Shown here: piece by piece, positions 1 to 64,000 of the stretch
Layout: each line of letters begins with the position of its first letter
Position numbering within the stretch: the first letter of the stretch is position 1
Origin: Nanobdellota archaeon
GTDB lineage: Archaea; Nanobdellota; Nanobdellia; Woesearchaeales; DATDXC01
DNA: 64,000 bases
Direction: 5' to 3'
Assembly: GCA_043818675.1 (NCBI GenBank)
Contig: JBDRFR010000069.1
Location: 14,877-78,876 of the forward strand
Notes under the pieces: model-generated
What the model was told of the DNA's origin: nothing
The model's input: the letters and a program-made list of their open reading frames with translations, nothing else
Database searches by the model: none
Made by a program: the position numbers and the translations under genes

Positions 1-1678
1 AAATAGGATAAAGCTACTCTGGACATGAATTTATCTAAGTAGTTGTAAGCAAAAGAGGGGGCAAAAGTCTCACAGATTCCGTAAGTTATCGCTCCCATAA
101 AAAAACCTGCAAATCCAAGACCAGCTCCACCTAGTATTGTAGCCACATATGCAGACTCTTCAACCTTTTCTTTATCAAAATCTTTAAGTTTTGGGATTTT
201 GCTAAATATTGTAGATATTAATTTCCCATAACACTTATCGACCGCGCTGTAGACTGCTCTAATCCTTAATATAGGTTCAAATGACCTGAACCTTTGACTG
301 CTGAACTGGTCTATTTTTGTAAAATTATTTGCTATCCATGTTTCGTTCAATGAACCATCTTTATTGAATAACGTTGACTTGATAAATTCCCTATAATCTG
401 TAATTCTTGATTCAAGCGAGAAGGTTTTAAGGTCAGGTGATCTGCCTTGTGAAAGTAACCTGCTTTTATGCTCTGCATACATCAACACATATTTTAAAAC
501 TGGATCGTCAGTTACAATGTCCCTGCTAAGAATTGTATCAAGTTCATTGCAGTTTATTGCACCTTTATAACCAATACTCTTAACAGACTTTAGCCGGATC
601 CGGTGAGAAAGCAAATCAAGCCTGCCGTAATCCGCCTTTGTCAGATAACCTTCAACTTTTTCTTCCTTAAAACACACTGTATCAGGGATTTCAGGGTTCA
701 ATGGCTTGTTGATTTTTTCTGTCCGGGCGCCGTCCAAATGCAGATAGATTGGTGTTTCAACATAACAACAGTCCTCTTTTAAAATTCTTACAACCCTGTC
801 AAAATCCACTTCAGAATCAGCTGAAAGGTTAATCTCGGTTGTAGTACCTGGTACGGTTCTCTGCGAGGCTGTAAAACCCTCTCTGTAAAGGTTTTTGTCG
901 ACGCTTGTCCTACCACCCAACCCATCTTCAGTCAGGCTGTCAAGTGTGACTGATTCATGGCCTAATGCGTAGCAGCTGCCTACACCTGCTCCGAATTTAC
1001 CTGCTGCATGAGCCAAAAACCGATTTAGCGACTCACCAAAATTAAAATATACCTTTTCCATCACTTCCGGAGTCATACCGCATCCGTTATCGGCAACTCT
1101 AATGATCCTATTTTCTCTGTCCAGGTAAACATCAATCCTATGCTTAGCAGGGTCTGATGCAGCTGCTGCAGAATTTTGTATCAATTCCCGTATGAAGTAT
1201 TCAATATGTTCAAATTGACCGGTTATTATCCTTTTAATGAATTCCAAAAGCTGAACTGTATCTGAAACACCATCTGCATTAAATGTTTCAGCCAGTTGAG
1301 AAAGTCTTGACTGATTATCAAACCTTCTTACTGATTCCTGCTCAATTGCTGCTTCTAAGTTTCTTAGTTGTGTTTCATATCTGCTCTTAAAACCATTGCT
1401 TGCATAAATATGAGCCAGTGCGTTTCCAAGTTTTTTCCCAGGTAAAATATATCCTTCAATTTGTTCTCCATCAATCTGAAACTTACCATAAGAATAATAT
1501 CTTTTAAGAACATCCGGAAGATGGGCCACTAATAATTGCGTTTGCGGATATCTTTCTTTTAAATCTTCAGCAACTTCAAGATTCTTAACTACAGCTAAAG
1601 AAGGAAGGTCAATATTATGAAGTACTTCTTTTCCTCTAAATTCATTCTTCAAAATAGTATACAGCCTTGAAAGTACCA
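1..1678 (-). CDS. GHKL/Bergerat-fold ATPase (HATPase_c-like), partial; the C-terminal end runs off the left edge
   Basis: Absent from the ORF track because it has no in-window stop. My own reverse-strand translation from ATG (1678-1676) stays open to position 1: MVLSRLYTILKNEFRGKEVL... It has an N-box YFIRELIQNSAAAA (approx 1160-1200) and a G1 box IIRVADNGCGMTPEVMEKVYFNFGES (approx 1040-1110). A Gly-rich hydrophobic segment ATILGGAGLGFAGFFMGAITYG lies at approx 65-145. Confidence 0.6.
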
Positions 1679-1808
1679 TATTATGTTAAGATAAAAGGTA
1701 CTATTTATAAATCTTTCGATTTTGTTACCACCTCATAATGATTACAAAATAGGACATTATCAGACAAACTAATCTAATTTAAATATGATAAATTAATTCC
1801 TGATTATA

Positions 1809-2078
1809 ATGAGCCAATGGTATAGAATAACCTCAAATTATAGCGGGCCAGTAAATGGCGATGCAGGATTTAGACTAATCTATGAACAAAATCCGCTTGA
1901 AGCAATAGCTAAAGCTAGAAAGCTGCATATTGTACATCAGCATGAAAATAGAAAGGTAGGTGCACATCCGTTGACTGCATCAGAAGCAGCCAGTTTAGAG
2001 TGCCTGATCAAAATATCTGGCTATTCTATCAGAAAAGCACGACAAAGTGGATATACCATTAATCCGATTAAAAGATAA
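1809..2078 (+). CDS. hypothetical small protein (89 aa)
   Basis: ORF-track ORF in an otherwise ORF-free interval, divergent from the GHKL gene. No motif recognised. Confidence 0.35.
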   Translation: MSQWYRITSNYSGPVNGDAGFRLIYEQNPLEAIAKARKLHIVHQHENRKVGAHPLTASEAASLECLIKISGYSIRKARQSGYTINPIKR

Positions 2079-2481
2079 TAATTGATTATTTTTACAATAA
2101 CTTTGAACCAGGGATTATTTTAAGTCTCAAGCTCAAGTTAGGGGTTAAAAATTCGATTGATTAACATTCGTTCTGAAATATTGATAATTCCATTAAAGAT
2201 ACAAGAGTGTTTGTTTGCCTAAAGATAACTCAGGAATTGAAAGTTTCTAGTGAAATTTCCAATAAAAAAGATTCCATACTATCCCTTAAAAAATTTCCAA
2301 CTAAGTGAGGATGAATTAACCCACTAAATTTCTTTTAAGATATGCAATAACCAAATACTATCCATTTCTCAGAATTACCTTTAAAAAACCAAAAACTTTA
2401 TAAATAAGTAGAATAATTTATACTAGTAATAATAACAATATAAATAATATTAACAATATAAGTTATTTAGGTTATATTTAT

Positions 2482-2700
2482 ATGTTAACAGAAAAGGAAA
2501 TAGAAGTATTAAAACTTAGAAAAAAGGGTTTAAAGCAGACAGATATAGCCAAAAGCCTCTCGATTTCTCAGCCTGCTGTCTCTGCTTTTGAGCGCAGTAT
2601 TTCACGCAAGATAAAGTCTTCAATAAGAATCATCTATTTTCTAAAAGAGGAAAAAATCGATCCGGTAAAATATTCTAAACGAGTCAAAAATGTTTACTGA
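2482..2700 (+). CDS. small Tfx/LuxR-type HTH DNA-binding protein (72 aa)
   Basis: LTEKEIEVLKLRKKGLKQTDIAKSLSISQPAVSAFERSISRKI matches the archaeal Tfx N-terminal / sigma-70 region-4-like HTH pattern. It is a tandem paralogue of the next gene. Confidence 0.7.
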   Translation: MLTEKEIEVLKLRKKGLKQTDIAKSLSISQPAVSAFERSISRKIKSSIRIIYFLKEEKIDPVKYSKRVKNVY

Positions 2701-2881
2701 TAAAGAGATACAAGTGCTAAAGCTAAGAAAAAAAGGGTTAAAACAGATAGAGATAGCAAAAGCGCTGAATATTTCCCAGCCTGCTATATCATCTTTTGAA
2801 CAAAACATTGCCCGCAAGATAAGATCTTCAGTTGAGGTATTAGGATTAGTCAAAGAGCTGGGCATTGATATTGAAAAATGA
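2690..2881 (+). CDS. small Tfx/LuxR-type HTH DNA-binding protein (63 aa), tandem paralogue
   Basis: FTDKEIQVLKLRKKGLKQIEIAKALNISQPAISSFEQNIARKI. It overlaps the upstream paralogue by 11 nt, and its stop overlaps the next start (ATGA at 2878-2881). Confidence 0.7.
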   Translation: MFTDKEIQVLKLRKKGLKQIEIAKALNISQPAISSFEQNIARKIRSSVEVLGLVKELGIDIEK

Positions 2882-5133
2882 ATAAACCTAGAAAACACAA
2901 AAGCGATGTAATATTTCTGCTAATTGCACTAATAGCTTTGATTGTCATAGGCCTGTATATAGGCCCTGCTTATACAGGCTATGTTACATCAGTCAAGACT
3001 TTCACTTATACAGACTCGCTTGGTATTGAAACAAACAAAAGCATTGACAGGTTATGGATCGTCAATAACGCAACTGAAATGAATTCAGTTAGTCTAAGCG
3101 GCAGTGTTTCACTAGAAGGCACTGCTAAAGTATATATTGAATCAGACAGCATATCTTATCTGATTTTTGACTCTGAACTGGTAAAAGAAACCCAGGGCTT
3201 ATCAGCTATTACAACCATTATACCTTTTGAATCAAGCAATGTAAATCTAGAGTACTGTCCTGGCTCTGTATACGATTCAGACAATGACGGTGTTGAAAAT
3301 ACAAACGCGATTATTGACTTCACAGTAAACCAAAGCGGCTTTTCACTAAATAGAAATAATCTATGCACCAGATGGTCTGTCTTAAGCTTAGACAACGGCA
3401 CAAAAACAACTGTTTGTTACGGCGACAGGCTGTGCTGCAATTTCATCGGTCTTGTTCCTTCTGCAGCATCATGGGATAATGTATTCTACCTGAATTATGG
3501 CGCATATAGTTCAACTTACAATAATATTGTAAGTGCCCAGATAATCTCTGTCGACTACAATTTAAGTTTAGATAACCCTTATACAAACATTAGTTATTCA
3601 GATTCTGAAAATTTGTCAGCATCATTTATCCCTGCCAGCGTATCTTTTAACGATATTTGCATAGAAACCTGCTCAGTGAATTTCAACGGATCTATGTATA
3701 ATCTGATTATTGAAGCAGACGGAGCCAGTATAAATCTTGATACAATAAGTTATACCTCCTTAAAAGAGATACCCAACACTGCCCCTGTCTTTGACCATAT
3801 CCCATCATTTAAGATTGATAAAGAGCTAAAGATCAATTTATCCGATTACGCGTCTGACCTGGACAACGACACATTAGATTTTATTGCCTCTCCTGCTGAT
3901 AATCTGTCAATCCGCATTTCAGGGAGTATAGCATCCATTATGCCTGATACATCGTTTATCGGCAAGAGATATATCTACTTTGTAGCAAATGATACTATTG
4001 ATATTGCAGTTTCCAACACAATTGAGATTAACGTTGGAAGGGATGTAGTTGTCAACAAGTCAGAATCAATTAAGCAAGGTGTAGCTGTTATCGGTAAGCC
4101 AGTAAGATGGGTAAAAAGCATCAAGCTTAACGATTCAGTCTATAATATCAGCGTCAACATATCTGATGATGCTATTAATTTTTCTGTTAAGAACGTAAGG
4201 TATGGCTTATCTGAGAGTATTAACTCAAGCAGCATAAAAGTCATCGATAATGGAAAAGAAAAGAACGTAACAGAATACATTAACGATAAAAAAGTAGAGA
4301 TCCTTGAAAAAAAGATCCAGAAATTAGAAGACGCAAAAAAATACAAAACCAAAAAAGAACTTACAGAGATAAACCAAAGATTAACCGACTATAAAAATGA
4401 AAAGAATAAGATAACTGGATATGCAGTCAGTCAACAATATGAAGGTATATTAACCAGGTTATATGATTGGATTTTTAATGTTGGCATAACAGGCAATGTT
4501 GTATTCGAACAAAACCAATCTTCAGCAAACAATACCCAGCTGATCATTGGCGAAGTGGTTGAAGAGTTAGAGATCGAATACTATACAGAAGGTCCGATCG
4601 CAACAGAAATCAATATTTCGCCTGATAAGAAACAGATCATTGTAAGTTCTGATATACACTATGAAAATATCCTGACTTATACCTACCTGCAGCCAGAAGC
4701 AGAAAGAAACGCATTAAAACTCTTCTGGCTTGTAAATGACACTAAAAAACAGGTTAACTTTTCAGCATTTGATACAGACTCAGACGGCTTAATTGACTAT
4801 ATACAATGGATAACGCCAAGCCTTTCTAACCAGACTTATGAATTAGAGATAACAGTATTAAACGTTCAGTCGTATCCGACAGTCGGCGGGAACTGGACTG
4901 TAGAGTTTGAAACTTCTGGCAGCGCAAATCTGACCATTAGTGCTTATTCACAAACAACATTTGCAGAAATTTATGATAATTCATCAACAGAAGATGACCT
5001 GGAATTTTTAGAAGTGAAATGTAATTCTACAATTTTGAATGCTTCTGTTGTTCTAGAAGATGGTACTGTTGTTCCATATGAAGTTTATCTGAAAATTAAA
5101 AGGATCAAAGAGATTGATGAGGTGCTTAGATGA
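2878..5133 (+). CDS. membrane-anchored/secreted surface protein (751 aa), paralogous at its N-domain to the 1342-aa protein
   Basis: N-terminal anchor KSDVIFLLIALIALIVIGLYIG. A Cys-rich conserved domain is shared with 58418-62446. A cadherin/Ig-like segment is present (NTAPVFDHIPSFKIDKELKINLSDYASDLDNDTLDF), plus a coiled-coil stretch KKVEILEKKIQKLEDAKKYKTKKELTEINQRL. Many N-x-S/T sequons. Confidence 0.75.
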   Translation: MNKPRKHKSDVIFLLIALIALIVIGLYIGPAYTGYVTSVKTFTYTDSLGIETNKSIDRLWIVNNATEMNSVSLSGSVSLEGTAKVYIESDSISYLIFDSELVKETQGLSAITTIIPFESSNVNLEYCPGSVYDSDNDGVENTNAIIDFTVNQSGFSLNRNNLCTRWSVLSLDNGTKTTVCYGDRLCCNFIGLVPSAASWDNVFYLNYGAYSSTYNNIVSAQIISVDYNLSLDNPYTNISYSDSENLSASFIPASVSFNDICIETCSVNFNGSMYNLIIEADGASINLDTISYTSLKEIPNTAPVFDHIPSFKIDKELKINLSDYASDLDNDTLDFIASPADNLSIRISGSIASIMPDTSFIGKRYIYFVANDTIDIAVSNTIEINVGRDVVVNKSESIKQGVAVIGKPVRWVKSIKLNDSVYNISVNISDDAINFSVKNVRYGLSESINSSSIKVIDNGKEKNVTEYINDKKVEILEKKIQKLEDAKKYKTKKELTEINQRLTDYKNEKNKITGYAVSQQYEGILTRLYDWIFNVGITGNVVFEQNQSSANNTQLIIGEVVEELEIEYYTEGPIATEINISPDKKQIIVSSDIHYENILTYTYLQPEAERNALKLFWLVNDTKKQVNFSAFDTDSDGLIDYIQWITPSLSNQTYELEITVLNVQSYPTVGGNWTVEFETSGSANLTISAYSQTTFAEIYDNSSTEDDLEFLEVKCNSTILNASVVLEDGTVVPYEVYLKIKRIKEIDEVLR
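3253..3630 (+). other. conserved Cys-rich domain (copy 1 of 2 in window)
   Basis: DSDNDGVENTNAIIDFTV...LCTRWSVLSLDNGTKTTVCYGDRLCCNFIGLVPSAASWDNVFYLNYGAYSSTYNNIVSAQIISVDY aligns by eye with DNNSDGVEGDKSVIDFTV...LCTRWEILSVDTNKMTTVCYGNNVCCNFIGLTATKNKWNDIFYLNYGQYDASVNNKVSARVLYVDY of the 1342-aa protein. Confidence 0.7.
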
Positions 5134-5200
5134 GGCAAATACATATAAATTACAATATACAACTTAGTATGTACATATATACAACTATAGGTGAGAGGAT

Positions 5201-5704
5201 ATGATACCCAAAGGAAAAGATGCTCTTGAAAAGGAATATAGCAGGTGTTTAAATAAAAAAACATTTGTAAAAATCAGTAATGCAAGTTATATAGATTATC
5301 TAGATGAAGCATACTTTGATTTAAATTCTGCAGAGAAGGATACAGATGAAAAATGGGCTATAACTAAAGCATATCAAGCTTTGTTTTTGACTTGTAACGC
5401 ATTATTAGTCCGAAAGCTTGGATACTATTCAAAGGATCATAGTTGCGTTATTATTTCTTTAATGAGAAATAATATTATTTCTGAAAATACCCTTGAAAAA
5501 ATTAAGGATATGCTAAATGAAAAAAGAAAATTATTTTCAGAACTGCAAAGTAAAAATAATTTATTTGATGAAATATCAAATATTAGGATTACAAGGAATA
5601 AATATCTGTACCTTCCAAAGACTCAGAGAAGGTTAAAGAGTTCTGTAAAAGGAATAATTGAGGAAGTAAAGGAATTGATCAAAATTCTGGGTGATATAGA
5701 ATGA
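5201..5704 (+). CDS. HEPN-domain protein (167 aa)
   Basis: HEPN-like helices YIDYLDEAYFDLNSAEKDTDEKWAITKAYQALFLTCNALLVRKLGYYSKDHSCVI and an R-N-x-x-x-Y motif (IRITRNKYLY). SD GGTGAGAGG lies upstream. The stop overlaps the start of the adjacent nucleotidyltransferase gene (ATGA 5701-5704). Confidence 0.55.
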   Translation: MIPKGKDALEKEYSRCLNKKTFVKISNASYIDYLDEAYFDLNSAEKDTDEKWAITKAYQALFLTCNALLVRKLGYYSKDHSCVIISLMRNNIISENTLEKIKDMLNEKRKLFSELQSKNNLFDEISNIRITRNKYLYLPKTQRRLKSSVKGIIEEVKELIKILGDIE

Positions 5705-6303
5705 TCAGTGAAATACTGCCGCTTACCAAAAATAAACTTGAGATTTTTAAATATATTTACGAGAAAAAAGGGTCTCATCTTTTGGATATATCAAAAAATC
5801 TAAAAATACACCCTTATAGTGTTCAAAAGACCTTAAAGTCTATTAAGAAATTGTTTGTCGAGAAAAAAGCAGGAAGGACAATTATTTTGTCACTTGATAA
5901 GAACCTTCCAGGTTATTTTGAACTTCTTTATCTAATTGAGGACTATAAGCTTACAATTGATAGTAAAGATTTGAAAATACTGATAAGAAATCTGAAAGAA
6001 TTCTTCTCCAAAGATAAAAATGTGCTAAGTTGTGTTTTGTTTGGGTCATTTGCGCGGAATGTTTCTGGTGAAGATATTGATTTACTATTTTTGGTTAAGA
6101 AGAGATCAGATTATGTTATTGAAAAATGTTCCCAGCTTTCAACATTATTTGGAAAAGAAGTATCTCCTTTAGTCATGTTAGAAAAGGAGTTCAAGTCTGC
6201 TTTACAAAGTAAAGAGCCAACTATTATATCGATATTGGAGCCTTCTCAGCGGCTTTTGGTTGTCGGAAAAGAATACTTTTTGAGGTTTAGTTATGATGGA
6301 TAA
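5701..6303 (+). CDS. wHTH + minimal nucleotidyltransferase (MNT-like) protein (200 aa)
   Basis: NTase signature VLFGSFARNVSGEDIDLLFLV (GS...D-x-D) preceded by a winged-helix-like N-terminus (LEIFKYIYEKKGSHLLDISKNLKIHPYSVQKTLKSI). It is paired with the HEPN gene. Confidence 0.65.
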   Translation: MISEILPLTKNKLEIFKYIYEKKGSHLLDISKNLKIHPYSVQKTLKSIKKLFVEKKAGRTIILSLDKNLPGYFELLYLIEDYKLTIDSKDLKILIRNLKEFFSKDKNVLSCVLFGSFARNVSGEDIDLLFLVKKRSDYVIEKCSQLSTLFGKEVSPLVMLEKEFKSALQSKEPTIISILEPSQRLLVVGKEYFLRFSYDG

Positions 6304-7225
6304 GATAAACTGTAAATGTTGTGCAGGCGAAAATATTGTAAAGAGAGGATTAAGAAGGTTAAAAAAGAGTACTAAGCAGGTTTATTTCTGCAAAGATTGT
6401 AATCATAGATTCTCCTTAGGGCTAAGTAAGAAAAAATTTGATATTAAGGTAATTTTGACTGCAGTTTCTGCTTATGCTCAAGGATATAACTATTCTGAAG
6501 TTTATGACTTGATATCAAGAAAAAGTAAAGTTATTGTTTCAAAAAGTTCTGTTGAGAGGTGGGTCAAAGAGTTTGATCTGGGTTATTTTGCTATTAGAGA
6601 GAGGATTGTTAAAAAGTATGGTTCAGATTTATTTATCCAAAAGATGTTTAAGCATTCTGGTTTAGTTTATAATTTCAAATTTCATAAAGGAAAATTAAAT
6701 GAGTTTGGCAAATTTGATGGGCTGAAAAAGTTTATTGTTTCTGTTGGGAAAGGAATTGATGATAAATTGTTTAATTCTTCTGCCAATAGATGTTCTCAGA
6801 CTAAAACAGATGTTTCTGTTGATGTTAAGGTTTATGTGAGTAAATTGAATAAAGTTGTTGGAGATGCTTTAAAAGTTGTTAGAAGTAATAAACAAAGGCA
6901 TTCTGTTGTTGAAAAGCTGATGCTGCATTGTGATAGAGATACTGTTGCAGTTGAAGTTCCTGTTTGGTACTGGGATAAGAAAAAAAATATTTCTGTTTGT
7001 GGACATATTGATATTTTACAGGTTAAGTTTGGGAAGGTTTGGATTTTTGATTATAAGCCAAATGCTGGATCTGAGAATTATGATTCTGTTGTTTCGCAGT
7101 TGTTTAATTATGCTCTTGGAATTTCGTTTAGGTCAGGTGTTAAGTTATCGGAAATCAAATGCGGTTGGTTTGATGAAGTTAAGATGTACGTTTTTGATTC
7201 AGATAAGGTGAGGATTCATGGTTAA
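6293..7225 (+). CDS. Zn-ribbon + PD-(D/E)xK (RecB/Cas4-like fold) nuclease (310 aa)
   Basis: N-terminal CKCC...CKDC zinc ribbon. C-terminal nuclease motifs appear in the canonical order: VEVPV (E), CGHIDIL (D), IFDYKP (D-x-K), SQLFNYALG (Q-x-x-x-Y). Confidence 0.55.
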   Translation: MMDKINCKCCAGENIVKRGLRRLKKSTKQVYFCKDCNHRFSLGLSKKKFDIKVILTAVSAYAQGYNYSEVYDLISRKSKVIVSKSSVERWVKEFDLGYFAIRERIVKKYGSDLFIQKMFKHSGLVYNFKFHKGKLNEFGKFDGLKKFIVSVGKGIDDKLFNSSANRCSQTKTDVSVDVKVYVSKLNKVVGDALKVVRSNKQRHSVVEKLMLHCDRDTVAVEVPVWYWDKKKNISVCGHIDILQVKFGKVWIFDYKPNAGSENYDSVVSQLFNYALGISFRSGVKLSEIKCGWFDEVKMYVFDSDKVRIHG

Positions 7226-7518
7226 GGAAATTAAAATGAGTAGTAGGCCCGTCTATCCTACTGACCGTATCAAAGGCACGGGGTTCGTCAGGACCTGTTC
7301 CTCAATGAGTAATAAGATTATGGGGCATATAAAATTTTTGGAAAAAATGGATGGATTTAATGTAAACTGTTTAAAGAAAATTATGCCACGATTCTGGGAA
7401 AAAAATGTCTCTATGATGGGAACTAAAATAGGTCTCGATATTGGGAAAAGTTTTGGATTTTTTGAATTGGTTTTAGAGTTTATTAAGGTTGGATTAAGTT
7501 TATTTTGCATAAAAGAGG

Positions 7519-10500
7519 TTGATTATGGCTGCTAGTTGGTTGAATAAAGCAGGGAAAAGTAAGGTTTTGGTAGCTTTAGCTTTGTTTTGCTTACTGTTAG
7601 GGATGTTTGGCGTAGGGTTATATAATGTAGGAGCCAGTCAAGACGAACTACTAATTGAAAGAGAGAACTTGATTAATGAGTTAGGGAATTATTCATATTT
7701 ACTAAACACATCACTTAAGATTGATCATATATTTGTTGAGAATTATTCTTGTTCTTCAGTTGGATATCATACTGTTAAGGTTTTGACAGAAGGAGTGCAT
7801 GATCAATTATTTAAGTTTGGTGATGTTAATGCGTCAGCGCATAATCTGGCAACGTATTCATCCAGTATAACCAATAACACGATAATATGGTATCATTTCA
7901 ATAATGATTCTTCTGTATATGAGAATTATGGAACTGAAGAGTTAACTGCAGAAGATAGTATGGTTTTATTATTCCACTTTAACAATGATTCTAGTGTTGG
8001 TGAGAATGATACGCATGTTTATGATTTTTCAGGGAATGGGAATAATGGAACTGTGACAGGTGCTGTTTATAATTCTAGTGGGAAGTTGAATGGAGCGTTT
8101 GAGTTTGATGGTGATGGGGATTATGTTGGAACAAATTTTAATACAGATATCCAGAACTTTACTGTTTCTGTTTGGGCTAAAAGTCTGTCTGCTCCAACAA
8201 CAGGGGGTGTATATACAGCGGTTCTAGGAAGGGAGGAGAATTTTATTATTTACTGGGATGCTACAAGTGGCACATTTGATGCTACTGTTGCTTATAGGAA
8301 TTCAGCGGTTGGATGGACAGCTTCTGATTTTGGTCCTGTAAGTGCGAATGTATGGTATCATATTGTTGGGACTTACAATGGAACTACTTTGATTACTTAT
8401 AGAGATGGTGTTGAAATAGACACTTCTACATTTGGAGTTCCTCAGAGTACTTCTGATATGTTAGCAATAGGGGATTCTAGGGTTGGAGCAGGAAATTATT
8501 TCAACGGCTCAATAGACGAAGTAGCAATCTGGAACAGAAGCTTATCCGCAGCAGAAATAAAAGGCATTTACATGAGAGGGCTACCTGCACATGTTTATGA
8601 TTACTCACAATATAATAATCATATAAAAGCCAACAAAACTGATCCGTTTGAGCCAACCTTTACAGCAGCAGGTAAATATAATGGAGCGTTGGAGTTCTCA
8701 AAAGATGATTATCTAATTAAGGACAATTTCACATTAGTCGGCGGAAACGGAACAATATCATTCTGGTTCAAGCTCAAAAATAATTATGATTCAGCCAAAG
8801 ATAAACATATGATACCTTGGGAATACAGGGAAGATGATACCCCAAATAAAATGGTCATCAGGTTTGACGCAGGGACTGGCCAGTTAAGGCTTATAACATA
8901 TCCAGGTTCAGATGTACTGACAGATTCAGATGCAACTTCTTGGACAGCAGGTGTCTGGCATCATGTTGCATGGGTACATAACACTACCCATACTGTGATG
9001 TATGTAGATAATGTGTTACAGTCTGATGTTGACACAGCAACAGTTTGGTGGAATGACTTTGCAACAGAAAATAGTACGCTGTATATTGGAGCCGAATATT
9101 ATAGTGGAAAAATACAAAGTTACTTCAACGGAACAATAGACGAATTTATGTTATTTAACAGAAGCTTATCAGCAGCTGAAATATCAGACCTTTATGGTGG
9201 AAAAGCAATAACAGGATTGACTATATGGGATGATTCTGATAACAAGAAAGTATACGCAAATTACACTAAATTCTATGCAGACTATAATGACTCAAGCGCT
9301 AAGACAGCCATATACGGCGGCGGAAGATGGTGCGAGTTTGCGTTTAATAAGACAAACCTAGACTGGAGCATATATACCTACATCAATATGACCTTTAACC
9401 CCAACACATTAAGATATGAATTGATAGCCGATGGCGGTTATTTCAATAACCAGACAGAAAAACACATAGATGGTATGCCAGCTGGACAGTATTATTATAA
9501 TATATCCTGCTATGATGAGACTGGAGTTTATCAGAATGTTTCAGTTGTTGATTTTGTTAATGTTTCTGAATATGATACAGGTTTAGGTATTACGACAAGT
9601 GTTACTGCGCCTGATGTTAACCAAAATGTTATTTTTTATGCAAACTATTCAAGAAATGATGTTTGGGATGTTGATAATTGGGTTTACGGTAATGAGATTG
9701 GGAGGGTTGTGTGGAATAGTAGTTCTATAGGTAATGAAAGATATTATGATGCTATCCCGGCAGTGTTTGTTGATTTTGACAACGATGGTAAAAAAGATGA
9801 ATTTGTTATCTCTGATGGTAACTCAGGGACAATATATCCTTTTTATTCAAACGGTTCACAAATGGAATGGACAAACACACAACAAGGATATGACTCTGCA
9901 GAAATATCTGTTGGAGATTTGGATAGGGATGGTTATGAAAATGAGATAGCAGTTGGAGATTGGCTGAGCGGAACAAGTGATGTGATAATAATTAATGAGA
10001 CAGGTGCAACAGTCTGGTCAGCTGTGAGTAATGGACAGCCAATATATGCTATTGAAATTGATGATTTAGAAAATGACGGATCTCCAGAAGTTGTATTCGC
10101 TAAGACTACAGTCTTAAGCGTCTATAATATGACTGGCTCAGAAATTTGGAATTATACTCTGCCAAATTATGCTTTGGAAATAAGAATGGCGGATGTTGTG
10201 GGGAATGAAAATAAAGAGATTATTGTAGCTACTGCTTATGGGGATAAATTGATGGTATTTAATTCCTCCGGTACTAATTTATGGAACTATACTAATGGAA
10301 ATGATCCGATTTCGATTGCATTCGCAGATATTGACCATGATGGTGTTGATAACATTATTACAGGGATGAGGACCGGAAACCAAGTATATGCAATGAATGG
10401 TTCAGGATCTATGCTTTGGGGAGGGAGTAGTCTTAGCGGAGTTGCCGGACAGATAAATGAGCTTGCCACTATGGATTTGGATGGGGATGGGTATGAAGAT

Positions 10501-13500
10501 GACATTGTGGTCGGAGACCAAGCTGCTGTTAAAGGATATGATAACGATTCAACCAATCTATGGAATTTTAATTTACCCTCGGATGATATATCCTCAATCT
10601 CCGTAGGAGACATCGATAGCGATGGTGATAAGGAGATTATTGCAGGGGGCCTTACAGACGGTACAGTATGGGTACTTAATAGAACTGGCAGCTTAGAATT
10701 TAGCTATAAAATTGGAACCGGCCATATTGGAAATACCTTCTATGCAAGCTCTCCATCAACTGATATTTCTGATGTTAATAATGATGGAATAAATGATATA
10801 GGTGTTGGTATCTATCTAACTAGTGATGATAGTTATGGATATATCTTCCAGGACGTCTCCTGCACAATAAAATTCAACGATTCTGCAACTATTTATAACA
10901 TGACATGGGATTACGTTACTGACAAATGGAATTACTCAAGAACGTTTTCGAATAATGTTGTCTATGCATATAATGTAACCTGCAGTAAAGGTGGCTATGT
11001 AACTCAAATCCAGGAATCAACAGTTGATTTAACACAGACCTTAATAATATGGGACGACTCTAACTCAAAAGTAACATATGCAAATTACACCAAATTTTAT
11101 GCAAATTACACCAAATCAAACGGAACCCCATTGACAGGCAGCGGTGAATGGTGCGAGTTTGCATTCAATAAAACAGGCCTTAACTGGAGCTTTTATACCG
11201 CCTATAACATGAGCTATAATCCAACTACAAAATTATACGAGATAATTGCTGATGGCGGCTATATTAAAAATAACACAGAATCGCATATTGGCGGGATGCC
11301 TGTTGGCAATTATAGCTTTAATATTTCCTGCTATGGCGGCAAAAACTTAACAGCAACAGACACAGTAAATGTTGCTAAGTATGATACAGGTTTATCTTTA
11401 ACACAGTCAAATGTTCATGCTGATATTAACACAGATGTTGAGTTCTTTGCTAATTACACAAGAGATACTGTATGGAATGTGGACAACTGGTTCAGAGATT
11501 CAGGAGAAATTGGCAGAGTTATATGGAATAGCAGTGATGTTGGAAACAGTCTTGTTGCACTAAGACCAGCTGACTTATCTAATGACGGATATCTGTCTGA
11601 TATAGTTACAGTAAATGACTACAAGATTATTGCACACTATCAAAACGGATCAGTAAGGTGGACTTTTTCAACTGGAGTTATCCAACAGGCAGGATCCTTA
11701 AACATTGTCAATCTGGATAACGACGGATTTAAAGATGATATAATTACAAAATTCTCTTATAACATATTTGTCCTTAATAAGACTGGTGATCAACTAAACA
11801 AAACAACTGTTGCAGACGGCGGTTGGGGAATTGGAGTTGCTGGTGATGCAAATAATGACGGAATAGAAGATGAGTTAGTAGTATCAGGCGTAAATTCTAA
11901 TCCGGCAATATTATACAATATATCTAACAGCGGACTTTCTGTTGTTAAACAATGGAATTTTTCAGTACCAGATGATATGAGGGAAGTAATATTCGGAGAT
12001 TTTGACTCAGACGGTTTGGATGATGATTTTGCAATTAGTGGAGTTGATTCAGGAAAAGGAACTTATGTTTATAAATGGAACGGGACAAATTTATTTAATG
12101 TAACTTATGGTGGACTTGCTATTGCCAAAGCTGATATTGACCATGATGGTTTTGAAGATGATATAGTGATTGCAGAAAACGGCAATTATCTTGTTTATTC
12201 TTTTAATGGAAGCTATAATACAAAATACACAAGCACAGATGAAGCAATGGTATACAATACAGATCCAATATCAGTATCCGCAGAGATGATTGTACTGGAT
12301 TTGGATTCAGACGGATTTAATGATGACATCATACTGGGAGATAGAGGCGGAGCAGCTGGACCTGGAATTGTCTGGGCATTTGACAACAATAGTATTGGAT
12401 TGTGGAATATCACATTACCTGCAAACGGAGATGATGATTACATCTATTCCATGGTCGTTGATGATTTTAATAACGATGGTAAACAAGAATTGATCTTTTC
12501 CAGTGAAGAGTTTGATAAAGTTTATGTTGCCAATCTGTCAGGATATGTACTTTGGGACCAGATCATTGGACAAGGAGATATCTCAGTGATTAAAGGAAAA
12601 TCTCCTGGCATCATAAGTATTGACATAAATAAAGATGGAATTTCTGATTTTGCGACCGCTTCCGCAAATGGTTTTGTCCATGTTCTGCAGGACGTATCCT
12701 GCACAATCCAATATGAATCAGAAGGTGGAGAGATTAACAGGACTGGTCAGAATTGGGAAAATGGTTTAGTTGCTCTATATCATTTTAATAATGAGTCTGC
12801 ATATGGCGAAACAACTGTTGGAGTTAATAATGTAACGTATGACTTTGCACCAGGTCACTGTTATGATAACGAAACAGAAATACTAACTAATGAAGGCTGG
12901 AAATTATTTTCAAAATTAAATAAAACTGAGCAAGTAGCAACATTAAATCAGGAAACAAAAGAATTGGAATGGCAGCATCCAATGGAATATCAAGAGTTTG
13001 ATTATGACAATGATATGTATAAGATTATATTGGAGGATGGATCAGATTTACTTGTTTCAGAAAAACATAGGGTTTATGGAAAATCAGTAAGCATCATCGT
13101 GATGAGTGAAATCTTCAAAGATGATCTTATTTTCTCTGACCTGGAAAGTCAGGACAAAATGCCCCACATGAACTCTTTTGAGATGGCTCAAATCCCCTTT
13201 GAGGTTCTTAAGGTGATTGATGGTGACAATATCCATTTCAGAAATTTGGATAATTTTTCTACTCAAAGCTTTGAAGAGAACAGGGTCTTTTCTCTTAATC
13301 TTGATCAGAGCCTTATCAATCTTGGAAATGTCAATATTCATAATTCATCCAGCCACTTTTTTAGTTCTTCGGGAGTCATTGCCTTGCCTTTAGCTGGGTC
13401 TTTAGATATTTTCTTTAACTTTTCTATGAACTCAGGCTTCATAGGAAATTCATCTAATGGATGCCAGTCAATAGATTCACAAAACTGCTCATCTTCCCTA

Positions 13501-16500
13501 GTTAGTTTCCTTGATACACGAAATTCTTCAAATATTCTTCGCTTGTTCAATTCCTCTCTAGCTGCTTCAGACCAGTTTATCCATGGAAATGCTTCAATTC
13601 TTGCCTTAAAGGATTTGTCTACAGGATATATTATACTAGCCATTTATAATTCACCCCTTGCCCTTAATTTTTCTAATGCTTCTAATTTCTTAAGCACACC
13701 CTGTTTTGCAACTTCAGACCAATTAATGTCAGGATGCTTGTCTAACTTTGCCTTAAAATCATCAGGTACTGATATAGTAAACCTTTCCATTTTTGATGCC
13801 TCCTGGATGATACAAGATAATAAAATTTTGGGTTCATCCAACAATTGTATTACTAAACACAATTGTGTTTATAAATCTTTTGATAATTTCAAGTTGATGC
13901 CTATAACTGATGCGTATGGGCTAATCAATTCAGGAAAACAGGTTTATTTCCTGGATGGTTTTAATAATGAGGTTAAAGTTAAGTCGATTGTTAAAGAAAA
14001 GTACAATGGCAGAATATATGATGTCGATGTAAAAAATGATGTTGTTTTGGTAAGAAGGATTGATAGGAATAATCGCACAAATAATTATGATAAAAAAGCC
14101 ACGCAAGCAGGAAAAAATTCATGCCACAATTCTGGGAAATATTGTTATGATAAAAGGACTAAGGAAAACTTCTTTTCTGAAAATGAGGATGGTTTGGGTA
14201 TATTGAGTGAGAGGGGTTATGAAACTAATTATTATGGTATATGGTCTGGGAATAGCAATAACGGAACTATTTATGGTGCTACAGTTGATATGACTGGTGG
14301 GAAGTGGAATGGGAGTTTGGAGTTTGATGGGGCGGGGGATTATGTTGATGCTGGAGATACATTTGATATGGGAACAAATGATCTGTCATTATCTGTATGG
14401 TTTAAAACATCTGATAGTGGTTCAAAAATTAAAACAATTATTTCAAAATCTTATGCATGGGATACAGGTGCATATAATTTGATTATTACTGCTGGTAATA
14501 ATCTAAGACTTCATGCTGAGAATAATACTGGTCAGGGTGAAGTAGATATAATAAGTCCTCTAACTTATACTGATGGACAATGGCATCATGCAGTAGGTAT
14601 TTTTGATAGAGATAAAAATGCAATATTATATGTTGATGGATCTGAAGTTGGTTCAACAACAATGGCAAATATTCTTAATCAGGATCTGGATACTACCTAT
14701 TCATTTAGAATTGGAATGTCACATTGGAATAGTTGGCCCAGACCTTTCAACGGCTCAATAGACGAAGTTGCAATTTGGAACAGAAGTCTTTCTGAATCTG
14801 AAGTCTGGGACTTGTACATGTCGTCAGCACCAAAATATAACATGACATGGGACTATACAAGAAAGAAATGGAACCATACAAAACAGTTCACTTCATACGG
14901 TAATTATACTTACGGAATAACATGCGAAAAAGGCGGCTACACAACCCAAAGAAGCTCAAGTTATGTTGATCTAACCCAATCATTAACAATATGGGATGAT
15001 TCTGATTCAAAAACAGCCTATGCAAATTACACCAAATTTTATGCAAATTACATAAGATCAAACGGAACAGCAATGAACGGAAACTATTGGTGCGAGTTTA
15101 AGTTCAATAAGACAGGCAGATGGACAAAACCAGTCAATATGAGCTTTAATCCAGTAAGCTTACAATATGAAATAATTGCTGATGGCGGATATATTCAGAA
15201 TTCAACTGAAACGCATATTGACGGGATGCCTACTGGAAATTACAGTTACAATATCTCCTGTTATGGTGGTGAATATAAATCACTAACAGATACTGTAAAT
15301 ATAGCAAAATATGATACTGCACTTGCTTTAACCCAAACAAACATCCATCCAAATACCTATTCAGATGTTGAGTTCTTTGCTAATTACACAAGGGCTACTG
15401 TATGGGATGTAGACAACTGGTGGTGGGATACAACTGAGATTGGGAGGGTGGTTTGGAATACAAGTGCTCTTGGAGGGAGTTCACATACTGTTGATTTCTT
15501 TGATTGTTTGAATAGTGGAAAGAAAAATTGCCTTGCGACCACAGAATATTCTGATATCTGGATGTTTTATCCAAATGGAACACAGATTACAGCATCTGGA
15601 ACTGCCTCAAATCCAGGAGGAGATTTATTAGATGCTAATGTTTTTGACGGAGATGGAGATGGTTATGAAAATGAGGTTCTTATTGTTGGAGATAATAATC
15701 AGGTTTTAGTTGTTAACGAGACAAGAAATACTGTGTATACCTATACTGCTGGAGGAGATATTTTTTCTGTTGTTGGAGCTGATTTAGATAACGATGGAGT
15801 CAAAGATGATTTTGTTATTGGTGCTTATACTGGGTCTGTTTATCAGGTCATGGCATTTAATACTTCTGATGGAGTTAATTGGGTGAATTTTTGGAACGGA
15901 ACTGTTGGAGGAGTTATTCAGGAAATGGTTATTGGTGACTTTGATAGAGATGGAAGGGAGATTGATGTTGCTGCTACAGGGACTTCGAATGGAAATGTTA
16001 CTGTTTTTGTTGGGGATAATGGAACATTGATATTTAGTACTGTTGACCTTGGGGCATTATCTTCACTTACAGTGTCTGATTTGAATCATGATAATTACAA
16101 TGATGAGATAATCGTGGGGGAGACGGGTGCCACTAGGGTTCTTGCGTTTAGGTGGAATGGGACATGGGGAGCAGAAATGCAAGATACAGACAATGATACT
16201 AATGGTTGGCTTTGGTCAAACACTCTTCCAACATACAGTATTACTGAAATTGATACTTTTGATGCAGATTTAGATGGTTACAAAGATGAGATTATTTTTG
16301 AAGATGGAGGCAGTTCATCAAACTCAAAAATTTGGGCAGTGGATGAAGAGGGCAACTACTTGTGGAATTTTACATGGGGGAACACAATTGATGTTTCATA
16401 TAGTCTTAATGTTGCTGATGTGAATAACGATGGAAAGGATGAGATAATTTTTGGACCTAGGAATGCTGCTACATTGTATGTTTTGAATATCTCTGGAGAT

Positions 16501-19500
16501 TTATTGTGGAGTTATCCTCTTAATCAGGGTTGGATTGGTAATGCTTATGGAACTTCTCCAGGGATAGATATTTCAGATTTGAATAATGATGGTATAAATG
16601 ATATTGTAGTTTCAACTAATACTGTGGGTTATAAATATATTTTCCAAGACGCTAAATGCTCAATCCAATACGAATCAGAAGGCGGGGAGATTAACAGAAC
16701 AGGTCAGAATTGGGAAAATGGTTTAGTTGCTTTATTTCATTTTAATAATGAAAGTGCATATGGCGAAAACAGCAGCTATATTTATGATTTCTCAGGTAAT
16801 GATAACAATGGAAGTTGTACAGGTACAACATGCCCAACCTTTGATACAACTAGTGGAAAGTGGAATGGTAGTTTTGAGTTTGATGGCGTGGATGATTATG
16901 TTGCAATGTCTCAGGATGATAGTCTAAATTTTTCAGGAGATAGTGAGATTACCATTTCCTTTTGGGCTAAACTTGTATCAGCAGATAATAGGCATGCTGT
17001 TATTGGGGCGTGGGATGGTGAGTCTGGTTCTACTTCTGCTTATCTCTATATGGACAATTCTGGAGCTAATGGAATTATTATCAAGAATACAATAGGAGGT
17101 GATACTGGAATTAGAACATCAAGCACATCTTTTAATTTAAACACTTGGTACCACATAGTTTATACTTTTAATGGTGTCTTAGAGACAGTCTATCAAGATG
17201 GCACTCAAATTGATACAAATGATATAAGTGGAACCATGCGTAATAATGGTGAGACAGGTCCTTGGGTAGGTCATGCAATGAATGATGGAACAACTCCAGT
17301 ATATTTCAACGGCTCAATCGATGAAATCGCAATCTGGAACAGATCATTATCCGCATCAGAAGTTTGGGATTTGTATATGTCATCAGCACCAAAATATAAC
17401 ATGACATGGGACTATACAAGAAAGAAATGGAACCATACAAAACAGTTCACTTCATACGGTAATTATACTTACGGAATAACTTGCGAGAAAGGCGGATATA
17501 CAACTCAAAGAAGCTCAAGCTATGTTGATCTGACTCAGTCATTAACTATATGGGATGATTCCGATTCAAAAACAGTCTACGCAAATTACACCAAATTTTA
17601 TGCAAATTACAAAAGATCAAACGGAACCGCATTGAACGGTAATTATTGGTGCGAGTTTAAGTTCAATAAAACAGGTATATGGACAAAACCAATCAACATG
17701 AGCTTTAATCCGGTTTCCCTACAGTATGAGGTAATAGCAGATGGTGGATATATCCAAAACTCAACTGAATATCACATTGACGGTATGCCAAACGGTTATT
17801 ATGGGTATAATATAACATGTTACGGTGGTGATTATAAATCATTAACAGATATGGTCAATGTTTCTTTATATAATACAACTTTGGGAGTCAGCAGGAATAA
17901 TCTTGCGCCAGAGGTGAACGTTGTTACAACATTTTATGCAAACTATACAAGAAATGATGTATGGGATGTTGATAACTGGAAATTGGGACATGAGATTGGG
18001 AGGGTTGTTTGGAATACTAGTTGTCCAACATGCGGCAGTGTTTCTGCTATACCTGAATTTGTAGACTTCAATGAAGACGGTAAGAAAAGTGAATTATTCA
18101 TTCTTGCTGATGGTTTCCCTTATGCTATTTCAAGTAATGGTTCTAAGATCTGGACAAGTTCAACAGAGAGATATGTTCCTAGCCAAGCAGTAGCTTTTGA
18201 TGGAAATGGAGATGGATATGATAATTATGTTGTTGCAGTTGAGGATGTAAATTCTGGTTCAGGTATACGTGTGTATAACAGTACAGGGAATATCATTTGG
18301 GAATGCGGCTTTCCCGGAGACTTTATGTCTGTTGTTGCAACTGACTTAGATAATGATGGAAAGAAAGATGATTTTGTTGTAATTGATACATATACTCCTG
18401 TGGGTAATGTTTCCGCATATACTACTACTAACGGGCAAACATGGGTGATTAATTGGAGCCATATATTTCCAGCGACTAATACCGCAGATGGATCTATTAA
18501 GATAGGAGATTTAGACAACGATGGAAAAAAAGATGATTTTGCAATTGCAGGTGTGGAATATACGATTGCCCTAAATGAAACTGGAGGCGTTATATGGAAC
18601 ACAACTGACTTAGTTGATAGAGTAAATGGTGTTGGAATTGGAGATTTTGACCATGATGGTTATGAAGATGATGTGATTGTAGGGAATAGGGGATATTTAT
18701 ACATCTTCACTTTTAATGGAACTTATGGAGTTACATATACTACAAATGATGCAATTGCATCTTCTTCCTACCCTAACAGTGGAACACAATCAACTGTTAC
18801 TAGTATAGTTGTATTTGATTTGAATAATAATGGATTTAAAGATTCATTTGCTTTATCAGACATAACATATGATTCCATAGGTGTTTTTGACAACAATACT
18901 AATAATGTTTGGTTCCACAATACAAATGATTTTGGTGATGGAAGCATAGATGTAAATACTGTACGGGCAAGTGATTTTAATAATGATGGCAAAGATGAAC
19001 TGATGTTTGGTGCAGATAACGGGCTTATATATATTTTTAACAGCACAGGTTCTCTTTTGTGGAAATATGTTTTGATAGATCACGTGGGGGAGTCTTCTAG
19101 AGAGGATGCCGTTAAATCAGGCGACATCAATAATGATGGAATCTCTGATTTTGTAGCTGTCACTGTGAATTCTTACACTTACATATTCCAAGACGTATCC
19201 TGTTTCATAAGATTCAACGATTCAACATCAGTCTACAACATGACCTGGAACATAACTTTAGACAAATGGCAGTACCAAAGGACATTTCCTGACGTATCAA
19301 GATATAAATACAACATCACCTGCTCAAAAGGCGGATACATTACACAGTTTACAAACACTTCTTTTGCAACAGAAGACGGAAACCCAAGATGGAGTTCAAA
19401 TAAGACTAACCTAACAAGAAATTCACCATATTTAGCAGATGTCCATTTCAACATTACATTAAATGACATCAATCCAGCATCATACATATTCAGCTGGTAT

Positions 19501-22500
19501 AATGGGACTGCATGGGAGAATAATTCCCCTGTAAGTTATGATGATAATACAGAAATCTCTGTTACAAAAACATTAAACATAAGAAACGAATCTGCTGCTA
19601 TCAGCTGGACATTCTACTTTAATGATACTGTTGGAAATAATAATCAAACAGATGTATGGAGCATTACAGTTGATAATATACTGCCAAGGATAGATTATTC
19701 AGGTGGAACTAACGCAGATGGCGAAAACATAGCTAAAAATTATATTTATGTCAATGTATCAGTTACAGAAGAAAATGTTGATAAGGTATGGTTTAACCTG
19801 TACAATGATGATTATTCTTTGAACAAAAGCATGATACATGGTGAGTTACCAAATTATAGACCTGAGACTTATATTAATATGACCGGCAATGTACTTTTAA
19901 TGCATTTTAATAATGACAGTTCTGTTAGAGAGAATTCAACACATGTTTATGATTGGTCAGGTATGGGGAATAACGGGACTGTTTATTTTAATTCATATCC
20001 AAACCTAACAAACCCTAAGCTTGGTTTAGGAGCATTTTCATTTGACGGAACTGATGACTTTATCAATATATCTGACGTTCCATCATTAAGGTTAACTTCG
20101 ACAGGTACAATATCTATGTGGATCAAACAAAGCGGTGCAGACCAAGATCCATACGCTACATATGTAGGAAAAACCAGGGGTGGTGTGACAGCTACAATTG
20201 CATATATTCTTTACCATAGAGATTCAGAAGGTACAATTAGGGGAACTATCTGTAATGATGCTAACTGTGACTTGATCCAAACACAGGAATTTGCTCAATC
20301 AGATGTTGATTGGCATCATCTGGCATTTACATGGGACAGCGTAAACTTATCTTTATATAAAGACGGCATTTTGTTTAATAAGACCCCTCAAACCCGAAGC
20401 GTAGATAATGATGCAGGAGATCATCTCAAGATTGGCGGATATGGTTTCAATGATGTGGGAAGTGATGATTTCAGCGGTTTAATGGATGAGGTTGCAATCT
20501 GGAACAGAAGCTTAAGCGCAGATGAAATAAGAGACATATACGAGATCCAGAAATCTGCATATTACCATAACTTTACAGTATCAGACGGAACATATCATTA
20601 CAATGTTACAGTCAATGATACTTCTGGTAATCAAAATGTTACAGCAACAAGAAGTGTTTCACTGGATCCAACTTATCCTAAAGTTTCATTTGTCTCTCCA
20701 ACTTATAGTGATGGTAAGTTTACTAAGAATACTTCTATTCCAATAAATGTAACAATAACAGAAGCTAATCTTGACAGGATAATATATGAATGGGATGGTG
20801 TTAATGAAACAGACTTCAAGCTGGATGCGCCAATAACTGAAGTAAACTTTACAGTCTCAAGCTTAGAAACTTTAACTGTAAGTAACGGTTCCCATAAGAT
20901 TGATCTGTTTAATGATAGTTCTCTTGTGTTGGCTATGAGTTTTGATAATTTGTCTGCTCTTGGAGAGAATGATACTCATGTGTTTGATTGGAGTGGGGGT
21001 GGGAATAATGGGGCTGTTTATGGAGGAACTGACGCTGATTCTGGTTTCACAACGAGCGGGAAATATTCAGGAGGACAGATGTTTGATGGGGAGTGGGATT
21101 ATGTTTTTGTTAATGATTCAGATGTATTCAGTGGAAATTTGGCGATATCTTTATGGATAAATGCAAAACAATGGAGTACAGATGGAACACTGGTAAGAAA
21201 ACTAGATGAGTGGCAATTAGATATTAATGATGGTACTGTGGTTAGATTTTGTGATACTGCGGCATGTAGCGATATTGCTACTTCTGAATTGAGTTTAGGT
21301 AAATGGTATCATGTTGTGGGAATTAGAAATAGTTCTGGAGTAGAGTTATTTGTAGATGGGATAAGTCAAGGATATGTTGCAGACCCAATTGCTTCAAGAA
21401 CAACTAGTCATGTTTATATTGGTGCAGAGGAAGGAGCGTTTGACTTTTTCAACGGCTCAATAGACGAAGTAAGAATCTACAATCGTTCTCTTTCTGCCTC
21501 AGAAGTTGCAATGCTTTACAAATCTAATCTAAGAAAATACGACGTAAACAAATATAATTTATTTTTCAACCAATCAGGAAATTTCAGTTTAACCTACAAC
21601 ATTAATCAAAACACAACAATCAACCTAAGAAAAAACAGCACCAGAAACTACTGGCTGGATATCAATAAGCAAAGTTTAGCTGATGATTCCTACGCTTACA
21701 GAGTATTTACAAAAGACGACATGCAAAACTGGAACAGCACAGAGCAAAGAACAGTAAATGTTGACCTGGAAAGCAGGATTGTATTAGGCGATGACTCAAA
21801 CAACAAAAAAGTTTATGCTAACTACACAAGATTCTATGCAAACTTTACAGATGTTGAAAACAATACAATAAACGGTTCAGGGTATTATTGTGAGTTTGCT
21901 TATAATAAAACAAACCTGGCATGGAACAGATATACAGTAACAAACATGAGCTATAATCCAATTACAACACAGTATGAAATCATAGCAGATGGTGGATATA
22001 TACAAAATGCAACAGAGAGTCACATTGATGGAATACCTGTAGGACTTTATTATTATAATATAACATGCAAAGACTCAAGCGGGGGCTACACAGCAATCTC
22101 AACTGTTGACCTTGTTAATGTTTCTGAATATGACACAAACATAGCAGTAACCCAATCAAACATCCATCCAGATACAAACGCAAATATCGAATTCTTTGCA
22201 AACTATACAAGGGATACTATGTGGGATGTGGATAACTGGTGGTGGGATACTAAAGAAATCGGAAGGATTGTGTGGAATAGTAGTGAATATGGTGCGCTTT
22301 CAGATACTGTGTATTTTGTTAAGGCTATGGACTTAGATAATGATGGAGAAATGGATGAAATTGTTATAGGGGGTATACCCACCATGGAAGCTTTTAGTTC
22401 AAATGGAAGCTGGATTTGGTCAAAAGCCGTTCATAATTATGATACACATTTTGAAGTATGGGATCTAGATAACGATGGCTATAAAAATGAAATCTTAACA

Positions 22501-25500
22501 GGAACAAATGGGGGCGATGTAAAAATTATTAATGAATCTAGTGCAAATGTTGCAGTATGGAATAGTTATAGTTATGGGAGTAATGGGGGGACTATGATAT
22601 TAGGAGATCTAGATAATGATGGATTTAAAGATGATTTTGTAGCTGTAATAGATACAGGCAGCGTTAGAAAAATTCTTGCTTGGAATACCTCAGATTATGT
22701 AACCTGGGTCAATTTTTGGAATTATAGCCTTCCTCATGACATTTATATAGATCAATTAATAGTATCTGACTTGGATGGTGATGGGGATGATGATATCGCA
22801 GGCTCGGTCACTGCAAATGATCCAAGATCGTATACGTTTGCCTTAGTAGGACACAATGGATCCGTACTTTGGAATACCACATCCAATTATGACCAACTTT
22901 GTTATTCATTGATTGCTTTAGATATGGATCATGATGGACTTAAAGATGATATAATTACCGGTTGCACAGGAGATATACATAATTTTAGTTTAAATGGAAC
23001 TTATGGAGCAACATATACTCCTTCGTTATTTAATAATTCACCAACTGGAAATATTTTAGAAATAGCAGCGATTGATTTGGACAATGATGGATATGAAGAT
23101 GAGATTATTGTAGGTGATACAGGAGTTTATAACACTGGTCCAGGATATGTAAGAGCTTTTAATAAAAATGGAATTGAAGAATGGAATTTTGAATTGCCTC
23201 CCACAGGTATTGCTGATGGGGACGATATTGCATCGCTGGTTGTGGGAGATGTGAATAGTGATGGGAAAAAAGAAATAGTGTTTGGTAATGAACAGCTTGA
23301 TACAATTTATGTTTTAAACAAATCAGGATCATTATTGTGGGAATATAAAATTGGATTAGGTAATATCGGATCATCAAGCGATGAATCACCAGGTATTGAT
23401 CTGACTGATATCAACAACGATGGTATTCTTGATATTGTAGCTAGTTCACTAACAGGTTATGCACACGTTCTTCAAGATACAACATGTACAATTCAATACG
23501 AATCAGAAGGCGGAGAGATAAATAAAACAGGAACTAATTGGGATGATGGACTTGTAATGTTAATGCACTTTAATAATGAATCAGCATACGGTGAAACAAC
23601 AGCCGGAATTAATAATGTAACATATGACTTTTCAGGTAATGGCAATAACGGAACAATATATGGTGCAACGTTTAATGCAACCGGTGGTAAATGGAACGGA
23701 AGCTTTGAGTTTGATGGGATTGATGATTATATTGAATTAACAGATATGAACATTAATGATGAATTCACAGTTTCAATGTGGTTCAAAGCTAAAAAGTTAC
23801 AAGACGGCGCTACTTTAATTGGTGATTTGGACAATATTGGAGGTAATGAGGGTTGGTCCATAAGATACTTAACTTCACTAGGTAATGAATTGCACTTCAG
23901 TTTTGATGGAACTACATGTGGATGGACCAATTACGACCTTACTGGGATTAATCCGGATAATGACAACACTTGGCATTTTATTTCTGTTGTCTTTACAAAC
24001 AATACTGTCTCTTGGTTTTATGATGGAACTACTGAAGTTGATAGTCACAGTCAGCAATGTGTAGTTGAAGATTCTAATGAGAATATCAAAATTGGCGTCG
24101 CTTCCAGAGATACTTTCCCAATAAGTGCAAGCGGACACTTCAACGGCACAATCGATGAAGTAGCAATCTGGAACAGATCATTATCAGCTGCAGAAGTTTG
24201 GGACTTATACATGTCATCAGCACCCAAATACAACATGACATGGGACTATACAAGAAAGAAATGGAACCAAACAAAACAGATAACGACATACGGCAACTGG
24301 ACTTATGGCATAACATGCGAGAAAGGTGGATATGTAACCCAAAGAAGCTCAGGTTATATTGACATGACTCAATATTTGACAATATGGGATGATTCTGATT
24401 CAAAAACAGTTTATGCTAATTACACTAAGTTTTATGCTAACTACACAAGATCGAATGGAACTGCATTGAACGGTAACTATTGGTGTGAATTTAACTTTAA
24501 TAAAACTGGAATTTGGACAAATCCAGTCAATATGAGCTTTAATCCAACAACAACACAGTATGAAATAATCGCTGACGGCGGATACATACAGAATTCAACA
24601 AAAACGCATATTGACGGGATGCCGGTTGGAAATTACAGTTATAATATAACATGTTATGGTGGGGATTATAAGTCTCTAACTGACACAGTTAATATTGCTG
24701 AGTATGACACAGTTTTATCAATACTTAATGATACAGATAAAACTGTTGGAGAAAAGATAAAATTCTATGCTAACTATTCAAGAGTTGACCCATACAAAGT
24801 AACTAACTGGAAATTAGGTAAAGAGATTGGGAGGATTGTTTGGACTGATAATTTAACAACTGACACAGAATTGATATCTATTACGTCTTATGATATGGAT
24901 AAAGATGGAAAAAGAGATGAACTTGCAGCTGCGGTAAGGGATCAAAATACCGGAGAATTAGCCTATTTTTATCCAAACGGTACATATAAATGGATCTATT
25001 CAGTTTCCTGGGATTTTACAGAGAGCATATTTGCAGGAGATTTAAACGATGATGGTTACTATAACGAGATATATTATCCAATGGTGGGTGAACCCGCAAT
25101 ATTTAATGAATCAGGAGACCAGGTGTGGACAGGCAGCATCACTTACCCGGCAATGCAGTTTGAGGGAGCCTTACTTCTGGATATTGACGGAGACGGACAA
25201 AAAGATGATCTGGTTGTGGTAAATGCTACTGGTGTGTTTGCATATAATACATCTGATGGGATTACCTGGCATAATTTATGGAACTATTCTCACCCAATCA
25301 GTCTTGGCTTAAACAATCTGTGGGATGCTGCTTCAGGAGATCTGGATAATGATGGTAGAGATGATATTCTGTTGGGAACATATCTCCCTCCCAATTTATA
25401 TGTGATCAATTCCACCGGTAGTCAAATGTGGAATTATTCCTACATACAATACGGACTGGCAGTTGAATTGATAGATCTTGACAGTGACGGCAAAAAAGAT

Positions 25501-28500
25501 GAAGTTATCCTGGGTAGTCTATATCAAATTATCCATGGTATAAATGGGTCTGGCGGACATCTGTGGAACATATCTGGCGGAAATCTCAGGCATTATGAAC
25601 TTAATGTTCTTGACCTGGATGATGACGGATTTGAAAATGATTTTGTTGTAGGTGATGCCAATGGAAATGTCACAGCATATAATGCTTCTCTGACAAACCA
25701 TGACATGATGTGGTCAATTGATCTAAACGGGGTAGGGGCTAATGATATCTATTCAGTTTCAAATGCAGATATAAATAATGATGGAATAAAAGAAATTCTA
25801 GTGGGTGGAGAAGATGCAATTTTATGGGTTTTAGATAAGTCAGACGGAAGTGTCCTGTGGGATTATACTGTCGGAACAGGAGACATTGGATCAGGGGCTG
25901 GAAAATCCAGAATAACAACCACAGATATAAACAATGATGGAATAAACGAGATTATTGTGGCATCACGAACAAACGCACAAATCCACACCTTCCAGGATGT
26001 AAACTGCATCATAGAAATCAGCGACGGAACATCAGCTGACATGAATTATAACTCAACCTCCAGAAAATGGGAATACAATAAAACATTCATTATTGCAGCT
26101 GACTACGAATATAATGTAACCTGCACAAAGGGAGGATATACTGAACAGGTACAAAGCTCTACTTTATCAGTTGCAAGCTTAAGGACATATCATCAGCCGT
26201 CAGCTGTTTATTCAAACTATACAAGGTTTGTCGCTAATTTCACTGAAGGCACTGGCAAATGCAGGATGAAATACAATAAGACAGGCATATGGAGCAGCTG
26301 GCATAACATGAGCTGGAATGGGACGATAAACGCGTTTGAGCTTGAAGCTGACAATGGGTATAGAAGAGGGCATATGCGCTCAATGCCGGCCGGAACTTAT
26401 GACTATTATATTGACTGCAATAACTCTTTAGGCCAGGCTGTAAATGCAACAGATTCGATAACTGTAAATGATTATGATACAAACCTATCAATATCAAACA
26501 CTAATAATAATCCAGTTATCGACCAACCTATCATTTTCTATGCTAACTATTCAAGAGTTGATCCATACAAAGTAGATAACTGGAAATTAGGAAATGAGAT
26601 TGGACAGGTTGTATGGAATACAAGTGATATTGGCACAAATGCAAATGCGATCGCAGCCATTGACCTGAACAATGATGGAAAGAAAAATGAGTTAATAATA
26701 GTAATGGACAGTGATATTACTGGCTTGTATGCAAATGGCAGTGAGAAGTTCAGCCAGACTTCTGGCATAGGTAATTCAATCTTAGATATAGCTGTTGGTG
26801 ATTTTGACAATGATGGTTATGAAAATGATTTTGCAATTGTAAGAGGCGCAAGCACCCTCGAGGTGTTTAATGAAACAGGCCAGGAAGTATGGGAAAGCGG
26901 CGATTACGGATCTACGCCTGCAATACCGGCTATAGGAGACTTTGATGGAGATGGCATCAAGAATGATTTCTTTATGATGGATGGCGGAAGTGTTTTTGTT
27001 TTTAACTCAACAGAAGGAAAGGTTTGGAGCGAGAGATGCAGCATTACGCATGGTGCCAACGTTTATGCTGGATATGATGCTATAACAACTAGAATTTATG
27101 ATTCATCTAAAGATGATATAGTTTTTGTTTCCAGTGAGAATAGTGCAACACCTGGCATTTGGGCGATTAATACATCATCTATTGGAACATGCAAACAATA
27201 TTATAATGGTTCAGGGAATTTATTTAGATCACTTGATGTTCTGGATATTGACCATGATGGAATTGAAAATGAATTTGTTGTAGGTGAAAATGGAGATGTA
27301 CTTGTATTTAATTTAAGCTTAGATATAATCCTTAGTGATTCTACACCTGATGATAATATTTGGGAGATCAGAAAAATTGACCTGGATAATGATGGATTTA
27401 AGGATGATTTTGTCGCTTCAGAAGATAATCCTCCAAGAATCAGGGCGTATGATAATAATTCTGATTTGAACTGGACATTTAATACTGGCGAATCTGCAGG
27501 AGTGTCTATCTTTTCGATGGAAATAGCTGATGTTAATAATGATGGAATAGAGGATATTTTATTTGGAACAAGCACTGGTATTGTTTATGCTGTTAATATT
27601 AGTGGAAACTTAATGTATAAATATGATATTCAATTAGGAACAATCGGAAATGACAACTCAAGAGCTTCATCAACAGACATCTCAGACATAAACAACGACG
27701 GAATAAATGATGTAGCAGTTGCATCCTTTGATGGCTACGCACACATCCTTCAGGATTCATCCTGCACTATAAAATTCACAGACGGATCATCATACAACAT
27801 GACCTGGAACATAAGTAAAGACAAATGGCAGGCAAACAAATCATTCAGATTAGCAGGGACATACAGCTACAATATTACATGTAATAAAGGCGGATACATA
27901 TCACAAAACCTAACTGCAAGCATTACAGCTGCAAAACAAGGTTCATTCTGCGATTGGGGAAGCTTAGCTACAACATGCCATATTAATACAAGCATAACTG
28001 TAAAGAATAACTACCAATTAAACGCATCCAACATAATAATCCATGAGCTTGGAAACCTATACAATAATTCAGGCATAAGCTTCATAATAAATCTAACCGG
28101 AAACCTAACAATAAAAAGCAGCGGAACAATCAATTTATCCGCAGCAAACTGCGCAAGCGGAACTTGCACAAACGGCGGAAACCTGACAATTATTGCATCC
28201 ACATTCAACCTAAGCAGGGGTTCATTTATTTATTCCAATGGCGGCTCTTTAACATCTGATGGAACCAAGGGTGGTAGTGGAGGAATAATAAATATCACAG
28301 CCAGATCATTCTATTTTGACGGAAATATAACATTAGATGGTGGAGATAATGCAGGAACATACAGTACTGGAGATGGAGGCATAGGTGGCACCATGGTTAT
28401 AGATGTTAATACCAACCTTAACATAGGTGGTAATCTGCTTGGAAAAGGCGGAACCGGAAGATCAAACATCTGCGCTGCAAATAGCGGCAGCAGGGGTAAT

Positions 28501-31500
28501 GGTGGTAAACTGATAATTAATGAAAACAATCTTAACCTGACAGTAAACGGAATTATTGACTTGCCTCCTGGAGAAAGAGGATATTGTGCAAATGGCACAT
28601 TTGGTGCAACTGACCTAAACATAAATACCTTAACTGTAAGCCAAAATGGGCAGCTTAAGATTGGAGGAACAATCAACTCATCAACTATAACCATAAGCGG
28701 TATTTTAGGACCAAAAGAAAGTTTGGGCGGAGACGGCAGGGTAAGCAGAAATAACGCTAGTGAACTGACAATCCTAAGCAATGTTTTAAATTTAACTTCA
28801 GGTGGAATAATTACAGGCAAAGGCCAAAGTGAAACAAACAACCTTGACTATTATTCAGGAACAGGTGCCACAATAAACATTTCAGTTGCAACCTTCTATT
28901 TTGATGGAAATATATCGATCGAAGGCGGAGAAGACTCAAGCGGAAATACTAACGGCGGAGGAGATGCAGGAATTTTGTATTTGGATGTGAATAGTAATTT
29001 GATTGTTAATGGAAACATTTTAGCAGATGGCGGAGTTGGAAGACCAAATGTCTGCGACAGTACAACTACAGGACATAGGGGGAGTGGTGGAACAGTCATC
29101 ATTAATGAGCCAAACCATAACATTAGTTTAGTAGGTCAGATTATTTCAAATAGGGGCACTACTGGACTTTGCGATGACGGCTCCGGCGGAACAATAAATA
29201 TCACAGCATCAGTATTAAACATAACAAACAACATTGAAGCAAAAGGAAACATCTCAGGAAATATTAACCTAAAAGCAGTCAGATTATACATTAACTCAAC
29301 ATTAAACGTAACCTCGGAAACAAATGACCAAAACGGAACAATAAGGATAACTTTCAAAGACAACTTCAACGCAACATATTCAAAGATTGAACCGGTTACA
29401 TACTTAGAAAGAAACACAACAGATGGAATGGTTTCTTTCTTACAATCATTTAACAGAAGATTAAACTCTACAATCCCGTATGAAAACGCAATAACTATAG
29501 CTTACAACAAAATAAACATTAACTCCACGAAATACAAAGACTTAAACAAGTCTGCCGATATAAAACTCTACAGCGCATTCGTCGGCGATATCAGGTTATT
29601 AAAAGACGGATTATTATGCACCTCCTGCAATCTAAAGGATTACTCGTTAGGCACTGCATACTTCAACGTAACATCGTTTACCAACTATTCGATAATCGGC
29701 AACACTACTTTAGTCTTATTTGATTCAGAGTATGATGTTCACCCGTTAAGCAATAACCCGATTATTTTCCAAAATGAAGTGGCCATATTCTACGCAAACT
29801 ATACAAGAAACAACGATAGTATTATTCTAACCGATGCAACTTGCGTTATTTACTTTAACGACACACAATCATGGACAGCTATGAGTTATAAGCCTGATAA
29901 ACAGTTGTTCTCGTATAACAGGACCTTTACAGCTGGCGGCAACTACACATGGAACACCAGCTGCGGCAGATCAGACTATTTAACCCAGTCAACAGAAGAT
30001 AACATATCAATCTCCGCTAACACCCCTCCTGTAATAAACTCTGTAAATATTACTATCAACAACAGTCTTTCAACTTTAGCCTATACTAACTCAACCTTAA
30101 ACTGCATGTTTAATATTACCGATATGGACGAAGGAGAACTTGTAAGAGCGAATATCACCTGGTTTCGGAATTTAGGTGATGGTTATATCCCCTGGACAAT
30201 GGACAACGAAGACGAGATTACCATAACACACAATATCTCGATGAACACAACATCAGGCGACATTGAGCCAGGCAAAACCAACCACAGCGACAGCTGGATC
30301 TGCCAGGTTACAGCATACGACTTATATAACGGCACCTCAATAACAAACTCCTCACCGTTGACAATCCAAAACTACAGCACTGTTTTAGTAATCTTTGACG
30401 AAGAAACAGACATTGAACAGCACAGGCGCTCAAACACAAGCACAATCTACAAGTTCCAGAACACCTCATTTTATGCTAATTACACCTTAAACCATCAGAT
30501 CATAAATCCTGCAATCTGCAGTATCTATTTCAACGATTCAGTAAGCATCAACATGACATACAAAGACACCCTATATTATTATAACAGAACTTTTACAAAA
30601 GGCGGCAATTTCACATTCAATATTACGTGTAAACGGTTCAATTACACAACAAAGACCAACTTTAGCTGGCTATGGATAACCTACAACTCATCACTAAGCA
30701 TCTTTGACCAGGAATCAGACGAAGAGACCAACCTATTAAGCAATAATGAGATCTACCAAAACGAAAACAGCTTTTTCTACGCAAATTATACAAGGGACGA
30801 TGATAACGCAACGATTACACAAGGCAATTGCACTATCTCTTTTGATGACAAAAAAGCCAACATGAGCTACAACACAAGTTTGCAGCTATTCACATACAAT
30901 AGGAGTTTTGCAGTCAGGGGCACTTATACTTGGTCAATAAATTGCACGACTAAAGGCTACGAGCAGGAGAACAAAACTTCCAGTATAACGGTTCTCTCTG
31001 CCGAGTTTGAGCATATTTATATTACACCCGAGATAGCATACAGCTCTGACAATCTGACTTGCATAAACACTACTGTAACGAATCAGGGCTCGGAAAATTA
31101 TACATTGGTCTATGAGTGGTTTAATGACGACGTTAGGATTGCAATTCTGGATTTAGCTTCCGATGGATCGGTAACACGTAACAACCAGGGCCAGGGAGCT
31201 GCATCTAATGCAATCGACAACAACCTGGCAACAGTTTGGCAGACAGACGAATTATCACTTGGCTGGATAAAGTTCACATTAGATAATACAAGAACCATCG
31301 GCAAATTAGACTATACGTTTAACGGTTCTGGCAATAGGGATAATTTCAACATATCATATTCAACTGACGATTCCACCTACATTACATTATACAGTTCACT
31401 GTCCGACCCAGGAAACGAGGTTACAATAACAAAAACCTTCGACCCTGTAAACATGAGGTATATCAGAATTGATTTCAGGAGCGGCTCGACCCAGGAATTT

Positions 31501-34500
31501 GGCGGATTGGCAGAATTCAATGTCTACCCGACAAACATACTATACAGCTCTTACACAACAAAAGGCGACAGTATCCATTGTACGATAACAGCCATGTTAG
31601 ACGATATTAATGCAACCACGTACACAACAAAATCCAGGTACAGGATTTTTACTAATCAAAGCGATTTCATAGGCGGAACATTAGTTAACACCTCTATTAC
31701 TCACCAGCCCGGCAATATCACGCTATACCCTAACTCAACAGGCAACTATTCAAACACAACAGGATACTACATTTCACCTTCCATTGATTTCCAAAGATTA
31801 TCACCCTCCATCTCGACGATAAGCTGGAACGGTTCAGATACAGGCATCAGTATCCAGACAAGGGTTTCAGCTGACAACAGCACCTGGTCAGAATGGCAAG
31901 GGCCGCAATTGACAAACAGCCCAAATATTTTGGCGCTTATGCATTTCAATGACGCTAACACCACAGTGAACAACGACCTGCCATTGTCAGGCAATTTCAG
32001 TTATAAACAGGCCAAATGGAACAATGGATTATTGATAAATCACACAAGCTATATTAGTTACAATACAAGCTTGTTGAACTATTCAACAGGCACGATCGCT
32101 TTCTGGCTAAAGCCTCTTGCCAATTTACAAGAAGGTTACCTGTTCGACACAGCATACAATGTAAGCATCAACCGAATCTCCTTATACCTTGAAAACTCTG
32201 TTTTATTCTTTAGGATCAGGGACAGTAATGACCGCGACCATATTGTTAACACTACGGTTGACTTCCAGGAAAATGTATGGCAGCATTTAGCAGTAACCTG
32301 GAACTTAACTAACATGTCAATTTACGTAAACAATACTTTGTTCACATCAAACATCAGGTCAAATGAGATCAAAAATGATAGTAACACTCTTCTTTTAGAA
32401 AGATTTGAAGCAGGATCAAAAATACAGAATAATGGCGGCATTTTACAGGGCAGCCTGGTTGATGGTAAATACAGTAATGGGTTTTTATCAGCAAATACAG
32501 GAGACGTTATCAATTATTCCACAACAAACCTTAACATCACAAAAGGCACTATTGAATTCTGGCTGAAACTTCAAAACTCTTTAGACTCAAAAACTTACTA
32601 TTTGTTTGACACTGCGTATAATGACAGTATTGACAGGTTATCAATCTATTTAGAAAATTCAAAACTTAATTTCCTGATAAGGGATAAAGATGACCGCGAC
32701 CATTTGATTAACGCAAGCGTTAATTTCCAGGATGACATTTGGTATTCAATAGCTGCTGCATGGAACCAAACTAATATGAGCTTATACATCAATAATAGTT
32801 ATCAGGCAGGTGATTATAGAAGCACTGAAGTAGCTAACGATTCTGATACCTTACTGATAGAAAGGTTTGAATCAATCAATAAGATAGACACTAACGGCGG
32901 CAGTTTTAAAGGCAGCCTTACCGATGGCAAACATGATAAAGGCTTCTTATCAGCTATAAGCGGAGACGTAATCAATTATTCCACAACAAACCTTAACATC
33001 ACAAAAGGCACTATTGAGTTCTGGCTAAAACTTCAAAACACCTTAGATTCAAAAACTTACTATTTATTTGATACTGCTTATAATGACAGTATTGAAAGGC
33101 TGTCAATCTACCTGGAAAACTCAAAACTTAATTTCCTGATAAGGGACAAGGACGACCGTGACCATTTGATCAACGTAAGTGCAGATTTCCAGGCAGGTGT
33201 TTGGTATTCAATAGCTGCTGCATGGAACCAGACAAACATGAGCTTATACATAAATAACAGCTATCAGGCAGGCGATTATAAAAGTACTGAGATAAAAAAT
33301 GACACAAGCACATTGCTCTTAGAAAGGTTTGAATCAATAGCTAAAATAACAGCTAATAACGGTTATGTTTCAAGCGGCGTAAATCTCACCCAGGGCAGGC
33401 ACAGTAAAGGAATGATCACCGACAGACCAGGCGAATTTGTAAATTATTCTAGTGATTATTTCAACCGCACCAAAGGCACTATCGAATTCTGGATTAAACC
33501 TGTTTGGCCAGGAACTGCTGATAAAACTGATTATTTCTTTGACCAGGGCAGCGGTTCACAAGCAAACAGGATGTTTATTTCAAAAGGCAGTGATCCGGCA
33601 AGCGAATTAAGCATATCAAACTCAAGCATAGTATTTGCCATTTTTGACGGTGCAGGAACATCTCATTATGTAAGTTCTGATATTAGTTCATGGCAATCTT
33701 CGGAATGGCACTCAGTTGCAGCAGTTTACAATTTCACTGGATCATCTTCCTACATGGCTTTATATGTTGACAACGTTTTGCAGGACAACACCCCGACAAA
33801 TCCAGGCGCCTTCACACTCAGCGCAAAATCCATTTTATACATTGGTTCAAACAGGCTAAAGGATCATTATTCAAATGCCACAATTGACTCTTTAAGGATT
33901 TCAAACAACCCAAGGTCAAACTTCAGCTATATTTACGCTGACGATACTATTCCGATTAGTAATAAAGCAGCCTTACAGCATATTGGCAATAGTTATAATT
34001 TAAGTTATCCAGCTAATGCAACAATTGACTCCTTTAGAATATCAAACATACAAAGAACAGGCTTTAGCTATATCTACGCAGATACAATACCATTGCTTAA
34101 CAAAGCAGCCTTATTGCATATTGGCAATAGTTACAATCTAAGTTATCCAGCTAATGCAACTATTGACTCTTTAAGGATATCAAACACACAAAGAACAGAC
34201 TTTAGCTATATTTACCCAGGTGACACACTTCCGATGTCTTCCAAAGCAAAAGAGTTTTTCATAGGCACAAACTACACAAAACACCAGCAGATAAACTCCA
34301 CTATTGATGAGTTTGTAATATACAACAGTATTCAAGATATAGGCGACATTTATCAGACATCGCATACAGCTTTCCAGGGCACTGTTCCCACGCCGCACCT
34401 TAGGTTTTTACAGTACAAGATTAACTTCCAAACAAACTTCACTAACCAAACACCAATCCTTGAAAAGCTGACTATTCAGCAGGATGATTTCCCTATCATT

Positions 34501-37500
34501 ATCAAAAACAAGGCTCCGACAGCCCCTTCCTTATTAACCCCTGCTGATAATAATTGGCTTACGACAGCCACACCTCTGCTAAACTGGACAGAAAGTATCG
34601 ACGTTGACAACGATATTGTTTATTATAATTTATTGATTGACGATGATAGTGATTTCTTAACACCCTATATTGAAAAGGCCAATCCCGGCTTTAATTTAAC
34701 TGACAGTAATTATACAATTAACAGCTCAGAAGCACTCGAGCAATCAACCTATTATTGGAAAGTTAGGGCATTTGATTTGGACAACGCTGATCAGCCCGGC
34801 GAATCAAACGCATCGTCGTTTTCCCAGACTTTCACACTAAGCGTTGATTCTGTTTATCCTAAGATATTCAATGAATCCAAAAGTCCTGATGGCTTTATCT
34901 ATGAGATTTACAACGTAACATTTTTCGTTAACGTATCAGAGTCAAACATTTTGAACGTGACATTAGAAGCTAACTGGTCAAGTGCAATGGTTAATTATAC
35001 AGTCAATAATTATACTGGCACAGGTTCTAACAGGAGGTATAATTATACTGTAAGTAGCACAGAGCTTAGTGCACTTGAGCTTGTCATGTGGCGGTTCTAT
35101 GTAACAGACTCTTCCGGCTCGGTCAATAGAACCCCTCAGCATAACTTCACTGTCCAGCCGGCTGTTGATCTGAACTTATCAGGCATAACACCGCCTGATA
35201 TTATCTATTCCAATCTGACCAGGTTTAATGTTACAATTTTTAACCAAGGCGACGGTGCCGCATCGAATATTAATGTAAGCTGCTATGTTAATGATACGTT
35301 CATTGACAGTTACATTATATCAACAATTGACGGCTTATCCCAAAACAGTTCATATTGCAGCTATACAGCTGTTTTTGGCACAAGTTTCATTCTCGATGCA
35401 ACTGTTGACCCAGCTAACACTATCCCTGAATCAAACGAACTTAATAATGATGGCAACATATCATTTAGTGTCCTGCAAAAAACAGGCATGTCTGCTTATG
35501 ACCAGGAAGACGACGATGAAGATAACGCAGGATGGTTATCTGAGCACGAGACTGCCCCGCTGCAGATGACCTACTACTTTGTAAATTATACAAGCGATCT
35601 GGACAACTCTGCCATTTCTGACGGCATTTGCACAATCTACCTGAACAATTCCGCGATACAGATGACTTATAATTCCAGCGCAGGGTTATATTATTACAAC
35701 CGTTCCTGGGCATTTGCCGGAAGCAACGACTGGAACATAACCTGCAAAAAACCCTTGTATGAAAACAAGACCTATATTTCAGAGACCTATGTCAGGATCT
35801 TATTAAGAAACGCATCAGCTATCGGTTTAACTACACTAACAAGGCACCTAAACCCAGCCGATCCTGTTAATATAACAGTTACTGTCCCAAATCAGAACAT
35901 TCTCTTAAACCTTAGCAGTGTCTGGACAGAGATCATAAAGCCTGACGGGTATAAAGAAAACCTATCGATGAGTGGCGAGCCTTCTGGTGGAATTTACAAT
36001 TTAACATTCAGGAACACTTCCCTGGTCGGAACATACACTGCTAAGTTCTTTGCCAATTTAACTGACGGGTTCAAAGGTGTTGAAACAGCTCGGACTAATT
36101 TCTCTGTTGAAAATATAAGTATGCCGATCTATCTGAACAAATCCAGGATTAATGTTAGCGAACATGTAAAGATATACGGAAAAGCAAGAAGATTTAACAA
36201 CAGCAACTATTTCAATATAACAGGCACAAACCTGTCAATCTGGCAGGATGGTATATTTAACGCAACTGTTATAACTAATTCCACTGCTGATTTTAATAAG
36301 ACAATCATATTTAAGATAGCAGGCACAAGGACTATCAAAGTTAACATTACATCAGCTGAAGGCATATACGGCAATAACCAAACTTCATTAATTGTCAATA
36401 TTCCCCTGCGAAACATTTCAGCAAGAGGTATTACAACAAACACCCGATATGTTAATTATAATGAGACTGTAAATTTATCTATCACTATTCCCACTGAAAA
36501 CATTGGCTCTGCAGATCTTAGCAGTGTTTGGGCAGAAATTACAAAACCCGATTCAAGAAAAGTCAACATAAGCTTATCAGGATCTAGTCAAGGTGGTGTT
36601 TGGAATACCACATTTACTAATAATACATTGCTTGGTACATATACTGTCAGGTATTATGCAAACTTATCAGACGGATTCCGGTACGTAGAACAGGCTATAA
36701 CAAACTATTCGGTGGAGAATATCTCGTTATCGATATATCTTAACAAATCCGTAATCAACAACACTGAAACTATAAAAGTTTACGGAAAAGCCAGACGGCA
36801 CAACGGTTCCAGCTACTTCAATATAACCGGAACAACAATATATATTTGGCAGGATAATGTTTCAAACGGTTCCATAATTACGAATACATCTGGAGATTAT
36901 AACACCACAATTTCCTCATATGTTGCAGGCATAAGGCACCTAAAAGTCAATATTACAACACAAGAAGGATTATACAGTTACAATCTAACAACTTTAAATA
37001 TTAGCATACCGCTTCGTAATAAACAGGCATTAGGTCTTACTACTGATACTAACATGATCCATTACGATGAAGAAGTCAACATCTCAATCAATATACCCTT
37101 GGAATACATAGGAAACGATGAATTAGATAGTATCTGGGCAGAAATTACAAAACCTGACTCCAGAAAAATTAACATAAGCTTTTCAGGATTGAGCACTGGC
37201 GGTATTTGGAACGCATCATTTGATAACACCACGGTTTTAGGCAGATATACTATAAGATATTATGCTAATTTATCGAGTGGTTTTTCTATAACTGAAACAT
37301 CGATTACAAATTTCACCGCAGCTAACATTTCTATTTCGCTTGTGCTAAGCAGGTCAATCCTAAACACAACAAACAACTTAACAGTCAGTGGTAAAGCAAT
37401 AATCTTCAATGGGTCAGTGGCTCAAAATGTAACAGACAGAAACGTTACAGTATTTTTGGGAGGTATACTAGTATCTAACGCAACAACTGACTCTTATGGC

Positions 37501-40500
37501 AATTATAATACAACTTTTTCAGTGCCTACGACAAACCTGGGTGCTGTAATTATAAAAGTTAACATCACTTCAGCTGACAACCTCTATGCATCAAACCAGT
37601 CCGCAGTCACTTTATGGGCTGAAACCATTTTAAATTACACAGCGTCTGCTGATTATTCTGGCACTGTAACAAACTTCACTGTTACAGCCAATTTTGTGCG
37701 TACAGATACAAACACATCTGTCCCCGGAACCTTCAATATTACTATACACAATAACAGCCTAAGATATTACAGGGACTGTAACGGAACTTTATGTATTAAT
37801 TCATTCCTTGTGCCTGGCAGCGTTATCTGGGGTAATTACAGCTTTAATATAACAGCGACTAACATATCTGGTTATTATCATAATGCTTCTGTAAATTTTA
37901 CAGCAATGTTAGAATATAAGAGCACCACTGCTTCGGTCCTTAACTCTAAAAACAAGACTATCATTGATTTTGCAACAGGTTCAACTTATGTATACTATCA
38001 TAACATTACAATTGTCAATTTAGGCAATGCAACAATGAACAATGCTTACGCTCTTGCTGACTTATCCGATCTGGATTTTGATTCTATTGTTAACACCTCA
38101 AGCTGCGGCAATATTCCCCCTAAAAGCAGCTGCAACCAGTCGTTTGCCTTAACTCTTAATTCAAACTCCGAACCTGACGTAAAACTTATCATTTGGAGGG
38201 TAAACCACACCAATAACGACGGCTCGTACTCAAAATCTTCAAATTCTGTCAGGATGACCACCACAATTGTTGGCGCAGTCATAATGGACACATCCACTGG
38301 TTTGATTGACCAGGACATAGAACATGGCCAGTCAGTTAGTTCAGGTTTTGCAATTCAAAGTAATGGTAATCTGGTCCTAAGCAGTGTTGCTGTAGAGCTT
38401 ATAAACGACACTATGCCAAGCTCTTGGTTTAGCTTCACCGGTTCTACGAGTTTTGGCACGATCCCGGCAGGCCAGACAGGCACGGTTACATACTCAATTA
38501 CTATCCCAGAACATTACGCTCCTGGCACATATAATGCAACCATAAACGTAACTGCATCAAACCATAATGAAACATACATTAAGGTCAACATTACCGTTCC
38601 TCTAAATGGCACATGGATTATCAGCGGGGATATCGGTAAGACCACAAATTTCACCCAGAATCTTAATGGCACTGTTGGCAATCTTACGCTCAGCAATCTG
38701 GGCAATATTGAGATGAATTTCAGCATATCCTACTTGCCTGGCGGAAGCAGGCTATACACTGATTTTGGCAGTGATTTATTCCAGGAAAACCAAGCTGGGT
38801 ACAATCCCACCTGGCTGAATATACCAAAAAATACAAGCAGGAATCTCAGCATTTTCCAGAAAAGCTGGTCAAGCAGCTTATCAGATGTTGGCATTAACAT
38901 TTCCATCATTAATTTAAGCGGCACCCCTACAAACAGGAGCATCTATATGGTGTTTAATATTAAAGATGATCCACCTGTTGTTGAAGCCATGTTTTACCTT
39001 GTAAACAATTCCGTCCAGAATTACACTGAATTTAACAAGTCTATTACCATAAAAGCAACTGTAACTGACGACATTGATATTGAACATACCACAAGCAACT
39101 CATATTTCAATGTTAGCTACTATGGAGATTATACAGTTATCAACGCTTCATTTACCGAGTACAGGTACGATAGCGGTTATAAGGAGATAAATTTCACAGC
39201 TAACTTCACACCCACAACGATAGGAGCCCACAATGTCACATTAACTGTCAAAGACAGCGCTTCCCAGATTACAAGATATTCAGGCTACAATTTCACCTCA
39301 ATCGGCAACACTTCCGTCAATATTACATTTAATCTATCAGTCGCCCAAATAACCCAAATAACCCAAAGATTAAGCAAGAATATTACAGTTAATATCACAA
39401 TCAAAAATACTGGATTTGTAAAAGCATATTATAACAATTTAACATGGATTTTACCTTCGGGGTGGTCGATTTATCCAACATTTGACTATTTATCAAGCAT
39501 ATCTTCCGGTGCATCAAAATCAAAGCTTTTCAACTTATCAATCCCTATAGCTACCAGTCCAGGATTATATACAATAACGGCAATCACTAACTGGACAAAT
39601 CCGATAAAAACAAGAAATAGCACTACTGAAACCTTCAGGATAAATGTAACATCCAATAAAATCCTGAATTTAACCATTAACAATAAGACAATAACAATAA
39701 ATCATAGCTCTCAGCGGTCGTATGTGTTTGGTGTGAATGCTACAGGAAATGATAATTTGACCAATGTAAATATAAGTTGTATATCCGGTGAGGTATGCAA
39801 TTTCACAATATCCTATAATAATTCCTTATTTAACGTTAGTGCTGGTTCAGTTATTTATGTAAACACTACAATTACTGTCCCGGAATATCAGGCTCCGGCC
39901 AACTACACCGGAATCTTCAATGTTTCCACAAACAGCTCAAACTCAAAGACTATAAATTTAACAGTGGAAGTGCCTGCTGACGAAACATGGAATATTAGCA
40001 TAGCCACTATTTCAAAAAGTGTCGGCGCTTTAAACTCAGGTATTGTCAGCAAATTCAACATAACAAACAATGGCAACATTATGATAGGTTTCAAGCTTAA
40101 CACCACGAACAACACTATTATTAGTCTTAACGCAACCAGTATAACCGTCCAAAAAAACAGTACAAGTGAAGTATTGATAAGTTACAGCTCACCACAACAG
40201 GCAGCTGATTATATAATCGTTATTATGATCACTAATAATTCTCTGTCGCAAAGGCAGCGCAATTTAACAATTAATCTAACTGTACTTCAGTTCCAGGTAA
40301 ACATAACTTATCCATTAAATATATCTCCGTTAACTAACATTACAGCAAACCAAAACATAACAATAAACGCCACAGCCTATTATATCAATGAAAGCTTGTC
40401 TGAAAATGTGACATGGGCTGTTAAATTTAATGATAGTGTATGCAATGTTTACAATTATACGTACATTAACAGCGTATGGCAGGTCAGGTGCACAACCCCT

Positions 40501-43500
40501 GACATAGACGACGGCAAATACTATTATCTTAAGCTCACTGCTAATTATACAACCTTAAACAATGCATTGACTGACACTGAACCCAACGCTATTTTATACC
40601 GTGACGTCACCGCTCCAACCATCATTTCAAAGAATAAGAAGAACATTGCGCCAGGTAGTGACGTGAACCTAACATTAAACATTACTGACAATGTTAATGT
40701 TTCAACTGTCATTGCTCAGCTGACCTATCCAAATATCACAGGCAATATATCCACCATAATTAATTATACAGCCTCCTATACAAACGGATTATATATTATC
40801 AGCTTATATGATTTGGTCCATATAGGCGATTATGATATTACATACTATATTAATGATACAACAGGCAATTCCCTAACCGACACAGACAATTTCGAGGTTT
40901 ATTTGATAAAACCCAGATTTTCCGGAACCATATCTGACTATCAGGGTAATGGTGTGCCATCTTTTTGGGAATTTTATAGGTCAAACACCTCTACCCTTCT
41001 CACGAATATAACGACTAACTCAACAGGAAGATACAATAGCGGAGATATTCATAACCGGACTTATGACCTTAGAATTAGCGCTCTTGGCCATAAAATAATC
41101 ATTAAAAATCTGAACTTCACAACAATTAAAAATGACGCAATAGACCTTGATTTGATTATTGGCACTGACATTGACACAATTATTACTAACTACAGGCCGT
41201 TAAAAGGTATCGGTGTTAATACAACCTTTAATGTAAGCTATGTCAACTTCACGATTAATTATAGCGGCACAAGTCCTGTATCAGAAACAGGCATAAAGAT
41301 TTTTAGATGTTCAAACTGGTCTTATAAGGTCAGAATTTGCGATAACACCTGGACAGAATTAAACAGCACTGTTTATGTTAGCAGGGATATAGTAATCGCT
41401 TCTTCTTCAGGATTTTCTGCATATATAGCTGCCGAGCTAAAATGCGGCAACGGCATATGCGAAGAGATATACGGTGAAACTTCAGCAAACTGCGCAGCTG
41501 ACTGCATAACAGCCCAGGGTCCAGCTTCAATTTCTGTTAGCAGCGGTGGTGGCGGTGGTGGCGGTGGCGGAGGCAGCGGACTGTCAAAAGAAGACTTAAG
41601 AGCTGAATTAGAAGCATTAAACTTGCTAAACATTACTGATAAGATTGAAGATATTGTCAAAGCCACAAAAAAACTGGCAGGTGTAGAAATGGCGACCACC
41701 TCGATATATAAGGAGCTTTTCCCAAAAGAAGACGCCTCAGCAAGGATTAGGATGCGAAACACTCTCGATACCAACATCAGATTAAACACCAAAGTTGAAG
41801 GCGCTGTAAAAGATTTTGTATTCTTTGAAAATTATGCAGTAACTCTTTCAGGCGGTGAAGAAAAAGACATTATAGTAAGAATAACCATCCCGCAGTTTAC
41901 AAAACCTGGATCATACGATGGTGACATTATTTTAATGCGTGACAATGAAGAGGTCAGGATCCCGACGACCATTAGAGTTTTACAGGAAGAAGGAAAACTT
42001 TTAGACGTCAAAATCCAGCCGTTAGTAGACTCAATCTCGCCTGGCGAAACTCTGCTTCTTCGAACAGACTTGATAAACCTTGGTAAGACTAAACGTGTGG
42101 ATGTCCAGTTTAAGCTGCAATTAACCGACCCCAGGACAGGTGAAATACTAAAAGAAACAGAAGAGGCATTTGCAATCGAGACATCACTAACAACAACAAA
42201 AGAACTTGAGATTCCAAAAGAGATCAAATTAGGCAAATATTTAGTTCAGGGCACTGCATATTATAGCAGTCTTGAAGACCGTAATCAGGAAGCAGTATCT
42301 ATTGCAACCATAAACATCCAGCAGCCATTTTTAGAAAGGGAATTTTTAGGCATTAAGAATGAAAGTTATATGTTCGGATTTATTATAGCTTTAGCATTGA
42401 TTGCACTGTTTATTTTCTACACATATAAGCAGAAAAAGAAGAAACGGTACATTAAGGTAATAGATCTTAAAACTTTGCCAAAACCCGGAAAGAATTCTGG
42501 ATTTATCGGTAAGATAGCAGAAACAGGCATTAGGACTTTCATTGACATTAACAAGCTTCAGACACATACACTTATAGCTGGCGCAACAGGCAGCGGTAAA
42601 ACAATAGCTATCCAGGACATTATCGAAGAGTCTCTTTTAAAAGGCATCAGTGTGATAGTCTTTGATCCTACTGCTCAATGGACCGGCTTTTTAAGAAAGT
42701 GTAAACAGCCGTCTATGTTAAAACGCTACAGTTATTTTGACATGAAGCCAAAAGACGCAAAAGCTTTCAAAGGCAACATCAGGACCATTACAAATCCGCG
42801 TGAGATTATTGAAATTAAGCAATTCATGGCTTCAGGTGAGATCACAATCTTTAACACAAGCAATCTCGAGCCAAAAGAGATGGACATTGTAGTAGCATCG
42901 ACTGTCCAGCAAATATTCAAGGCAAACCTAGAGGAAAGCCCTGACCTAAAAACTCTGATAGTCTATGACGAAGTTCACCGGCTGCTTCCAAAATTCGGCG
43001 GCAGCGGCAAAGGCTTTATACAGGTTGAAAGAGGCGTTAGAGAATTCAGGAAATGGGGTGTTGGCATTGTATTGATAAGCCAGGTGCTCAGCGACTTCAT
43101 CGGTGAGATCAAAGCTAATATAGGCACAGAGATCCAGTTAAGGACCCGTTACGAAAACGATCTCGAAAGGATCAGCATGAAATACGGTGAAGATATTCAA
43201 AAATCTATTGTAAAGGCCGCTGTAGGAACAGGTATGATCGTCAATGCTGAATATAACCATGGCCGCCCATATTTCGTCAGTTTCCGGCCAATACTTCATT
43301 CAATAACAAAAATAAATGACAAAGACCTTGCTAGTTATACACAATACGCAAAACGCACAGAGGATATTACTTACCAGCTTGAACAATTAAAACTTTTAAA
43401 TGTTGACATATTTGATTTAGAATTAGAGCTGAAGTTGTCCGATAGTAAAATTCGTTCCGGCCAGTTTGAAATGGTCGAGATTTACCTAAAATCTCTTGAG

Positions 43501-43815: not shown

Positions 43816-43857
43816 TTTTCATAAAATATTTAAAGAGCAAAAACCCATTAATGTCAA

Positions 43858-44919
43858 ATGAAACAAAACATGGTCCCGCCGGATATTGAACAGTCCTCAG
43901 ATGAGGAAGTAATTGAAGAAGAGTCTGTTGAAGAAAGGGCCGATATATCAAAAGAAGTAGCATTTGAAAAATTAAAAACCCAGCTTGAATCATTAAACCA
44001 GGTAAGGGAAACCAATAATGAGCGATTTTCAAGGATTAGTGAGCAAATAGGTGAAATTCGCAGCATGGTTATTGAAAACGAGAAGAATATGCGTGATGTT
44101 AGTATTAAAGCCACAATGGCCTCTGATTCTGTTAAAGAAGTAAAACCAGAAATTTTAGGGACCCAGGTAAGAAAAATCGACATGAAGGTTGAAACATTAA
44201 AACAAAAAATTGAGGCTAAAAACGTAATGGACAATATGATCATGCAGGAGCTTAAAGAACTGAGAGCAAAAATTAACCTTTTCAAAGGAACTGACGCAGT
44301 TTTAAGCCTTAACGAAGAAGTAAAAAATGAACTAATCAATATCTCCAAAATTAAAAATTCTGTTGAGATTCATGCAGACAAGGTTGAACAGGTTTTCGTC
44401 CATATTCAAAAGAACTTTGTAGAATTCGAAAAATTAAAAAGCCAGAATGAAAATATGCTGGCTGTAAGTTCAGCATTGCAAAAACAAGTAAATGGCCTTC
44501 AGACTCAATTAAAAACCATATCTACAAAAGATGATTTAAGCAGGTTTCGCAAAACCATAAACGATAACCTTAGCTCTATTAATAAATTCTCAAAAAATTT
44601 AAGAAAAAATAAGCAGCTGATAACTTTGCTAAAAAAGATAGAATTTCGTCTTCAAAGCATGGTTTTTGATAATAAAAAAAAGATCGGCGAATTAAAAGAG
44701 GAAGACGGAACAATAAAAAGCAGCATAGCAGAAATTGACTGTCATCTTAGCACTTTGTCAAAAAAAATAAAAAGCGCTACTCCAAAAAATCATATTAAGC
44801 ATGTCAAAAAACACTTCATGCTCCATAAGAAAAAATCAGGGATCATATTAAAAACTCTTGAAAAAATTGAAAATAAATTTTTTAGATGGTCAAAAAAATG
44901 TCAAAAGAAGAAGTTATAA
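43858..44919 (+). CDS. coiled-coil protein (353 aa)
   Basis: An acidic N-terminus is followed by long heptad-like K/E/L/I/N-rich sequence (LKTQLESLNQVRETNNERFSRISEQIGEIRSMVIENEKNM...). The gene starts 42 nt after the giant gene stop. Confidence 0.6.
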   Translation: MKQNMVPPDIEQSSDEEVIEEESVEERADISKEVAFEKLKTQLESLNQVRETNNERFSRISEQIGEIRSMVIENEKNMRDVSIKATMASDSVKEVKPEILGTQVRKIDMKVETLKQKIEAKNVMDNMIMQELKELRAKINLFKGTDAVLSLNEEVKNELINISKIKNSVEIHADKVEQVFVHIQKNFVEFEKLKSQNENMLAVSSALQKQVNGLQTQLKTISTKDDLSRFRKTINDNLSSINKFSKNLRKNKQLITLLKKIEFRLQSMVFDNKKKIGELKEEDGTIKSSIAEIDCHLSTLSKKIKSATPKNHIKHVKKHFMLHKKKSGIILKTLEKIENKFFRWSKKCQKKKL

Positions 44920-45770
44920 AAAACGCTGTTGAGAAGTTAAACAAAGACTACGAAAAAGCCAGAATAGAAGAAAATAAGGCACAAGCCATGCTTGCAAACT
45001 ACAAAAAACTGCACGATGCAGAAAAAGCTATATTAAAAAGCAAAAATGACCAGCTTCAGGCTGTAAAGCTTAAAGCTGACAAAATCAGAGAAGAGCTGAA
45101 AATCGCAGAAGAAGACTTCGAAGAAGAAAAACTGCGCTTAATAGATATTGAAAATGCAGAGCAAAAAGCAGGCCAGGATATTAAAACAAAAAATAAGCAG
45201 ACACTGGAGATTGCAGAGCATATAAAAGACATTATTGAGGAAGAAAATAGCGTTAAGGCTGCAAAAAATAAATATAATAAGATCCGGCAATTATATGACA
45301 ATGCAAAAATGGAGCTTGAAAACGCAAAAAATAAAGCAGAAGCAGAGATTAAGAAAACACTTAAAAGCGAAGGCGTGCAAAGGGTTACTAAAGCTCATTT
45401 AGAAAAAGCCAAAACATTTATTGACCAAAATTATATATCTAAAGATTTAGAACAGGAAATAAAAACTGACGAAATGATCAGAAAAGACCTTGAAAAAGAA
45501 GAGCTTCTCGATAAAGAGATCCAGGTTGACGAAAAAATAATTGAAGAAGATACCAATTTAGAAGACCTTCAAAAACTGAACAAGGATTTAGAGCAGGAAA
45601 TAAAAGAAAAAAAGAAAGAAGAGAAGGTTATCGACAAAGACCTGAACCAAAAAAAGGAAGAAGGATCTTTAGCCAAAAAATTTCTTGGCAAGCTAAAACA
45701 AAAAGTCCTGCCCAGTAAAGAAGACGATTTAGAAGATCTTGAAAAAAGGTTTAAGGATTTGGATGATTAA
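44886..45770 (+). CDS. K/E-rich coiled-coil protein (294 aa)
   Basis: Charged heptad-like repeats run throughout. It overlaps the upstream gene by 34 nt and converges on rfcL with a 20-nt overlap. Confidence 0.55.
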   Translation: MVKKMSKEEVIKNAVEKLNKDYEKARIEENKAQAMLANYKKLHDAEKAILKSKNDQLQAVKLKADKIREELKIAEEDFEEEKLRLIDIENAEQKAGQDIKTKNKQTLEIAEHIKDIIEEENSVKAAKNKYNKIRQLYDNAKMELENAKNKAEAEIKKTLKSEGVQRVTKAHLEKAKTFIDQNYISKDLEQEIKTDEMIRKDLEKEELLDKEIQVDEKIIEEDTNLEDLQKLNKDLEQEIKEKKKEEKVIDKDLNQKKEEGSLAKKFLGKLKQKVLPSKEDDLEDLEKRFKDLDD

Positions 45771-46971
45771 ATTTCATAAGCCATGCTACTTCTTCCTTAT
45801 CAAGGTCTGCATATCGGGTTATTGCATCTCGCATATTTTTGTTTTTAAACATTATTTTATAAAATTCGATATCTTTAACTATATCTTTGCTTGAACAATG
45901 AGTTTTAGCAGCTATTTTTTGTGCAATGGCTTTTTTTTTCATGCTTTTTTGCTTTGCCCACCATAATTTTAGCAGCCTGCCAGTAGGTTTATATGATACA
46001 AATTTTTTATATTTTTCATCTTTGGATACAGCAATACCTGCAGTTAATAATGCATTAACATAGACTAAAAACCGCCAATACTGCCATCTTTTGATTCTTC
46101 TTTTGAAGATATCTGCCTTTGAAAGCTTATCATACGCCCTATAAAGATCATTTGGTTTGATATATTCCAATGGAAGATTTTTATCAATCCAAAGGAACTG
46201 CTGGTCAATATCTTCTTTAACATTATCAAACGCTGTGATTGCAAGTTTTGGGTCTGTGGATTTAAACACTTTCAAAAGCGCATTCAGTATAGACTCTTCT
46301 TTATTTCTATCAGCAAGTTGGTCTAAATTTTTTTTTGTCAGCTGATGGGTAGTTTCGGATAATGTCTGCAGATCGTTTATTGCAGCTCTCGCATCGCCTC
46401 CGGCTCTTCTTGCAAGCATTTTCAGCGCACCTGTATCGTAGCATATTTTTTCTGTTTCGCAGATAAACCTAAGAATAGTGGCAATTTCAATATAGTTTAA
46501 CGGCTTAAGTTCCACTGTTATGCTCCTTTTTCTTAGGCTGTTAAATTTTAAATCCCATGGATTTTGTGCTGTAAGGATTATTGGAAAAGTAGTTTTATCT
46601 ATTAGCTTAGCAATCGTAGCAATCCCACCCCTATCTTTATTGCCGGAAAGGCCTTCAATTTCATCAACAAGGATAATTTTGCTTTTTGAAAAAAGGCTGT
46701 ACTGGTTTATTGCAGACCCCACTTTTTGCAGTATCTGATCTTTATTTCGGTAATCACTTGCATTGACTTCAATTATCTCAGTTTCAAAGTCGCTTGCAAG
46801 CGCATGCACAAGACTGGTTTTGCCTGTCCCGGAAAATCCATGCAATAACAGCGCCTTCTTTTTCTGTATTGAAAAATTCTTGACAAAATCTGAGACTTGC
46901 GATACTGCTTCTGGTTGGCCAATAACTTCTGCAAGCTTTGTTGGACAGTATTTTTTTGTAAACGGTGTCAT
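45751..46971 (-). CDS. rfcL: replication factor C large subunit
   Basis: KKYCPTKLAEVIGQPEAVSQVSDFV...ALLLHGFSGTGKTSLVHALA...IIEVNASDYRNKDQI...ILVDEIEGLSG..DRGG...AGGDARAAINDLQ are archaeal RFC-L box motifs. Confidence 0.9.
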   Translation of the reverse strand: MTPFTKKYCPTKLAEVIGQPEAVSQVSDFVKNFSIQKKKALLLHGFSGTGKTSLVHALASDFETEIIEVNASDYRNKDQILQKVGSAINQYSLFSKSKIILVDEIEGLSGNKDRGGIATIAKLIDKTTFPIILTAQNPWDLKFNSLRKRSITVELKPLNYIEIATILRFICETEKICYDTGALKMLARRAGGDARAAINDLQTLSETTHQLTKKNLDQLADRNKEESILNALLKVFKSTDPKLAITAFDNVKEDIDQQFLWIDKNLPLEYIKPNDLYRAYDKLSKADIFKRRIKRWQYWRFLVYVNALLTAGIAVSKDEKYKKFVSYKPTGRLLKLWWAKQKSMKKKAIAQKIAAKTHCSSKDIVKDIEFYKIMFKNKNMRDAITRYADLDKEEVAWLMKFNHPNP

Positions 46972-46986
46972 ACATTTGCAAAGCCA

Positions 46987-47022
46987 TATTTATTTAATAA
47001 TTTTATGGTAAGGTTTATAAAA
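46987..47022. promoter_or_regulatory. divergent TATA-like boxes for rfcL (-) and aRF1 (+), consistent with near-leaderless transcripts
   Basis: TTTATAAAA at 47014-47022 is centred about 27 nt upstream of the aRF1 ATG (47045). TTATTAAATAAATA (reverse of 46987-47000) is centred about 23 nt upstream of the rfcL ATG (46971). Confidence 0.35.
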
Positions 47023-47044
47023 GGGTTTATACTCAGATGTTATC

Positions 47045-48142
47045 ATGTCACTAACAAGCATCCAAAAGATGAAAATAAAGAAGTTCATCAAAGAATTAGG
47101 TGGTTATAAAGGCAGGCATACAGAACTTGTTTCTGTTTATATTCCAAAAGGCTACGATATTATCAAAATTATCCAGCACCTTGATCAGGAAAAAGGCACA
47201 GCAACTAACATTAAATCCACTGCTACAAGAAAAAACGTTATTGCTTCTTTGGAAAAGATGACCCAGCATCTAAGATTATACAAAAAAACACCTGAAAATG
47301 GCCTTGCTGTTTTCTCGGGCAATGTATCAGAAAGAATAGGCCAGGAAGATTACAAGGTATGGAGCATTGAGCCTCCGCTTCCGATTAACACAAGAATCTA
47401 TAGATGTGACAAGGATTTTGTAATAGATATATTAGAAGACATGCTGGAAACAAAAGAAGTTTACGGCCTTGTAGTAATGGACAGAAGAGACGCAAACGTT
47501 GCCTACCTTAAAGGAAAAACTATCGTGCCTCTGTTAAAAACTCATTCTGAAGTTCCAGGCAAGTTTAAAGCAGGCGGCCAGAGTGCGGCCCGTTTTGCGC
47601 GGCTAAGGGAAGGCGCAGCAAAGGATCATTACAAAAAAGTGGCAGAACATGTAAAAAATAAATTTCTTGGAAATGAAAACCTTAAAGGTATAATTGTTGG
47701 CGGCCCGGGCCCTACTAAGTATGACTTTGTGGAAGGCAATTATATAACTTCTGAAGTAAAAAAAAAAATTATAGGTATAAAGGATTTAAGCTACACAGGC
47801 GATTTTGGTCTGCAGGAACTTGTCGATAAAAGCCAGGACATTCTGGCTCAGGAAGAAATTGCAGGCGAAAAAGCTATTATGGCTAAATTTTTTAATATGC
47901 TCGCAAAAAAGCCTGGGATGGTAAGTTACGGTGAAAAAGAAGTAATGACAAATTTAAAATCCGGCACTGTTAATATTCTGCTTCTTTCAGAGGATTTAGA
48001 TGATGAGACAATTGAAAATTTTGAAAAAGAAGCTGAAGTTGTTGGGTCGTCTGTTAACATAATTTCCACTGAAACCCGTGAAGGGGTTCAGTTAAAAGAT
48101 ATTGGCAAAGTCGCAGCAATTTTAAGGTATGAAGTTCAATAA
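47045..48142 (+). CDS. prf1: peptide chain release factor aRF1
   Basis: NIKS motif (GTATNIKS) and GGQ motif (FKAGGQSAARFARLRE). Confidence 0.92.
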   Translation: MSLTSIQKMKIKKFIKELGGYKGRHTELVSVYIPKGYDIIKIIQHLDQEKGTATNIKSTATRKNVIASLEKMTQHLRLYKKTPENGLAVFSGNVSERIGQEDYKVWSIEPPLPINTRIYRCDKDFVIDILEDMLETKEVYGLVVMDRRDANVAYLKGKTIVPLLKTHSEVPGKFKAGGQSAARFARLREGAAKDHYKKVAEHVKNKFLGNENLKGIIVGGPGPTKYDFVEGNYITSEVKKKIIGIKDLSYTGDFGLQELVDKSQDILAQEEIAGEKAIMAKFFNMLAKKPGMVSYGEKEVMTNLKSGTVNILLLSEDLDDETIENFEKEAEVVGSSVNIISTETREGVQLKDIGKVAAILRYEVQ

Positions 48143-48174
48143 ACTTTATTAACAAGGTATTAATTTCTTTTCTC

Positions 48175-48831
48175 ATGTTAAATGAAGCGACCACTGAACT
48201 ATACAATGATTTCCCATACGACATTGCTATAAAATATTCAGGGAAATTTAAGCCATACCGTGCAAATGTAAGGTTATCTAGTGACATAATCCAGTTTAAC
48301 CTGTCAAAATCCTGGAAATCCATATCAAAAGAAATTCAGATAGGTTTAATCCAGGAATTATTATTAAAAATCTTAAAAAAGAGACTAACACCTTTAAAAA
48401 CAACCAGCCAAAACATTGAACTTTATAATATTTTTATCAAAAAGCTTCATTTGGGCATACCAAAAACCAAAATTGATCCTATATTAGAAAAAAGTTTTGA
48501 ACGCATCAATGATAAATATTTCCACGGGTTAATAGAAAAAACCAATTTCACATGGTCAGATTCAGTTAATAAGTTAGGAAGCTACGAATATGGTACTGAT
48601 ACTATAACTATTAGTAAAATCCTGATGGAAGATACAGATTTGCTGGACTATGTAATGTACCATGAAATGCTCCATAAAAAGCATAAGTACCATTCAAAAA
48701 AAGGCAGGCACTACCACCATACTACAGAATTTCGTAATAAAGAAAGTGAATTTAAGGACAGCAAAATGCTTGAAAGAAAGATTAATTCACTTGTAAGAAA
48801 GAAAAGAAAACATTTTTTCAGCCTTTTCTAA
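48175..48831 (+). CDS. HExxH zinc-metallopeptidase-like protein (DUF45/SprT-like)
   Basis: LLDYVMYHEMLHKKHKYHSKKGRHYHHTTEFRNKE has HExxH plus downstream His and an (E)F, as in YgjP/SprT-like proteins. Confidence 0.5.
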   Translation: MLNEATTELYNDFPYDIAIKYSGKFKPYRANVRLSSDIIQFNLSKSWKSISKEIQIGLIQELLLKILKKRLTPLKTTSQNIELYNIFIKKLHLGIPKTKIDPILEKSFERINDKYFHGLIEKTNFTWSDSVNKLGSYEYGTDTITISKILMEDTDLLDYVMYHEMLHKKHKYHSKKGRHYHHTTEFRNKESEFKDSKMLERKINSLVRKKRKHFFSLF

Positions 48832-48885
48832 ACAATAACTTTAAATACCCCCTCTTTTTCCAAAATAACCAAAAGGGTGGTTTAC

Positions 48886-49095
48886 ATGAATGATAGACTA
48901 TTACCATTAGCCGCTATGGAAAAAATAATGAAAAATTGCGGCGGCGAACGCATATCTGACAAAGCAAAAGTTGCTTTAAAAGAAGTTATTGAAGAACGGG
49001 CAGGCGAAATTGCTGCAAGGGCGGTAAAGCTTGCTATTCATGCCGGCAGAAAAACTGTAAAAGCTAGAGACATCAAACTGGCATCTAAAGAATAA
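48886..49095 (+). CDS. archaeal histone (HMf-type histone fold)
   Basis: LPLAAMEKIMKNCGGERISDKAKVALKEVIEERAGEIAARAVKLAIHAGRKTVKARDIKLA. The ATG at 48886 has GGGTGG 6 nt upstream. The track start is GTG 48877. Confidence 0.9.
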   Translation: MNDRLLPLAAMEKIMKNCGGERISDKAKVALKEVIEERAGEIAARAVKLAIHAGRKTVKARDIKLASKE

Positions 49096-49120
49096 TAATC
49101 ATTAATAAAGAGGGATAACA

Positions 49121-49516
49121 ATGAGTACAAAACCAGTATCAATAGGGACATTGCAAAAAGGCAATTATGTAGTAATTGAAGGTGTCGCCTGCAAAGTCAC
49201 AAACACTCAAACCTCGCGGCCAGGAAAACACGGCCATGCAAAAGTCCGCATGGAAGCAGTAGGCCTGATTGACGATAAAAAGCGTGTTATTGTAGGCCCC
49301 GGCCATGATAATATAGACACACCGATTGTCGGCAAAAAAAATGCGCAGGTTTTATCAATCAGTGGCGATTCTGCAAATGTTATGGACTCTGAGACTTTTG
49401 AAACTTTTGACTTAAAAATTCCTGATGAATTAAAAAATGACGTTGTCGAAGGATGCAATATTGTTTATTGGACAATCCTAAAAGACAAAGTCTTAAAACA
49501 GATTAAGAGTGGTTAA
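49121..49516 (+). CDS. eif5a: translation initiation factor 5A (aIF5A)
   Basis: Hypusine-loop motif TSRPGKHGHAKVR. SD GAGGG lies upstream. Confidence 0.92.
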   Translation: MSTKPVSIGTLQKGNYVVIEGVACKVTNTQTSRPGKHGHAKVRMEAVGLIDDKKRVIVGPGHDNIDTPIVGKKNAQVLSISGDSANVMDSETFETFDLKIPDELKNDVVEGCNIVYWTILKDKVLKQIKSG

Positions 49517-49518
49517 TA

Positions 49519-49680
49519 ATGGCAAAATTTCCAGAAGCAGAAGCAAGACTTTTTAAGCGTGTTTTTGTGTGCAAAAAGTGCAAAACAAAAATCAGGGCTC
49601 CAAATCTTAAGATTTTGGCCGGTAAGATTAACTGCAAAAAATGCAGCAGCAGTGCTTTTCGACCGGTAAGAAAGAAATAG
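49519..49680 (+). CDS. rpl40e: 50S ribosomal protein L40e (53 aa)
   Basis: Below the ORF-track size cutoff. My own translation is MAKFPEAEARLFKRVFVCKKCKTKIRAPNLKILAGKINCKKCSSSAFRPVRKK, with a CxxC...CxxC zinc ribbon and the typical L40e N-terminus FPEAEARLF. It starts 2 nt after the aIF5A stop. Confidence 0.85.
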   Translation: MAKFPEAEARLFKRVFVCKKCKTKIRAPNLKILAGKINCKKCSSSAFRPVRKK

Positions 49681-49729
49681 TTCTGTATTTCCAAAAGTTT
49701 TAAAAACAATTGATTTTAGTTAATTAAAA

Positions 49730-50911
49730 ATGGATTTACAATTAATATCAGCAATAATTTTTTCAGTATGTTTGGCTTTTTTTCTTGTATGGAAAAGAAA
49801 AAATTTAGCTGTTCAAAAAATTTTTTTCCCGGTTTTATATTTTGTCATGTATCGCACAAAAATCGGCCTTAAATTAATGGATACTATCTCTAAAAAGTAT
49901 GGAAAATTACTAAAATATTTAGGATATATTGGCATTTTTATTGGATTTTGTGGAATGGTCTTCTTATGTTTTACTTTATCAAAAAATCTGGTGATTTTAT
50001 TAACAAAACCAGAGGCAGCATCTGCTGTTGGCTTGGTTCTTCCTTTCAAGGTCAAAGGAGCATTCTTTGTGCCTTTTTTTTACTGGATAATCTCAATTTT
50101 TGTGCTTGCCGTAGTGCACGAATTTTCACATGGTGTCGTAGCCAGGTATTACGGCTTAAAAATCAAATCAAGCGGTCTTGCATTTTTATGCTTAGTCCTT
50201 CCTGTAATTCCGGCGGCGTTTGTTGAGCCCGACGAAAAAAAAATGGCAAAGCTTTCCACAAAAAAGCAGTTAAGCATTTTTGCAGCTGGCCCATTTTCAA
50301 ACATTATTCTTGCATTTATTGTATTACTATTGTTTAACTTCACACTAGCGCCATTTCTTCAGTCAATGATGTACGAAGACGGTATCAAAATTACCGGTTA
50401 TATTGAAGACAAAACTTATCCTGCGCAGGAAGCAGGCATTGAAATTGGTGAAGTAATAAAAGAAATTAATGGAGCAGAATTCAAAACACTAGACGATTTT
50501 TCAGCATTAATCCAAAATGAAAAGCCAGGTGATCAAATCCAGTTAACAACCAATATCAAAACTTATGATATTACTCTAACAGAAAATCCTGAAGATGAAA
50601 AAAAGGCATATTTGGGTGTTTATTTAATACAAAACTATGAAAAAAAAGACTGGGCAAGAAAAGGTATAGCGTTTTATATTAGTGTATTGACTACCTGGCT
50701 GGGCGGGCTTTTTTATTGGCTTTTTGTTTTAAACCTTGGAATCGGGTTATTCAATCTTATCCCTATTGGTCCGATTGACGGAGGCAGGATGCTGCATGCT
50801 GTATTGTTAAAATATTTCTCTAAGGACAGGGCCCAAAAAATCTGGAAATATACAGGGACTTTCTTTTTCCTTTTAGTTCTTACAAATGTTATGTTTGGTT
50901 TTATTCGATAA
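49730..50911 (+). CDS. site-2 protease (peptidase M50) with PDZ domain
   Basis: HEFSHGVVARYYG (HExxH in a TM helix), a PDZ-like AQEAGIEIGEVIKEINGAEFKTLDDF, and NLIPIGPIDGGRML (NxxPxxxxDG). Confidence 0.85.
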   Translation: MDLQLISAIIFSVCLAFFLVWKRKNLAVQKIFFPVLYFVMYRTKIGLKLMDTISKKYGKLLKYLGYIGIFIGFCGMVFLCFTLSKNLVILLTKPEAASAVGLVLPFKVKGAFFVPFFYWIISIFVLAVVHEFSHGVVARYYGLKIKSSGLAFLCLVLPVIPAAFVEPDEKKMAKLSTKKQLSIFAAGPFSNIILAFIVLLLFNFTLAPFLQSMMYEDGIKITGYIEDKTYPAQEAGIEIGEVIKEINGAEFKTLDDFSALIQNEKPGDQIQLTTNIKTYDITLTENPEDEKKAYLGVYLIQNYEKKDWARKGIAFYISVLTTWLGGLFYWLFVLNLGIGLFNLIPIGPIDGGRMLHAVLLKYFSKDRAQKIWKYTGTFFFLLVLTNVMFGFIR

Positions 50912-50922
50912 GGTTTTAGGAT

Positions 50923-51762
50923 ATGCAAAACATCAAGTCCGAATCAAAAATTGCATGGAAATTATTTAAAGACATTTTGATGCTTCCCGTTAATCTTCTT
51001 CTTCTGGTGTTTGGTAAAAAAAGCATATCAGATGTTTTAAGGCCAGTATCCGACATTTTCAGATTTATATTTGAAGCAAAGGTTACCATTTGGCTGGTCA
51101 TATTAAATATTATTATATATTTTGGAGTTACTTTCCTGTTAATCACTGGCATTATTGAAGAGTCTTTTATCGATTTGTATTTTATTGGGACAACCAGGGG
51201 TTTTTTGAACCTGGATTTCCCGCCTTTAATTGGTTCTTGGTTTTTCCACGCATCAGTCTTTCATTTGTTTGGAAATATGTTATTTTTGTTTATATTAGGA
51301 AGGGTTGTTGAAAAAGAGCTGGGCGGGCCTAAAACTCTGCTTATTTATTTTGGTGCGGCTATTATTTCCACGGTTGCAGACAATTTGGTCCATATTTTCA
51401 TCATACCTATTAAAGATTATGCAGTAGTCGGCGCATCTGGCGCTATTTCAGGTTTAGGCGGTGCAGCATTACTGCTTAGCCCTTTTTACTTAACTTATCT
51501 TGTTGTTGGAATACCATTGCCTATTATTTTTGTGGTTTTGCTTCAGATATACACTGATATTACAGGTGTTTTAAATCCAACATCAAACATTGGCCATATT
51601 GCACATCTAACAGGCTATTTATCTGTTGCAATTACTATGTTTCTTCTTAGCAAAAATGATAGAAATAAAATGAAAAAAGGACTGTTTATATGTATAATTA
51701 CTGTTATAGCGTCTATCTTAGTATTTATATTTGCAAATAGATTTATTGGCCTGCAGATTTAA
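50923..51762 (+). CDS. rhomboid-family intramembrane serine protease
   Basis: FFHASVFHLFGNMLFLFILG, the catalytic GASGAISGL, and IAHLTGYL. Confidence 0.8.
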   Translation: MQNIKSESKIAWKLFKDILMLPVNLLLLVFGKKSISDVLRPVSDIFRFIFEAKVTIWLVILNIIIYFGVTFLLITGIIEESFIDLYFIGTTRGFLNLDFPPLIGSWFFHASVFHLFGNMLFLFILGRVVEKELGGPKTLLIYFGAAIISTVADNLVHIFIIPIKDYAVVGASGAISGLGGAALLLSPFYLTYLVVGIPLPIIFVVLLQIYTDITGVLNPTSNIGHIAHLTGYLSVAITMFLLSKNDRNKMKKGLFICIITVIASILVFIFANRFIGLQI

Positions 51763-51785
51763 TCCTTAATAAATCATGCAATTTT

Positions 51786-52526
51786 CTACGTTAATTCTAC
51801 ATAAAAGTAATAAACAGTTGACGCATCATCATCTCCGTTATCTGCAACCAGCATCTGAAAATCCCATATATTTCCGTCAAACCCTACTGTATTTTGGCTG
51901 ACTTCTGTTGCATATATCACTGTATTCTGATTATATTCTGTAAGTATTGTTTCATTAAAATAACTGGTCTGCGCCCCATTATTATCATACGTATTTGTTG
52001 AACGGCAGTTTAGGAGCTCCCTTGTACCGATTGTAATATTGCTGTATCCTCTGAAAGTCTCATCTATTCCGTCACTATCAGAGCTCGCCATGCCGTACAT
52101 TGACTCAAGCGTTGTATGATTGATTCCCTGTGTTCCAATAGAGCCATTGCCGCTAAAGTTTACACAATTAACATTGCCCCAATCTACTACCGTATTGTTT
52201 GCAGCATATATTTCACCGACCGGAGAAAAGCTTGAACCACCTGTCCAATCAAACATTGTATTGCCGCTTGCATCACCAAGGACAACTTTTCCGGAGATAT
52301 TACCATAGTATCCCTGCCATCTTTTTGTAACAATTGTAGTATTAATTGTAAGTTGCGTTACATTGCCTGCCTGTGCTCCAAGAGCCTGCGGATCCCCTGT
52401 TATATTAGTTCTGCTCGTAGTAACATTTTCAATAGAAGTAGGGCCATATGGATTGGCTAGAGTGATAGGTATTAAAATCGCTGCCACTAATAAAATTATT
52501 GCAATTCTTTTCATTGTTGTTTTCAT
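51786..52526 (-). CDS. secreted N-glycosylation-sequon-rich protein, paralogue 1 of 4 (246 aa)
   Basis: Signal peptide MKTTMKRIAIILLVAAILIPITLA. The conserved body is PYGPTSIENVTT...WQGY(Y/F)GNISG.VVLGD..GNTM.DWT..SSFSP.GEIYAAN...VDW..V.C.N..GNGS...GIN...LESM.GM...D.DGIDETF...YYFYVEL. Confidence 0.8.
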   Translation of the reverse strand: MKTTMKRIAIILLVAAILIPITLANPYGPTSIENVTTSRTNITGDPQALGAQAGNVTQLTINTTIVTKRWQGYYGNISGKVVLGDASGNTMFDWTGGSSFSPVGEIYAANNTVVDWGNVNCVNFSGNGSIGTQGINHTTLESMYGMASSDSDGIDETFRGYSNITIGTRELLNCRSTNTYDNNGAQTSYFNETILTEYNQNTVIYATEVSQNTVGFDGNIWDFQMLVADNGDDDASTVYYFYVELT

Positions 52527-52722
52527 TATAGCAAAGGACGTATTTTTACGAATAGCTGCATATCCTCAACAAAAGTGCATTATGTCCGCTATCATATCTG
52601 AAAACAATCACGCTTTCGTTTACATTCACATTTAATTACGTTTACGTTCACAATCCAAAGTAAGCATGAAGGATCTAAGGCAGTTGCCAAAATGTTTTAG
52701 ACACACCCTTAGTCCGTTGAAT

Positions 52723-53460
52723 TTATGCAAGTTCAACATAAAAGTAATATGCTGTCGCAAGTCCGTCACTGCCGTCATCAGCGACGATCATTTGAAAATC
52801 ATAGCTATTGCCATCAAAACCAGTTGCATCCTGGTCAACTTCTGTTGCAAAAATTACAGTCCCTTGAGATCTTTCTGTTAAAAGAGTCTCATTAAAGTAA
52901 GTGCTTTGAGCGCCATTATTATCGTATGTATTTGTTGCATGGCAATTCTGAAGCAGTGTTCCGGCTATTGTAATGTTATTCAAAGTACTAAACGTTTCAT
53001 CAATACCATCATTATCAGAACTTACCATACCAAACATAGATTCAAGTGCTGTTTGATTGATTCCTTGTGTTCCCACAGAACCGTTTCCGCTAAAATTAAC
53101 ACAGATAACATCACCCCAGTCCACAATTGTGTTGTTTGCAGCATAAATTTCTCCAATTGGTGAAAAGCTTGAATCAGCAGTCCAATCATACATTGTATTG
53201 CCGCTTGCATCACCTAAGACCACTCTTCCAGAAATATTACCAAAATAACCTTGCCAATTGCCGGTTGCTTGTGAGATATTAATCTCAAGTTTAGTATTAT
53301 TCCCTCCGTACGCGCCCAGACCCTGCGGAGCTCCCGCACTCGTATTGGTTTTATAAGTAGTTACATTTTCAATGGTTGTTGGCCCCCACGGTGCTGCTGT
53401 TACAACTGAACATAATACACTAATCACTAATAATCCTATGAGTAATATTCTCGTTGTCAT
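52723..53460 (-). CDS. secreted sequon-rich protein, paralogue 2 of 4 (245 aa)
   Basis: Same family. SD GGAGGAA lies directly upstream of the ATG (53460). Confidence 0.8.
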   Translation of the reverse strand: MTTRILLIGLLVISVLCSVVTAAPWGPTTIENVTTYKTNTSAGAPQGLGAYGGNNTKLEINISQATGNWQGYFGNISGRVVLGDASGNTMYDWTADSSFSPIGEIYAANNTIVDWGDVICVNFSGNGSVGTQGINQTALESMFGMVSSDNDGIDETFSTLNNITIAGTLLQNCHATNTYDNNGAQSTYFNETLLTERSQGTVIFATEVDQDATGFDGNSYDFQMIVADDGSDGLATAYYFYVELA

Positions 53461-53497
53461 TTTATTCCTCCATAATTACGCTTTCATTTACATTTGC

Positions 53498-53530
53498 GCA
53501 TAACAAAAATTATGCATGTTCAGCATAAAA
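53498..53530 (-). pseudogene. 33-nt relic of a paralogue 3' end/junction
   Basis: gcataacaaaaattatgcatgttcagcataaaa matches the stop-codon junction gcataacaaaaattatgcaagctcaacataaaa (53577-53609) at 30/33 positions, then diverges. Confidence 0.5.
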
Positions 53531-53588
53531 CTATATTCTTGTCTTCGTTTTTACCCTCATCAATTAAGTTGTGTAGGCATAACAAAAA

Positions 53589-54332
53589 TTATGCAAGCTC
53601 AACATAAAAGTAATAAGCTGTCGCAACTCCATCGCTGCCATCATCAGCAACAATCATCTGAAAGTCCCACTTGTTACCATCATATCCGGTAGCATCCTGG
53701 TCAACTTCTGTTGCAAAAATCACAGTCCCCTGCGATCTTTCTGTCAAAAGTGTTTCATTAAAATAAGTGCTCTGAATGCCGTTATTATCATACGTATTTG
53801 TGGCCCGGCAGTTCTCAACCATTGTTCCGGCTATTGTAATATTATTTATGCCAGTAAACGTTTCATCAATTCCATCTGTGTCTGTCGCACCCATACCATA
53901 CATAGATTCAAGTGTTGTATGATTAATTCCTTGCGATCCAATAGAGCCATTACCGCTAAAATTGACACAGATAACATCACTCCAGTCCACAATTGTTGCA
54001 TTAGCTGCATAAATTTCACCTATTGGTGAAAAGCTTGAACCAGCTGTCCAGTCATACATAGTATTGCCGTTTACATCACCCAAGACAACTTTTCCGGAAA
54101 TGTTACCAAAATAACCCTGCCAATTGCCCGTTGCTTGTGAGATATTAATTTCAAGCTGAGTATTATTCCCTCCATGTGCGCCAAGCGCCTGTGGAGTGCC
54201 GATACTCGTATTAGTTTTATAAGTAGTTACATTTTCAATGGATGTTGGCCCCCATGGTGCAGCCATCACAACCGAACATAATACAGTTATTACAAACAAC
54301 CCCAAAATCATTATTCTGATCTTCATTTTCAT
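53589..54332 (-). CDS. secreted sequon-rich protein, paralogue 3 of 4 (247 aa)
   Basis: Same family. SD GGAGGAA lies upstream. Only 35 nt separate it from paralogue 4. The 5' and 3' ends are nt-identical to paralogue 4 over 53 and 93 nt. Confidence 0.85.
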   Translation of the reverse strand: MKMKIRIMILGLFVITVLCSVVMAAPWGPTSIENVTTYKTNTSIGTPQALGAHGGNNTQLEINISQATGNWQGYFGNISGKVVLGDVNGNTMYDWTAGSSFSPIGEIYAANATIVDWSDVICVNFSGNGSIGSQGINHTTLESMYGMGATDTDGIDETFTGINNITIAGTMVENCRATNTYDNNGIQSTYFNETLLTERSQGTVIFATEVDQDATGYDGNKWDFQMIVADDGSDGVATAYYFYVELA

Positions 54333-54367
54333 TTCCTCCTTTTTATAATTTCAATTCATAACAAAAA

Positions 54368-55120
54368 TTATGCAAGCTCAACATAAAAGTAATAAGCTGT
54401 CGCAACTCCATCGCTGCCATCATCAGCAACAATCATCTGAAAGTCCCACCTGTTACCATCATAACCAACAGTATCCTGGTCAACTTGCGTTGCATAAATT
54501 ACTGTGCCTTGCGTCTTTTCTGTCAAAAGTGTCTCATTAAATTTGGTGGTTTGAACACCATTACTATCATATGTATTGGTCGCCCAACAGTTATCAATCA
54601 ATGTTCCAGCTATTGTAATGTTATTAATGCTGTTAAACGTTTCATCAATTCCATCAGTATCTGCTGCAAGCATACCATACATGGATTCAAGTATTGAATT
54701 GTTAATACCTGGAGGATTTGATCCATCAATAGAGCCGTTTCCAGTCAAGTTAAGACAAATAACGTCACCCCAGTCCACAATTGTTGCATTAGCTGCATAA
54801 ATTTCACCTATTGGTGAAAAGCTTGAACCAGCTGTCCAGTCATACATAGTATTGCCGTTTACATCACCCAGGACAACTTTTCCAGAAATGTTACCAAAAT
54901 AACCCTGCCAGTTACCCGTTGCTTGTGAGATATTGATTTCAAGCTGTGTATTATTTCCCCCGTGTGCGCCCAGCGCCTGTGGAGTGCCGACACTCGTATT
55001 AGTTTTATACGTAGTTACATTTTCAATGGATGTTGGCCCATACGGCGCAGCCATCACAACCGAACATAATACAGTTATTACAAACAACCCCAAAATCATC
55101 ATTCTTATCTTCATTTTCAT
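54368..55120 (-). CDS. secreted sequon-rich protein, paralogue 4 of 4 (250 aa)
   Basis: Same family. I place the start at ATG 55120 (MKMKIRMMILG) with GGAGGAA at 55121-55127. The track ORF extends 36 codons further (to 55228) with no support. Confidence 0.8.
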   Translation of the reverse strand: MKMKIRMMILGLFVITVLCSVVMAAPYGPTSIENVTTYKTNTSVGTPQALGAHGGNNTQLEINISQATGNWQGYFGNISGKVVLGDVNGNTMYDWTAGSSFSPIGEIYAANATIVDWGDVICLNLTGNGSIDGSNPPGINNSILESMYGMLAADTDGIDETFNSINNITIAGTLIDNCWATNTYDSNGVQTTKFNETLLTEKTQGTVIYATQVDQDTVGYDGNRWDFQMIVADDGSDGVATAYYFYVELA

Positions 55121-55248
55121 TTCCTCCTTTTTTAAATTTTTAATAATGTGTAAGCAAAAAAAAAGGGATTCAAGGCAGAAATCAAAAAGACGTGCGAGGT
55201 GTTTTAGATGTTCCCCTTGTTCTCCCAATTAATATAATACTCTAAATT

Positions 55249-55881
55249 TTAGTTATCACCCCTATCCTGGAATATACCTTTAATATCATATAATATTTGA
55301 AAAGAAGACATCTGCCCTTTTTTGATACCTTTTTCAATTTCTTCCGGGGTTATAATTTCCACCCTAAAATTCTTCAATCCCTGGTTTTGTTTTTTTATTG
55401 ATACGTCTTTAATCTTTTTCTCCAGTTCTTTTGGGAATACTGTCCCAATCATAACATCTACGTTATCGCCGCCTGGTCTAATTGCTATTATTTCAATTTT
55501 GGATAAATAATCTTCAATGCCCCAGACAAATTTTTCAATGTAATATTGGAATTCTTGATCAGGCAGAAACATAATCTTAAACAAAATTTTATGCATACCA
55601 TCAACTTTTACTAGTTTTTTATCGGCAAACCCGTTCATTATAGAAATAACATAAGCATAATCCTCAGGGATATAAAATAGTGTTCTTGGCTTTCCTTTAT
55701 CTCTGTTTGGTATTTTCTTTTTTTTGACCATGTTTGAAAATTCCAGAAGTCTTAATTGTTGGCTGATATTTGCCATTGTAGTGCTTGACTTTTCTGCAAG
55801 CTGCAAAGGAGAAAATTTACCTTTTGCAAGTTCTCTTAGAATATTCCACTTCTGTTCTGTGAATAATGTTACAAGGTCCAT
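55249..55881 (-). CDS. winged-helix (ArsR-like) transcriptional regulator with a C-terminal domain (210 aa)
   Basis: QKWNILRELAKGKFSPLQLAEKSSTTMANISQQLRLLEFSNMVKKKK is an ArsR/HTH_20-like pattern. It lies directly upstream of, and co-oriented with, the four-gene array. Confidence 0.6.
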   Translation of the reverse strand: MDLVTLFTEQKWNILRELAKGKFSPLQLAEKSSTTMANISQQLRLLEFSNMVKKKKIPNRDKGKPRTLFYIPEDYAYVISIMNGFADKKLVKVDGMHKILFKIMFLPDQEFQYYIEKFVWGIEDYLSKIEIIAIRPGGDNVDVMIGTVFPKELEKKIKDVSIKKQNQGLKNFRVEIITPEEIEKGIKKGQMSSFQILYDIKGIFQDRGDN

Positions 55882-56077
55882 CTTTTATCCCACTAATAGC
55901 CAAATAGCTGAATTGGTATACTAGTCTATATCTAAGACAACTTATATATAAATGTTTCGATTATTAGTTAAGTAGTGTATTATTGTACTTTTTATAAAAA
56001 AAGAATTAAAGTAATTATGTAATTAATTAAATACTAAATTAGTATACAATTTATAGTCGATAACCTACTAAAATAAT

Positions 56078-56085
56078 AAAAAAAA
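56078..56085 (-). terminator. oligo-T (T8) run after the ATPase operon
   Basis: On the minus strand the sequence reads TAA TTAATCTTCTA TTTTTTTT ATTATTTT, starting 12 nt after the stop at 56097. Archaeal terminators are typically T-runs. Confidence 0.35.
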
Positions 56086-56096
56086 TAGAAGATTAA

Positions 56097-58421
56097 TTAT
56101 TTATACAGGCTATCTTCAATAACTGCGATTGTATCTTCTTTTGTTTTTGCTGCTCGGAGTTTTTCTGCTGTCTCTTTATCTGACCCCATGATCCAGTCTG
56201 CAAAAATATTTTCAGATTCAGATGCATGCGCTGCATACGTTCCTTCATCCATAGTATTGATTTCATCAATCAATTCCTGCGGCGATGATACGGTAACTCC
56301 GTTCTTAAGCTTCAATGGTGGCAGCTTTTTTTGTTCTTTTTTCTTTTCTTGTTTTGCAGCTGCTTTTTTTGCCTCTTCTGGATGTTCTTTTTCGAATTTT
56401 TCCCTTTCTTTTTTAGCCTTTTCAAATTCTTCCTGCAATTCTTTTTCAGAAACAAGCTTCAGTTTTCTCTTCTTAGCTTGTTTGCCAATTTTATCCCATG
56501 CAGTGTCAAGCCTAGGTTTTAAGCCTTCCAGATAAATATCAACCATGTTAAAACTGCCAGACTTAACTTTATCAAGCGCCATCTTAAGTTCCAGTTTTAG
56601 ATCAAAAATATCAACCTCTTCCTCTCTAAGCTGTTCAATCTGATCATCCAGATCGTCTATTATATCATTATACTTATTGTAATTATCAAGTTCTTCGTCT
56701 GTTAATCTTGCATGTTCATGTAAAAGAGGCCTAAAACTTACAAAATAAGGATTGCCTCTGTTATATGCAGAATTTGAAATCATCCCTGTGCCTGTTGCAG
56801 ACTTCAGTAGAGATTGCAGCATGTAAGACCCATATTTATCTTTTATCCTGTTCAAATCGCCTTCATCACGTGTACGCATTTGAATTTCTGTATTAATATT
56901 TGCTTTTGTTTCACCTATAAAATCTGTCAGAACCTGGCTGATCAACACAAGGCCGACCCCCCATTTTCTAAATTCTCTTGCGCCTCTTTCAATTTGGATA
57001 AAACCCTGTCCGGTTCCGCCGAATTTTGGCAGCAGTCTGTGAACCTCGTCAAAAATTACAATAAGCCTTAATTGCGGGCTTTCTGGCAGGTCGGCGTGAA
57101 ATACTTCTCTGATTGTATTGGCTACAAGTATATCACTGTCTTTGGGATCAAGTTTATTGATAGCAAAAACGTGAATTTCACCAGGAATTAAGTATTTTTT
57201 TATATCAATGATCTGGCGAGCATCCATAATCTGGTGCACATTCCCGTTAAATGCTCTTGCATCCGTTTTCTTGAGTCCGTAACTAGGATACAAAGCTATC
57301 ATTTTTTTATTCGTGCATTTTCTAAGAAAGCCTGTCCACTGCGCTGTTGGGTCAAACACTATAATCGCAACTCCTTTTAACAGCGCTTCTTCTACAAGAA
57401 CTTCCGCAGAAACTGTCTTTCCACCGCCTGTTGAACCGGCAATTAGGCTGTGAATTGTCAGCTGATCCATATCAAAATACGCTTTAACTTTTGATTCAGC
57501 AATTTTTCCGATAAGAATCGACCGCTCGCCAGGTTTTGGCAGCAATTTAAAGTCAATTTTACCTTTATATCTTTTCTTTTTAGCAAGCCTTTTGCGTATT
57601 ATTAAAAATACTAATGCAGCTATTGCAAGAAAAGATAGTGTTAATAACAGCCATCTCACAGGCATTATCCCAAAAATCAGATAATCCCATATCGGTTCAC
57701 TTACTAAGAATCTCGCGCTTGCAGTTGATGATATCCCCAGATAATCCACGCGAGCTGTAATTACATACTCACCCGGTCTGATAAATTCAGGTACTTCAAA
57801 AAATTTTATAAGAGTTGTTGACTTATTAAGTCTTAAGTTCTCAGTTTCTTCCAGAAAAGTTTTGTTGACCAGATAAGTTTTTTTATCTGCCATGCTGTCA
57901 ATCGAATAATGCAAAGTAATATTAAATCCATCTTTCAATAAAAGATTATGAATATTAATCTTATACCTTAAAGTATCCTTAAGATATACTCTTTCTGATA
58001 ATGGCTCAACTTTGATAGAAATTGCGCTAATAGGAACTCCGCTAATATCCCCTACTGTTAGCATTGCAGGTATTCTTTCATTGACATTTCCGGATAAGAC
58101 TAATGTTCCGTTAAAAAAACCCATGTTATCAGCAAAAAATAAAATTTTGGCATCTGCACTTGATTTTGCCTCAAGATTAATAGTCGTCACATCAGGCACC
58201 ATATAACTGCTGATGTTGCCCTCTGATGAAAACATTACCGTTATTGGATTATCGCCTTTATTTTCAATGGTAAGCACATGCTCTTCGAATTTGCCTATTT
58301 TAACATTTTTAATTATTATATCATCCGATATTCGATAATTGCTATTTTCAATTTGTGCAGCAACATTTATAGACATTAATATTACTATTATTACTATCGC
58401 AAAACCTCTATTTTTTATCAT
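56097..58421 (-). CDS. ectodomain-TM-FtsK/HerA-type ATPase (774 aa), stand-alone paralogue of the giant protein C-terminus
   Basis: Signal/anchor MIKNRGFAIVIIVILMSINVAA, a ~240-aa ectodomain, and TM LLLTLSFLAIAALVFLII followed by RKRLAKKKRYK. Walker A AGSTGGGKT lies at 57414-57440. Also present: FDPTAQWTGFLRKC, Walker B IVIFDEVHRLLP, REFRKWGVGLVLISQ, and a K/E-rich coiled-coil tail. Confidence 0.85.
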   Translation of the reverse strand: MIKNRGFAIVIIVILMSINVAAQIENSNYRISDDIIIKNVKIGKFEEHVLTIENKGDNPITVMFSSEGNISSYMVPDVTTINLEAKSSADAKILFFADNMGFFNGTLVLSGNVNERIPAMLTVGDISGVPISAISIKVEPLSERVYLKDTLRYKINIHNLLLKDGFNITLHYSIDSMADKKTYLVNKTFLEETENLRLNKSTTLIKFFEVPEFIRPGEYVITARVDYLGISSTASARFLVSEPIWDYLIFGIMPVRWLLLTLSFLAIAALVFLIIRKRLAKKKRYKGKIDFKLLPKPGERSILIGKIAESKVKAYFDMDQLTIHSLIAGSTGGGKTVSAEVLVEEALLKGVAIIVFDPTAQWTGFLRKCTNKKMIALYPSYGLKKTDARAFNGNVHQIMDARQIIDIKKYLIPGEIHVFAINKLDPKDSDILVANTIREVFHADLPESPQLRLIVIFDEVHRLLPKFGGTGQGFIQIERGAREFRKWGVGLVLISQVLTDFIGETKANINTEIQMRTRDEGDLNRIKDKYGSYMLQSLLKSATGTGMISNSAYNRGNPYFVSFRPLLHEHARLTDEELDNYNKYNDIIDDLDDQIEQLREEEVDIFDLKLELKMALDKVKSGSFNMVDIYLEGLKPRLDTAWDKIGKQAKKRKLKLVSEKELQEEFEKAKKEREKFEKEHPEEAKKAAAKQEKKKEQKKLPPLKLKNGVTVSSPQELIDEINTMDEGTYAAHASESENIFADWIMGSDKETAEKLRAAKTKEDTIAVIEDSLYK

Positions 58422-61400
58422 TTTGACAGTTTCTCTCTCAACTCACCGCATTTCTTAATAACTTCTGATTTATACTCCGGAACAATTTTTTTGTAAATCT
58501 CATTGACTTTGTGATAAATTTCAACTGCTTCAGTTCGCTTATTATTTTCCAATTTGGATATGGCTTTGTCAATAAGGCTCTTGATATGAAACACATCCAG
58601 TTTATATGATAATGCCACAACACTTTGATAGACTTCTTTTCTCATCTCCTTTGGAAGTTTAGAATATGAACTCTGTGAATCCAGATATAGCGATTTGGCC
58701 CGATCATATTTCCCGTCATTAAGCTCTTTTTTAGCATTTTCAATGTTATTTTTTATACTGTCAACATTCTTTAAAGATGCCCGATCCAGAATATGATATT
58801 TAATATTAGTTCCTTTTAGAGTATAACCAAGGTACAAAAGTACAAGAATAATTATAACAAAAACCTCAATAACAATCCGTCTATCGCTTGTCGTAACGAA
58901 TTTTGACTTAAGATTATCGATTACTGCAAACCCGGTAATTGGCGAGAGTTCTGGTTTTTGGCCAGGATCCATAATCACAGAAACTGTAGTTTGTATTTTT
59001 TCCAGCTCAATTTCATCTTGAACGTAATAAGCAATACTTTCCGCTTCTTCTAAGCTAAGCTCAATAATGGGATCTTCTTCAATTACACTGTATTCAAACA
59101 TAAATTCAATATCATTAACGCTTTCTGCTATTTCTTTTGGGATATATTCAATCATAATATATCCATTCGAATCCAAGTCCAGGCTAAAAGCTTTTTCAAC
59201 CAGTGTATATCTCTCTTTATCATTGGATAAATATTCCAACTCAACCACAAAAGCTTTGGTTGTGACTGTCAGAAGTGATTGAAGTTTAGAATTTTGCTCA
59301 ACTACATTATTAATTTCCCTTTTTGTATATTTCTTATTTTTTTTATTCAAATACGCTAATGTTAGATTCCTGATCTCTTCTGCCTTAGGATACACAACAA
59401 ACTCCTTTGAGTCCAGAACTTTCAGGTCGGTGGGTATTGCATCCCGGATATTTGCGATTTCTGCATATATTGCATTTTCTTCCTTTTCATACTCAGTATC
59501 ATTCAGTTTTCTCCATATTAGATTGTTTAAGTCTCTTTTATATCGTGTAAGTTTAACTTTTGATTTGTCAAGTTTGACAAAAATCCCAAGAATATCCATA
59601 ACCTCTTTTTCAGTTTTGCCCTTTTTTTGAAATTCCTGATAAATTTGGTCAATTTTTGAGATCAGCGGATCAATCTCTGTGTTATCCTTATTTAACGTTT
59701 TCCCGAATAAATAAACAATAAATGTCCTTGTAGAGCTTATCTCAGAATTTCCGTGTTCATCTGTGCATTTAATTCTATACTCATAGCTTCCATTCTGAAG
59801 AGAAGTTATGCTAAATTTGTTCTCAGAGCCTTTTAAAACATTGCTTTGGCTCTCCTTTTCTATCCACCAGCTGCTATGTTCATTGATATTAAGCGCGCAA
59901 TCCACATTAGACTGATCTTCCACTCGATACAATATTTCAACACTGGTTCCTTCAATTCGCTGTTGGTCTGGTGGATTTAACAATGTTACAACAGGCCCTT
60001 TTTTGTCATTTGTATCAATTGACAAATTCACATAAAGAGTTGTATCCGCAAAAACTCTTACACTATCGTTTATATAAGTATTATAGCCGTCATGTTTCAC
60101 TTTTAATTTATACGTGCCGTAATACACCAAAAAACTGGTTTTGCCTTCCGATGTTGTATTCTTGATAACAGTATCAAACTCTACATCAGCATTTCCCACA
60201 TTTTGTTTAGAGACATTATTAACAATGATTGTAACATTGAACCTTTTTTTGACAATGATTGTTTCAATATCTGATGCCTTTTGCGCGCTGTCTGTTACAG
60301 TTAGGTTTACTTTATAAGTTCCATTTGTTGCATATGTTTTTACAAGTTCAGATGAATAGCTGTCAATAGACTTATCATTTGAAATATCCCATTGATAGGT
60401 AAGTGATCCTGTATGCCCGCTTACTATCGGAACAAATTTAACAGTTTCCCCTTCATTTATTGTGGTTTTATTGGCGCTGATCTGCACGCTGAGCGTTGAT
60501 GTGGGTGGATAAACAATAAAGCTTACTATTTTACTTTCACTATTTCCTTTGTAATACGATGTTGCATTCAGGGTATATGTGCTAGGCGAATTAATATTAT
60601 CAAGAATAGTTGTTACGTATATTGGATAATCCGAAGAATAGCCGGTTATTGACTTCCTGCTTACAACAGATCCGCCTGTTTTAACAGTCATATTGACTAT
60701 AGAATTCGCTCTTGATATGATTGTTGCTGCGATATCTTCACCTAATTCATAATTACTTTTATCCAGACTAATTGAAAAGCCTACACAATTGCCGCATTGT
60801 CCGCCGCAATCAATGCCTGTTTCACCACCGTTTTTAATACCGTCTAAACACGTTGCAGAATAACTAAAACTAAAAGAATAGCTGTATAGTTGATTATTGC
60901 CCTGCATATCAGTAGCATTTATTAAAAGAATATTTGCACCTGTCTTTAATTCCAATGTGATTGATTTTTCTTTGCCAAAATATGCCTCAGTGCTGTACTG
61001 TCCATTATTCAACTTATATGAGATAAACGCATATTCATTTGGCCGCAGCTTTAGATTGGTAATATTGCTGGAATTAGTTACTACACTATTATTCACAGGA
61101 ATGCTATTATAAGTTAGGTTTATTTTAGGAGCCGCATCATCATTAACGCTAAAACTATAATTGTATGTCAATATATTGGAATTATTATCATTAAGGCTGA
61201 TTGTTACAATATGTGCACCATTTTCAATCACGCCATTAGAAAAGCTGCCATTAAGTAGCACTGAAAAAGTTTTTGACTCAGGCAATGCTGCATATCTCTG
61301 ATTTTTAAACGATATATTTGCATATACAGGGATATCAGTTGAAAAGTTCAGATAAACATTTTCCCCGCATTTCAAAGGGCTGACGGGTGAATTGATTGTC

Positions 61401-62446
61401 AAATTTAGTTCAGACATATTAAGCGCCACAATTATTGATGAAAAGTGTGAAACATATACTTCCAGCTTATCTCCATTTTTGTGATAGCATCCTTGCGCTC
61501 CAAAATCACATTCAGGCAGTTTAACACATTCAAACGAGTCTGAACAATGCAGAACTTGGTTATAGATAATTCCCGTTATATTAAATTCCACGCGTCCCTG
61601 GTATCCTTCCTCAAGTATAACTTTCTCGATACCGCTAACTTCTATCGACTTTCGGACTATTGATCCCAAATTTTCAATATGATTTCTTAAATTCTCATCT
61701 TCTTTACTGATAGTTATTTTATCCAACTCTTCAAATTGAATATTATTGCTCTTAAAATTTTCAATACTGACAATATCACCTCCGTGGTACATATCCAGCC
61801 TCAGGTTTTGATTATGAAAATCTGATACAGCCGAACCCCCCTTTAAGTCTGTAAGTGAGATTTTACTAAGCTTATTATTTTTCTTCAGCCTCTCCAGTTT
61901 TTCAATCACAGAAAATTCTTTACTCGAAGGCTGCTTTCCATTAAAATAATCTTCATCAAGAAATACCGCATATAGATAATCATAATTACTGTAATATATT
62001 TCTGAATAGGGGTTTTCTGAGCTTACCGAATAATCAACATATAATACTCGCGCGCTCACCTTATTATTAACCGACGCATCATATTGCCCGTAATTAAGAT
62101 AAAAAATATCATTCCATTTATTCTTAGTTGCAGTAAGTCCAATAAAATTACAGCAAACATTGTTCCCATAACAAACTGTTGTCATTTTGTTTGTATCAAC
62201 GGACAATATTTCCCATCTTGTGCACAGCTTATTTTTGTTAAGATCCCAGTTGAACTCTGTATCTTCAACAGTAAAGTCAATTACACTTTTATCACCTTCA
62301 ACCCCGTCAGAATTATTGTCATAATATTTATCATTCTGATATTTAAGATTAATCTGAATTTTTTCAGATTCTGCGCAAATTACAGAAAGATTAAGCGCTA
62401 TCATTAGTAAGATTAGACAGCCCAAAATCTTAGAGTATTTCTTCAT
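58418..62446 (-). CDS. large surface protein (1342 aa): signal, Cys-rich conserved domain, Ig/PKD-like modules, C-terminal TM and helical cytoplasmic tail
   Basis: Signal MKKYSKILGCLILLMIALNLSVICA. The Cys-rich domain is shared with the 751-aa protein. A CLDGIKNGGETGIDCGGQCGNC motif lies at approx 60785-60852. A PKD-like module is present. The TM RIVIEVFVIIILVLLYLGY is followed by a ~150-aa helical tail. ATGA overlaps occur at both ends (62443-62446 and 58418-58421). Confidence 0.85.
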   Translation of the reverse strand: MKKYSKILGCLILLMIALNLSVICAESEKIQINLKYQNDKYYDNNSDGVEGDKSVIDFTVEDTEFNWDLNKNKLCTRWEILSVDTNKMTTVCYGNNVCCNFIGLTATKNKWNDIFYLNYGQYDASVNNKVSARVLYVDYSVSSENPYSEIYYSNYDYLYAVFLDEDYFNGKQPSSKEFSVIEKLERLKKNNKLSKISLTDLKGGSAVSDFHNQNLRLDMYHGGDIVSIENFKSNNIQFEELDKITISKEDENLRNHIENLGSIVRKSIEVSGIEKVILEEGYQGRVEFNITGIIYNQVLHCSDSFECVKLPECDFGAQGCYHKNGDKLEVYVSHFSSIIVALNMSELNLTINSPVSPLKCGENVYLNFSTDIPVYANISFKNQRYAALPESKTFSVLLNGSFSNGVIENGAHIVTISLNDNNSNILTYNYSFSVNDDAAPKINLTYNSIPVNNSVVTNSSNITNLKLRPNEYAFISYKLNNGQYSTEAYFGKEKSITLELKTGANILLINATDMQGNNQLYSYSFSFSYSATCLDGIKNGGETGIDCGGQCGNCVGFSISLDKSNYELGEDIAATIISRANSIVNMTVKTGGSVVSRKSITGYSSDYPIYVTTILDNINSPSTYTLNATSYYKGNSESKIVSFIVYPPTSTLSVQISANKTTINEGETVKFVPIVSGHTGSLTYQWDISNDKSIDSYSSELVKTYATNGTYKVNLTVTDSAQKASDIETIIVKKRFNVTIIVNNVSKQNVGNADVEFDTVIKNTTSEGKTSFLVYYGTYKLKVKHDGYNTYINDSVRVFADTTLYVNLSIDTNDKKGPVVTLLNPPDQQRIEGTSVEILYRVEDQSNVDCALNINEHSSWWIEKESQSNVLKGSENKFSITSLQNGSYEYRIKCTDEHGNSEISSTRTFIVYLFGKTLNKDNTEIDPLISKIDQIYQEFQKKGKTEKEVMDILGIFVKLDKSKVKLTRYKRDLNNLIWRKLNDTEYEKEENAIYAEIANIRDAIPTDLKVLDSKEFVVYPKAEEIRNLTLAYLNKKNKKYTKREINNVVEQNSKLQSLLTVTTKAFVVELEYLSNDKERYTLVEKAFSLDLDSNGYIMIEYIPKEIAESVNDIEFMFEYSVIEEDPIIELSLEEAESIAYYVQDEIELEKIQTTVSVIMDPGQKPELSPITGFAVIDNLKSKFVTTSDRRIVIEVFVIIILVLLYLGYTLKGTNIKYHILDRASLKNVDSIKNNIENAKKELNDGKYDRAKSLYLDSQSSYSKLPKEMRKEVYQSVVALSYKLDVFHIKSLIDKAISKLENNKRTEAVEIYHKVNEIYKKIVPEYKSEVIKKCGELREKLSK
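60245..60485 (-). other. PKD-like domain in the 1342-aa protein
   Basis: INEGETVKFVPIVSGHTGSLTYQWDISNDKSIDSYSSELVKTYATNGTYKVNLTVTDSAQKASDIETIIV. Confidence 0.65.
61960..62330 (-). other. conserved Cys-rich domain (copy 2 of 2 in window)
   Basis: See 3253-3630. The shared strings are LCTRW, TVCYG, CCNFIGL and FYLNYG. Confidence 0.7.
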
Positions 62447-62748
62447 TTACTAGCCTCAATCTTAAGTTGATTTTTGATCTCATTTAATTCACTGACCACT
62501 TTCTTAGTGACTTCTTTTTCACTCTTTTTTCTAATTTCATCCATGATATCCTTTCTTAATCTTGCAACCTCTGCAAGTTCTGGATACATCGATTTTAGCC
62601 AATTTTTTCTGGTAATGCTCCTAATCTTTTCACTAACGTCCATATAGTGCTCTTTTTCAGCGAGCTCTTTAAGTTTAGACAATAATGATTCAGGCATCCT
62701 TACAGAAACCAGGACATCACTCAAACAAATCACCCTTATCACAAACAC
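62443..62748 (-). CDS. RHH (CopG-like) DNA-binding protein
   Basis: VLVSVRMPESLLSKLKELAEKEHYMDVSEKIRSITRKNW has a strand followed by two helices. The real start is probably TTG 62724 or ATG 62697 rather than the track GTG 62748. The stop overlaps the 1342-aa gene start. Confidence 0.55.
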   Translation of the reverse strand: MFVIRVICLSDVLVSVRMPESLLSKLKELAEKEHYMDVSEKIRSITRKNWLKSMYPELAEVARLRKDIMDEIRKKSEKEVTKKVVSELNEIKNQLKIEASK

Positions 62749-62869
62749 TGTCTCTGGAAAATTCCCTGATAGCTTCAGCTCTGCTTTTATATACCCCTTT
62801 AGAAACCATATAATCCAGCCATTCCACTATTTCTTTTGACAATCTTATGTTAAAAATAGCCACTTTCAT
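62717..62869 (-). CDS. RHH/CopG-family DNA-binding protein (50 aa)
   Basis: Below the ORF-track cutoff. My own translation is MKVAIFNIRLSKEIVEWLDYMVSKGVYKSRAEAIREFSRDSVCDKGDLFE, which matches the classic CopG pattern (.v.v.L..e....LD.lv..g.y.SRSEaIRea). Confidence 0.65.
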   Translation of the reverse strand: MKVAIFNIRLSKEIVEWLDYMVSKGVYKSRAEAIREFSRDSVCDKGDLFE

Positions 62870-63196
62870 TTTGTATTCACAATGATATTTATTGTATGCC
62901 CCTTGTATTTTAATTAATCATTTAAATATTTTTCGGTATTATTACAAACGATTAGTTAAATTAAGAGATAATTTGTAATTGAAATAATACTTATATGTAT
63001 GTTATATGTAATTCAAATAAAGATTATATAAACCTTTTGATTTTAGATAAATTCCAACATATTAATCAAATTATTAATCAAATAAATAAATTAAGTAATT
63101 AATAAATCAGTTAATTATAATAAAAATTTTTCATATGAATATTGAAATTCATCAAATATACATAATTTTAAATATTAGATAACCCTAACAAGCTTA

Positions 63197-63532
63197 ATGA
63201 GCTTATCAACACGCGAACTGGAAGAAGACGAAACCAGGATTGATAATTTACTGCATAAAGTATTAAGCGCATCCCAGGCAATCGAAGATATAAATAGGCA
63301 GATAATCTCTTCAGAAGATTCCGGCAATTTTGATAAAGATTATGTCCTGGAACGAGCCAAAAAAACTGACATTTTAATTAAGACTGTAATTAACATCGTA
63401 ACTCTGGCAGATGATATTGACATAACCGATGAAACTCTAACTGAAGGGCTAAGAACAGAAACAAAAGAAAAGCTTAATCAGGCAATTAGGCTTATTTTAG
63501 ATGCAAAAAAATTTTTAGGCAAAGAGGAATAA
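63197..63532 (+). CDS. hypothetical acidic helical protein (111 aa)
   Basis: ORF-track ORF preceded by a long AT-rich intergenic region. No motif recognised. Confidence 0.4.
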   Translation: MSLSTRELEEDETRIDNLLHKVLSASQAIEDINRQIISSEDSGNFDKDYVLERAKKTDILIKTVINIVTLADDIDITDETLTEGLRTETKEKLNQAIRLILDAKKFLGKEE

Positions 63533-63584
63533 AAACATTTATATAGTACTATATCCAAAATAATTTTAAAGGGGGTGAAATAAT

Positions 63585-64000
63585 TTGAAGAAATTACAGT
63601 TAATTTTTGTTATGATTATTATTATGACAGCTGCAGTTCTTGCGCAGCCTGCAAAAATTAAAATTACTTCAAATCTGCATCCCAAATACATTATTGAAGA
63701 GATATGGAAAAAGCCCTACATTCTTTATTTTAACGTTGGCAAATTCTATTATAATGCTCAAGATTGGAACAAAGCCGAATGGATGTTTAAAAAAGCTATA
63801 GAACATAATCCGGATTTTGTTCCAGCATATCACAATTTAGGTACTGTTTATTATGAAAAAGGCAATTATGAACAGGCAGCTATTCAATTCAAGAAGGCAA
63901 CAGAAATTGACCCGGAATATTTAAAAGCATACTACTCAGCCGGCATTTTACATTTTAAAAATGGCAATTTTGATAAAGCAATCGATAATTTTCTGACTGT
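63585..64000 (+). CDS. secreted TPR-repeat protein, partial (runs off the right edge)
   Basis: Not in the track because it has no in-window stop. SD AAAGGGGGTGA lies upstream of TTG 63585, with an in-frame ATG at 63612. The hydrophobic N-terminus is LQLIFVMIIIMTAAVLAQPA. TPR units include AEWMFKKAIEHNPDFVPAYHNLGTVYYEKGNYEQAAIQFKKATEIDPEYLKAYYSAGILHFKNGNFDKAIDNF. Confidence 0.75.
   Translation, partial: MKKLQLIFVMIIIMTAAVLAQPAKIKITSNLHPKYIIEEIWKKPYILYFNVGKFYYNAQDWNKAEWMFKKAIEHNPDFVPAYHNLGTVYYEKGNYEQAAIQFKKATEIDPEYLKAYYSAGILHFKNGNFDKAIDNFLT

Follow-up and report, generated by a model that had tools for sequence, protein, structure and literature searches.

The stretch of DNA analysed here (64 kb, the window throughout) belongs to a Nanoarchaeota (DPANN) MAG and carries two gene arms on opposite strands. 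Each starts with two small DNA-binding genes and each runs, as the initial annotation had described, to a gene encoding an ectodomain, a transmembrane (TM) segment and an ATPase (the giant and the 774-aa protein, respectively). The plus arm and the genes that follow it are, in order:

2397-2481, plus strand: candidate promoter/operator with TATA-like TTTATAAATA at 2397-2406 and ATAAGT at 2404-2409 and 2458-2463
2482-2700, plus strand: HTH1, 72 aa, LuxR/GerE-type (Tfx N-terminal-like) DNA-binding protein
2690-2881, plus strand: HTH2, 63 aa, tandem paralogue of HTH1, also GerE-type, overlapping HTH1 and the 751-aa gene
2878-5133, plus strand: P751, 751 aa, short form of the type-A adhesin, with signal-anchor, Ig-like, Cys-rich Ig-like (3229-3630) and further beta domains
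5201-5704, plus strand: HEPN gene (HEPN, E 2e-5), between P751 and the giant
5701-6303, plus strand: MNT-type nucleotidyltransferase gene (Polbeta/NTP_transf_2, E 2e-8)
6293-7225, plus strand: P310, with IS1-like Zn-ribbon/HTH N-terminus
7519-43815, plus strand: giant 12,098-aa ORF, a single open frame with probable start ATG 7525
~42358-42426 and ~42448-43707, plus strand: TM segment of the giant, then its cytoplasmic HerA/DUF87 ATPase and coiled coil
43858-44919, plus strand: P353 (coiled-coil), directly downstream of the giant
44886-45770, plus strand: P294, downstream of P353

The minus arm reads in the opposite direction:

62872-63012, minus strand: candidate operator array with A[TA]TACA at 63007-63012, 62974-62979, 62904-62909 and 62872-62877
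62717-62869, minus strand: RHH1, 50 aa, probable CopG/NikR-N-terminal-type ribbon-helix-helix protein with the classic RHH pattern
62443-62748, minus strand: RHH2, ~94 aa (likely start TTG 62727), probable RHH then coiled-coil tail
58418-62446, minus strand: P1342, 1342 aa, type-B adhesin (PKD, E 2e-11; full-length orthologues at 36-49% identity)
56097-58421, minus strand: P774, 774 aa, with signal peptide, ~240-aa Ig-like ectodomain, TM (~57600-57671), HerA/DUF87 ATPase and coiled coil
55249-55881, minus strand: P210, wHTH protein with ArsR/HTH_20-like N-terminus
54368-55228, 53589-54332, 52723-53460 and 51786-52526, minus strand: four secreted ~245-aa paralogues (63-86% mutual identity)

The housekeeping genes previously placed between the arms, along with the four paralogues, are indeed found there and encode an RFC-like AAA ATPase, aRF1, an M50 protease, and a rhomboid protein.

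HTH1 and HTH2 are 63% identical (E 2e-27) and both exceed the cut-off of the Pfam GerE profile (PF00196; 35.4 and 36.6 bits, GA 23.5). The best NCBIfam match of both is the N-terminal HTH of Tfx (TIGR00721; E 3.4e-11 for HTH1 at profile positions 7-60 of 137). We rejected full Tfx family membership, because at 43.2 and 42.1 bits they miss the cut-off of 60.25 and with only 72 and 63 aa they cover just the HTH part (positions 7-62 of 137); they are predicted to work like the Tfx HTH without being full members of that family. The overlaps noted before on this strand hold, with 11 nt common to the 72-aa and 63-aa ORFs and an ATGA (2878) linking the latter to the 751-aa ORF, and in L017 a single Tfx-like HTH gene (54-60% identical to HTH1) ends 4 nt before the orthologous adhesin gene. 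In the 200 nt before Tfx-like HTH genes, ATAAGT/ACTTAT occurs 2 to 4 times compared to 0.13 to 0.42 expected copies, as counted at six loci (the window, L017, L035, L043, L048, and L060) with per-locus shuffle p values from 0.0003 to 0.054, the window itself being marginal (p 0.054). These half-sites form a candidate operator that the HTH pair may bind.

P751 has no match in Pfam, and its domain model reaches a pLDDT of 90.4. Residues 601-738 match residues 630-759 of P0039, and residues 42-139 of the giant match the stretch directly after the P751-like part in P0039, P0074, P0167, P0059, and P0166. The same contiguity is seen with weaker support in P0012 and P0050, while the L017 orthologue holds the P751-like part and the giant N-terminal domain within one ORF. 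Since this continuity is unbroken in seven relatives, the plus arm reads as HTH-HTH plus one split giant gene, and P751 is, judged from these matches, evolutionarily the N-terminal module of the giant itself, for which a profile search finds no Cys-rich domain of its own. The split may go back to fission in the window or to fusion elsewhere; it is no recent accident, since three other contigs (L021, L089, and L095) also encode short forms that end in a PYEVYKIKKRIAEIKK-type C-terminal tail like that of P751. A putative HEPN-MNT toxin-antitoxin pair and the IS1-like P310 gene separate the two pieces. P310 matches the IS1 transposase N-terminus (E 7e-5) and the IS1/IS1595 Zn domain (E 3.5e-4), both below cut-off, and has full-length homologues at 30-33% identity in L040, L089, and L095; no terminal repeats or target duplication were found for these genes (5201-7225).

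The probable start codon of the giant follows a GAGGT at 7 nt distance and precedes an N-terminal hydrophobic segment. The protein proceeds from a signal-anchor through LamG and FG-GAP beta-propeller repeats and Ig-like domains (Laminin_G_3 in multiple copies, E 1e-92; FG-GAP_3, E 6e-41; CARDB; NPCBM_assoc) to the TM segment, KKKKRY, the HerA/DUF87 ATPase (DUF87, PF01935, 43.7 bits, GA 23.2; HerA_C; ResIII, E 1.6e-6), and a coiled-coil-like tail. P353 and P294 have no match in Pfam, and a P353 homologue (36% identity) follows a 1435-aa ectodomain-TM-DUF87 gene in L013.

The regulators of the minus arm probably belong, as had been stated, to a different family, RHH instead of Tfx/LuxR-type HTH. 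RHH1 matches RHH_1 (PF01402; E 9e-4) with 19.5 bits, just under the GA of 20.5, and the NikR N-terminus (E 4e-5). RHH2 scores as an RHH protein only if started upstream of its first ATG (RHH_1, E 0.001, 19.3 bits, GA 20.5; Arc, E 0.003). Since the conserved beta-strand DVLVSVRMPESL of the orthologue alignment lies upstream of this ATG, the real start is probably TTG 62727 or a GTG and RHH2 overlaps RHH1. With this upstream start, the chain of overlaps described for RHH1, RHH2, and P1342 is correct; RHH2 overlaps the P1342 ORF by ATGA, and P1342 overlaps the P774 ORF by 4 nt. Orthologues of RHH1 are present in L013, L015, and L016 (52-70% identity) and those of RHH2 in L013-L016 (39-69%) and L051 (52%), with the beta-strand/helix/helix pattern kept in both alignments. 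The same tandem-duplicate layout had been proposed for both regulator pairs; this fits the paralogous HTH genes but not the RHH genes, which show no detectable similarity to each other and each have their own orthologues elsewhere.

In the ~300 nt upstream of RHH1, A[TA]TACA is about 10-fold enriched in the window and in L013, L015, and L016 (shuffle p <= 0.002 per locus). All copies but one lie on the coding strand, their spacings in the window are multiples of 11 nt or nearly so, and in the relatives they are often 11 nt apart. Small autoregulatory RHH proteins usually bind tandem repeats in the promoter, and this array is a candidate operator that may be bound by the RHH pair.

P1342 consists of a signal peptide, the Cys-rich Ig-like domain (61958-62365), PKD and other Ig-like domains, a coiled coil, a C-terminal TM segment, and a helical cytoplasmic tail of a type kept in 22 proteins. 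P774 scores 46.2 bits against DUF87 (GA 23.2), and its PDB sequence matches are HerA helicases (E 4e-6). It is paralogous to the giant C-terminus (44% identity over 606 aa, E 7e-161), Walker motifs are visible in their alignment (GSTGGGKT / GATGSGKT and hhhhDE), and both ATPases are firmly predicted to be HerA-like with DUF87 above cut-off. The minus-arm operon is kept in five other Nanoarchaeota/Woesearchaeota contigs (L013-L016 and L051) with components at 35-74% identity. There, P774 orthologues (55-74% identity) lie directly downstream of P1342 orthologues, and 5/5 other type-B operons have the RHH1+RHH2 pair, though the sequence of one ends ahead of RHH1. Homologues of P210 and of the ~245-aa paralogues follow the ATPase gene in L013 and L014 and lie upstream of the adhesin gene in L051, and a paralogue homologue is also present in L016. 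Conservation at such identities across five other contigs indicates that the two lineages have long been separate and speaks against the arms being recent alternative copies.

The Cys-rich domain said to be common to both large proteins stands up to formal alignment, with 49% identity (E 3e-39) between P751 residues 118-251 and P1342 residues 28-163, and a profile search of the window yields these two copies and no others. It represents an unannotated Ig-like family (534 cluster representatives) that occurs once per protein, with a CC pair among its four invariant Cys; searches of Pfam and of PDB sequences gave no match, and sequence identity to PKD, FN3, and Ig adhesion domains is 5-13%. Its named sources are all Nanoarchaeota/Woesearchaeota-type MAGs, bar a few records labelled Methanosarcinales. 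Since 0/183 other Cys-rich-domain proteins retrieved have an ATPase in the same chain, the type-A adhesin-ATPase linkage is documented only in the window. The initial annotation's paralogous surface-protein gene on each strand thus holds for this domain, but P751 as a module of the giant has no simple counterpart in P1342, and the arms are unlike in domain content and in size, with a ratio of about ten-fold. Their mirror image is no design either: a second ectodomain-TM-DUF87 gene sits on the same strand as the RHH operon both in L013 (upstream, with the P353 homologue) and in L016 (downstream).

At 62 of 88 related loci (70%), a recognisable small DNA-binding gene lies at most 2.6 kb upstream on the same strand; these genes fall into at least eight families and are often doubled. 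The upstream zone, 13.8% of the sequence searched, holds 71 of the 84 occurrences of these families, an adjacency statistic that is biased because the families were defined from upstream ORFs. Most type-A genes have a Tfx-like or other sigma70-r4-like HTH gene. Comparative genomics, the check proposed originally, supports that in other genomes the type of regulator goes with the type of structural gene but finds no conservation of the mirror orientation.

Among known systems, the SPEARE giant proteins of Nanohaloarchaeota (PMC6642349; PMC10266531) come closest, as judged by architecture. In these proteins, a long LamG-bearing ectodomain leads to a TM segment close to the C-terminus, which is followed by a cytoplasmic ATPase and a final coiled coil; their P-loop domain with "type III restriction enzyme" (ResIII) matches has been re-read as a VirB4/TraG-like ATPase (PMC6642349; PMC10266531). 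Similarly, the giant is a very long, mostly extracellular DPANN protein with an N-terminal signal, laminin-G alongside Ig-like and beta-propeller domains, a single C-terminal TM segment, a ResIII-like/VirB4-like P-loop ATPase, a coiled coil, and further ATPase genes nearby, while P774 resembles SPEARE proteins in its TM, ATPase, and coiled-coil part. With 12,098 aa, the giant exceeds 9,409 aa, the reported maximum for a cultivated archaeon (PMC6642349; PMC10266531). However, the host lineage of the window is Nanoarchaeota, where Hamm et al. 2019 saw no similar sequences (PMC6642349). A gene of its own encodes the N-terminal Cys-rich Ig-like module, another version divided into 1342 and 774 aa lies in a conserved operon, and both modules are headed by small DNA-binding genes, a feature that we did not find described for SPEARE loci in these papers (PMC6642349; PMC10266531). 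Moreover, the window ATPases are nearest to HerA/DUF87 by sequence and do not match the VirB4 N-terminal domain PF03135, while their AAA_10, TrwB, and T4SS-DNA_transf P-loop matches are weak and below cut-off. With no VirB6/CedA-like partner gene among the scanned window proteins either, we rejected an identity as VirB4/type IV secretion ATPases.

The best NCBIfam matches of P774 are CedD (NF053655, E 8.8e-9), HerA, and TraD, but assignment as CedD fails at 34.6 bits (cut-off 600) over residues 302-368 only, around Walker A. In the crenarchaeal Ced system, DNA import needs both CedB and CedD, which form a pair of membrane-anchored HerA-clade ATPases (PMC11868833). The window likewise encodes two such paralogues, but Ced proteins lack a large ectodomain, and the window shows neither a CedA-like channel nor Ups-like pilus genes. 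The regulators resemble known autoregulatory RHH and LuxR/Tfx HTH proteins in domain type, small size, position as first operon genes, and repeated operator-like elements. They differ in that the HTH proteins carry the HTH part only (63-72 aa compared to a 137-position profile), that RHH2 has a long coiled-coil tail, and that the partners are giant surface-protein genes instead of plasmid copy-control, metal-uptake, or toxin genes.

We lean towards reading the arms as two paralogous, long-separated, and privately regulated surface-interaction modules of the SPEARE kind, though with modest confidence. Each module would comprise one or more small DNA-binding genes, an adhesin with a disulphide-rich Ig-like domain, and a type-I membrane ATPase of the HerA/FtsK superfamily. 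The minus arm would be an old conserved operon of RHH1, RHH2, adhesin, ATPase, wHTH protein, and secreted ~245-aa paralogues, and the plus arm the giant form, in which a duplicated Tfx-like HTH pair heads an adhesin in two pieces (P751 and the giant). With all junctions overlapping by 4-11 nt, the regulators and the adhesins are probably translated from a common transcript. The most likely binding sites are promoter repeats, with the RHH pair occupying phased A[TA]TACA and the HTH pair the ATAAGT half-sites, each in its own promoter. The outcome would be private, probably negative, feedback on the very costly surface proteins of each module, an autoregulation to which gene order and promoter repeats point in both cases. 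The modules co-occur in several genomes and would best be understood as two separately controlled systems, each with its own specialisation, instead of two states of one system.

The initial annotation had instead proposed alternative versions of one system, that is, mutually exclusive states or versions for different hosts with each regulator pair as a switch. The paralogous structural genes, the different regulator families, the multigene nature of Cys-rich adhesins (five loci in one MAG, L005, L006, L009, L011, and L012; two in another and two in the window), and their very variable ectodomains (238 to 2868 aa in complete genes) would all suit this idea. Yet both lineages are separate orthologous groups that are same-strand neighbours in L013 and L016, we looked for an invertible element or segment and found none, the two candidate operator motifs differ, nothing points to mutual exclusion, and the ten-fold gap in size together with domain content fits distinct roles. 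What remains are paralogous, separately regulated modules with the same basic order, and we consider alternative versions unlikely. It is similarly doubtful that the arms are parts of one apparatus whose ATPases cooperate like CedB and CedD of Sulfolobales, with the adhesins outside and the regulators balancing amounts. Besides the Ced precedent, this is favoured by the type-B operon adjoining a second ectodomain-TM-DUF87 gene in L013 and L016 and having one within 64 kb in the window, and in nanohaloarchaea a second VirB4-family ATPase gene comes after the giant-protein gene (PMC10266531). However, the arms of the window lie on opposite strands with housekeeping genes between them, the type-B operons of L014 and L015 have no second ATPase gene in the available flanks, and no CedA/VirB6-type channel was found among the window proteins scanned against Pfam.

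A host-contact DNA-translocation machine, with the giant for docking the symbiont, the HerA-like motor for pumping host DNA, and NikA/TraY-like RHH proteins for processing or guiding that DNA, appears very unlikely; if true, the regulator, adhesin, and ATPase module would be a DPANN-specific nucleic-acid uptake system. Also very unlikely is the idea that the small RHH/HTH proteins are relaxosome-like DNA-handling accessories of a HerA/VirB4-like translocase that takes up or transfers DNA. It could draw on the RHH gene abutting a type-A gene in L009, which matches mobilization protein NikA above cut-off (E 1.7e-8) and has homologues in L027 and L047, on a weak match of RHH2 to the ICE conjugation factor TprA (E 0.005), and on the NCBIfam matches of P774. 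These ATPase matches nevertheless cover the P-loop region only and stay far below cut-offs, no relaxase, nuclease, or oriT-like feature was seen, and so many unrelated families at the same upstream position fit interchangeable regulators better than a fixed machine part. Finally, we give almost no credence to the idea that the layout is meaningless, the small ORFs having arisen by chance or from annotation errors in AT-rich DNA: they are indeed short, and the RHH pair stays below the Pfam thresholds, but all four small proteins have 39-70% identical orthologues at the same position in other contigs, and both HTH proteins score above the cut-off for GerE.

DPANN archaea rely on contact with a host, for which giant SPEARE-type proteins are leading candidates, and we know of nothing reported on how these proteins are controlled. 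In the window and about 100 related loci, the adhesin genes mostly come with a private, presumably translationally coupled DNA-binding gene just upstream. The two conserved regulator/promoter pairs, RHH1+RHH2 with phased A[TA]TACA and Tfx-like HTH with ATAAGT, are tractable in vitro without cultivation and offer testable switches for host-attachment genes. The analysis further defines the unannotated Ig-like family as a marker of these adhesins, extends SPEARE-like architecture to Nanoarchaeota, from which it had been reported missing (PMC6642349), and provides a compact two-gene version (1342 aa + 774 aa), which is far easier to express and study than the 12,098-aa protein.

The window is archaeal DNA of about 35% G+C that includes housekeeping genes for aRF1, an RFC-like AAA ATPase, an M50 protease and a rhomboid protein. 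Because such genes lie between its two adhesin-encoding arms, a provirus or integrated element was rejected as the origin of the entire region. The plus and minus arms comprise the following genes:

2482-2700, plus strand: small ORF HTH1, overlapping the second small ORF
2690-2881, plus strand: small ORF HTH2, overlapping HTH1 and joined to the 751-aa ORF by ATGA
2878-5133, plus strand: 751-aa ORF (P751)
5201-5704, plus strand: HEPN gene
5701-6303, plus strand: MNT-type nucleotidyltransferase gene
6293-7225, plus strand: gene of a 310-aa protein (P310)
7519-43815, plus strand: giant ORF of 12,098 aa in a single uninterrupted frame
62717-62869, minus strand: 50-aa ORF (RHH1)
62443-62748, minus strand: second small ORF (RHH2), preceding the 1342-aa ORF
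58418-62446, minus strand: 1342-aa ORF (P1342), with a 4-nt overlap with the 774-aa ORF
56097-58421, minus strand: 774-aa ORF (P774)

Comparison with relatives shows the minus arm to be a conserved operon. Looking up four P1342 orthologues led to contigs L013, L014, L015 and L016 from different samples, and the metagenome scan added a fifth operon (L051), all with the common order RHH1, RHH2, adhesin and DUF87 ATPase (the L014 contig ends just upstream of RHH2). The encoded proteins measure about 50 aa for RHH1 (called with an 83-aa N-terminal extension in L016), 84 to 96 aa for RHH2, about 1355 to 1412 aa for the adhesin and about 765 to 782 aa for the ATPase, and they are 54% to 70%, 42% to 71%, 36% to 49% and 55% to 74% identical, respectively, to their window counterparts (47% to 57% for P210, a further window protein). 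In L013 and L014 the ATPase gene is followed by genes for an HTH_20/ArsR-like protein of about 215 aa, the counterpart of P210, and for a relative of the four paralogues found in the window; L051 has these two genes upstream of its adhesin gene. These four paralogues (51786-55228, minus strand) are secreted proteins of about 245 aa that are 63% to 86% identical, all end in "YYFYVEL(A/T)", have no Pfam match and could be surface-fibre subunits; their homologues occur in L013, L014, L016 and L051, in the first two immediately behind the genes for the ATPase and P210. In two relatives the RHH operon is preceded by a PocR-GAF-GGDEF (diguanylate-cyclase-type) gene, directly in L015 (263-1816) and with an intervening glycogen-synthase gene in L016 (952-2517). 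GGDEF proteins are unusual in archaea.

RHH1 is a textbook RHH protein with a score slightly below the Pfam cut-off. RHH2 matches RHH/Arc only if its start is moved upstream of the first ATG, and the strand "DVLVSVRMPESL" encoded there is kept in orthologues, so that the true start is TTG 62727 or a GTG and the gene overlaps that of RHH1. The initial annotation was thus right about the overlap and the position before the 1342-aa gene, but its reading of the pair as tandem duplicates was abandoned since the two proteins show no similarity when compared. The sequence ahead of RHH1 contains 4 to 6 copies of the hexamer A[TA]TACA in the window, L013, L015 and L016, on the coding strand with one exception and often 11 nt apart in the relatives, at about ten times background (shuffle p <= 0.002 in each locus). 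Repeat arrays of this kind are bound by RHH proteins, and we infer that the array is a candidate binding site.

The small genes of the plus arm are a Tfx-like pair, overlapping and running into the 751-aa gene through ATGA as described initially, and their products are 63% identical. Both score above the Pfam cut-off for GerE/LuxR HTH domains; in NCBIfam they match best to the HTH portion of Tfx, with scores under the cut-off, and both lack the C-terminal domain of Tfx. At the related locus L017, one Tfx-like HTH gene (53% to 60% identical to HTH1 and HTH2) ends 4 nt before the adhesin gene, so that the tandem pair of the window is a lineage-specific duplication. ATAAGT/ACTTAT hexamers occur in 2 to 4 copies upstream of Tfx-like HTH genes at six loci, palindromic beside a TATA-like box at several of them; the two copies in the window are marginal taken alone (p 0.054).

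Judged from the sequences of its relatives, the plus arm is an HTH-HTH pair followed by one split giant gene, to which the 751-aa gene belongs. In the related proteins P0039 (1108 aa, from L017), P0074, P0167, P0059 and P0166, a single ORF runs from a region like P751 residues ~600-740 into one like giant residues 42-139, and P0012 and P0050 show the same continuity with weaker support. The last ~30 residues of P751 and giant residues ~42-72 align to one segment of these fused proteins, and P751 and the giant have a common reading frame. The N-terminus of the giant is hydrophobic, and 7 nt ahead of its probable start, ATG 7525, lies a ribosome-binding-like GAGGT of its own, so both pieces look functional. 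A one-off recent disruption was rejected as the cause of the split because short forms with the P751-type tail "PY(E/S)VYKIK(K/R)RI.EIKK" recur in L021, L089 and L095. Terminal inverted repeats and a target-site duplication were sought around the 5134-7518 insert and not found; the event may have been a fission or a fusion. Full-length homologues of P310, which is encoded in this insert, lie near Cys-rich adhesin genes (30% to 33% identity; L040 656-1687, L089 10564-12109 and L095 5689-7221), in L089 and L095 a few genes downstream of the short form with the P751-like C-terminal tail. The N-terminus of P310 weakly matches an IS1-type zinc-ribbon/HTH, and its C-terminus has a possible PD-(D/E)XK motif.

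Toxin-antitoxin pairs flank adhesin genes repeatedly: HEPN-MNT follows P751 (window 5201-6303), MNT-HEPN lies immediately upstream of RHH and adhesin genes in L009 (1962-2920), and a ParE/RHH_12/DUF2283 cluster comes right after the short-form gene in L020 (7835-8596). Within the giant, residues ~1545-2010 (window ~12150-13550) form a Hint/intein-like stretch that begins "CYDNETEILTNEGW" and has no Pfam Hint match at E <= 0.01. Three small minus-strand ORFs there (13084-13862) resemble a toxin-antitoxin cassette, encoding an 85-aa RelE/ParE-like protein ending in "HHDDAY", a 101-aa protein and a 72-aa RHH-like protein; the giant frame stays open through them as a Ser/Leu/Asn/Phe-rich stretch resembling antisense translation.

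That the large proteins of both arms share a Cys-rich domain was borne out by formal alignment (134 to 136 residues, 49% identity, E 3e-39). The family profile finds exactly two copies in the window, in P751 and P1342, and none in the giant. Word-index searches with the isolated domain returned no homologues, the domain has no Pfam match, and a PDB profile search gave no significant match. A metagenome scan with a 2-sequence alignment likewise gave no relatives, but a 5-sequence alignment succeeded, and the exhaustive profile search that proved necessary recovered 534 cluster representatives (478 at E <= 1e-10) of about 180 to 7172 aa, each with one significant domain on re-scanning. Two architectures recur. 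In type A, to which P751 belongs, a hydrophobic segment at the N-terminus is followed by an Ig-like domain and the Cys-rich domain, after which the protein ends at about 550 to 1100 aa or extends into a LamG-rich giant. In type B, to which P1342 belongs, a signal peptide precedes the Cys-rich domain, which thus lies at the mature N-terminus; PKD and Ig domains come next, then a C-terminal TM and a helical cytoplasmic tail that is conserved among 22 proteins. Nearly all type-A proteins carry the motif P-x-x-T-G-[YF] after the hydrophobic segment (e.g., GPAYTGYV, KPTITGYA, GPSITGFV; P751 residues ~25-36, window 2950-2985). A related "ITG[YF]AV" occurs in mid-P751 (residues 512-518, 4411-4431) and at ~1165-1175 of P1342 and in its orthologues, just before the C-terminal TM; these motifs may be processing or anchoring signals.

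Small DNA-binding genes are a partner of the adhesin genes across the family. The survey covered 101 related loci, of which 12 came from reference genomes, 9 from look-ups and 80 from metagenomes. In 88 of them at least 900 nt precede the domain, and 62 of these 88 (70%) carry a recognisable small DNA-binding gene on the same strand, no more than 2.6 kb upstream: a 157-194-aa protein with two sigma70-r4-like HTH units (43 loci), Tfx-like HTH (5), DUF7557 (4, two of them internally doubled), the RHH1 and RHH2 pair (4), NikA-like RHH (3) or other RHH types (3). By eye, a few further loci have wHTH, AbrB-like or RHH-like genes upstream. The 2.6-kb upstream zone makes up 13.8% of the sequence searched and holds 71 of the 84 occurrences of these families, a figure somewhat biased because it was their upstream position that first drew attention to these families. 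The DNA-binding unit is doubled in three ways, as two genes (the window HTH pair), as an internal repeat (the two-unit HTH protein and DUF7557) or as two different RHH genes (type B). The commonest partner, the undescribed two-unit protein, has the tandem repeat pattern "IP.SIF...LS.LE..VKYLKE...L.Y..IA.LL.R..RTIW..Y.RAKKK" and occurs in L007, L008, L010, L018, L019 and about 40 metagenome loci (e.g., L022 444-962); the internally doubled DUF7557-type partners are those of L058 and L088.

Each arm indeed contains an ectodomain-TM-ATPase gene, and P774 aligns with the giant C-terminus over 606 residues at 44% identity. The two share an Ig-like ectodomain, a single TM helix with a basic stretch behind it, a DUF87/HerA ATPase that scores above the Pfam cut-off, and a tail of coiled-coil type. 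An AlphaFold model of their ATPase region, built from two sequences, was of low confidence (pLDDT 50.2) and was not used to compare folds. A general link from type-A adhesins to a downstream ATPase was rejected because the downstream gene in L059 and L075 encodes a P774-like ectodomain and TM with a short tail in place of the ATPase. None of the other 183 family proteins retrieved has an ATPase in the same chain as the Cys-rich domain, and complete type-A giants end in a TM and a short tail. Similarity of the giant to P774 is detectable from roughly 200 residues past a poly-Gly stretch at residue 11,343, and the ATPase part may have been gained through fusion with a downstream gene.

Mirror symmetry of the arms as a conserved design was rejected on comparison with the relatives. 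In L013, the RHH operon is preceded on its own strand by a 1435-aa CarboxypepD_reg-DUF87 gene with a homologue of the window protein P353 after it; in L016, a small RHH gene and a 1289-aa CarboxypepD_reg-DUF87 gene lie downstream, again on the same strand. The two types of module therefore tend to lie next to each other, but the inverted layout of the window is not conserved and is incidental. Of the proposal that the arms are two differently regulated versions of one system, paralogous modules with separate regulators remain, as long-diverged lineages rather than two states.

The closest described architecture is that of the SPEARE proteins of Nanohaloarchaeota, which are very long and combine LamG with further adhesion domains, a TM close to the C-terminus and a conserved cytoplasmic region with type III restriction-enzyme matches (PMC6642349); later work reinterpreted this region as a VirB4/TraG-like ATPase with a coiled coil behind it and a second ATPase gene adjoining (PMC10266531). 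A ResIII match is also seen in the window ATPase, which is nearest to HerA/DUF87 by sequence. Hamm et al. found SPEARE-similar sequences in several DPANN lineages, not in Nanoarchaeota (PMC6642349). Literature searches found no account of the coupling to regulators, of the family of Cys-rich domains or of an RHH-RHH-adhesin-ATPase operon, and nothing on DPANN with DUF87. The interest of the system lies in its concrete, testable regulators and in a compact two-gene version of a SPEARE-like adhesin-ATPase system. The top NCBIfam match of P774, confined to the P-loop and far below cut-off, is CedD, a membrane-anchored DNA-import ATPase of Sulfolobales (PMC11868833). The giant ORF (12,098 aa) is longer than the largest protein reported in a cultivated archaeon (9,409 aa; PMC10266531).

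Follow-up and report, generated by a model that had tools for sequence, protein, structure and literature searches.

In RTX adhesins of the LapA/MpIBP type a conserved N-terminal module retains a giant, repetitive, Ca2+-dependent protein at the cell envelope. Archaea are not known to have an outer membrane or a T1SS. The stretch of Nanobdellota DNA analysed here (64,000 nucleotides, hereafter the window) encodes a 751-aa protein (2878..5133, + strand) and a 1342-aa protein (58418..62446, − strand) that share one domain, here called X, and by analogy with the adhesins X could be a conserved N-terminal module that holds a very long repetitive surface protein at the envelope. This likeness goes with no sequence or demonstrated structural kinship, and here, in contrast to the adhesins, a TM helix serves as anchor and a membrane HerA/FtsK-type ATPase is encoded next door.

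Comparison of the two ORFs by BLASTP gave a single strong segment, aa 118-251 of the 751-aa protein against aa 28-163 of the 1342-aa protein, with 66 of 136 positions identical (49%), two gap positions and E=3e-39; outside this segment the comparison of the full ORFs gave only noise. The first copy of X therefore occupies 3229..3630 on the + strand (HMM E=4e-58, with an envelope that extends to aa 260, nt 3657) and the second 61958..62365 on the − strand, directly after the predicted signal peptide of the 1342-aa protein (HMM E=4e-60). When all six frames of the window were searched with tblastn and a 144-sequence HMM exactly these two copies were found, and neither the 12098-aa protein described below nor the rest of the window contained a third, divergent one. 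The shared domain of ~125 aa proposed in the first-pass annotation is thus borne out. The coordinates given there (3253-3630 and 61960-62330) fall within the domain as delimited here and miss a little of its N-terminal edge. For both proteins the motif quoted there and its C, C, CC spacing hold good; ‘Cys-rich’ is an overstatement, because there are just four conserved cysteines per ~135 residues. The only possible ground for suspecting chance similarity, low complexity or assembly duplication in place of a real domain is the AT-rich DNA with its N/S/T-rich protein composition, and nothing else supports such an explanation. A pair that is 49% identical at E=3e-39 is not a recent duplicate, the fold is predicted with confidence and there are hundreds of independent homologues in other assemblies; with 530 clusters of a library of 1.84 billion proteins containing the domain, chance is far from sufficient to account for the similarity, and we regard this explanation as ruled out for practical purposes. 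X is best seen as a self-contained domain on the outside of the cell, about 135-140 residues long and outside all curated families.

The 530 clusters were obtained by searching this library (HMMER) with a profile made from the two copies, and 485 of them matched at E<=1e-10, which rules out the possibility, raised with the original observation, of an orphan lacking homologues outside the contig. A word-index search gave no match for a single X domain and six short fragments for a 59-sequence profile, a sparse result that we ascribe to the index because the full HMMER search gave 530 clusters. The relatives that carry a name all derive from MAGs of Nanoarchaeota/Woesearchaeota, except one record labelled only ‘bacterium’, and X appears limited to DPANN archaea of the Nanoarchaeota/Woesearchaeota type, which are tiny symbionts; no relatives were found on viral contigs. 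In the metagenome scan for X loci, which was run with the class A alignment (A3), four source bins carried the label ‘uncultured Methanosarcinales’, which we treat as doubtful because with 29-34% GC their loci resemble those of Nanoarchaeota. In the alignment of 59 sequences X keeps 33-50% identity. Each protein has one copy of X near its N-terminus (median start aa 157) and 97 of the 150 best representatives have a hydrophobic N-terminus. The earlier statement that no known family could be assigned holds, and no confident match to a characterized domain was found by sequence: the whole 751-aa and 1342-aa proteins showed no Pfam-A or NCBIfam match on X at E<=1, 59 diverse X sequences scanned singly at E<=10 gave only scattered chance Pfam matches (two members or fewer per family), and the best PDB matches by phmmer/hmmsearch (E=0.18 for one sequence as query, E=0.12 for the profile) were both spurious. 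A full-text search of the literature likewise found no description of the X domain or of the arrangement of giant protein and TM-HerA ATPase. NCBI MFH1642031.1, which is annotated as a hypothetical protein and assigned to a Nanoarchaeota archaeon, has the same sequence as the 751-aa protein. Members of the family at present go under the label ‘hypothetical’ or bear names taken from PKD or LamG domains that they happen to contain. With at least 485 clusters, defined at 50% identity, and no curated entry the family is suited to a new Pfam-type entry. A single HMM marks the N-terminal ends of large and giant Nanoarchaeota/Woesearchaeota surface proteins, including fragments on short contigs, and also flags a conserved operon in which the gene of such a protein is joined with that of a membrane HerA/FtsK-type ATPase. 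For the study of attachment to hosts and their exploitation by DPANN archaea, X offers a compact, confidently modelled and expressible handle, with two predicted disulfides and a putative Ca2+ site. It is a useful new family with an ordinary beta-sandwich, which brings no new principle and overturns nothing.

AlphaFold given the two sequences alone returned an unusable model (pLDDT 34.9) and the 59-sequence alignment was needed, with which AF2 modelled X at pLDDT 92.5 and pTM 0.85. On this model X is strongly predicted to fold as a generic Ig-like beta-sandwich, a two-sheet Greek-key sandwich of ~9 strands plus a short helix that is superposable on Ig, FN3 and PKD domains; Foldseek found no significant match to it in the PDB (TM<=0.47). 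The structure prediction suggested in the first-pass annotation therefore yielded a confident model, but of a fold that is not exotic. The likeness to the Ig, FN3 and PKD beta-sandwiches (PECAM-1 Ig 5gni, FN3 modules, archaeal PKD 4xed) is one of fold class. In contrast to these domains X is larger, has its own C...C...CC pattern and a DxDxDG-like loop, stands singly and N-terminally instead of in tandem arrays and matches no Pfam profile; sequence signatures of FN3, PKD or I-set Ig domains, for example the PKD WDFGDG motif or the Ig Cys-Trp-Cys core, are absent from it, as judged by Pfam on the 59 sequences and by the cysteine pattern. The cysteines of copy 1 (3364..3438, + strand) are C163 (3364-3366), C180 (3415-3417) and C186-C187 (3433-3438), and those of copy 2 (62150..62224, − strand) are C75, C92, C98 and C99 of the 1342-aa protein, which are invariant columns in alignment A3. 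Exactly four cysteines (C-x16-C-x5-CC) are present in 137 of 144 domains. Three domains, from three lineages, lack C163 and each also lacks C186; this joint loss (3/3) points to disulfides C163-C186 and C180-C187, a 1-3 and 2-4 pairing that would differ from the single cross-sheet disulfide of Ig domains. In the model the predicted bonds would clamp the short CC-containing helix onto a beta-hairpin. Given the four near-invariant cysteines and the paired loss of C163 and C186, the disulfide stabilization supposed at the outset is almost certain.

At the N-terminal edge of X lies the sequence D133-S-D-N-D-G138-V-E140 (3274..3297, + strand), a putative Ca2+-binding loop. DxDxDG Ca2+-binding loops are said, as in Rigden and Galperin's survey, to be EF-hand-like loops that occur in many folds. 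Over 144 X domains the loop has the consensus D-x-[DN]-x-[DN]-G-[IV]-E, with an invariant D147 (144/144) after it: D133 is present in 141 (98%), position 135 is D or N in 94% and position 137 in 100%, G138 is found in all 144 and E140 in 135 (94%). At the level of sequence X thus has the DxDxDG motif together with the extra acidic ligand, at 94-100% conservation, and this suggests that the loop binds Ca2+. Its hydrophobic and Glu positions are spaced otherwise than in the canonical EF-hand loop of 12 residues, and no helix-loop-helix is predicted; one of the 59 sequences gives a weak EF-hand match in Pfam (E=0.02). One alternative is that X plays a purely structural, passive part, as a stable first domain which is rigidified by disulfides and Ca2+, acts as folding nucleus or spacer after export and has no specific partner. 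A generic Ig-like fold, such as the numerous PKD/Ig spacers of these proteins also have, and a position always just behind the export signal would suit this, but a spacer should be repeated and interchangeable with PKD/Ig domains, whereas X occurs strictly once per protein and is the only element common to two otherwise unrelated architectures. In addition ~20 positions are conserved at >=90% in the 144 divergent domains, including the polar N216, S241 and D147, and we consider a passive role improbable.

The 1342-aa protein (class A) consists of a signal peptide, X, an Ig/PKD array, a TM segment that starts near aa 1195 and, in the cytoplasm, a helical tail of ~130 aa, with X as the mature N-terminus. 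Its gene lies between those for a 101-aa ribbon-helix-helix (RHH) protein (62443..62748, − strand; RHH_1 E=1e-3, under the Pfam cut-off) and a 774-aa membrane HerA/FtsK-type ATPase (56097..58421, − strand) made up of an extracellular Ig-like part, TM, ATPase and coiled coil (Pfam DUF87/HerA_C). The stop codon of the RHH gene overlaps the start of the 1342-aa gene, and the stop of the latter overlaps the start of the ATPase gene (ATGA in both cases). The order RHH, X protein, TM-HerA ATPase is conserved: the ATPase is directly downstream in all four loci with downstream DNA (L013-L016), and 14 loci have the RHH gene ahead of a class A gene. The 751-aa protein (class B) has an N-terminal TM segment (aa 6-34), a pre-X module, X and post-X modules. 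A third gene encodes a 12098-aa giant surface protein rich in LamG and FG-GAP (7519..43815, + strand), which has no X of its own. Its C-terminal unit (41908..43695, + strand; pre-TM extracellular part, TM from aa 11617, HerA ATPase, coiled coil; Pfam DUF87/HerA_C) is paralogous to the 774-aa protein (44% identity over 607 aa, E=6e-160) and the paralogy takes in the extracellular part as well. No HerA ATPase gene was found near class B genes within the flanking DNA retrieved, and the link to the ATPase is for this reason established just for class A and this window. In the loci examined, the co-occurrence of X and ATPase asked about in the first-pass annotation is seen for class A and not for class B. 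That class B N-termini might be archaeal type IV pilin-like was rejected, as the class III signal (FlaFind-type motif [KRDE][GA][ALIFQMVED][ILMVTAS][ILMVTAS]) is present in just seven of 93 and the 751-aa protein does not match it.

X comes right after the signal for export, or after an anchor at the N-terminus, in large surface proteins. It may be a conserved docking or assembly module, constant on otherwise variable and often giant proteins, that would tether their N-terminal end to some conserved part of the envelope machinery of the cell itself, and it is probably not a variable host-recognition tip; we give this reading about an even chance. Its partner would most likely be the membrane HerA-type ATPase unit, by the extracellular part that precedes the TM, favoured because this unit is the other element common to the two gene modules of the window, and the second candidate is another X domain; either choice is inferred from gene content. 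The first-pass annotation took X, as a domain distal to the membrane anchor, for a candidate to contact the partner cell or the giant protein. Distal describes the 1342-aa protein, in which X is about 1030 aa ahead of the C-terminal TM, but not the 751-aa protein, in which it starts ~85 residues after the N-terminal TM and is anchor-proximal in sequence. Contact with the partner cell would make X a host- or substrate-recognition domain (a Ca2+-dependent lectin, carbohydrate-binding module or adhesin tip at the free N-terminal end), which is possible but distinctly less probable than docking. A conserved internal partner fits better than variable host surfaces, because at 33-50% identity over the 59 sequences X is the one invariant module amid otherwise variable architectures. 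Compared with Ca2+ beta-sandwich carbohydrate-binding modules (endoglucanase CBM, PDB 2c4x) X has 9% identity and no family match, and it is found on giant LamG/FG-GAP/PKD proteins, not on glycoside hydrolases. Among full-length class A orthologues (39-50% identity to the 1342-aa protein) X is one of the best-conserved segments (0.51-0.53 against a mean of 0.37). Several observations were counted against docking: no HerA ATPase gene was found near class B genes in the DNA retrieved, the N-terminal position of X in class A also suits a distal binding tip, an ATPase was never found in the same chain as X (0/150 best representatives), and among class B orthologues the conservation of X exceeds that of the other segments only slightly (0.38-0.41 versus 0.35).

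A bolder extension of the docking reading, which we think unlikely, is that the X proteins and the membrane HerA/FtsK-type ATPase units, free or fused to the giant, make up one undescribed, ATP-driven, Nanoarchaeota-specific envelope apparatus. X would then be the docking interface between each giant fibre, at its N-terminal end, and the collar that a hexameric pumping ATPase has outside the membrane. Macromolecules, either DNA or protein, would be reeled, extended or translocated by this machine between the symbiont and its host. Independently of this extension, the supposition that X is tied to the system of these genes is upheld by the ATPase that follows class A genes (4/4) and by class B-type proteins fused to LamG giants in relatives, and the same fusions lend indirect support to the suggested contact with the giant protein. 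In relatives the 751-aa-type architecture forms the N-terminal part of giant LamG-rich proteins: it makes up the N-terminal ~720 aa of single ORFs of 2400-3400+ aa in four loci (L034 and L057-L059), and in two more (L007 and L010) the N-proximal part, X included, opens longer ORFs.

BLASTP comparison of the 751-aa ORF (2878-5133, + strand) with the 1342-aa ORF (58418-62446, − strand) gave exactly one common region, in which residues 118-251 of the former align with residues 28-163 of the latter (66/136 identities, 49%, E=3e-39), the remaining segments being noise. This region, here called X (residue numbers below are those of the 751-aa protein), lies at 3229-3630 (+) and 61958-62365 (−) and therefore encloses the positions (3253-3630 and 61960-62330) at which the first-pass annotation had placed a Cys-rich domain shared by both proteins; the motif string and four cysteines (C, C, CC) described there match as well, and the shared domain is thus confirmed. 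These are the only copies in the window, whether it is searched by tblastn with both copies or in six frames with an HMM of 144 homologous domains, and the same searches found none in the 12098-aa LamG/FG-GAP-rich protein (the giant, 7519-43815, +). The archaeal contig is of low GC in the window (about 30-41%, mostly 32-39%), and among its genes are some that we take, from translations only, to be housekeeping (RFC large subunit, aRF1, aIF5A, a site-2 protease and a rhomboid).

A word index queried with a single copy of X gave no homologues. Full HMMER with a profile of the two copies was run against 1.84 billion cluster representatives; 530 proteins, 182 to 7172 aa in length, passed E≤1e-3, 485 of them also E≤1e-10 and 190 E≤1e-30, so that X is not the orphan that the first-pass annotation had allowed for. 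Each protein has one X, starting at a median of residue 157, and 97 of the 150 best matches have a hydrophobic N-terminus; X is an extracellular domain directly after the export signal, and it occurs in two architectures that have nothing else in common. The 751-aa protein itself is entered at NCBI as MFH1642031.1 (‘hypothetical protein [Nanoarchaeota archaeon]’, on an 89.7-kb contig), and the remaining named members come from Nanoarchaeota, Woesearchaeota or Nanoarchaeia MAGs, apart from one record labelled just ‘bacterium’, and are annotated as ‘hypothetical’ or after other domains (PKD, LamG, DNRLRE). Scanning one genome per species gave 12 X loci, eight in Nanoarchaeota/Woesearchaeota MAGs and four (L002, L003, L005 and L006) in bins labelled ‘uncultured Methanosarcinales archaeon’, with five copies in one MAG. 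Those four bins are probably mislabelled or contaminated, because the loci have 29-34% GC; their gene content is the same as that of the Nanoarchaeota loci. No X was found in viral contigs, and the distribution appears restricted to one DPANN lineage.

Conservation was counted over 144 X domains. G138, D147, C180, C187 and N216 are invariant, L124, Y126, D133, E140, C163, W166, G182, C186, W199 and S241 are 92-99% conserved, F155 is conserved at 91%, and 137 of the domains have exactly four cysteines. C163 is absent from three domains only (those of the representative proteins P0025, P0090 and P0141), and the same three are the only ones that have lost C186, a paired loss that implies a predicted C163–C186 disulfide and, by elimination, a C180–C187 one; to this extent the earlier view of X as disulfide-stabilised holds as a prediction. 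The loop at the N-terminal edge of the domain (Y-D133-x-[DN]-x-[DN]-G138-[IV]-E140...D147) fits a DxDxDG-type Ca2+ site, and we infer from this pattern that it may bind metal. AlphaFold gave a pLDDT of 34.9 with two sequences as input, and 92.5 (pTM 0.85) with a 59-sequence alignment; the latter model consists of about nine strands with a single short helix. In it one strand of a hairpin begins with C163, the other contains C180, and the vicinal pair C186-C187 falls in the short helix that follows, so that the two predicted bonds would clamp the helix to the hairpin.

X had been called unrecognised, and it remains so: neither Pfam nor NCBIfam searches with the whole proteins gave a match on it, PDB sequence searches with X were empty, and when 59 mutually divergent X sequences were scanned singly at E≤10 no Pfam family was matched by more than two of them. 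Structure prediction and Foldseek, which had been proposed at the outset, gave no confident match to a characterised domain (none in PDB at E≤1e-3, with TM-scores ≤0.47). Fold comparison placed the model closest to PECAM-1 Ig (5gni, 9.4), an endoglucanase CBM (2c4x, 8.5), complement MG domains (8.4) and many FN3 and PKD domains (7.3-8.2). The fold class is therefore an ordinary one, a predicted Ig-like sandwich, and the sequence family is new; X thus shares a very common class of folds but forms a new family by sequence, set apart by a predicted disulfide clamp and a Ca-type loop.

Proteins of the 1342-aa type (class A) consist of a signal peptide, X, an Ig/PKD array (PKD at 654-731), a single TM from near residue 1195 and a helical tail (~130 aa). 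Relatives keep this layout over their full length (50% identity to P0002 and 42% to P0006), and 12-13 of the 150 representatives have it. In the window ATGA overlaps join the stop of a 101-aa ribbon-helix-helix gene (62443-62748, −) to the start of the 1342-aa gene, and the stop of the latter to the start of the gene for a 774-aa protein (56097-58421, −) with an extracellular Ig-like part, a TM and a HerA/FtsK-type ATPase (DUF87 E=8e-12; HerA_C), for which the best NCBIfam match, the DNA-translocating ATPase CedD, is far under cut-off (34.6 vs 600 bits). When neighbourhoods were compared across 50 metagenome loci, a HerA-type ATPase 58-74% identical to that of the window lay directly downstream wherever the DNA ran on past a class A gene (four loci, L013-L016), followed in L013-L015, as in the window, by an HTH regulator and a homologue of a 246-aa secreted protein; the ribbon-helix-helix gene is upstream in 14 loci. 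The class A gene and that of a membrane HerA-type ATPase are thus tightly coupled within one conserved operon. In the window the secreted protein is one of four tandem paralogues of ~246 aa (51786-55228, −), which have no Pfam or NCBIfam match and adjoin an ArsR-like HTH regulator gene (55249-55881).

The 751-aa protein (class B) has an N-terminal TM (residues 6-34), a pre-X module of ~85 aa, X and post-X modules, and the pre-X and post-X modules are common to 77-90 of the 150 representatives. In four loci (L034, L057, L058 and L059) the 751-aa-type module forms the N-terminal ~650-740 residues of a single ORF of 2400-3400+ aa, and in L007 and L010 the N-proximal part with X heads ORFs of 2820 and >3582 aa, respectively; in L007, L010, L057 and L059 the X-bearing ORF runs on into LamG repeats resembling the N-terminus of the giant, and in L006, L043 and L055 a giant-type gene is fused or next in line. 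In relatives, therefore, giant surface proteins physically include the class B module, and from these one-ORF fusions the 751-aa and 12098-aa proteins look like the split form of one polypeptide. Between their genes (5201-7225, +) lie three others, a HEPN/nucleotidyltransferase pair (5201-5704 and 5701-6303, both +) and one for a 310-aa IS1-like Zn-finger protein. These may be mobile DNA that split the single ORF of relatives, although L054, too, has a homologue of the 310-aa protein downstream of its 751-aa-type gene. The 310-aa protein has an IS1/IS1595-type Zn-binding N-terminus and a PD-(D/E)xK-looking motif (GHIDIL...IFDYKP), with no Pfam match. In one relative (L001, JBDRQV010000149.1; P0104) the 751-aa-type module, including the TM, is C-terminal in an open frame of >2280 aa; two giant genes fused tail to head could account for this, as could a gene boundary that was missed.

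The C-terminal unit of the giant (41908-43695, +), a TM with a HerA/FtsK-type ATPase, is paralogous to the 774-aa protein (44% over 607 aa), the likeness taking in the extracellular part before the TM, so both gene modules of the window pair an X-domain protein with an ‘ectodomain–TM–HerA’ unit. The two modules are also side by side in L014, L015, L018 and L023. The giant gene is followed by genes for coiled-coil proteins (43858-45770), the first of which has a homologue after the giant-type ATPase end in the same four loci. X and an ATPase share a chain in none of the 150 representatives, and no HerA gene was found at class B loci within the DNA retrieved, where many giant ORFs run off contigs. 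The suggestion that X is specific to this system is upheld by the ATPase downstream of class A in 4/4 cases and by the presence of class B in giant proteins of relatives.

Since X and the ectodomain–TM–HerA unit are what the two modules have in common, the simplest model would be that X binds that ectodomain, or another X. X would then be a constant docking/assembly module, its binding holding the N-terminus of a long surface protein to the membrane ATPase, with the predicted disulfides and Ca2+ making it rigid outside the cell. We regard this overall statement as about evenly balanced: what it says of structure is very probably correct, and the particular partner named is a tentative choice, more probably wrong than right. 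It seems improbable that giant fibres and hexameric pumping ATPases make up an undescribed ATP-driven machine of the envelope, joined through X as docking interface. The first-pass annotation had X distal to the membrane anchor, which is correct in sequence for the 1342-aa protein but not for the 751-aa protein, where X starts ~85 residues past the TM, and had made it a candidate for contacting the partner cell or the giant protein; the fusions in relatives indirectly support contact with the giant, whereas contact with a partner cell is not favoured. We found no description of X or of the giant-protein/TM-HerA arrangement in the literature, and the value of X lies in the definition of a family and in the handle it gives on an uncharacterised surface/ATPase apparatus.

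The giant ORF also carries a 465-aa intein-like insert (12859-14253, +) that begins CYDNETEILT and ends GIWSGN, before S, with weak Pfam matches to Intein_splicing and Hint_2 that are under cut-off. On the opposite strand inside it are two small ORFs (13087-13344 and 13341-13643, −), one of 86 aa that is YafQ/RelE-toxin-like (NCBIfam E=3e-9, under cut-off) and one of 101 aa with a weak DUF2683 match; a toxin-antitoxin pair seems to occupy the homing-endonuclease place, the giant frame being open through their antisense. Finally, the motif [ILV]TG[FYNM][AVI] (‘ITGFAV/ITGYAV’) is ~10-fold enriched in X-domain proteins (71 seen against 6.75 expected from shuffles of the 150 representatives) and is found at residues 29-35, 512-516 and 537-541 of the 751-aa protein and 1170-1174 of the 1342-aa protein. 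It usually takes the form (E/K)P-x-ITG(F/Y), either right after the N-terminal hydrophobic segment or ~20 aa ahead of the C-terminal TM, and could be a processing or sorting signal.

Follow-up and report, generated by a model that had tools for sequence, protein, structure and literature searches.

A large part of archaeal diversity belongs to the DPANN archaea, which are host-dependent, and SPEARE-type giants are leading candidates for the molecules of their cell-cell contact. These proteins were described in 2019 from Nanohaloarchaeota (Ca. Nanohaloarchaeum antarcticus NAR1_1133, 5,998 aa; Ca. Nanopetramus SG9, 8,553 aa), with their architecture, their expression (81 peptides) and a proposed role in host contact (PMC6642349). 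In proteomics of the type protein, the ectodomain was recovered in other size fractions than the TM segment with its tail (PMC6642349), so that the protein may come apart into two halves after synthesis. The SPEARE tail was reinterpreted as an ATPase in PMC10266531, where SVXNc_0300 (9,409 aa) and BNXNv_0298 (8,880 aa) of cultivated nanohaloarchaea were proposed to bind the host and to energise transfer. In 2021, a 12,127-aa SPEARE with TM helices at both ends, the KA27 SPEARE, was reported from a DPANN EX4484-52 MAG of a mud volcano; it accounts for ~3.4% of a ~1.1-Mb genome and was read as a symbiosis marker (PMC8470020).

The window analysed here, which is the whole 64-kb stretch of DNA, contains a giant gene on its forward strand (7519..43815; 12,098 codons from TTG 7519 to the stop TAA at 43813-43815). 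The initial annotation had described a single 36,297-nt ORF covering 57% of the window and starting at ATG 7525 behind a Shine-Dalgarno sequence, and this description held. Translation of 7519-43815 contained one stop, the terminal one; a stop-free run of 12,098 codons has a chance probability of ~1e-395 at this base composition, and the 36-kb ORF was confirmed as genuine in the present sequence. Its share of the window is 56.7%. ATG 7525, which lies 6 nt past GAGG 7515-7518, is a more plausible start than TTG 7519 and gives a protein of 12,096 aa, with a predicted mass of 1.34 MDa and a pI of 4.5. No 100% match to this protein was found in the protein collection, and the window contained no tRNA gene and no Rfam match. 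The source contig belongs to a metagenome assembly. The aRF1 gene of the window was 100% identical to NCBI MFH1642040.1 ('Nanoarchaeota archaeon'), followed by matches at 75-85% identity whose named members include Woesearchaeota. These matches support a small-celled DPANN-type source, in line with the small-genome archaeon that had been suspected.

Comparison with the defining features of SPEAREs (Hamm et al. 2019) indicated that the giant is probably a SPEARE-family surface protein of a Woesearchaeota-type DPANN archaeon, an explanation that would include host binding and an ATPase ring. A homologous intracellular C-terminal region was identified by BLASTP against the type SPEARE C-terminus: giant aa 11,527-11,997 aligned at 44% identity over 478 columns (E 2e-121), with the type sequence machine-read from the PMC6642349 supplement, so that a few of its residues may be wrong. 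The ResIII and DUF87 Pfam matches of the giant agree with those reported for SPEAREs. The ectodomain contains laminin-G together with other adhesion domains (LamG, FG-GAP, F5/8-C, CARDB and NPCBM_assoc, all above Pfam cut-offs), and on predicted topology the protein is mostly extracytoplasmic, with a TM segment near the C-terminus and a cytoplasmic C-terminal region. Occurrence in DPANN is indicated by the aRF1 match and by all 80 related loci, which lie in DPANN-type MAGs; one MAG, carrying the relative locus L079, is listed in Table S3 of Hamm et al. The protease and endonuclease families included in the same definition were matched in no Pfam tile of the giant. Such domains were argued to be absent from the type SPEAREs too (PMC10266531), and they are therefore probably no true defining feature.

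The giant shares the plan of the Nanohaloarchaeota SPEAREs (PMC6642349), that is, a laminin-G ectodomain, one TM segment near the C-terminus, and a cytoplasmic 'ResIII'/DUF87 P-loop domain with a coiled coil. As in the present window, those genomes hold several size versions, including ones of ~700 aa. The giant differs in belonging to a non-halophilic, Woesearchaeota-type Nanoarchaeota lineage, in having ~2x the length of the type protein and in combining seven FG-GAP propellers with 11 LamG domains; the serine-protease and BC-toxin-like regions claimed for SPEAREs were not detected in it. With SVXNc_0300 and BNXNv_0298 it shares a putative Sec signal peptide, beta-propellers on the N-terminal side, a long Ig-like array, a TM segment, a cytosolic ATPase ('VirB4/TraG-like' in PMC10266531) and a terminal coiled coil. 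In those two proteins most of the length is an array of ~75 tandem Ig domains, and a second VirB4/TraG ATPase (PF03135) is encoded behind them, whereas the giant precedes a coiled-coil gene. The KA27 SPEARE is near-equal in length and also has hydrophobic segments at both ends. The two were set apart by length and tail matches: the giant is not the KA27 SPEARE because its ORF cannot exceed 12,100 codons and because, among species-representative genomes, its tail finds no match better than 65%. The giant is a large further example and not a new type, because it belongs to an already described family. The unusual topology and size claimed in the initial annotation had precedents in the SPEAREs of 2019 and the KA27 protein of 2021, and that claim was dropped. 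The giant extends the family to about 12,100 aa (1.34 MDa) in a non-halophilic Woesearchaeota-type lineage. New beyond the initial annotation are a downstream partner gene (d1), a conserved core of ~2,150 aa, a small paralogous locus and an internal codon-usage step; these leave the classification unchanged, since the architecture, its spread across DPANN and a protein equal in size were already in print. The comparative points (defining unit, partner gene, core and variable distal region) are concrete experimental targets.

The C-terminal tail had been taken as a simple anchor. Instead, it carries an ATPase of the HerA/FtsK class, which defines the family and is highly conserved in it, with a coiled coil behind. 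The predicted cytoplasmic P-loop ATPase of the HerA/FtsK superfamily (42496..43284) was assigned from Pfam, fold and invariant residues, with Walker A AGATGSGKT at 42577-42603 and Walker B LIVYDEVH at 42955-42978. A helical, coiled-coil extension with a Lys/Glu-rich end completes the protein (43318..43812, aa 11,934-12,098). Pfam matches above cut-off were DUF87, HerA_C, ResIII (3.7e-8) and TrwB. An AlphaFold model of the tail (pLDDT 86.8) matched HerA (4d2i, E 6e-11) as the best PDB fold, then FtsK (2ius, E 3e-8), TcpA (E 7e-8), VirB4 and EccC, and a profile search against PDB sequences also returned HerA (2.7e-9). Across 37 homologues GxTGxGK, DE and several Arg were invariant, and all family-invariant residues are kept in the giant. 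GTDB species genomes contain at least 549 DPANN loci with the ATPase module, attached to ectodomains of ~240 to >6,000 aa, and 371 representatives at E <= 1e-30; the ATPase was C-terminal in every case. The relatives group by length at ~780 aa, at ~1,300 aa and from 2,400 to >6,000 aa. Judged from these comparisons, the defining unit of SPEARE-type proteins is the TM segment with the predicted HerA/FtsK-class ATPase and the coiled coil.

The tail was compared with individual families of this superfamily, and the NCBIfam models for CedD, VirB4, TraD and HerA all scored far below their cut-offs. HerA models gave 27-29 bits against cut-offs of 800-970, and no NurA gene was found in the window; the fold is still closest to HerA despite these scores. 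The N-terminal HAS barrel of HerA is absent, because the ATPase domain begins directly after the TM segment. VirB4/TraC models were equally distant (TIGR00929, 17.8 vs 643; TraC, 25 vs 567), with no PF03135 match and no T4SS genes in the window. The type IV coupling protein family PF10412 was matched at 26.4 bits (cut-off 20.5) over only 46 residues around Walker A, and TraD models gave 22-26 bits vs 366-521; the topology is analogous, and neither a relaxase nor a T4SS was found. FtsK/SpoIIIE membership was not indicated by PF01580, whose match scored 25.3 bits (cut-off 24) and covered just 40 residues, in a protein with a single TM segment and no gamma domain. The PADLOC HerA model for anti-phage systems scored ~60 bits, a superfamily-level match, with no Sir2 or DUF4297 effector found. 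As in the membrane-anchored translocases (TrwB/TraD/TcpA, FtsK/SpoIIIE, EccC/EssC and the archaeal Ced ATPases), a TM anchor is followed by a cytoplasmic RecA-like ATPase. The giant differs from them in its one TM helix (vs 2-5) and in an ectodomain placed N-terminal to it, and it carries no HerA barrel, FtsK gamma domain, T4CP all-alpha domain or VirB4 N-domain.

Domains were called by Pfam tiling of the protein, propeller clusters by FG-GAP/FG-GAP_3 matches with a Ca-motif scan, and supermodules were mapped from DNA repeat families and Pfam positions. The tiling matched Laminin_G_3, FG-GAP, F5_F8_type_C and CARDB, with DUF87 in the tail. It identified 11 Laminin_G_3 stretches and, together with the Ca-motif scan, seven FG-GAP propellers, as the initial annotation had proposed, and it recovered the discoidin-like domain, the CARDB domain and the many Ig-like modules (NPCBM_assoc, DUF4625, Gmad2, MG2 and CarboxypepD_reg). 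Part A of the ectodomain (7636..27618, aa ~40-6,700; GC3 0.285) is made of diverged repeats of a supermodule of LamG, linker and FG-GAP propeller. Its seven LamG domains lie at 8110-8562, 8746-9186, 14326-14805, 16882-17364, 20044-20529, 21085-21510 and 23713-24198, and its seven propeller clusters at 9772-10503, 11710-12327, 15646-16290, 18064-18672, 22330-23103, 24892-25641 and 26662-27408. Part B (27619..42369, aa ~6,700-11,617; GC3 ~0.40) shows a shifted codon usage and contains a Gly/Asn-rich repetitive segment (27931..30159, aa 6,805-7,547), F5_F8_type_C (31183-31515, aa 7,889-7,999), four LamG domains (32044-32391, 32623-32919, 33448-33918 and a fourth within aa ~8,500-9,000), CARDB (35167-35448, aa 9,217-9,310) and Ig-like NPCBM_assoc modules (38320-38553, 39385-39585 and 42037-42264). 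The Gly/Asn-rich segment is probably a beta-solenoid. Its structure model (pLDDT 65, moderate confidence) is all-beta and periodic, and its PDB fold matches, weak and non-significant, are nearly all beta-helical adhesins; no Pfam match was found in aa ~6,805-7,547. The beta-helix-like segment of the initial annotation is thus plausible, though weakly supported. The only substantial homologue of this segment is P0380, a stand-alone 1,189-aa Woesearchaeota protein.

Many giant-class relatives could be aligned contiguously, at 33-42% identity, with a core of ~2,150 aa (37351..43812, aa ~9,945-12,098), which comprises an Ig-like membrane-proximal stalk, the TM segment, the ATPase and the coiled coil. 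The stalk common to these relatives is the proximal ~1,650 aa of the ectodomain. The distal ectodomain, with its LamG/propeller supermodules, solenoid-like stretch, discoidin domain and four LamG domains, is lineage-specific and freely variable.

The gene for d1, a coiled-coil-rich protein of 353 aa that matched no Pfam family, follows the giant on the same strand (43858..44919), and its position is conserved: in 56-60 of 80 distinct relative loci, the ATPase-bearing gene is followed immediately by a d1 homologue. Upstream, a 751-aa N-anchored surface protein (2878..5133, + strand) is possibly a further partner, because its relatives sit upstream of SPEARE-type genes in other genomes. The N-terminal ~136 aa of this protein are 48.5% identical to the PKD/TM protein of a second, small locus on the opposite strand. 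There, a SPEARE-type paralogue of 774 aa (56097..58421, - strand; NCBI MFH1642052.1) has a predicted signal peptide (VAA|Q), a ~240-aa ectodomain, a TM segment, KKKRY and an ATPase that is 52% identical to the giant tail over 421 aa, with an overall plan alike. Its start is overlapped by the gene for a 1,342-aa PKD-domain surface protein with a C-proximal TM segment and a coiled-coil cytoplasmic tail (58418..62446, - strand). The PKD/TM family is conserved in 28 loci, where it precedes SPEARE-type genes of small or middle size. The second ATPase, of VirB4 type, that is reported downstream in nanohaloarchaea was not found here, and neither VirB4 (PF03135) nor other type IV secretion genes were present in the window or in most loci of the relatives.

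A Kyte-Doolittle scan of the whole giant returned two hydrophobic segments, at the positions first proposed. The N-terminal one, VLVALALFCLLLGMFGVGL (7564..7620, aa 16-34), is preceded by a basic n-region (K10, K13, K15) and followed by a candidate signal-peptidase site, VGA|S (7627-7638). The second, TM2 (42370..42426, aa 11,618-11,636), is followed by KQKKKKRY at 42427-42450, exactly as annotated, and by LPKPG (42475-42489), a conserved juxtamembrane motif of the tail. A cytoplasmic C-terminus and an external ectodomain are strongly supported as a prediction, because a +7 charge cluster lies past TM2, the pI is 9.4 in the tail vs 4.4 in the acidic ectodomain, and N-glycosylation sequons are enriched in the ectodomain (579 in aa 41-11,613, z = +27.9) but not in the tail (2, z 0.2). 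With the domain content, this topology supports the annotated view of a giant, overwhelmingly extracellular lectin/propeller/Ig surface protein.

Codon usage changes within the gene: around 27.6-29.5 kb GC3 rises from 0.285 to 0.40, and C-ending codons increase from 0.26 in part A to 0.47 in part B. The change-point had an LLR of 85-160 (<=7.2 in shuffles) and an interval of 28,915-29,566, within the Gly/Asn-rich segment. Part A resembles the rest of the window, and the genes past the giant return to native usage. Among 22 relatives no such step was seen. A generally raised GC3 in giant genes was rejected as its cause, the giants of these relatives tracking their neighbours. The sharp step suggests a mosaic origin: the giant appears to combine a 5' 20 kb of native usage with a foreign-looking 3' 14-16 kb that includes the ATPase.

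Two alternatives concern the structure of the protein and of its gene. The N-terminal segment is predicted to act as a Sec signal peptide or else as a signal anchor. The initial annotation had placed both termini in the cytoplasm; the C-terminal half of this claim stood, and the N-terminal tether is one option beside cleavage at the VGA|S site. We regard an uncleaved segment, which would tether the 11,580-aa ectodomain loop twice, as a real, though not the favoured, possibility. The 19-residue stretch is long enough to span a membrane, the KA27 SPEARE is described with TM helices at both ends (PMC8470020), and 4/215 relatives and L020 are true N-anchored members, since a conserved ~50-aa cytoplasmic mini-domain (KYIKRG..GPYYYESYR) precedes their first TM segment. 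However, this mini-domain is missing from the giant and the entire window, and a search of all six frames in and upstream of the gene for a lost N-terminus carrying it found none. The n-region of the giant is short, and its hydrophobic stretch ends Gly-rich and helix-breaking before V-G-A|S, at a position homologous to the canonical ...LVSA|LTFEEEL site of the relative L021. Textbook cleavable signal peptides occur in most relatives and in the in-window paralogue (VAA|Q), and the 9,409-aa SVXNc_0300 was predicted to lose its Sec signal peptide by cleavage (PMC10266531). That the ORF is partly an assembly artefact, two giant genes of different strains or organisms joined near 27.6-29.5 kb, seems to us distinctly improbable. 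Giant repetitive genes are known assembly hazards; the codon step has no parallel in relatives, and the propeller-to-solenoid junction was found in none of them. Exact-sequence look-up of d1, aRF1, P0260 and P0076 returned no record of an independent assembly. Yet a second join would be required at ~43.8 kb, because the genes downstream regain native usage, and a chimera with one join would have a 3' flank out of keeping with its own giant. The change-point falls inside a block (giant aa 6,805-7,547) to which P0380, a single protein from another genome, is collinear, the frame is maintained across the region, and both flanks carry paralogous genes (the N-domains of the 751-aa and 1,342-aa proteins). 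The initial annotation had warned of repeat mis-assembly; the longest exact internal repeat is 98 nt and sited elsewhere, leaving no long one that could have seeded a false join, and the best long repeat is 90% identical over 300 nt, so that the risk of collapse is low and collapse was rejected as an artefact source. An evolutionary mosaic formed by horizontal transfer or recombination accounts for the same data.

Under the preferred reading as a SPEARE-family contact protein, a Sec-type N-terminal signal is predicted to send ~11,580 residues outside the cell, and the single TM helix to join the Ig-like stalk to a cytoplasmic ATPase ending in a coiled coil. Lectin and propeller arrays may bind glycans or S-layer glycoproteins of the host cell. 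By analogy with all characterised members of the superfamily, the ATPase tails may form a ring, probably a hexamer, which would bundle several ectodomains; working with the coiled-coil partner at the contact site, such a ring could then spend ATP on moving a polymer, either DNA or protein, or on mechanical work. With a single TM helix in each subunit, a hexamer would offer a thin basis for a channel. Characterised superfamily members (HerA, FtsK, VirB4, T4CP and EccC) are polymer translocases, and ATPases of the TrwB/TraD/TcpA, FtsK/SpoIIIE and EccC/EssC types form hexameric rings that pump DNA or protein. This speaks against the ATPase being a motor for export, assembly or quality control of its own ectodomain, or a module for signalling or clustering, in a protein that functions simply as an adhesin. 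We consider such a role unlikely: members with ~240-aa ectodomains conserve the ATPase equally well, so the motor is not adapted to giant cargo, and the Sec pathway is normally enough for type I membrane proteins. It is favoured by the lack of other conserved secretion-system components nearby and by the sole conserved cytoplasmic partner being a coiled-coil protein, which suggests a scaffold over a channel. Very improbable, in our view, is a HerA-type anti-virus defence ATPase (Sir2-HerA/DUF4297-HerA) or a helicase of a restriction enzyme, the role first suggested for SPEARE. PADLOC HerA/mad8 models (~60 bits), ResIII (3.7e-8) and bacterial defence HerA structures among the best fold matches point that way, but the matches are at superfamily level only, the tail has no HerA N-terminal barrel, and no Sir2, DUF4297 or nuclease partner was found in the window. 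We know of no counterpart among defence HerA systems to a fusion with a giant glycosylated ectodomain. No endonuclease domain was found here, nor on re-analysis in PMC10266531.

The initial annotation's candidate role in attachment to a host or partner cell agrees with the literature proposal for the SPEARE family (PMC6642349). A bolder proposal, to which we give little weight, is that the SPEARE-type protein might be the core of a DPANN-specific trans-envelope apparatus, together with d1 and often the PKD/TM partner. Its ATPase ring would bundle glycosylated stalks into a fibre or conduit to the host for ATP-driven import or export of DNA or protein, as an analogue of coupling-protein/FtsK translocases evolved independently of type IV secretion, and variable distal lectin cassettes, whose horizontal exchange the codon mosaic suggests, would set the host range. 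Giant, secreted or surface-bound, lectin-rich proteins are also represented by halomucin (Haloquadratum walsbyi, ~9,000 aa) and the huge archaeal Laminin_G_3 proteins (PMC11573180). A C-terminal TM segment with an ATPase module is not reported for halomucin-type proteins, and halomucin is thought to serve as a protective coat rather than in host contact. Among archaeal proteins >5,000 aa, Laminin_G_3 occurs more often than any other domain (PMC11573180).

Listing of the open reading frames placed a single frame at 7519-43815 on the plus strand, made of 12,098 codons, and its translation contained a single stop codon, at the terminus. Since stop codons account for about 7% of random triplets at the base composition of the window, the probability of 12,098 stop-free codons arising by chance is about 1e-395. 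These results bear out the uninterrupted 36-kb ORF proposed in the initial annotation. The listed start is TTG 7519, which abuts a GAGG; ATG 7525, six bases past this GAGG, is the likelier start. A minus-strand ORF of 176 aa within the gene (28311-28841) is most likely a shadow ORF.

Direct sequence alignment assigned the product of this ORF (hereafter the giant) to SPEARE, a family of giant, putative host-contact surface proteins in DPANN archaea. This assignment follows from two observations: residues 11,527-11,997 aligned with the last 475 residues of the type SPEARE sequence (44% identity, E 2e-121; PMC6642349 supplement), and the MAG bearing the related locus L079 is listed in Table S3 of the same paper (PMC6642349). 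The family was defined in Nanohaloarchaeota from very long proteins (5,998 and 8,553 aa), alongside which shorter versions (655-717 aa) occur (Hamm et al. 2019; PMC6642349). [quoted passage not shown] The type SPEARE is expressed, and because its ectodomain and its TM and tail were recovered in different size fractions, it may be processed after synthesis (PMC6642349). In 2023, the intracellular region was reinterpreted as a VirB4/TraG-like ATPase, after which comes a coiled coil, and SPEAREs of 9,409 and 8,880 aa with a Sec signal peptide were described (PMC10266531). A 12,127-aa SPEARE 'with transmembrane helices at both ends', reported in 2021 from the DPANN EX4484-52 MAG KA27 (PMC8470020), provides a precedent for both the size and the two-segment layout of the giant, which can no longer be called unusual. 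The ORF, the domains and the giant adhesin-type surface protein described in the initial annotation all stood, whereas the novelty attached to them did not, as size, topology and adhesin nature were already in the literature. We consider the giant to be a newly found member of the family, very large and non-halophilic, with an architecture that has precedents.

The tail, made up of the 460 residues past the second TM, had been read as a plain cytoplasmic anchor. This reading was incomplete, since the tail carries an ATPase with Walker A (AGATGSGKT) and Walker B (LIVYDEVH) motifs and matched five Pfam families above cut-offs: DUF87 (the HerA central domain), HerA_C, ResIII, TrwB_AAD_bind and FtsK_SpoIIIE. 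A confident AlphaFold model built with 37 homologues (pLDDT 86.8) consists of a RecA-like core and, after it, long helices spanning about 165 residues. Foldseek ranked Sulfolobus HerA first (E 6e-11), then bacterial HerA, the FtsK motor, the TcpA coupling protein, VirB4 and EccC, and a profile search of PDB sequences with the tail agreed. NCBI curated models all scored far under threshold against the tail (CedD 33/600, HerA 29/800, TraD 26/366, VirB4 18/643), and PADLOC returned HerA matches at superfamily level only and no effector partner. Because of these low scores and superfamily-level matches, the tail is placed as a distinct family inside the HerA-FtsK superfamily.

A Kyte-Doolittle scan of the giant revealed exactly two hydrophobic segments, at aa 16-34 (nt 7564-7620, plus strand) and at aa 11,618-11,636 (nt 42370-42426, plus strand), the second TM being followed by KQKKKKRY as originally described. 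A +7 charge cluster lies directly after this TM, and the pI of the tail is 9.4 versus 4.4 for the ectodomain. N-x-S/T sequons between the two segments numbered 579 (5.0 per 100 aa; z = +27.9 against composition-matched shuffles), as compared with 2 in the tail (z = 0.2, same shuffles). The predicted cytoplasmic location of the C-terminus, also put forward earlier, is well supported by these three properties.

The N-terminal segment is ambiguous and could be a cleaved signal peptide or an anchor. The initial annotation had favoured an uncleaved anchor, which would leave the ectodomain tethered at both ends as a closed loop. This arrangement would be in keeping with the 19-residue length of the hydrophobic stretch, with the helices at both ends of the KA27 protein (PMC8470020) and with a few relatives in which a conserved cytoplasmic mini-domain of about 50 aa precedes the first TM. 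However, the giant does not have this mini-domain, its n-region is short, and the hydrophobic stretch runs into Gly-rich residues and then V-G-A|S; moreover, canonical signal peptides are found in most relatives, and the first ectodomain of the giant has its homologue in L021, a related locus, after a textbook signal peptide. We thus regard tethering at both ends as possible but somewhat doubtful. The mini-domain was identified in the related proteins P0124, P0125, P0127 and P0128 and at locus L020 as a conserved motif of about 50 aa, MVYKKYIKRGxKxYGPYYYESYR...YIG, ahead of the first TM. It is predicted to be a small cytoplasmic N-terminal domain, so that these five proteins would be truly anchored at both ends.

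Pfam searches with the giant tiled in two registers closely matched the domain content read from the sequence by eye. The ectodomain contains 11 Laminin_G_3 stretches, FG-GAP/FG-GAP_3 repeats in seven propeller clusters of Ca-binding motifs (Pfam and a Ca-motif scan), a discoidin-like F5/8 type C domain (aa 7,889-7,999), a CARDB domain (aa 9,217-9,310) and numerous Ig-like modules (NPCBM_assoc, DUF4625, Gmad2, MG2, CarboxypepD_reg). Residues ~40-6,700 are made of diverged LamG and propeller supermodules. The part that begins at residue ~6,700 opens with a Gly-rich, solenoid-like segment, and the two-register tiling gave no Pfam match at aa ~6,700-7,880. An AlphaFold model of aa 6,805-7,404, made from a two-sequence alignment (pLDDT 65, pTM 0.71), was all-beta and periodic. 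It had no significant fold match in the PDB, and its weak top matches were nearly all beta-helical adhesins (VacA p55, Ag43, EtpA). The beta-helix-like segment proposed earlier is thus consistent with the model and with these weak matches, but not backed by Pfam or by a significant PDB match. The sole real homologue of the solenoid-like segment was P0380, a stand-alone 1,189-aa Woesearchaeota protein encoded next to FG-GAP and Beta_helix genes. Alignment with long relatives delimited a contiguous conserved core at aa ~9,945-12,098 (33-42% identity), comprising an Ig-like stalk, the TM, the ATPase and the coiled coil; all regions distal to it are lineage-specific. Positions 1-11638 of L002, a locus on a 55.7-kb contig from JGI 3300076002, are collinear with aa 9,943-12,054 of the giant and were called as four ORFs in frames 2, 3, 1 and 2 (3,037 + 187 + 332 + 545 aa), reflecting either a decaying SPEARE gene or sequencing frameshifts.

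Codon usage changes along the gene. GC3 is about 0.285 from the start to ~28.7 kb, similar to every other gene of the window (0.22-0.34); beyond that point it climbs to 0.42-0.50 and remains within 0.33-0.50 (mostly >0.36) through the ATPase. Across the step as a whole (27,600-29,600), GC3 increases from 0.285 to 0.40, and the share of C-ending codons, 0.26 before it, is 0.47 after it. Likelihood analysis placed the GC3 change-point at nt 29,503 (support interval 28,915-29,566; LLR 85 versus at most 7.2 in shuffles) and that of C- versus T-ending codons at nt 27,643 (LLR 160), where the seventh propeller ends and the solenoid starts. The GC3 of giants tracks neighbouring genes in 22 relatives, indicating that the step is not a family trait. 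The genome of L003, which has the closest relative of the tail (65% identity), is higher in GC3. Most simply, the gene would be an evolutionary mosaic, a native LamG/propeller array whose 3' 14-16 kb came in, or were exchanged, through recombination. Such a step could also result from an assembly chimera. A chimera would, however, require two joins, and a single homologous block shared with P0380 spans the GC3 change-point, so we consider it very unlikely. Repeats in the DNA of the gene are old and have diverged (best pair 90% over 300 nt, most 60-80%), and exact identity extends over 98 nt at most, which makes repeat collapse or a false join through repeats unlikely.

Searches with the TM and tail module identified 689 proteins; those with a name are called DUF87 or ATP-binding proteins and come from Woese-, Pace-, Nano-, Aenigm- and Altiarchaeota. 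Conservation of the module is strong: 75 columns are invariant, among them the juxtamembrane KKKRY...LPKPG...GKIAE stretch. An exhaustive HMMER search of 1.84 billion representatives gave 371 matches at E <= 1e-30, with the ATPase always C-terminal and lengths up to 6,253 aa among the top 150. A scan of species-representative genomes detected at least 549 loci, the best 80 of which (82 locus identifiers, two duplicating the same contig) all came from DPANN-type MAGs. ORF walking resolved these 80 into three size classes: ~780 aa, ~1,300 aa and giants. Among the giants, those with bounded ORFs measured 2,458-3,671 aa, and in many others the frame had not closed where the 10-kb flank ended. Four loci (L048, L049, L058, L059) contain tandem SPEARE-type pairs, with a ~700-840-aa member beside a 1,350-1,700-aa one, which points to repeated local duplication.

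Directly downstream of the giant gene lies d1 (43858-44919, plus strand), which encodes an unannotated, coiled-coil-rich protein of 353 aa with no Pfam family. In 56-60 of the 80 distinct loci of relatives, nanohaloarchaeal ones included, a d1 homologue comes directly after the gene with the ATPase, and we found no mention of this conserved partner in the SPEARE papers cited here. The next ORF (44886-45770; 294 aa, coiled coil) has no homologue in the relative loci. A second VirB4/TraG ATPase downstream, as in nanohaloarchaeal giants, is absent from the window and from nearly all loci, which weakens a literal 'type IV secretion' reading.

Characterised HerA/FtsK-superfamily ATPases form rings, and for this reason the tail may assemble into one. 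The lectin and propeller arrays would bind host glycans, and ATP hydrolysis, together with the coiled-coil partner, could move DNA or protein or perform mechanical work at the contact site; the evidence is equally compatible with either substrate (DNA or protein) and either direction (import or export). What SPEAREs do matters for DPANN biology, and useful leads come from the conserved partner, the conserved core and the mosaic structure. MFH1642040.1 and MFH1642052.1, both from 'MAG: Nanoarchaeota archaeon', are 100% identical to the aRF1 encoded in the window and to the 774-aa paralogue, respectively; the next aRF1 matches are 75-85% identical, those named being mostly from Woesearchaeota. 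The episymbiont-type archaeon first suggested is a fair inference.

The paralogue belongs to a second, small SPEARE-type locus (51786-62446, minus strand), which also encodes a 1,342-aa PKD/TM/coiled-coil protein (58418-62446, minus strand), a 210-aa weak-HTH protein and four secreted proteins of ~246 aa. In the paralogue itself (56097-58421, minus strand), a signal peptide with VAA|Q and an ectodomain of 240 aa precede a TM, KKKRY and an ATPase that shares 52% identity with that of the giant. The PKD/TM/coiled-coil family lies upstream of small and mid-size members in 28 loci, and the gene order of the small locus is repeated in L081, L037 and L080. The four tandem ~246-aa paralogues are mutually 66-84% identical and hold the longest exact repeat of the window (101 nt at 53982/54770).

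Upstream of the giant, an N-anchored protein of 751 aa (2878-5133, plus strand) shares 48.5% identity over its N-terminal ~136 aa with the N-terminus of the 1,342-aa PKD protein. It may be the upstream partner of the giant, displaced by a toxin-antitoxin pair; in L034, L048 and L058, relatives of it precede SPEARE-type genes. The pair at 5201-6303 (plus strand), HEPN (167 aa) and nucleotidyltransferase (200 aa) with a 4-nt overlap, is a typical MNT-HEPN module, and its nucleotidyltransferase matches the PADLOC candidate PDC-M05A (3.8e-10). The 310-aa ORF directly upstream of the giant (6293-7225, plus strand) shows weak, below-threshold similarity to the N-terminal zinc-binding domain of IS1/IS1595 transposases and may be a mobile-element remnant beside the mosaic gene. 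At the left end of the window, a minus-strand ORF of at least 561 aa (1-~1,690) continues beyond the edge.

Follow-up and report, generated by a model that had tools for sequence, protein, structure and literature searches.

Giant membrane-anchored surface proteins of the SPEARE type have been described in Nanohaloarchaeota, e.g. SVXNc_0300 with 9,409 aa (PMC10266531). They combine an N-terminal signal/anchor, two WD40/PQQ-like propellers in series near the N-terminus, an Ig-like array, one transmembrane (TM) segment and a VirB4/HerA-like ATPase, and they end in a tail for which a coiled coil has been described. Among propeller proteins, the small, secreted bacterial proteins Bap1 and RbmC of Vibrio cholerae associate one eight-bladed propeller with a lectin domain (in Bap1 a beta-prism inserted within the propeller), and the propeller binds exopolysaccharide directly (PMC10102183; PDB 6mlt). 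Integrin alpha heads, made of FG-GAP repeats with DxDxDG Ca loops, have seven blades, form a heterodimer with a beta subunit and, in some integrins, host an inserted alpha-I domain. Finally, canonical inteins (PI-PfuI, 1dq3; PI-PkoII, 2cw8) are hosted by replication/repair enzymes and carry an in-frame homing endonuclease, and the penultimate His is usual in inteins; mini-inteins and bacterial intein-like (BIL) domains also belong to this comparison.

Here we analysed a stretch of 64,000 nucleotides (the window) from a metagenomic contig whose source, on sequence evidence, is one of the tiny symbiotic DPANN archaea, of the Nanoarchaeota/Woesearchaeota type; its aRF1 is 100% identical to a protein of a Nanoarchaeota MAG. 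The window encodes a giant protein in which seven propellers are nested in a chain of small Ig-like sandwiches. We considered this architecture, the history of its parts and an intein residing in one of its LamG domains.

A giant surface protein with seven nested propeller units

All seven units are contained in one ORF, the frame of which is open for 36.3 kb (Table 1). A Kyte-Doolittle scan of the whole protein gave two hydrophobic segments only, one at each end of a region in which 580 sequons give a density of 5.0 per 100 aa, where 1.95 would be expected; past the second segment the density falls to 0.45 per 100 aa. The domain found there was assigned by Pfam to DUF87 (43.6 bits, cut-off 23.2) and HerA_C (33 bits, cut-off 22), with TrwB_AAD_bind and FtsK as weaker matches, and is followed by a K/E-rich tail reaching the end of the ORF. 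The remainder of the protein is largely made of Ig-like, CARDB or NPCBM_assoc arrays (Pfam). The propeller array is the distal third of a heavily N-glycosylated, membrane-anchored giant surface protein, which matches in layout the SPEARE-type blueprint described in PMC10266531, where a signal anchor precedes a glycosylated ectodomain that is joined through a TM segment to a cytoplasmic HerA/VirB4-like ATPase. It differs from that blueprint by its FG-GAP-type, eight-bladed propellers, seven in number and nested in Ig-like domains, by its numerous LamG domains, of which three are nested, by the intein, by its length of 12,098 aa and by a tail that is K/E-rich where a coiled coil was described. 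A second VirB4-like ATPase gene, the neighbour of SPEARE genes, was not recognisable downstream of the giant ORF: the ORFs at 43858-44919 and 44886-45770 had no Pfam match, and the minus-strand AAA gene at 45751-46971 resembles RFC/clamp-loader genes.

Table 1. Coordinates of the features discussed, numbered from the first nucleotide of the window
Feature	Position (nt)	Strand	Protein position (aa)	Details
Giant ORF	7519-43815	+	12,098 aa	start TTG 7519; first ATG two codons on, 7525
N-terminal hydrophobic segment	7558-7629	+	14-37	signal anchor or signal peptide; Kyte-Doolittle scan
Unit 1	9217-11031	+	567-1171	A 9217-9585; split sandwich, N piece 9586-9693; propeller 9694-10848; C piece 10849-11031
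Unit 2	11041-14973	+	1175-2485	A 11041-11394; B piece 11395-11505; propeller 11506-12687; C strand 12688-12750; nested LamG 12751-14832, intein-interrupted; tail 14833-14973
Intein in unit 2 LamG	12859-14253	+	1781 (Cys1) to 2245 (Asn)	-1 His, +1 Ser; in LamG_3 motif D.SGN/GNNGT
Antisense ORF 3, RelE/YafQ-family toxin	13084-13341	-	85 aa	TIGR00053 E=3.4e-9, full length
Antisense ORF 2	13338-13643	-	101 aa	conserved across the cassette family, 50-62% identity in L001, L042, L043; weak DUF2683, E=2.5e-4
Antisense ORF 1, RHH/VapB-like antitoxin	13644-13790	-	48 aa	from ATG 13790; NCBIfam NF050799 E=1.9e-5; Pfam RHH_1 E=0.02
Homogenised junction tract	14745-15300	+		last LamG strand, split-sandwich tail, linker, A domain
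Unit 3	14983-17532	+	2489-3338	A 14983-15324; B piece 15325-15435; propeller 15436-16644; C strand 16645-16707; nested LamG 16708-17391; tail 17392-17532
Unit 4	17542-19371	+	3342-3951	propeller 17992-19188; without nested LamG
Insert between units 4 and 5	19372-21777	+	802 aa	Ig-like domains alternating with two LamG
Unit 5	21778-24366	+	4754-5616	propeller 22255-23472; nested LamG 23536-24225; tail 24226-24366
Unit 6	24376-26172	+	5620-6218	propeller 24823-25992; without LamG
Unit 7	26173-27930	+	6219-6804	propeller 26596-27750; A domain most divergent (~40% identity); without LamG
Intact sandwich copies 1 to 3	29773-30009, 30457-30663, 30742-30990	+	7419-7497, 7647-7715, 7742-7824	joined-half HMM
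Intact sandwich copy 4	35566-35769	+	9350-9417	joined-half HMM
Second hydrophobic segment	42361-42429	+	11615-11637	membrane anchor (TM2); hydrophobicity scan
ATPase domain, best DUF87 stretch	42505-42879	+		cytoplasmic HerA/VirB4/FtsK-like P-loop ATPase; Walker A GATGSGKT

The initial annotation had described a seven-fold, propeller-centred repeat of fixed order, and our analysis agrees: each of seven diagnostic motifs occurs seven times with its order kept, a tiled self-BLAST, serving as self-dot-plot, shows collinear units over aa ~570-6800, the unit starts lie at most 9 nt from those first proposed, and the units are joined by regular linkers of 0-3 aa. What did not stand was the parse into three new small domains of 110, 55 and 65 aa. 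The 55-aa and 65-aa stretches are two halves of one domain, as an HMM of the two halves joined together matches four uninterrupted downstream copies with alignments crossing the junction (18.7-45.2 bits, the maximum over 200 shuffles being 7.0 bits). Some 20 residues of the 55-aa stretch (W.VDNW...) were modelled with low confidence (pLDDT <50) as a linker that leads into the first strand of the propeller. The 110-aa domain (A) is itself a paralogue of the split-sandwich family (hhalign probability 97%, E=1.9e-11), and in HMM-HMM comparison with the split and intact copies its E-values were 1e-10 to 1e-11 at the same probability. The three supposed domains belong to a single family, which occurs here in a contiguous and a split form and has an invariant Cys pair; the family has no match in Pfam-A, but other proteins contain it too (702 matching cluster representatives among 1.84 billion).

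Each unit consists of two tandem copies of this Ig-like beta-sandwich family, the first (A) contiguous and the second split by the propeller, which is nested after its first strands ('FYANYT'), i.e. in the first loop. The AlphaFold2 (AF2) model, taken on the LamG-free unit 1 (pLDDT 81.5, pTM 0.79), displays a propeller of 32 strands and a split sandwich of 2+5 strands at pLDDT 83-94. Homology to the intact copies, the strand count and the high pLDDT suggest that the two halves pack together. The nested order recurs in four other proteins (P0001-P0004), in a distant archaeon and, within the family, in 15 of the 143 members. A closed propeller can occupy a loop because both its ends adjoin, and the backbone would therefore run from sandwich to sandwich as a stalk; rather than the beads on a string first envisaged, the heads are best seen as side branches.

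The distribution of LamG domains had been correctly reported (units 2, 3 and 5, two copies at unit 4, none in units 1, 6 and 7), but in units 2, 3 and 5 they do not follow the unit. They lie between the 'QD..C.I' strand and 'YNMTW', inside the former 65-aa domain, where the spacing is 716, 250 and 252 aa; units 1, 4, 6 and 7 have 14-16 aa at this place. These three LamG domains are nested in the loop next to the propeller-bearing loop of the same sandwich, and only after unit 4 are LamG domains, two in number, truly downstream, within the Ig/LamG insert. Over aa 1-7900, Laminin_G_3 (PF13385; cut-off 27.6) matched 4+3 stretches, at 308.6 and 206 bits. In the resulting picture, a stalk of ~14 sandwich domains would carry seven propellers and three LamG domains projecting sideways and rigidly held.

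Divergent propellers on a homogenised scaffold

Identity among the seven propellers ranges from 28 to 42%, and the unit 3 propeller has a closer counterpart in another genome (49%) than among its paralogues (at most 40%); judged from these sequences, the propellers date back to the split between the genomes. The scaffold behaves otherwise. A sharp-edged tract of ~550 nt, spanning the junction of units 2 and 3, shares 72-100% nucleotide identity with its paralogous counterparts at ~17304-17860 and ~24138-24690, against ~40-50% in the flanks. Scaffold segments identical at up to 100% of the DNA point to gene conversion; the scaffolds were homogenised later than the propellers diverged. Unit duplication, put forward initially as the origin of the array, is half of the story, the other half being this old propeller divergence and later scaffold homogenisation.

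Near-identical junctions in a metagenomic contig also raise the question of an assembly artefact, in which paralogous units of several genes or strains were chained via these tracts, three of which are 83-100% identical over 100-300 nt. We regard this as extremely improbable: over read-pair lengths the repeats are inexact (90% and 83% over 300 nt), the single frame stays open throughout, the propeller is unique in every unit, the short linkers are regular, and the deposited contig is an 89.7-kb sequence.

Propeller heads and the possible function of the array

The propellers are well recognised by FG-GAP_3 (PF13517; 139.4 bits, cut-off 26.9) and FG-GAP (PF01839; 51.8 bits, cut-off 22.1) over aa 1-4000, and these profiles pass their cut-offs for aa 3901-7900 too. 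Each propeller spans 385-406 aa and none contains an insertion. Strict D.[DN].[DN]G loops, predicted to bind Ca, number 6-8 per propeller at ~45-55 aa intervals, much as the 7-8 loops first counted, but the blades number eight, not seven. An integrin-alpha-type head, which needs seven blades, was rejected on that count. Integrin alpha and the present units share FG-GAP repeats with Ca loops and one ligand-binding domain nested in another; the propeller, however, is the host in integrins and the guest here, and no partner subunit is known for the archaeal protein. The closest adhesin analogue is Bap1/RbmC, with an eight-bladed propeller plus lectin, although Bap1 has its lectin within the propeller, whereas here the propeller is the insert, in an Ig-like sandwich with LamG in the next loop, and recurs in a seven-unit array of a giant archaeal protein.

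We hold it fairly probable that the whole reading is correct, i.e. a stalk with nested heads and an intein, the array most likely providing multivalent attachment to host cells or to glycans; the initial interpretation as potential binding heads is to that extent partly supported. The adhesin function is argued by analogy: the heads might bind host-surface polysaccharide or glycoprotein, as suggested by the propeller and lectin of Bap1/RbmC, seven heads might have seven different specificities, and the array could act together with the C-terminal TM anchor and the cytoplasmic ATPase, as proposed for nanohaloarchaeal SPEARE-type proteins.

Conservation across the propellers is concentrated in the loops, since 30 of 48 loop columns are identical in at least six of the seven, against 36 of 333 elsewhere. 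This pattern, mostly a Ca-loop framework, would also suit a mainly structural array, i.e. a glycosylated spacer or sheath (S-layer-like or filament-like) setting the symbiont-host distance, with propellers as rigid Ca-stabilised blocks, and so would the extreme sequon density and the predominance of Ig-like, CARDB or NPCBM_assoc arrays in the rest of the protein. We nevertheless find such a role unlikely, because a spacer has no need for seven propellers this divergent on a homogenised scaffold, nor for a lectin-type LamG nested beside three of them, and because Bap1 binds polysaccharide through its propeller (PMC10102183). A Pfam match to Beta-prop_CGLA, the lambda-carrageenase propeller (65.9 bits), could be taken as a sign that the propellers catalyse or bind substrate within a machinery that degrades polysaccharides and attacks host envelopes, a role proposed for the giant proteins of predatory Omnitrophota. 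That is very unlikely in our opinion, given that the match overlaps generic FG-GAP repeats for which FG-GAP_3 scores far higher, that among the Pfam matches along the 12,098 aa none is to a domain of a glycoside hydrolase, lyase or peptidase, and that conservation among the seven propellers is limited to residues of the Ca loops and framework.

The intein of the unit 2 LamG and its antisense operon

Unit 2 owes its length of 1311 aa to a 465-aa intein in its LamG, unnoticed in the initial annotation. Its host is thus a surface-protein LamG, not a replication/repair enzyme. The splicing regions, an N half of ~76 aa and a C half of ~60 aa, form a Hint fold with a ~60-aa spacer ahead of the last strand, and the centre (~265 aa) has no confident predicted fold (pLDDT 20-32). 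Profile scores were below cut-off for both TIGR01445 intein_Nterm (22.4 bits, cut-off 24.5, E=1.9e-4) and Pfam Intein_splicing (18.5 bits, cut-off 35.8). C1781, the block-B 'SEKH' His, N2245 and S2246 are kept in four homologues (P0049, P0051, P0052 and P0057). Instead of the usual penultimate His, a Gly is found, the C-terminus being ...WSGN/S in all members; some active inteins lack the penultimate His.

In-silico excision of the intein leaves a LamG of 229 aa, against 228 and 230 aa in the uninterrupted paralogues, with a conservation of 46-48%, against 47%. Such normal length and conservation imply that the unit 2 LamG is still used, and the intein most likely splices out. A different reading is that the Hint insert is autoproteolytic (BIL-/hedgehog-like) or dead, cleaving at aa 1780/1781 or staying as a bulky loop, and that the genes on its opposite strand are an unrelated mobile cassette tolerated at the site. 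We consider it doubtful, because every homologue conserves the catalytic residues (Cys1, block-B His, terminal Asn, +1 Ser), the insertion is always in the same conserved LamG motif, and excision restores an ordinary LamG.

Where canonical inteins carry an in-frame homing endonuclease, the slot is occupied here, on the opposite strand, by an operon of RelE/YafQ toxin-antitoxin (TA) type, across which the host frame remains free of stop codons. The operon is a putative type II TA module. Neighbouring ORFs either abut or share 4 nt, and the antitoxin ORF, which has GGAGG 8 nt ahead of it and TTTATAAA at 13875-13868, lies upstream of the toxin ORF. The toxin, scoring 37.2 bits against TIGR00053 YafQ, lies below the equivalog cut-off of 87.25; TTA, CTA and TCA codons are absent from its gene, as assessed from codon counts and a resampling null.

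A full-text literature search found no description of an intein with antisense TA cargo. Further archaeal contigs show it as well, some with cargo of PIN type (PIN_2 in a sister intein, 73 bits, cut-off 22.4). The same TA cassettes with open antisense frames are also present outside recognisable inteins (L042 and L043), so that residence in an intein at most partly explains the stop-free frame.

Repeat units and their nested domains

The seven-fold repetition of a propeller-bearing unit claimed in the initial annotation is real and well past chance. A tiled self-BLAST dot-plot confirmed collinear repetition over aa ~570-6800 of the giant protein, and seven diagnostic motifs, each occurring exactly seven times in constant order, confirmed the common domain order of units 1 to 7. 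The unit starts parsed from motifs and dot-plot (Table) lie within 9 nt of those proposed initially, and the FG-GAP/VCBS propeller and LamG identities agree with Pfam, which found FG-GAP_3, FG-GAP and Laminin_G_3. Units are joined by linkers of 0-3 aa, except that units 4 and 5 are separated by an Ig/LamG insert of 802 aa. For the unit alignment (MAFFT), the LamG-bearing units were entered as split rows and unit 1 was the one modelled; a LamG-bearing unit was rejected as reference because the 'YNMTW' tail of the LamG-free units was then misplaced.

Table. Features of the giant gene and related cassettes (nt positions in the window unless a relative locus is named; aa numbering of the giant protein)
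Feature	Position	Strand	Remark
Giant ORF, 12,098 aa	7519-43815	+	encloses the entire seven-unit array
Unit starts, units 1 to 7	9217, 11041, 14983, 17542, 21778, 24376, 26173; last unit ends 27930	+	motif/dot-plot parse
Intein, 465 aa (aa 1781-2245)	12859-14253	+	within LamG of unit 2
Three abutting ORFs (RHH / 101-aa / RelE-YafQ)	13084-13790	-	opposite the intein's central stretch
RHH/VapB-like antitoxin	13644-13790	-	E=1.9e-5
Conserved 101-aa protein	13338-13643	-	role unassigned
RelE/YafQ-family toxin	13084-13341	-	TIGR00053 at E=3.4e-9, full length; 37.2 bits, below the 87.25 equivalog cut-off
Second TM, then cytoplasmic ATPase (Walker A GATGSGKT) and K/E-rich end	42361-43815	+	like SPEARE proteins of Nanohaloarchaeota
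Same toxin-antitoxin cassettes in relative loci	L042:3001-4110; L043:1180-3954	-	5' ends of giant surface-protein genes

While the repetition stood and part of its interpretation was retained, the initial domain parse, i.e. 110-aa, 55-aa and 65-aa domains around each propeller with LamG domains after some units, had to be revised. The 'QD..C.I' strand and 'YNMTW' are separated by 14-16 aa in units 1, 4, 6 and 7, but units 2, 3 and 5 have 716, 250 and 252 aa there, respectively, so that in these three the LamG sits inside the 65-aa segment rather than after the unit. Nor are the 55-aa and 65-aa segments separate domains. Uninterrupted domains with the pattern 'FYANYTR...C.IYFND...M.Y...YNRTF...G.Y.WN..C...Y.TQ' occur downstream, and an HMM of the junction (last 25 residues of the 55-aa piece fused directly to the 65-aa piece) matched four intact domains (aa 7419-7497, 7647-7715, 7742-7824 and 9350-9417) in single alignments crossing the junction, with scores of 18.7-45.2 bits, whereas none of 200 shuffles exceeded 7.0 bits. 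The two pieces are thus halves of one domain of ~85 residues, with the propeller between them (the split domain). The 110-aa domain opening each unit (the A domain) belongs to this small family as a paralogue with two longer loops, according to hhalign comparisons with the split copies (probability 97.3%, E=1.9e-11) and the intact copies (probability 96.7%, E=3.3e-10). Two cysteines are invariant across the 4 intact and 7 A copies, at the aligned positions of an Ig-like B-F pair. The three small domains therefore reduce to one family. No Pfam-A family was matched by either the A domain or the intact domain. This defines a small beta-sandwich family missing from Pfam and provides a clear natural case of double nesting, a single ~85-residue domain hosting a propeller in one loop and a LamG in the next.

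The propeller fold held in an AF2 prediction of unit 1 (alignment of 23 sequences; mean pLDDT 81.5, pTM 0.79), the outcome of no propeller having failed to occur: 32 strands, in 8 blades of four, were predicted over residues 164-544, whereas 7 blades would be expected of an integrin-type head. Strict D.[DN].[DN]G loops number 6-8 per propeller and are spaced ~45-55 aa apart. The N-terminal piece of the split domain was modelled as two strands (pLDDT 83-93), its C-terminal piece as five (pLDDT 86-94) and the 12-residue 'W.VDNW' linker at pLDDT <50. Judging from the homology to intact copies, the strand count and the model confidence, the two pieces would pack into one seven-stranded sandwich.

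Divergence within the array and distribution among relatives

Pairwise identity between units is 28-42% for the propeller proteins and ~40-50% for their DNA, and synonymous sites in the propellers are thus saturated. The A domains share 54-87% identity (~40% for unit 7), and the split-domain tail is 100% identical between units 2 and 3 and 83% identical in unit 5. A sharp-edged tract of ~550 nt, which runs from the last LamG strand through tail, linker and A domain, shows 72-100% DNA identity among the junctions of units 2/3, 3/4 and 5/6, and identity drops to ~40-50% in its flanks. Near-identity at every codon position goes beyond the effect of purifying selection alone and marks these tracts as products of recent gene conversion or segmental duplication. 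P0001, an orthologous fragment of a different genome, has a propeller with 49% identity to unit 3 vs at most 40% for the paralogues, so that divergence of the propellers predates, or roughly coincides with, the separation of these genomes. At least six of the seven units are identical at 30 of 48 columns in the Ca loops vs 36 of 333 elsewhere in the propellers. At the sequence level, the array thus presents itself as old, diversified heads carried on a scaffold that is kept uniform, and this combination of old propellers and freshly homogenised scaffolds would bear on how arrays hold mechanical uniformity yet vary specificity.

Relatives of the whole unit are few and mostly fragments (P0001-P0004, 33-41% identity), although P0003 is apparently complete; one bears the label Pacearchaeota. 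They have in common the order A domain, 'FYANYT' strand, propeller and 'C...FND..YNMTW..C.KGGY.TQ'. Two tandem propeller-in-sandwich modules without A domain were found on a distant archaeal contig (L003, 26% identity), which identifies the nested module as the conserved core. A GTDB scan with the generic pattern D-I-N-N-D-G-I gave mostly propeller-only relatives among the matches listed. The small-domain profile retrieved, from 1.84 billion, 702 cluster representatives at E<=1e-3 and 110 at E<=1e-10, many of the matches being 2,000-7,500 aa long. According to an HMM count, which is conservative (5 of 7 true units recovered in the control), at least one nested module is present in 15 of 143 family members and at least two in only one member besides the giant protein.

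Membrane topology and proposed attachment role

The giant gene occupies 36.3 kb of the 89.7-kb contig. Its neighbours are archaeal and encode aRF1, an M50 protease and an RFC-like AAA protein. As the aRF1 has 100% identity to a protein of a 'Nanoarchaeota archaeon' MAG, and its relatives carry the labels Woesearchaeota or Nanoarchaeota, the source organism is a DPANN archaeon (GC ~36%). The giant gene is closely preceded by overlapping HEPN (5201-5704) and nucleotidyltransferase (5701-6303) genes, a pair that resembles a HEPN/MNT-type toxin-antitoxin module.

Strong hydrophobicity is confined to two segments of the giant protein (aa 14-37 and 11615-11637). Between them lie 580 N-x-S/T sequons, i.e. 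5.0 per 100 aa vs 1.95 expected from composition, and the density is 0.45 per 100 aa across the 448 residues C-terminal to the second segment. In this C-terminal tail, DUF87 and HerA_C score above the Pfam cut-offs and mark a HerA/VirB4/FtsK-like P-loop ATPase. Taken together, the hydrophobic segments, the sequon contrast and the ATPase indicate a membrane-anchored ectodomain, predicted to be heavily glycosylated, with a cytoplasmic ATPase. A ten-glycine run (SSGGGGGGGGGGSG, ~41560-41600, aa ~11352-11364) between the last extracellular Ig-like domains and the membrane-proximal region may serve as a flexible hinge.

Attachment to a host is the way of life of DPANN archaea, and the means by which the host is recognised and held are largely unexplained. 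The array belongs to an already-known class, the giant DPANN adhesin-type surface proteins, from whose known members it is distinguished by the double nested-domain design and the uncatalogued small domain family. The overall blueprint equals that of the SPEARE-type surface proteins of Nanohaloarchaeota, i.e. signal peptide, propellers, ~75 Ig-like domains, TM, VirB4/TraG-like ATPase and coiled coil, for which a role in host attachment and possibly transfer has been proposed (PMC10266531). Proteins of more than 10,000 aa are rare in Archaea, and at 12,098 aa the present one exceeds the 9,409-aa protein named the largest of any cultivated archaeon (PMC10266531). The nearest structural analogue of the propeller head is found in Bap1/RbmC, whose 8-bladed propeller binds exopolysaccharide directly and to which a lectin domain is joined by insertion (PMC10102183).

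The units have propellers, and three of them also LamGs, nested in small sandwich domains. By analogy with the SPEARE blueprint and Bap1/RbmC, we infer that the seven units form a multivalent attachment array, in which a stalk of ~14 Ig-like sandwiches would carry seven Ca-dependent propeller heads, each of different specificity, and three adjacent LamG lectin-type domains, all as rigid side branches. Three rival explanations were listed, namely that the array is a structural spacer, that the units are a polysaccharide-degrading enzyme, and that the array is an assembly artefact. The attachment array offers a concrete, testable design, i.e. a uniform Ig-like stalk bearing seven divergent Ca-propellers and three lectin domains as nested branches.

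Other repeats occur downstream of the array. Directly after unit 7, Gly/Asn-rich internal repeats (~27940-29390, aa ~6810-7290) with 'GG.G' motifs appear beta-helix-like by eye and had no Pfam match; GC skew flips sign in this region, and a 176-aa minus-strand ORF (28311-28841) probably arises from the repetition itself. A second and younger repeat family consists of four to five LamG-like copies in tandem (~31800-34300, aa ~8100-8930), some pairs of which are >85% identical in the dot-plot; short repeats of ~35 aa ('ATIDS.RISN..R..FSYIY') follow. A further family comprises three to four tandem repeats of ~200 aa ('RN.SA.G.TT.TR...SVW.EI.KPD', ~35700-37700, aa ~9400-10050) that are 45-65% identical, with a weak MG2-like Pfam match.

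A probable intein in unit 2 and its antisense cargo

In the dot-plot, aa ~1800-2200 resemble no other part of the giant protein. The intein located here begins at '...YDFAPGH/CYDNETEILT' and ends at '...YYGIWSGN/SNNGTIYG', thereby splitting the conserved LamG_3 motif 'D.SGN/GNNGT'; if spliced, the predicted ligated peptide is YDFAPGH-SNNGTIYGATVDMTGGK. In-silico excision left a LamG of 229 aa in unit 2, close to that of unit 3 (228 aa) and unit 5 (230 aa); it is 46-48% identical to these two, which are 47% identical to each other. NCBIfam intein_Nterm gave E=1.9e-4 at a score below its cut-off (22.4 vs 24.5 bits), and blocks A and B aligned with the DnaE N-intein 4lx3. AF2 modelled the N half (residues 1-76) and the C half (residues 343-403) at pLDDT 70-87, and residues 77-342 at pLDDT 20-32 with no confident fold. 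A full-length homologue, P0049, is 43% identical over 100% of the query; this protein and three further relatives (P0051, P0052 and P0057), all LamG proteins, have the same intein ends and the same odd central translation. A Pfam Intein_splicing match was also obtained in P0222, an aRF1 homologue (503 aa, 83% identity; relative of window 47045-48142), so inteins also reside in housekeeping genes of related archaea.

Opposite the central stretch lie the three abutting minus-strand ORFs of a toxin-antitoxin (TA) cassette (Table), the RHH/VapB-like one preceded by GGAGG, 8 nt from its ATG, with a TTTATAAA box also upstream. Pfam alone gave only sub-threshold matches for the TA ORFs, which were assigned with the help of NCBIfam and the PIN_2 cargo of a sister intein. 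Related contigs carry comparable cargo: L001 has two inteins, one with the RHH/100-aa/RelE trio and the other with PIN_2 (E=3.7e-20) and an RHH-like ORF, and a third intein, that of L044, likewise carries PIN cargo.

The host frame is stop-free across all three ORFs, i.e. at least 260 codons, and the toxin ORF contains no TTA, CTA or TCA codon. Antisense frames of 18 other genes in the window have 0.036-0.073 stops per codon, and their longest open run is 170 codons. An estimate from stop density (P ~1e-5 to 1e-8) was discarded as too optimistic: with the proteins unchanged and their synonymous codons drawn anew according to local usage, 18 of 20,000 trials (~1e-3) left the host frame stop-free. 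Under the same null, the recurrent cassettes of the L001/L044 set gave 6/20,000 (3e-4) and 314/20,000 (1.6e-2). Over the same nucleotides, the minus-strand proteins are 70, 50 and 51% conserved vs 55, 47 and 31% for the plus frame. These patterns may be read as selection on the TA proteins, together with additional selection holding the host frame open.

Tentatively, and with slightly less belief than doubt, we propose a family of LamG inteins in DPANN surface proteins in which the homing endonuclease has been swapped for an opposite-strand TA operon acting as an addiction module, with ~0.7-0.8 kb read both ways. The stop-free plus-strand filler would be translated along with the rest of the giant protein and, given an active intein, removed by splicing, and the addiction module would guard the intein, and hence the 36-kb gene, against loss in a minimal genome. 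This arrangement is the most novel element of the locus; no description of inteins with antisense TA cargo was found in the full-text literature searched, a search of limited coverage. If true, it would represent a novel type of nested selfish element and be among the longest antisense dual-coding arrangements known in prokaryotes. If functional, it would link three classes of selfish/overlapping genetic elements, a link likewise without description in the literature searched, and would affect gene calling, the TA genes being now masked by the giant ORF.

The same cassettes, three in a row in the case of L043, also occur in two relative loci, where the opposite plus frames are open for 317-604 codons. 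Hint motifs are absent at both L042 and L043, and the plus-strand ORFs start with a duplicate of the surface protein's N-terminal peptide ('MSIIKTKRKEK...'). Intein residence as the sole reason for the stop-free frame is weakened by these loci, which indicate that a stop-free antisense strand is a property of the cassette family that intein residence does not fully explain. Cassettes with such a 'stealth' antisense frame may also insert directly at the 5' ends of giant surface-protein genes.

Follow-up and report, generated by a model that had tools for sequence, protein, structure and literature searches.

A recoded antisense toxin–antitoxin operon in the endonuclease slot of a predicted intein in a giant archaeal surface-protein gene

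An archaeal giant surface-protein gene contains a 465-codon intein-type element whose endonuclease slot (13084–13881) holds, on the opposite strand, a type II toxin–antitoxin (TA) operon. The element lies in a 64,000-nt stretch of contig JBDRFR010000069.1 from a Nanobdellota archaeon (hereafter the window; coordinates count from its first letter). We consider it quite probable that this is an intein in which a recoded antisense TA operon, with a proposed addiction role, stands between blocks B and F, where the closest canonical relatives have a LAGLIDADG homing endonuclease. The operon's codons would be chosen such that no stop arises in the host frame; a ribosome on the 36-kb host mRNA would then read the operon's reverse complement as ~266 codons of unstructured peptide, which would be removed from the mature protein along with the intein. 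On purely inferential grounds, the TA module might act as an addiction or anti-deletion device that retains the intein in a gene rich in repeats and prone to recombination and might so inherit the persistence role of the homing endonuclease, while the intein would offer the cassette an intra-ORF place that tolerates any peptide. A Hint fold, conserved catalytic residues, a conserved open host frame and a conserved promoter motif are what the sequence comparisons demonstrate.

The host gene is one continuous ORF of 12,098 aa (7519–43815, by ORF scan of the window), and one of its LamG leader motifs is split by 466 additional codons. A first-pass annotation had placed an in-frame Hint/intein element within this conserved motif and had listed five empty sites in the same gene, and all of these were recovered: the unoccupied sister sites, D[FW]SGxGNNG, lie at 8026, 16789, 19954, 20989 and 23629; at the last of these, the sequence is NNVTYDFSGNGNNGTIYGAT. 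An HMM search of the whole window for the Hint N-lobe listed the element at 12859 as its sole match. The insert had been given as 1,398 nt, from the onset of APGH (aa 1777, nt 12847) to the W of YYGIW (ending at 14244). The insertion is real but its boundaries were off: because the element itself ends in ...SGN, both ends of such an insert can be shifted in parallel, and comparison with the family gives 12859–14253, starting at the Cys of codon 1781 (nt 12859). With these boundaries APGH falls on the N-extein side and SNNG on the C-extein side. The predicted ligated product YDFAPGH-SNNGTIYGAT (junction sequence ...YDFAPGH-SNNGTIYGATVDMTGGK) would restore the LamG motif, with a deviation in length and pattern of one residue at most. 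Exported proteins are rare hosts for inteins, and an archaeal extracellular repeat protein is, as had been pointed out, an unusual one. The features of the intein and its insertion site are:

12826–12858, plus strand: end of the N-extein, leader motif NNVTYDF followed by APGH, with His as the −1 residue (sequence)
12859–14253, plus strand: the intein itself, Cys1 through the last Asn of IWSGN, 465 codons (family boundaries, HMMs, AF2 and Foldseek)
12859–13080, plus strand: N-terminal Hint lobe (pLDDT ~95, identity to LAGLIDADG-bearing inteins, invariant columns)
12859–12897, plus strand: block A, CYDNETEILTNEG, within the N-terminal lobe
13036–13080, plus strand: block B, DGSDLLVSEKHRVYG, within the N-terminal lobe, with S-x-x-H at 13057–13068
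13882–14058, plus strand: C-terminal Hint lobe, its last part being block F (C-lobe HMM score 102, pLDDT ~95)
14008–14058, plus strand: block F, GRIYDVDVKNDVVLVRR, with Y-D-V-x-V-x-N of the C-lobe invariant (family alignment)
14059–14238, plus strand: variable loop of ~60 aa between blocks F and G, rich in K/N/D/E, containing a non-conserved CHNS at 14122–14133 (loop-length comparison, pLDDT)
14239–14256, plus strand: block G, IWSGN, with the terminal Asn at 14251–14253; the +1 Ser at 14254–14256 starts the C-extein SNNGTIYGAT (family junction)
23626–23652, plus strand: best unoccupied control site within this gene, NNVTYDF/SGNGNNGTIYGAT (motif comparison)
8023–8049, 16786–16812, 19951–19977 and 20986–21012, plus strand: further empty sites (motif comparison)

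HMM matches of the element were weak but concordant, namely TIGR01445 intein_Nterm (E=1.8e-4), PF14890 (E=1.2e-3) and Hint_2, the single-sequence Pfam/NCBIfam scores of the Hint part being under the curated cut-offs; a profile search of PDB sequences gave sub-significant intein matches only (best E=0.05). In the AF2 model both Hint lobes reach a pLDDT of ~95 and the block G residues form a strand. The top 50 Foldseek matches in the PDB were all Hint-superfamily structures, mostly inteins. The N-lobe shares 41–74% identity with LAGLIDADG (LAGLIDADG_3) inteins in ThyX, RNR and ThyA, and the columns C1, S77, H80, D398, N475 and S476 are (nearly) invariant across the family. Blocks A, B and F, the RR after VVLV and CHNS are all present in the sequence as first described. 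The penultimate His is missing from the intein; this had been taken as a sign of an atypical or cleavage-only Hint, with CHN/S as a candidate junction. Neither proposal stood up to the family comparison, as the junction reads hWSGN/S in 35 of 35 distinct complete relatives, endonuclease (HEN)-bearing relatives in ThyX and other proteins end likewise (...FSGN/C, ...WAGN/S), and RR and CHN/S lie in or beside the variable F–G loop. This loop measures 5 to 145 aa among relatives (mode 5–6) and has a pLDDT below 50 in the AF2 model of the window copy, where 60 additional residues ahead of block G could hamper cleavage at the C-terminus. His is found at −1 in 9 of the 24 relatives that have a canonical N-terminus. 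The conserved Cys1, SxxH, block F Asp, terminal Asn and Ser+1 thus form the pattern of a splicing intein and not that of a cleavage-only BIL/PT-HINT domain. By these marks the element is evidently a genuine class-1-type intein of 465 aa (Cys1...IWSGN / Ser+1), and we infer that it splices. The suggestion that cleavage would leave two independently anchored arms found no support.

The earlier reading, made on the plus strand only, captured the Hint element and overlooked both a reversal of base skew across the slot (at about 13.1–13.9 kb) and the three tandem minus-strand ORFs, abutting or overlapping, that occupy it:

13084–13341, minus strand: toxin gene, 85 aa, RelE/ParE/YafQ superfamily (TIGR00053, YafQ family, E=3.4e-9, score under the curated cut-off)
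13338–13643, minus strand: antitoxin-like gene A2, 101 aa, with N-terminal FPWINWSE and a DUF2683-like C-terminus (ORF, profile search)
13644–13790, minus strand: small antitoxin/repressor gene A1, 48 aa (MERFTISVPDD...), RHH-like (NF050799 VapB antitoxin, E=4.9e-5; RHH_1, E=0.006)
13791–13881, minus strand: putative expression signals of the operon, with a promoter of archaeal type, inside the intein coding sequence (motif inspection)
13881–13876, minus strand: BRE-like AAAAGA (motif)
13875–13868, minus strand: TATA-like box TTTATAAA (motif)
13871–13854, minus strand: perfect 18-nt palindrome TAAACACAATTGTGTTTA, operator-like (motif)
13803–13799, minus strand: GGAGG ribosome-binding site, 8 nt ahead of the ATG at 13790 (motif)

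The toxin family profile matches M. jannaschii RelE3 (PDB 3bpq_B, E=5e-4), and among 21 relatives 7 reach E<=0.01 against ParE_toxin (best 3.1e-6). A2 belongs to an antitoxin cluster of 48 distinct resident proteins; its gene shares 4 nt (ATGA) with the toxin start, and the end of A1 directly adjoins its own start. In a two-gene cassette (L007) the toxin is directly preceded by a 101-aa protein from the same cluster, and in L019 the upstream gene encodes 91 aa. Elsewhere, A1 homologues have a precomputed assignment to PF26688 (RHH_12). The segment 13791–13881 reads ...CVYKSF on the plus strand, and of 44 relatives with a cassette, 31 have the same BRE/TATA-like motif where the cassette meets the C-lobe, versus 5.4% of random segments. 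Resident genes of the relatives match PIN_2 (4e-20), DUF433 (5.5e-18), DUF5615 (2.5e-15) and DUF2283 (8e-11), and divergence by codon position of the minus-strand genes is lowest at position 2 and highest at position 3, with position 1 in between. These comparisons demonstrate, at the level of sequence, genuine TA-family genes under protein-level selection; the operon would be expressed and toxic.

Over the 266 slot codons the host frame has no stops, the counts for the three plus-strand frames being 0, 20 and 29. Codon for codon, the toxin gene lines up with the host frame; TTA, CTA and TCA are absent from it, and its TGA stop appears as Ser (TCA) on the plus strand. Given the protein, the probability of an open frame is 0.006 for the toxin gene, and ~1.3e-3 given the three protein sequences of the window. 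In 96 distinct resident genes of relatives no host-frame stop was observed versus 145.6 expected; 11 resident RelE genes avoid TTA, CTA and TCA altogether, and half of their Leu codons are CTC. About 45 of the 51 inteins keep this frame open. In free-standing homologues (L081, L012), and likewise in the HEPN/MNT pair of the window, none of the antisense frames is free of stops. The plus-frame slot peptide matches no family and is modelled with a pLDDT of ~28. To judge from this codon usage, the operon is recoded so that the giant host gene reads straight through.

About 50 related inteins in DPANN genomes carry antisense cassettes of the RelE, PIN, DUF433/DUF5615 and DUF2283 types, and the relatives found here come almost exclusively from DPANN-archaeal assemblies. 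Within giant surface proteins they occupy the LamG-repeat leader motif and a small number of other sites; several are frameshifted or fragmented. The cassettes are always on the minus strand (106 of 106 TA matches within inteins are antisense), and free-standing TA homologues are present in the same genomes. The nearest core (L010, 72% identical) holds a PIN cassette instead of RelE, and the comparison of cores demonstrates that cassette types have been exchanged between closely related inteins. A full slot cassette is missing in just two of the 51 family members (L009, L013), and in L009 and L017 the F–G loop carries a further antisense cassette. At L077/L078 two such cassettes share a 546-codon open antisense frame with no recognisable Hint flanks, so the stop-free property is not strictly bound to the window's intein family. 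In the literature we found no report of an intein with an antisense TA operon.

A possible, though clearly less likely, account holds that the TA cassettes are passengers, mobile and ORF-compatible (antisense stop-free), to which tolerant intein loops offer a safe harbour in very compact genomes with no gain in persistence for the intein. It differs from our explanation solely in which party benefits. Cassettes in two separate Hint-fold loops (the B–F slot and the F–G loop), the shuffling of cassette types among close cores, the existence of tandem cassettes and the Hint-less cassettes at L077/L078 all fit it. However, hardly any family member lacks a slot cassette, and one of the two that do (L009) has its cassette in the F–G loop; no HEN-bearing member was seen at LamG sites, and the promoter motif sits at a fixed junction regardless of cassette type, which looks like integrated architecture. 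We regard it as improbable that the element is a degenerate, cleavage-only Hint (BIL or PT-HINT-like) that has lost extein ligation and either remains in the protein or cleaves it into two parts. The missing His-Asn, the 60-aa insertion ahead of the last strand, BIL domains among the Foldseek matches and a secreted hypervariable host typical of BILs would suit such a domain, but all 35 relatives retain Cys1, the terminal Asn and the Ser+1 nucleophile, the GN/ end is common to canonical HEN inteins of housekeeping enzymes, and the predicted ligated product fits the LamG motif.

The host gene could also be split at the cassette, with lobes made separately and trans-spliced and the open frame incidental. 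There is precedent in fractured genes, where the two halves of a split intein flank another gene (PMC2677866), and in a few relatives the N- and C-lobes are in different frames. Such a split is very unlikely in view of the open frame in most inteins and the absence of the ~146 expected stops; a start codon or RBS context is absent ahead of the C-lobe, and the codon avoidance of the toxin is explained only by read-through. Just as far-fetched is the idea that a degenerate endonuclease region accounts for the minus-strand ORFs as its shadow ORFs, or that the toxins are the element's homing nucleases. AT-rich coding DNA can yield long antisense ORFs by chance (the longest elsewhere in the window has 178 codons), and PIN and RelE proteins are nucleases. 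Yet the resident genes match five TA families significantly, codon-position divergence favours the minus frame, the plus-frame peptide has neither a family match nor a confident model, and free-standing homologues are ordinary TA pairs; unrelated RNase-type toxins share the one slot, which argues against a site-specific DNA endonuclease.

Among known systems, the canonical archaeal inteins with a nested LAGLIDADG domain (P0008–P0014, in ThyX, ribonucleotide reductase, thymidylate synthase and an MPP phosphohydrolase) have the same Hint lobes (N-lobe identity 41–57%), with an N-lobe start C[YF]D..TEILTNEGWK and a block F/G ending ...V.VRRNG...[WF][SA]GN/[SC], and carry their extra DNA at the identical position, right after block B. 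In contrast, the window intein has no sense-frame endonuclease domain, holds a complete opposite-strand operon with an unstructured sense filler, shows no apparent homing mechanism and resides in an extracellular LamG repeat protein rather than an enzyme of nucleotide or DNA metabolism. With type II TA modules (RelBE/ParDE/YafQ-DinJ, VapBC-PIN, DUF433/DUF5615 and DUF2283 pairs) the operon shares the order antitoxin to toxin, a 4-nt overlap or abutting genes, small proteins, an RHH-type antitoxin and a palindrome overlapping the promoter; unlike them, it lies wholly within the coding sequence of another gene, in antisense, and keeps one antisense frame stop-free across genes, spacers and promoter. 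Fractured genes (Dassa et al. 2009, PMC2677866), in which a free-standing endonuclease gene lies between the halves of a split intein, likewise have a separate gene between N- and C-terminal intein parts; there the host is split and trans-spliced and the gene encodes a homing endonuclease, whereas here the host frame is continuous and the TA modules are on the opposite strand. BIL/PT-HINT domains share the Hint fold and secreted, repetitive, fast-evolving hosts, but the family described here keeps Cys1, the terminal Asn and Ser+1 and is nested in a true-intein clade. Finally, in long overlapping genes on opposite strands and in engineered insertion of genes in alternate frames (bioRxiv 10.1101/2024.11.07.622342), two frames also share hundreds of codons and the overlap makes each gene depend on the fate of its partner; the overlap described here is a natural one, seen again and again in about 50 elements and with five toxin/antitoxin families, and one of its two products would be discarded by protein splicing.

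The window contains a single uninterrupted ORF of 12,098 aa (7519–43815) encoding a giant protein of LamG (Laminin_G_3) and FG-GAP repeats, the C-terminal end of which is a HerA/FtsK-type ATPase; the window also encodes aRF1, which marks it as archaeal. At 12847 one LamG leader (...NNVTYDF) runs into APGH-CYDNETEILT..., and the LamG motif picks up again as SGNSNNGTIYGAT at 14245. Five sister sites in the same gene are empty: they read NNVTYDFSGNGNNGTIYGAT at 23.6 kb and YDFSGNDNNG at 16.8 kb, and the other three (D[FW]SGxGNNG) lie at 8.03, 19.95 and 20.99 kb. The segment was inserted in frame into a conserved motif of the host, whose homologous sites carry no intein. The first-pass annotation had proposed a Hint/intein-like insert at this LamG motif with empty sister sites in the gene, and all of this was confirmed in the sequence, as were the positions it gave for blocks A, B and F, for RR after VVLV and for CHNS. 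Removal of the intein is predicted to yield the ligated product YDFAPGH-SNNGTIYGAT, that is the empty motif plus one residue (a sister copy has YDFSGNGNNG), with the extein junction peptide ...VTYDFAPGHSNNGTIYGATVDMTGGK.

Several other properties of the host gene were recorded. Its transmembrane segment is followed by the terminal HerA/FtsK-type (DUF87) ATPase (40999–43812, plus strand), and the pairing recurs downstream in split form at 56097–62446 on the minus strand, as a 1,342-aa protein of PKD repeats and then a 774-aa DUF87 ATPase. The cumulative GC skew turns inside the giant ORF (∼28000–30000), being positive before ∼29 kb and negative after; this turnover coincides with the point where the LamG/FG-GAP modules give way to another repeat architecture. 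An antisense ORF of 176 aa at 28311–28841 is without a family match.

Splicing residues of the intein and their conservation among 35 distinct complete relatives
12859, plus strand: Cys1 nucleophile; C at the canonical position in 24 of 35, the other 11 being N-terminal variants with ...KCY
13057–13068, plus strand: block B, SEKH; S-x-x-H kept in 33 of 35
14239–14253, plus strand: block G, IWSGN; WSGN/S in 35 of 35
14254 (start), plus strand: Ser, +1 nucleophile after the terminal Asn of block G

CHN/S (14122–14133) was considered as the C-terminal splice junction and rejected, as this motif is conserved in no relative and the loop that holds it varies from 5 to 145 aa. The layout common to all 35 distinct complete members is ...VLVRR, a loop of 5–145 aa and then hWSGN/S. 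Because the family and its relatives bearing a homing endonuclease (HEN) end alike, the latter with ...FSGN/C, ...WAGN/S or ...FLGN/S, we assigned block G to IWSGN and the +1 position to Ser 14254. The penultimate His is replaced by Gly, likewise in the HEN-bearing proteins P0009, P0010 and P0014; DnaE split inteins also do without a penultimate His. C1, the block B Ser and His, the block F Asp, the terminal Asn and S+1 are invariant or nearly so across the family. The invariant Asn and Ser+1, together with nearest sequence relatives that are true inteins, argue against a cleavage-only Hint domain, which had been considered at first. We also considered a diverged LamG-leader duplicate or a remnant P-loop extein (APGH...SGKY) after block F and rejected both, as the sister site is clean and contiguous and the loop is merely variable in relatives. 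The 11 of 35 complete members without the CYDNETEILT strand start with ...K-C-Y-[IKV]-[EK] and represent an N-terminally shortened variant (L015:9712, L017:2599, L022:839, L024:2974, L025:4889, L029:5998, L031:5968, L032:2395, L038:5968, L039:2596 and 5968; L-numbers denote loci of relatives).

Profile searches with the single sequence gave weak but concordant matches (intein_Nterm 1.8e-4, Intein_splicing 1.2e-3, Hint_2). The HMM check proposed in the first-pass annotation therefore gave matches to intein and Hint families with scores below the curated cut-offs (PF14890 19.1 bits versus 35.8, TIGR01445 22.4 versus 24.5); the Hint domain is split by a long insert. The related protein P0001 carries a precomputed PF14890 match marked as weak. 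A Pfam search of the insert at E ≤ 1 returned no PT-HINT or BIL family match, and when a sequence profile of the mini-intein core was searched against the PDB, nothing matched at E ≤ 0.01, inteins topping the list at E 0.05–0.5. In an AF2 model, which rests on a comparatively shallow alignment, the N- and C-lobes adopt a Hint fold with pLDDT ∼95 at residues 11–98 and 343–415, and pLDDT falls below 50 in the intein centre and in the stretch that joins block F to block G (F-G loop). The top 50 Foldseek matches of this model in the PDB all belong to the Hint superfamily (probability 0.93–1.00), among them the inteins gp41-1, NrdHF, NrdJ-1, DnaB and DnaE as well as BIL and hedgehog domains. By its sequence and modeled fold, the inserted element is a class 1-type Hint-fold intein with a conserved catalytic set and predicted splicing activity; the 60-aa F-G loop might slow splicing of the window's copy.

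Between blocks B and F we found no sense-frame endonuclease domain (LAGLIDADG, HNH etc.); the 266-codon sense peptide of this slot matches no Pfam or NCBIfam family and has a pLDDT of ∼28. GC and AT skew are reversed across ∼13.1–13.9 kb, and the slot carries genes on the opposite strand.

Minus-strand cassette in the slot between blocks B and F
13790–13644, minus strand: A1, 48 aa, RHH/VapB-like (E = 4.9e-5)
13643–13338, minus strand: A2, 101 aa, member of the antitoxin cluster with a DUF2683-like tail
13341–13084, minus strand: T, 85 aa, YafQ family TIGR00053 (E = 3.4e-9)
upstream of A1, minus strand: BRE/TATA-like motif AAAAGA-TTTATAAA
overlapping this motif, minus strand: perfect 18-nt palindrome
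8 nt ahead of the A1 ATG, minus strand: GGAGG

The three genes are co-oriented, abut or overlap by 4 nt, and have the antitoxin(s) upstream of the toxin. The TIGR00053 match of T (E = 3.4e-9) lies under the subfamily cut-off, and T alone reaches only E = 0.031 against PF05016 (ParE_toxin), short of the curated threshold. The same family is matched by 7 of 21 homologues at E ≤ 0.01 (best 3.1e-6), and the family profile finds M. jannaschii RelE3 in the PDB (3bpq_B, E = 5e-4). None of the three cassette proteins was matched in a PADLOC scan. T is homologous to the RelE/ParE superfamily and sits in a compact operon with its own predicted promoter and operator. Read on the plus strand, the promoter stretch encodes a conserved peptide motif, [LVI][YF]K[SG]F, and the matching DNA motif occurs at the junction of cassette and C-lobe in 31 of 44 cassette-bearing relatives versus 5.4% of random segments. 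Judged by how far it lies from the start of the first gene, transcripts may be leaderless (−28) or SD-led (−55). These sequence features identify the centre of the intein as a real antisense toxin-antitoxin (TA) operon whose predicted expression signals are conserved; toxicity and neutralisation are predicted for it.

A search of GTDB species-representative genomes with local HMMs yielded 51 inteins of this family, most of them from MAGs of Nanoarchaeota, Woesearchaeota, Pacearchaeota and Aenigmarchaeota. Searches with the insert itself retrieved two groups: LamG proteins (P0001, P0003, P0005, P0007) aligned over 86–92% of its length, and LAGLIDADG_3 inteins in ThyX, RNR, ThyA and a phosphohydrolase, which share the N-lobe only (41–57% identity). 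The nearest intein core was found in 'Archaeon BMS3Abin17'. Some contigs with family inteins had been assigned to bins of Rickettsiales, Atribacterota, Methanosarcinales or Methanobacteriota (L040, L041, L030, L051); given their LamG/DPANN-like context these are probably mis-binned and not true hosts.

Proteins encoded by the resident cassettes
antitoxins: 48 distinct proteins (clustering)
PIN_2: 27 proteins (Pfam E = 4e-20)
RelE-like: 11 proteins (clustering)
DUF433: 10 proteins (E = 5.5e-18)
DUF5615: 10 proteins (E = 2.5e-15)

Every slot longer than 500 nt in the family is filled by minus-strand genes, and all HMM hits inside inteins (106 of 106) are in antisense orientation. One further resident pair, DUF2283 with a PBECR3-like protein, falls outside the five clusters, and some inteins hold two cassettes. 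At L009:6436-7004 and L017:7105-7649 the F-G loop houses an antitoxin+RelE cassette, in place of or in addition to one in the usual slot; the Hint fold therefore has two permissive cassette sites, and the 60-aa F-G loop of the window may be what is left of one such insertion. Cassette type does not track the phylogeny of the intein core: the window's nearest core (L010, 72% identical) has a PIN cassette. Cassettes have been exchanged between intein cores. Several relatives carry frameshifts. Successive LamG repeats of one gene can hold two or three family inteins (two, 2.3 kb apart, in L001, L003 and L011; three N-lobes in L002). The cassette type differs from one of these inteins to the next (RelE and PIN), and some of the genes are broken by frameshifts after the intein.

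In the minus frame the resident genes diverge least at the second codon position and most at the third (pos2 < pos1 < pos3; for example, in the order pos2/pos1/pos3, RelE 0.33/0.41/0.61 and DUF433 0.24/0.32/0.53), which shows purifying selection on the minus-strand proteins. In the plus frame of in-register genes it is the first codon position that varies most, and this frame is therefore free of selection at the protein level. Nevertheless it is kept open. The three plus frames of the window's cassette contain 0, 20 and 29 stops over 266 codons, and the probability of an open frame is ∼1.3e-3 given its three proteins and 0.006 for the toxin alone. In 96 distinct resident genes we counted 0 host-frame stops versus 145.6 expected from synonymous resampling, a comparison that carries no formal probability as the genes are related. 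Among the 88 Leu and 38 Ser codons of the 11 resident RelE genes there is no TTA, CTA or TCA, and half of the Leu codons are the otherwise rare CTC. As controls, free-standing toxins have 4, 8 and 13 antisense stops (L081, 63% identical to the window's toxin) or 7, 8 and 2 (L012), and a free-standing pair of HEPN (E = 2.3e-5) and MNT/Pol-beta nucleotidyltransferase genes at 5201–6303 (plus strand) has 20–27 in every frame. This pair, a TA-like module of the ordinary sort, directly precedes the giant gene. These data show that the host frame is kept open through the choice of codons and residues. N- and C-lobes share one open frame in ∼45 of 51 inteins, which makes sense only if the host ribosome has to traverse the cassette.

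At L077:1672-3309 (likewise in L078) we observed two tandem RelE-type cassettes between unrelated genes, one with 48-, 100- and 85-aa genes and the other with 101- and 85-aa genes. One antisense frame is open over 546 codons, the other two containing 42 and 52 stops. In Pfam searches neither the antisense ORF of L077 nor the neighbouring genes showed a Hint domain, and no Hint N- or C-lobe lies nearby; the cassettes could have escaped from an intein recently, their host could have decayed, or the host ORF could be of another kind.

How could such an element persist? The filler peptide would leave with the intein through protein splicing, and transcription of the TA operon, driven by a promoter of its own, would run against the host gene and might, as antisense transcription, affect the host mRNA. 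The TA module could then act as an addiction or anti-deletion device for a HEN-less intein among recombining repeats. Alternatively, the cassette may simply exploit the intein as a safe harbour. On balance we lean towards the view that DPANN inteins exchanged the HEN for swappable, antisense, stop-free TA cassettes with a conserved built-in promoter, with addiction replacing homing and complete dual coding over 0.6–1.6 kb being maintained by selection. If this is true, it is a new type of composite selfish element, in which the intein offers an ORF slot tolerating any peptide and the TA module offers addiction, and a natural route for whole operons to live inside giant genes without breaking them.

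TA-bearing inteins would change the picture of intein persistence. With ∼50 elements and five TA gene families they also provide a large collection of long overlaps in antisense that arose naturally and in which the constraints on the two strands are distinct, as one must make folded proteins and the other need only avoid stops, a clean system for the study of overlapping-gene evolution. The family also adds extracellular, adhesin-like proteins of episymbiotic archaea to the hosts of inteins; expression of such surface proteins could be modulated by conditional splicing or by antisense transcription. Public gene calls at such loci (P0015-P0045 and L080) are fragmented: callers take the host ORF on one strand or the TA genes on the other but not both, and leave intein-lobe stubs of 80–230 aa. 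For DPANN genomes, the numbers of TA systems and of giant surface proteins that are intact are therefore biased.

A full-text literature search, thin on subscription journals, returned no description of TA modules or antisense genes inside inteins; as far as it reached, this would be the first intein found with a nested selfish function that is a TA module and not a HEN. Inteins and type II TA modules are known kinds, but their combined architecture is new. Among the closest concepts are BIL domains, which give no Pfam match here and from which the element differs by its invariant Asn and Ser+1, and engineered alternate-frame gene insertion. HEN-bearing inteins also belong here, as do fractured genes, in which a free-standing HEN gene lies between the halves of a split intein (PMC2677866).
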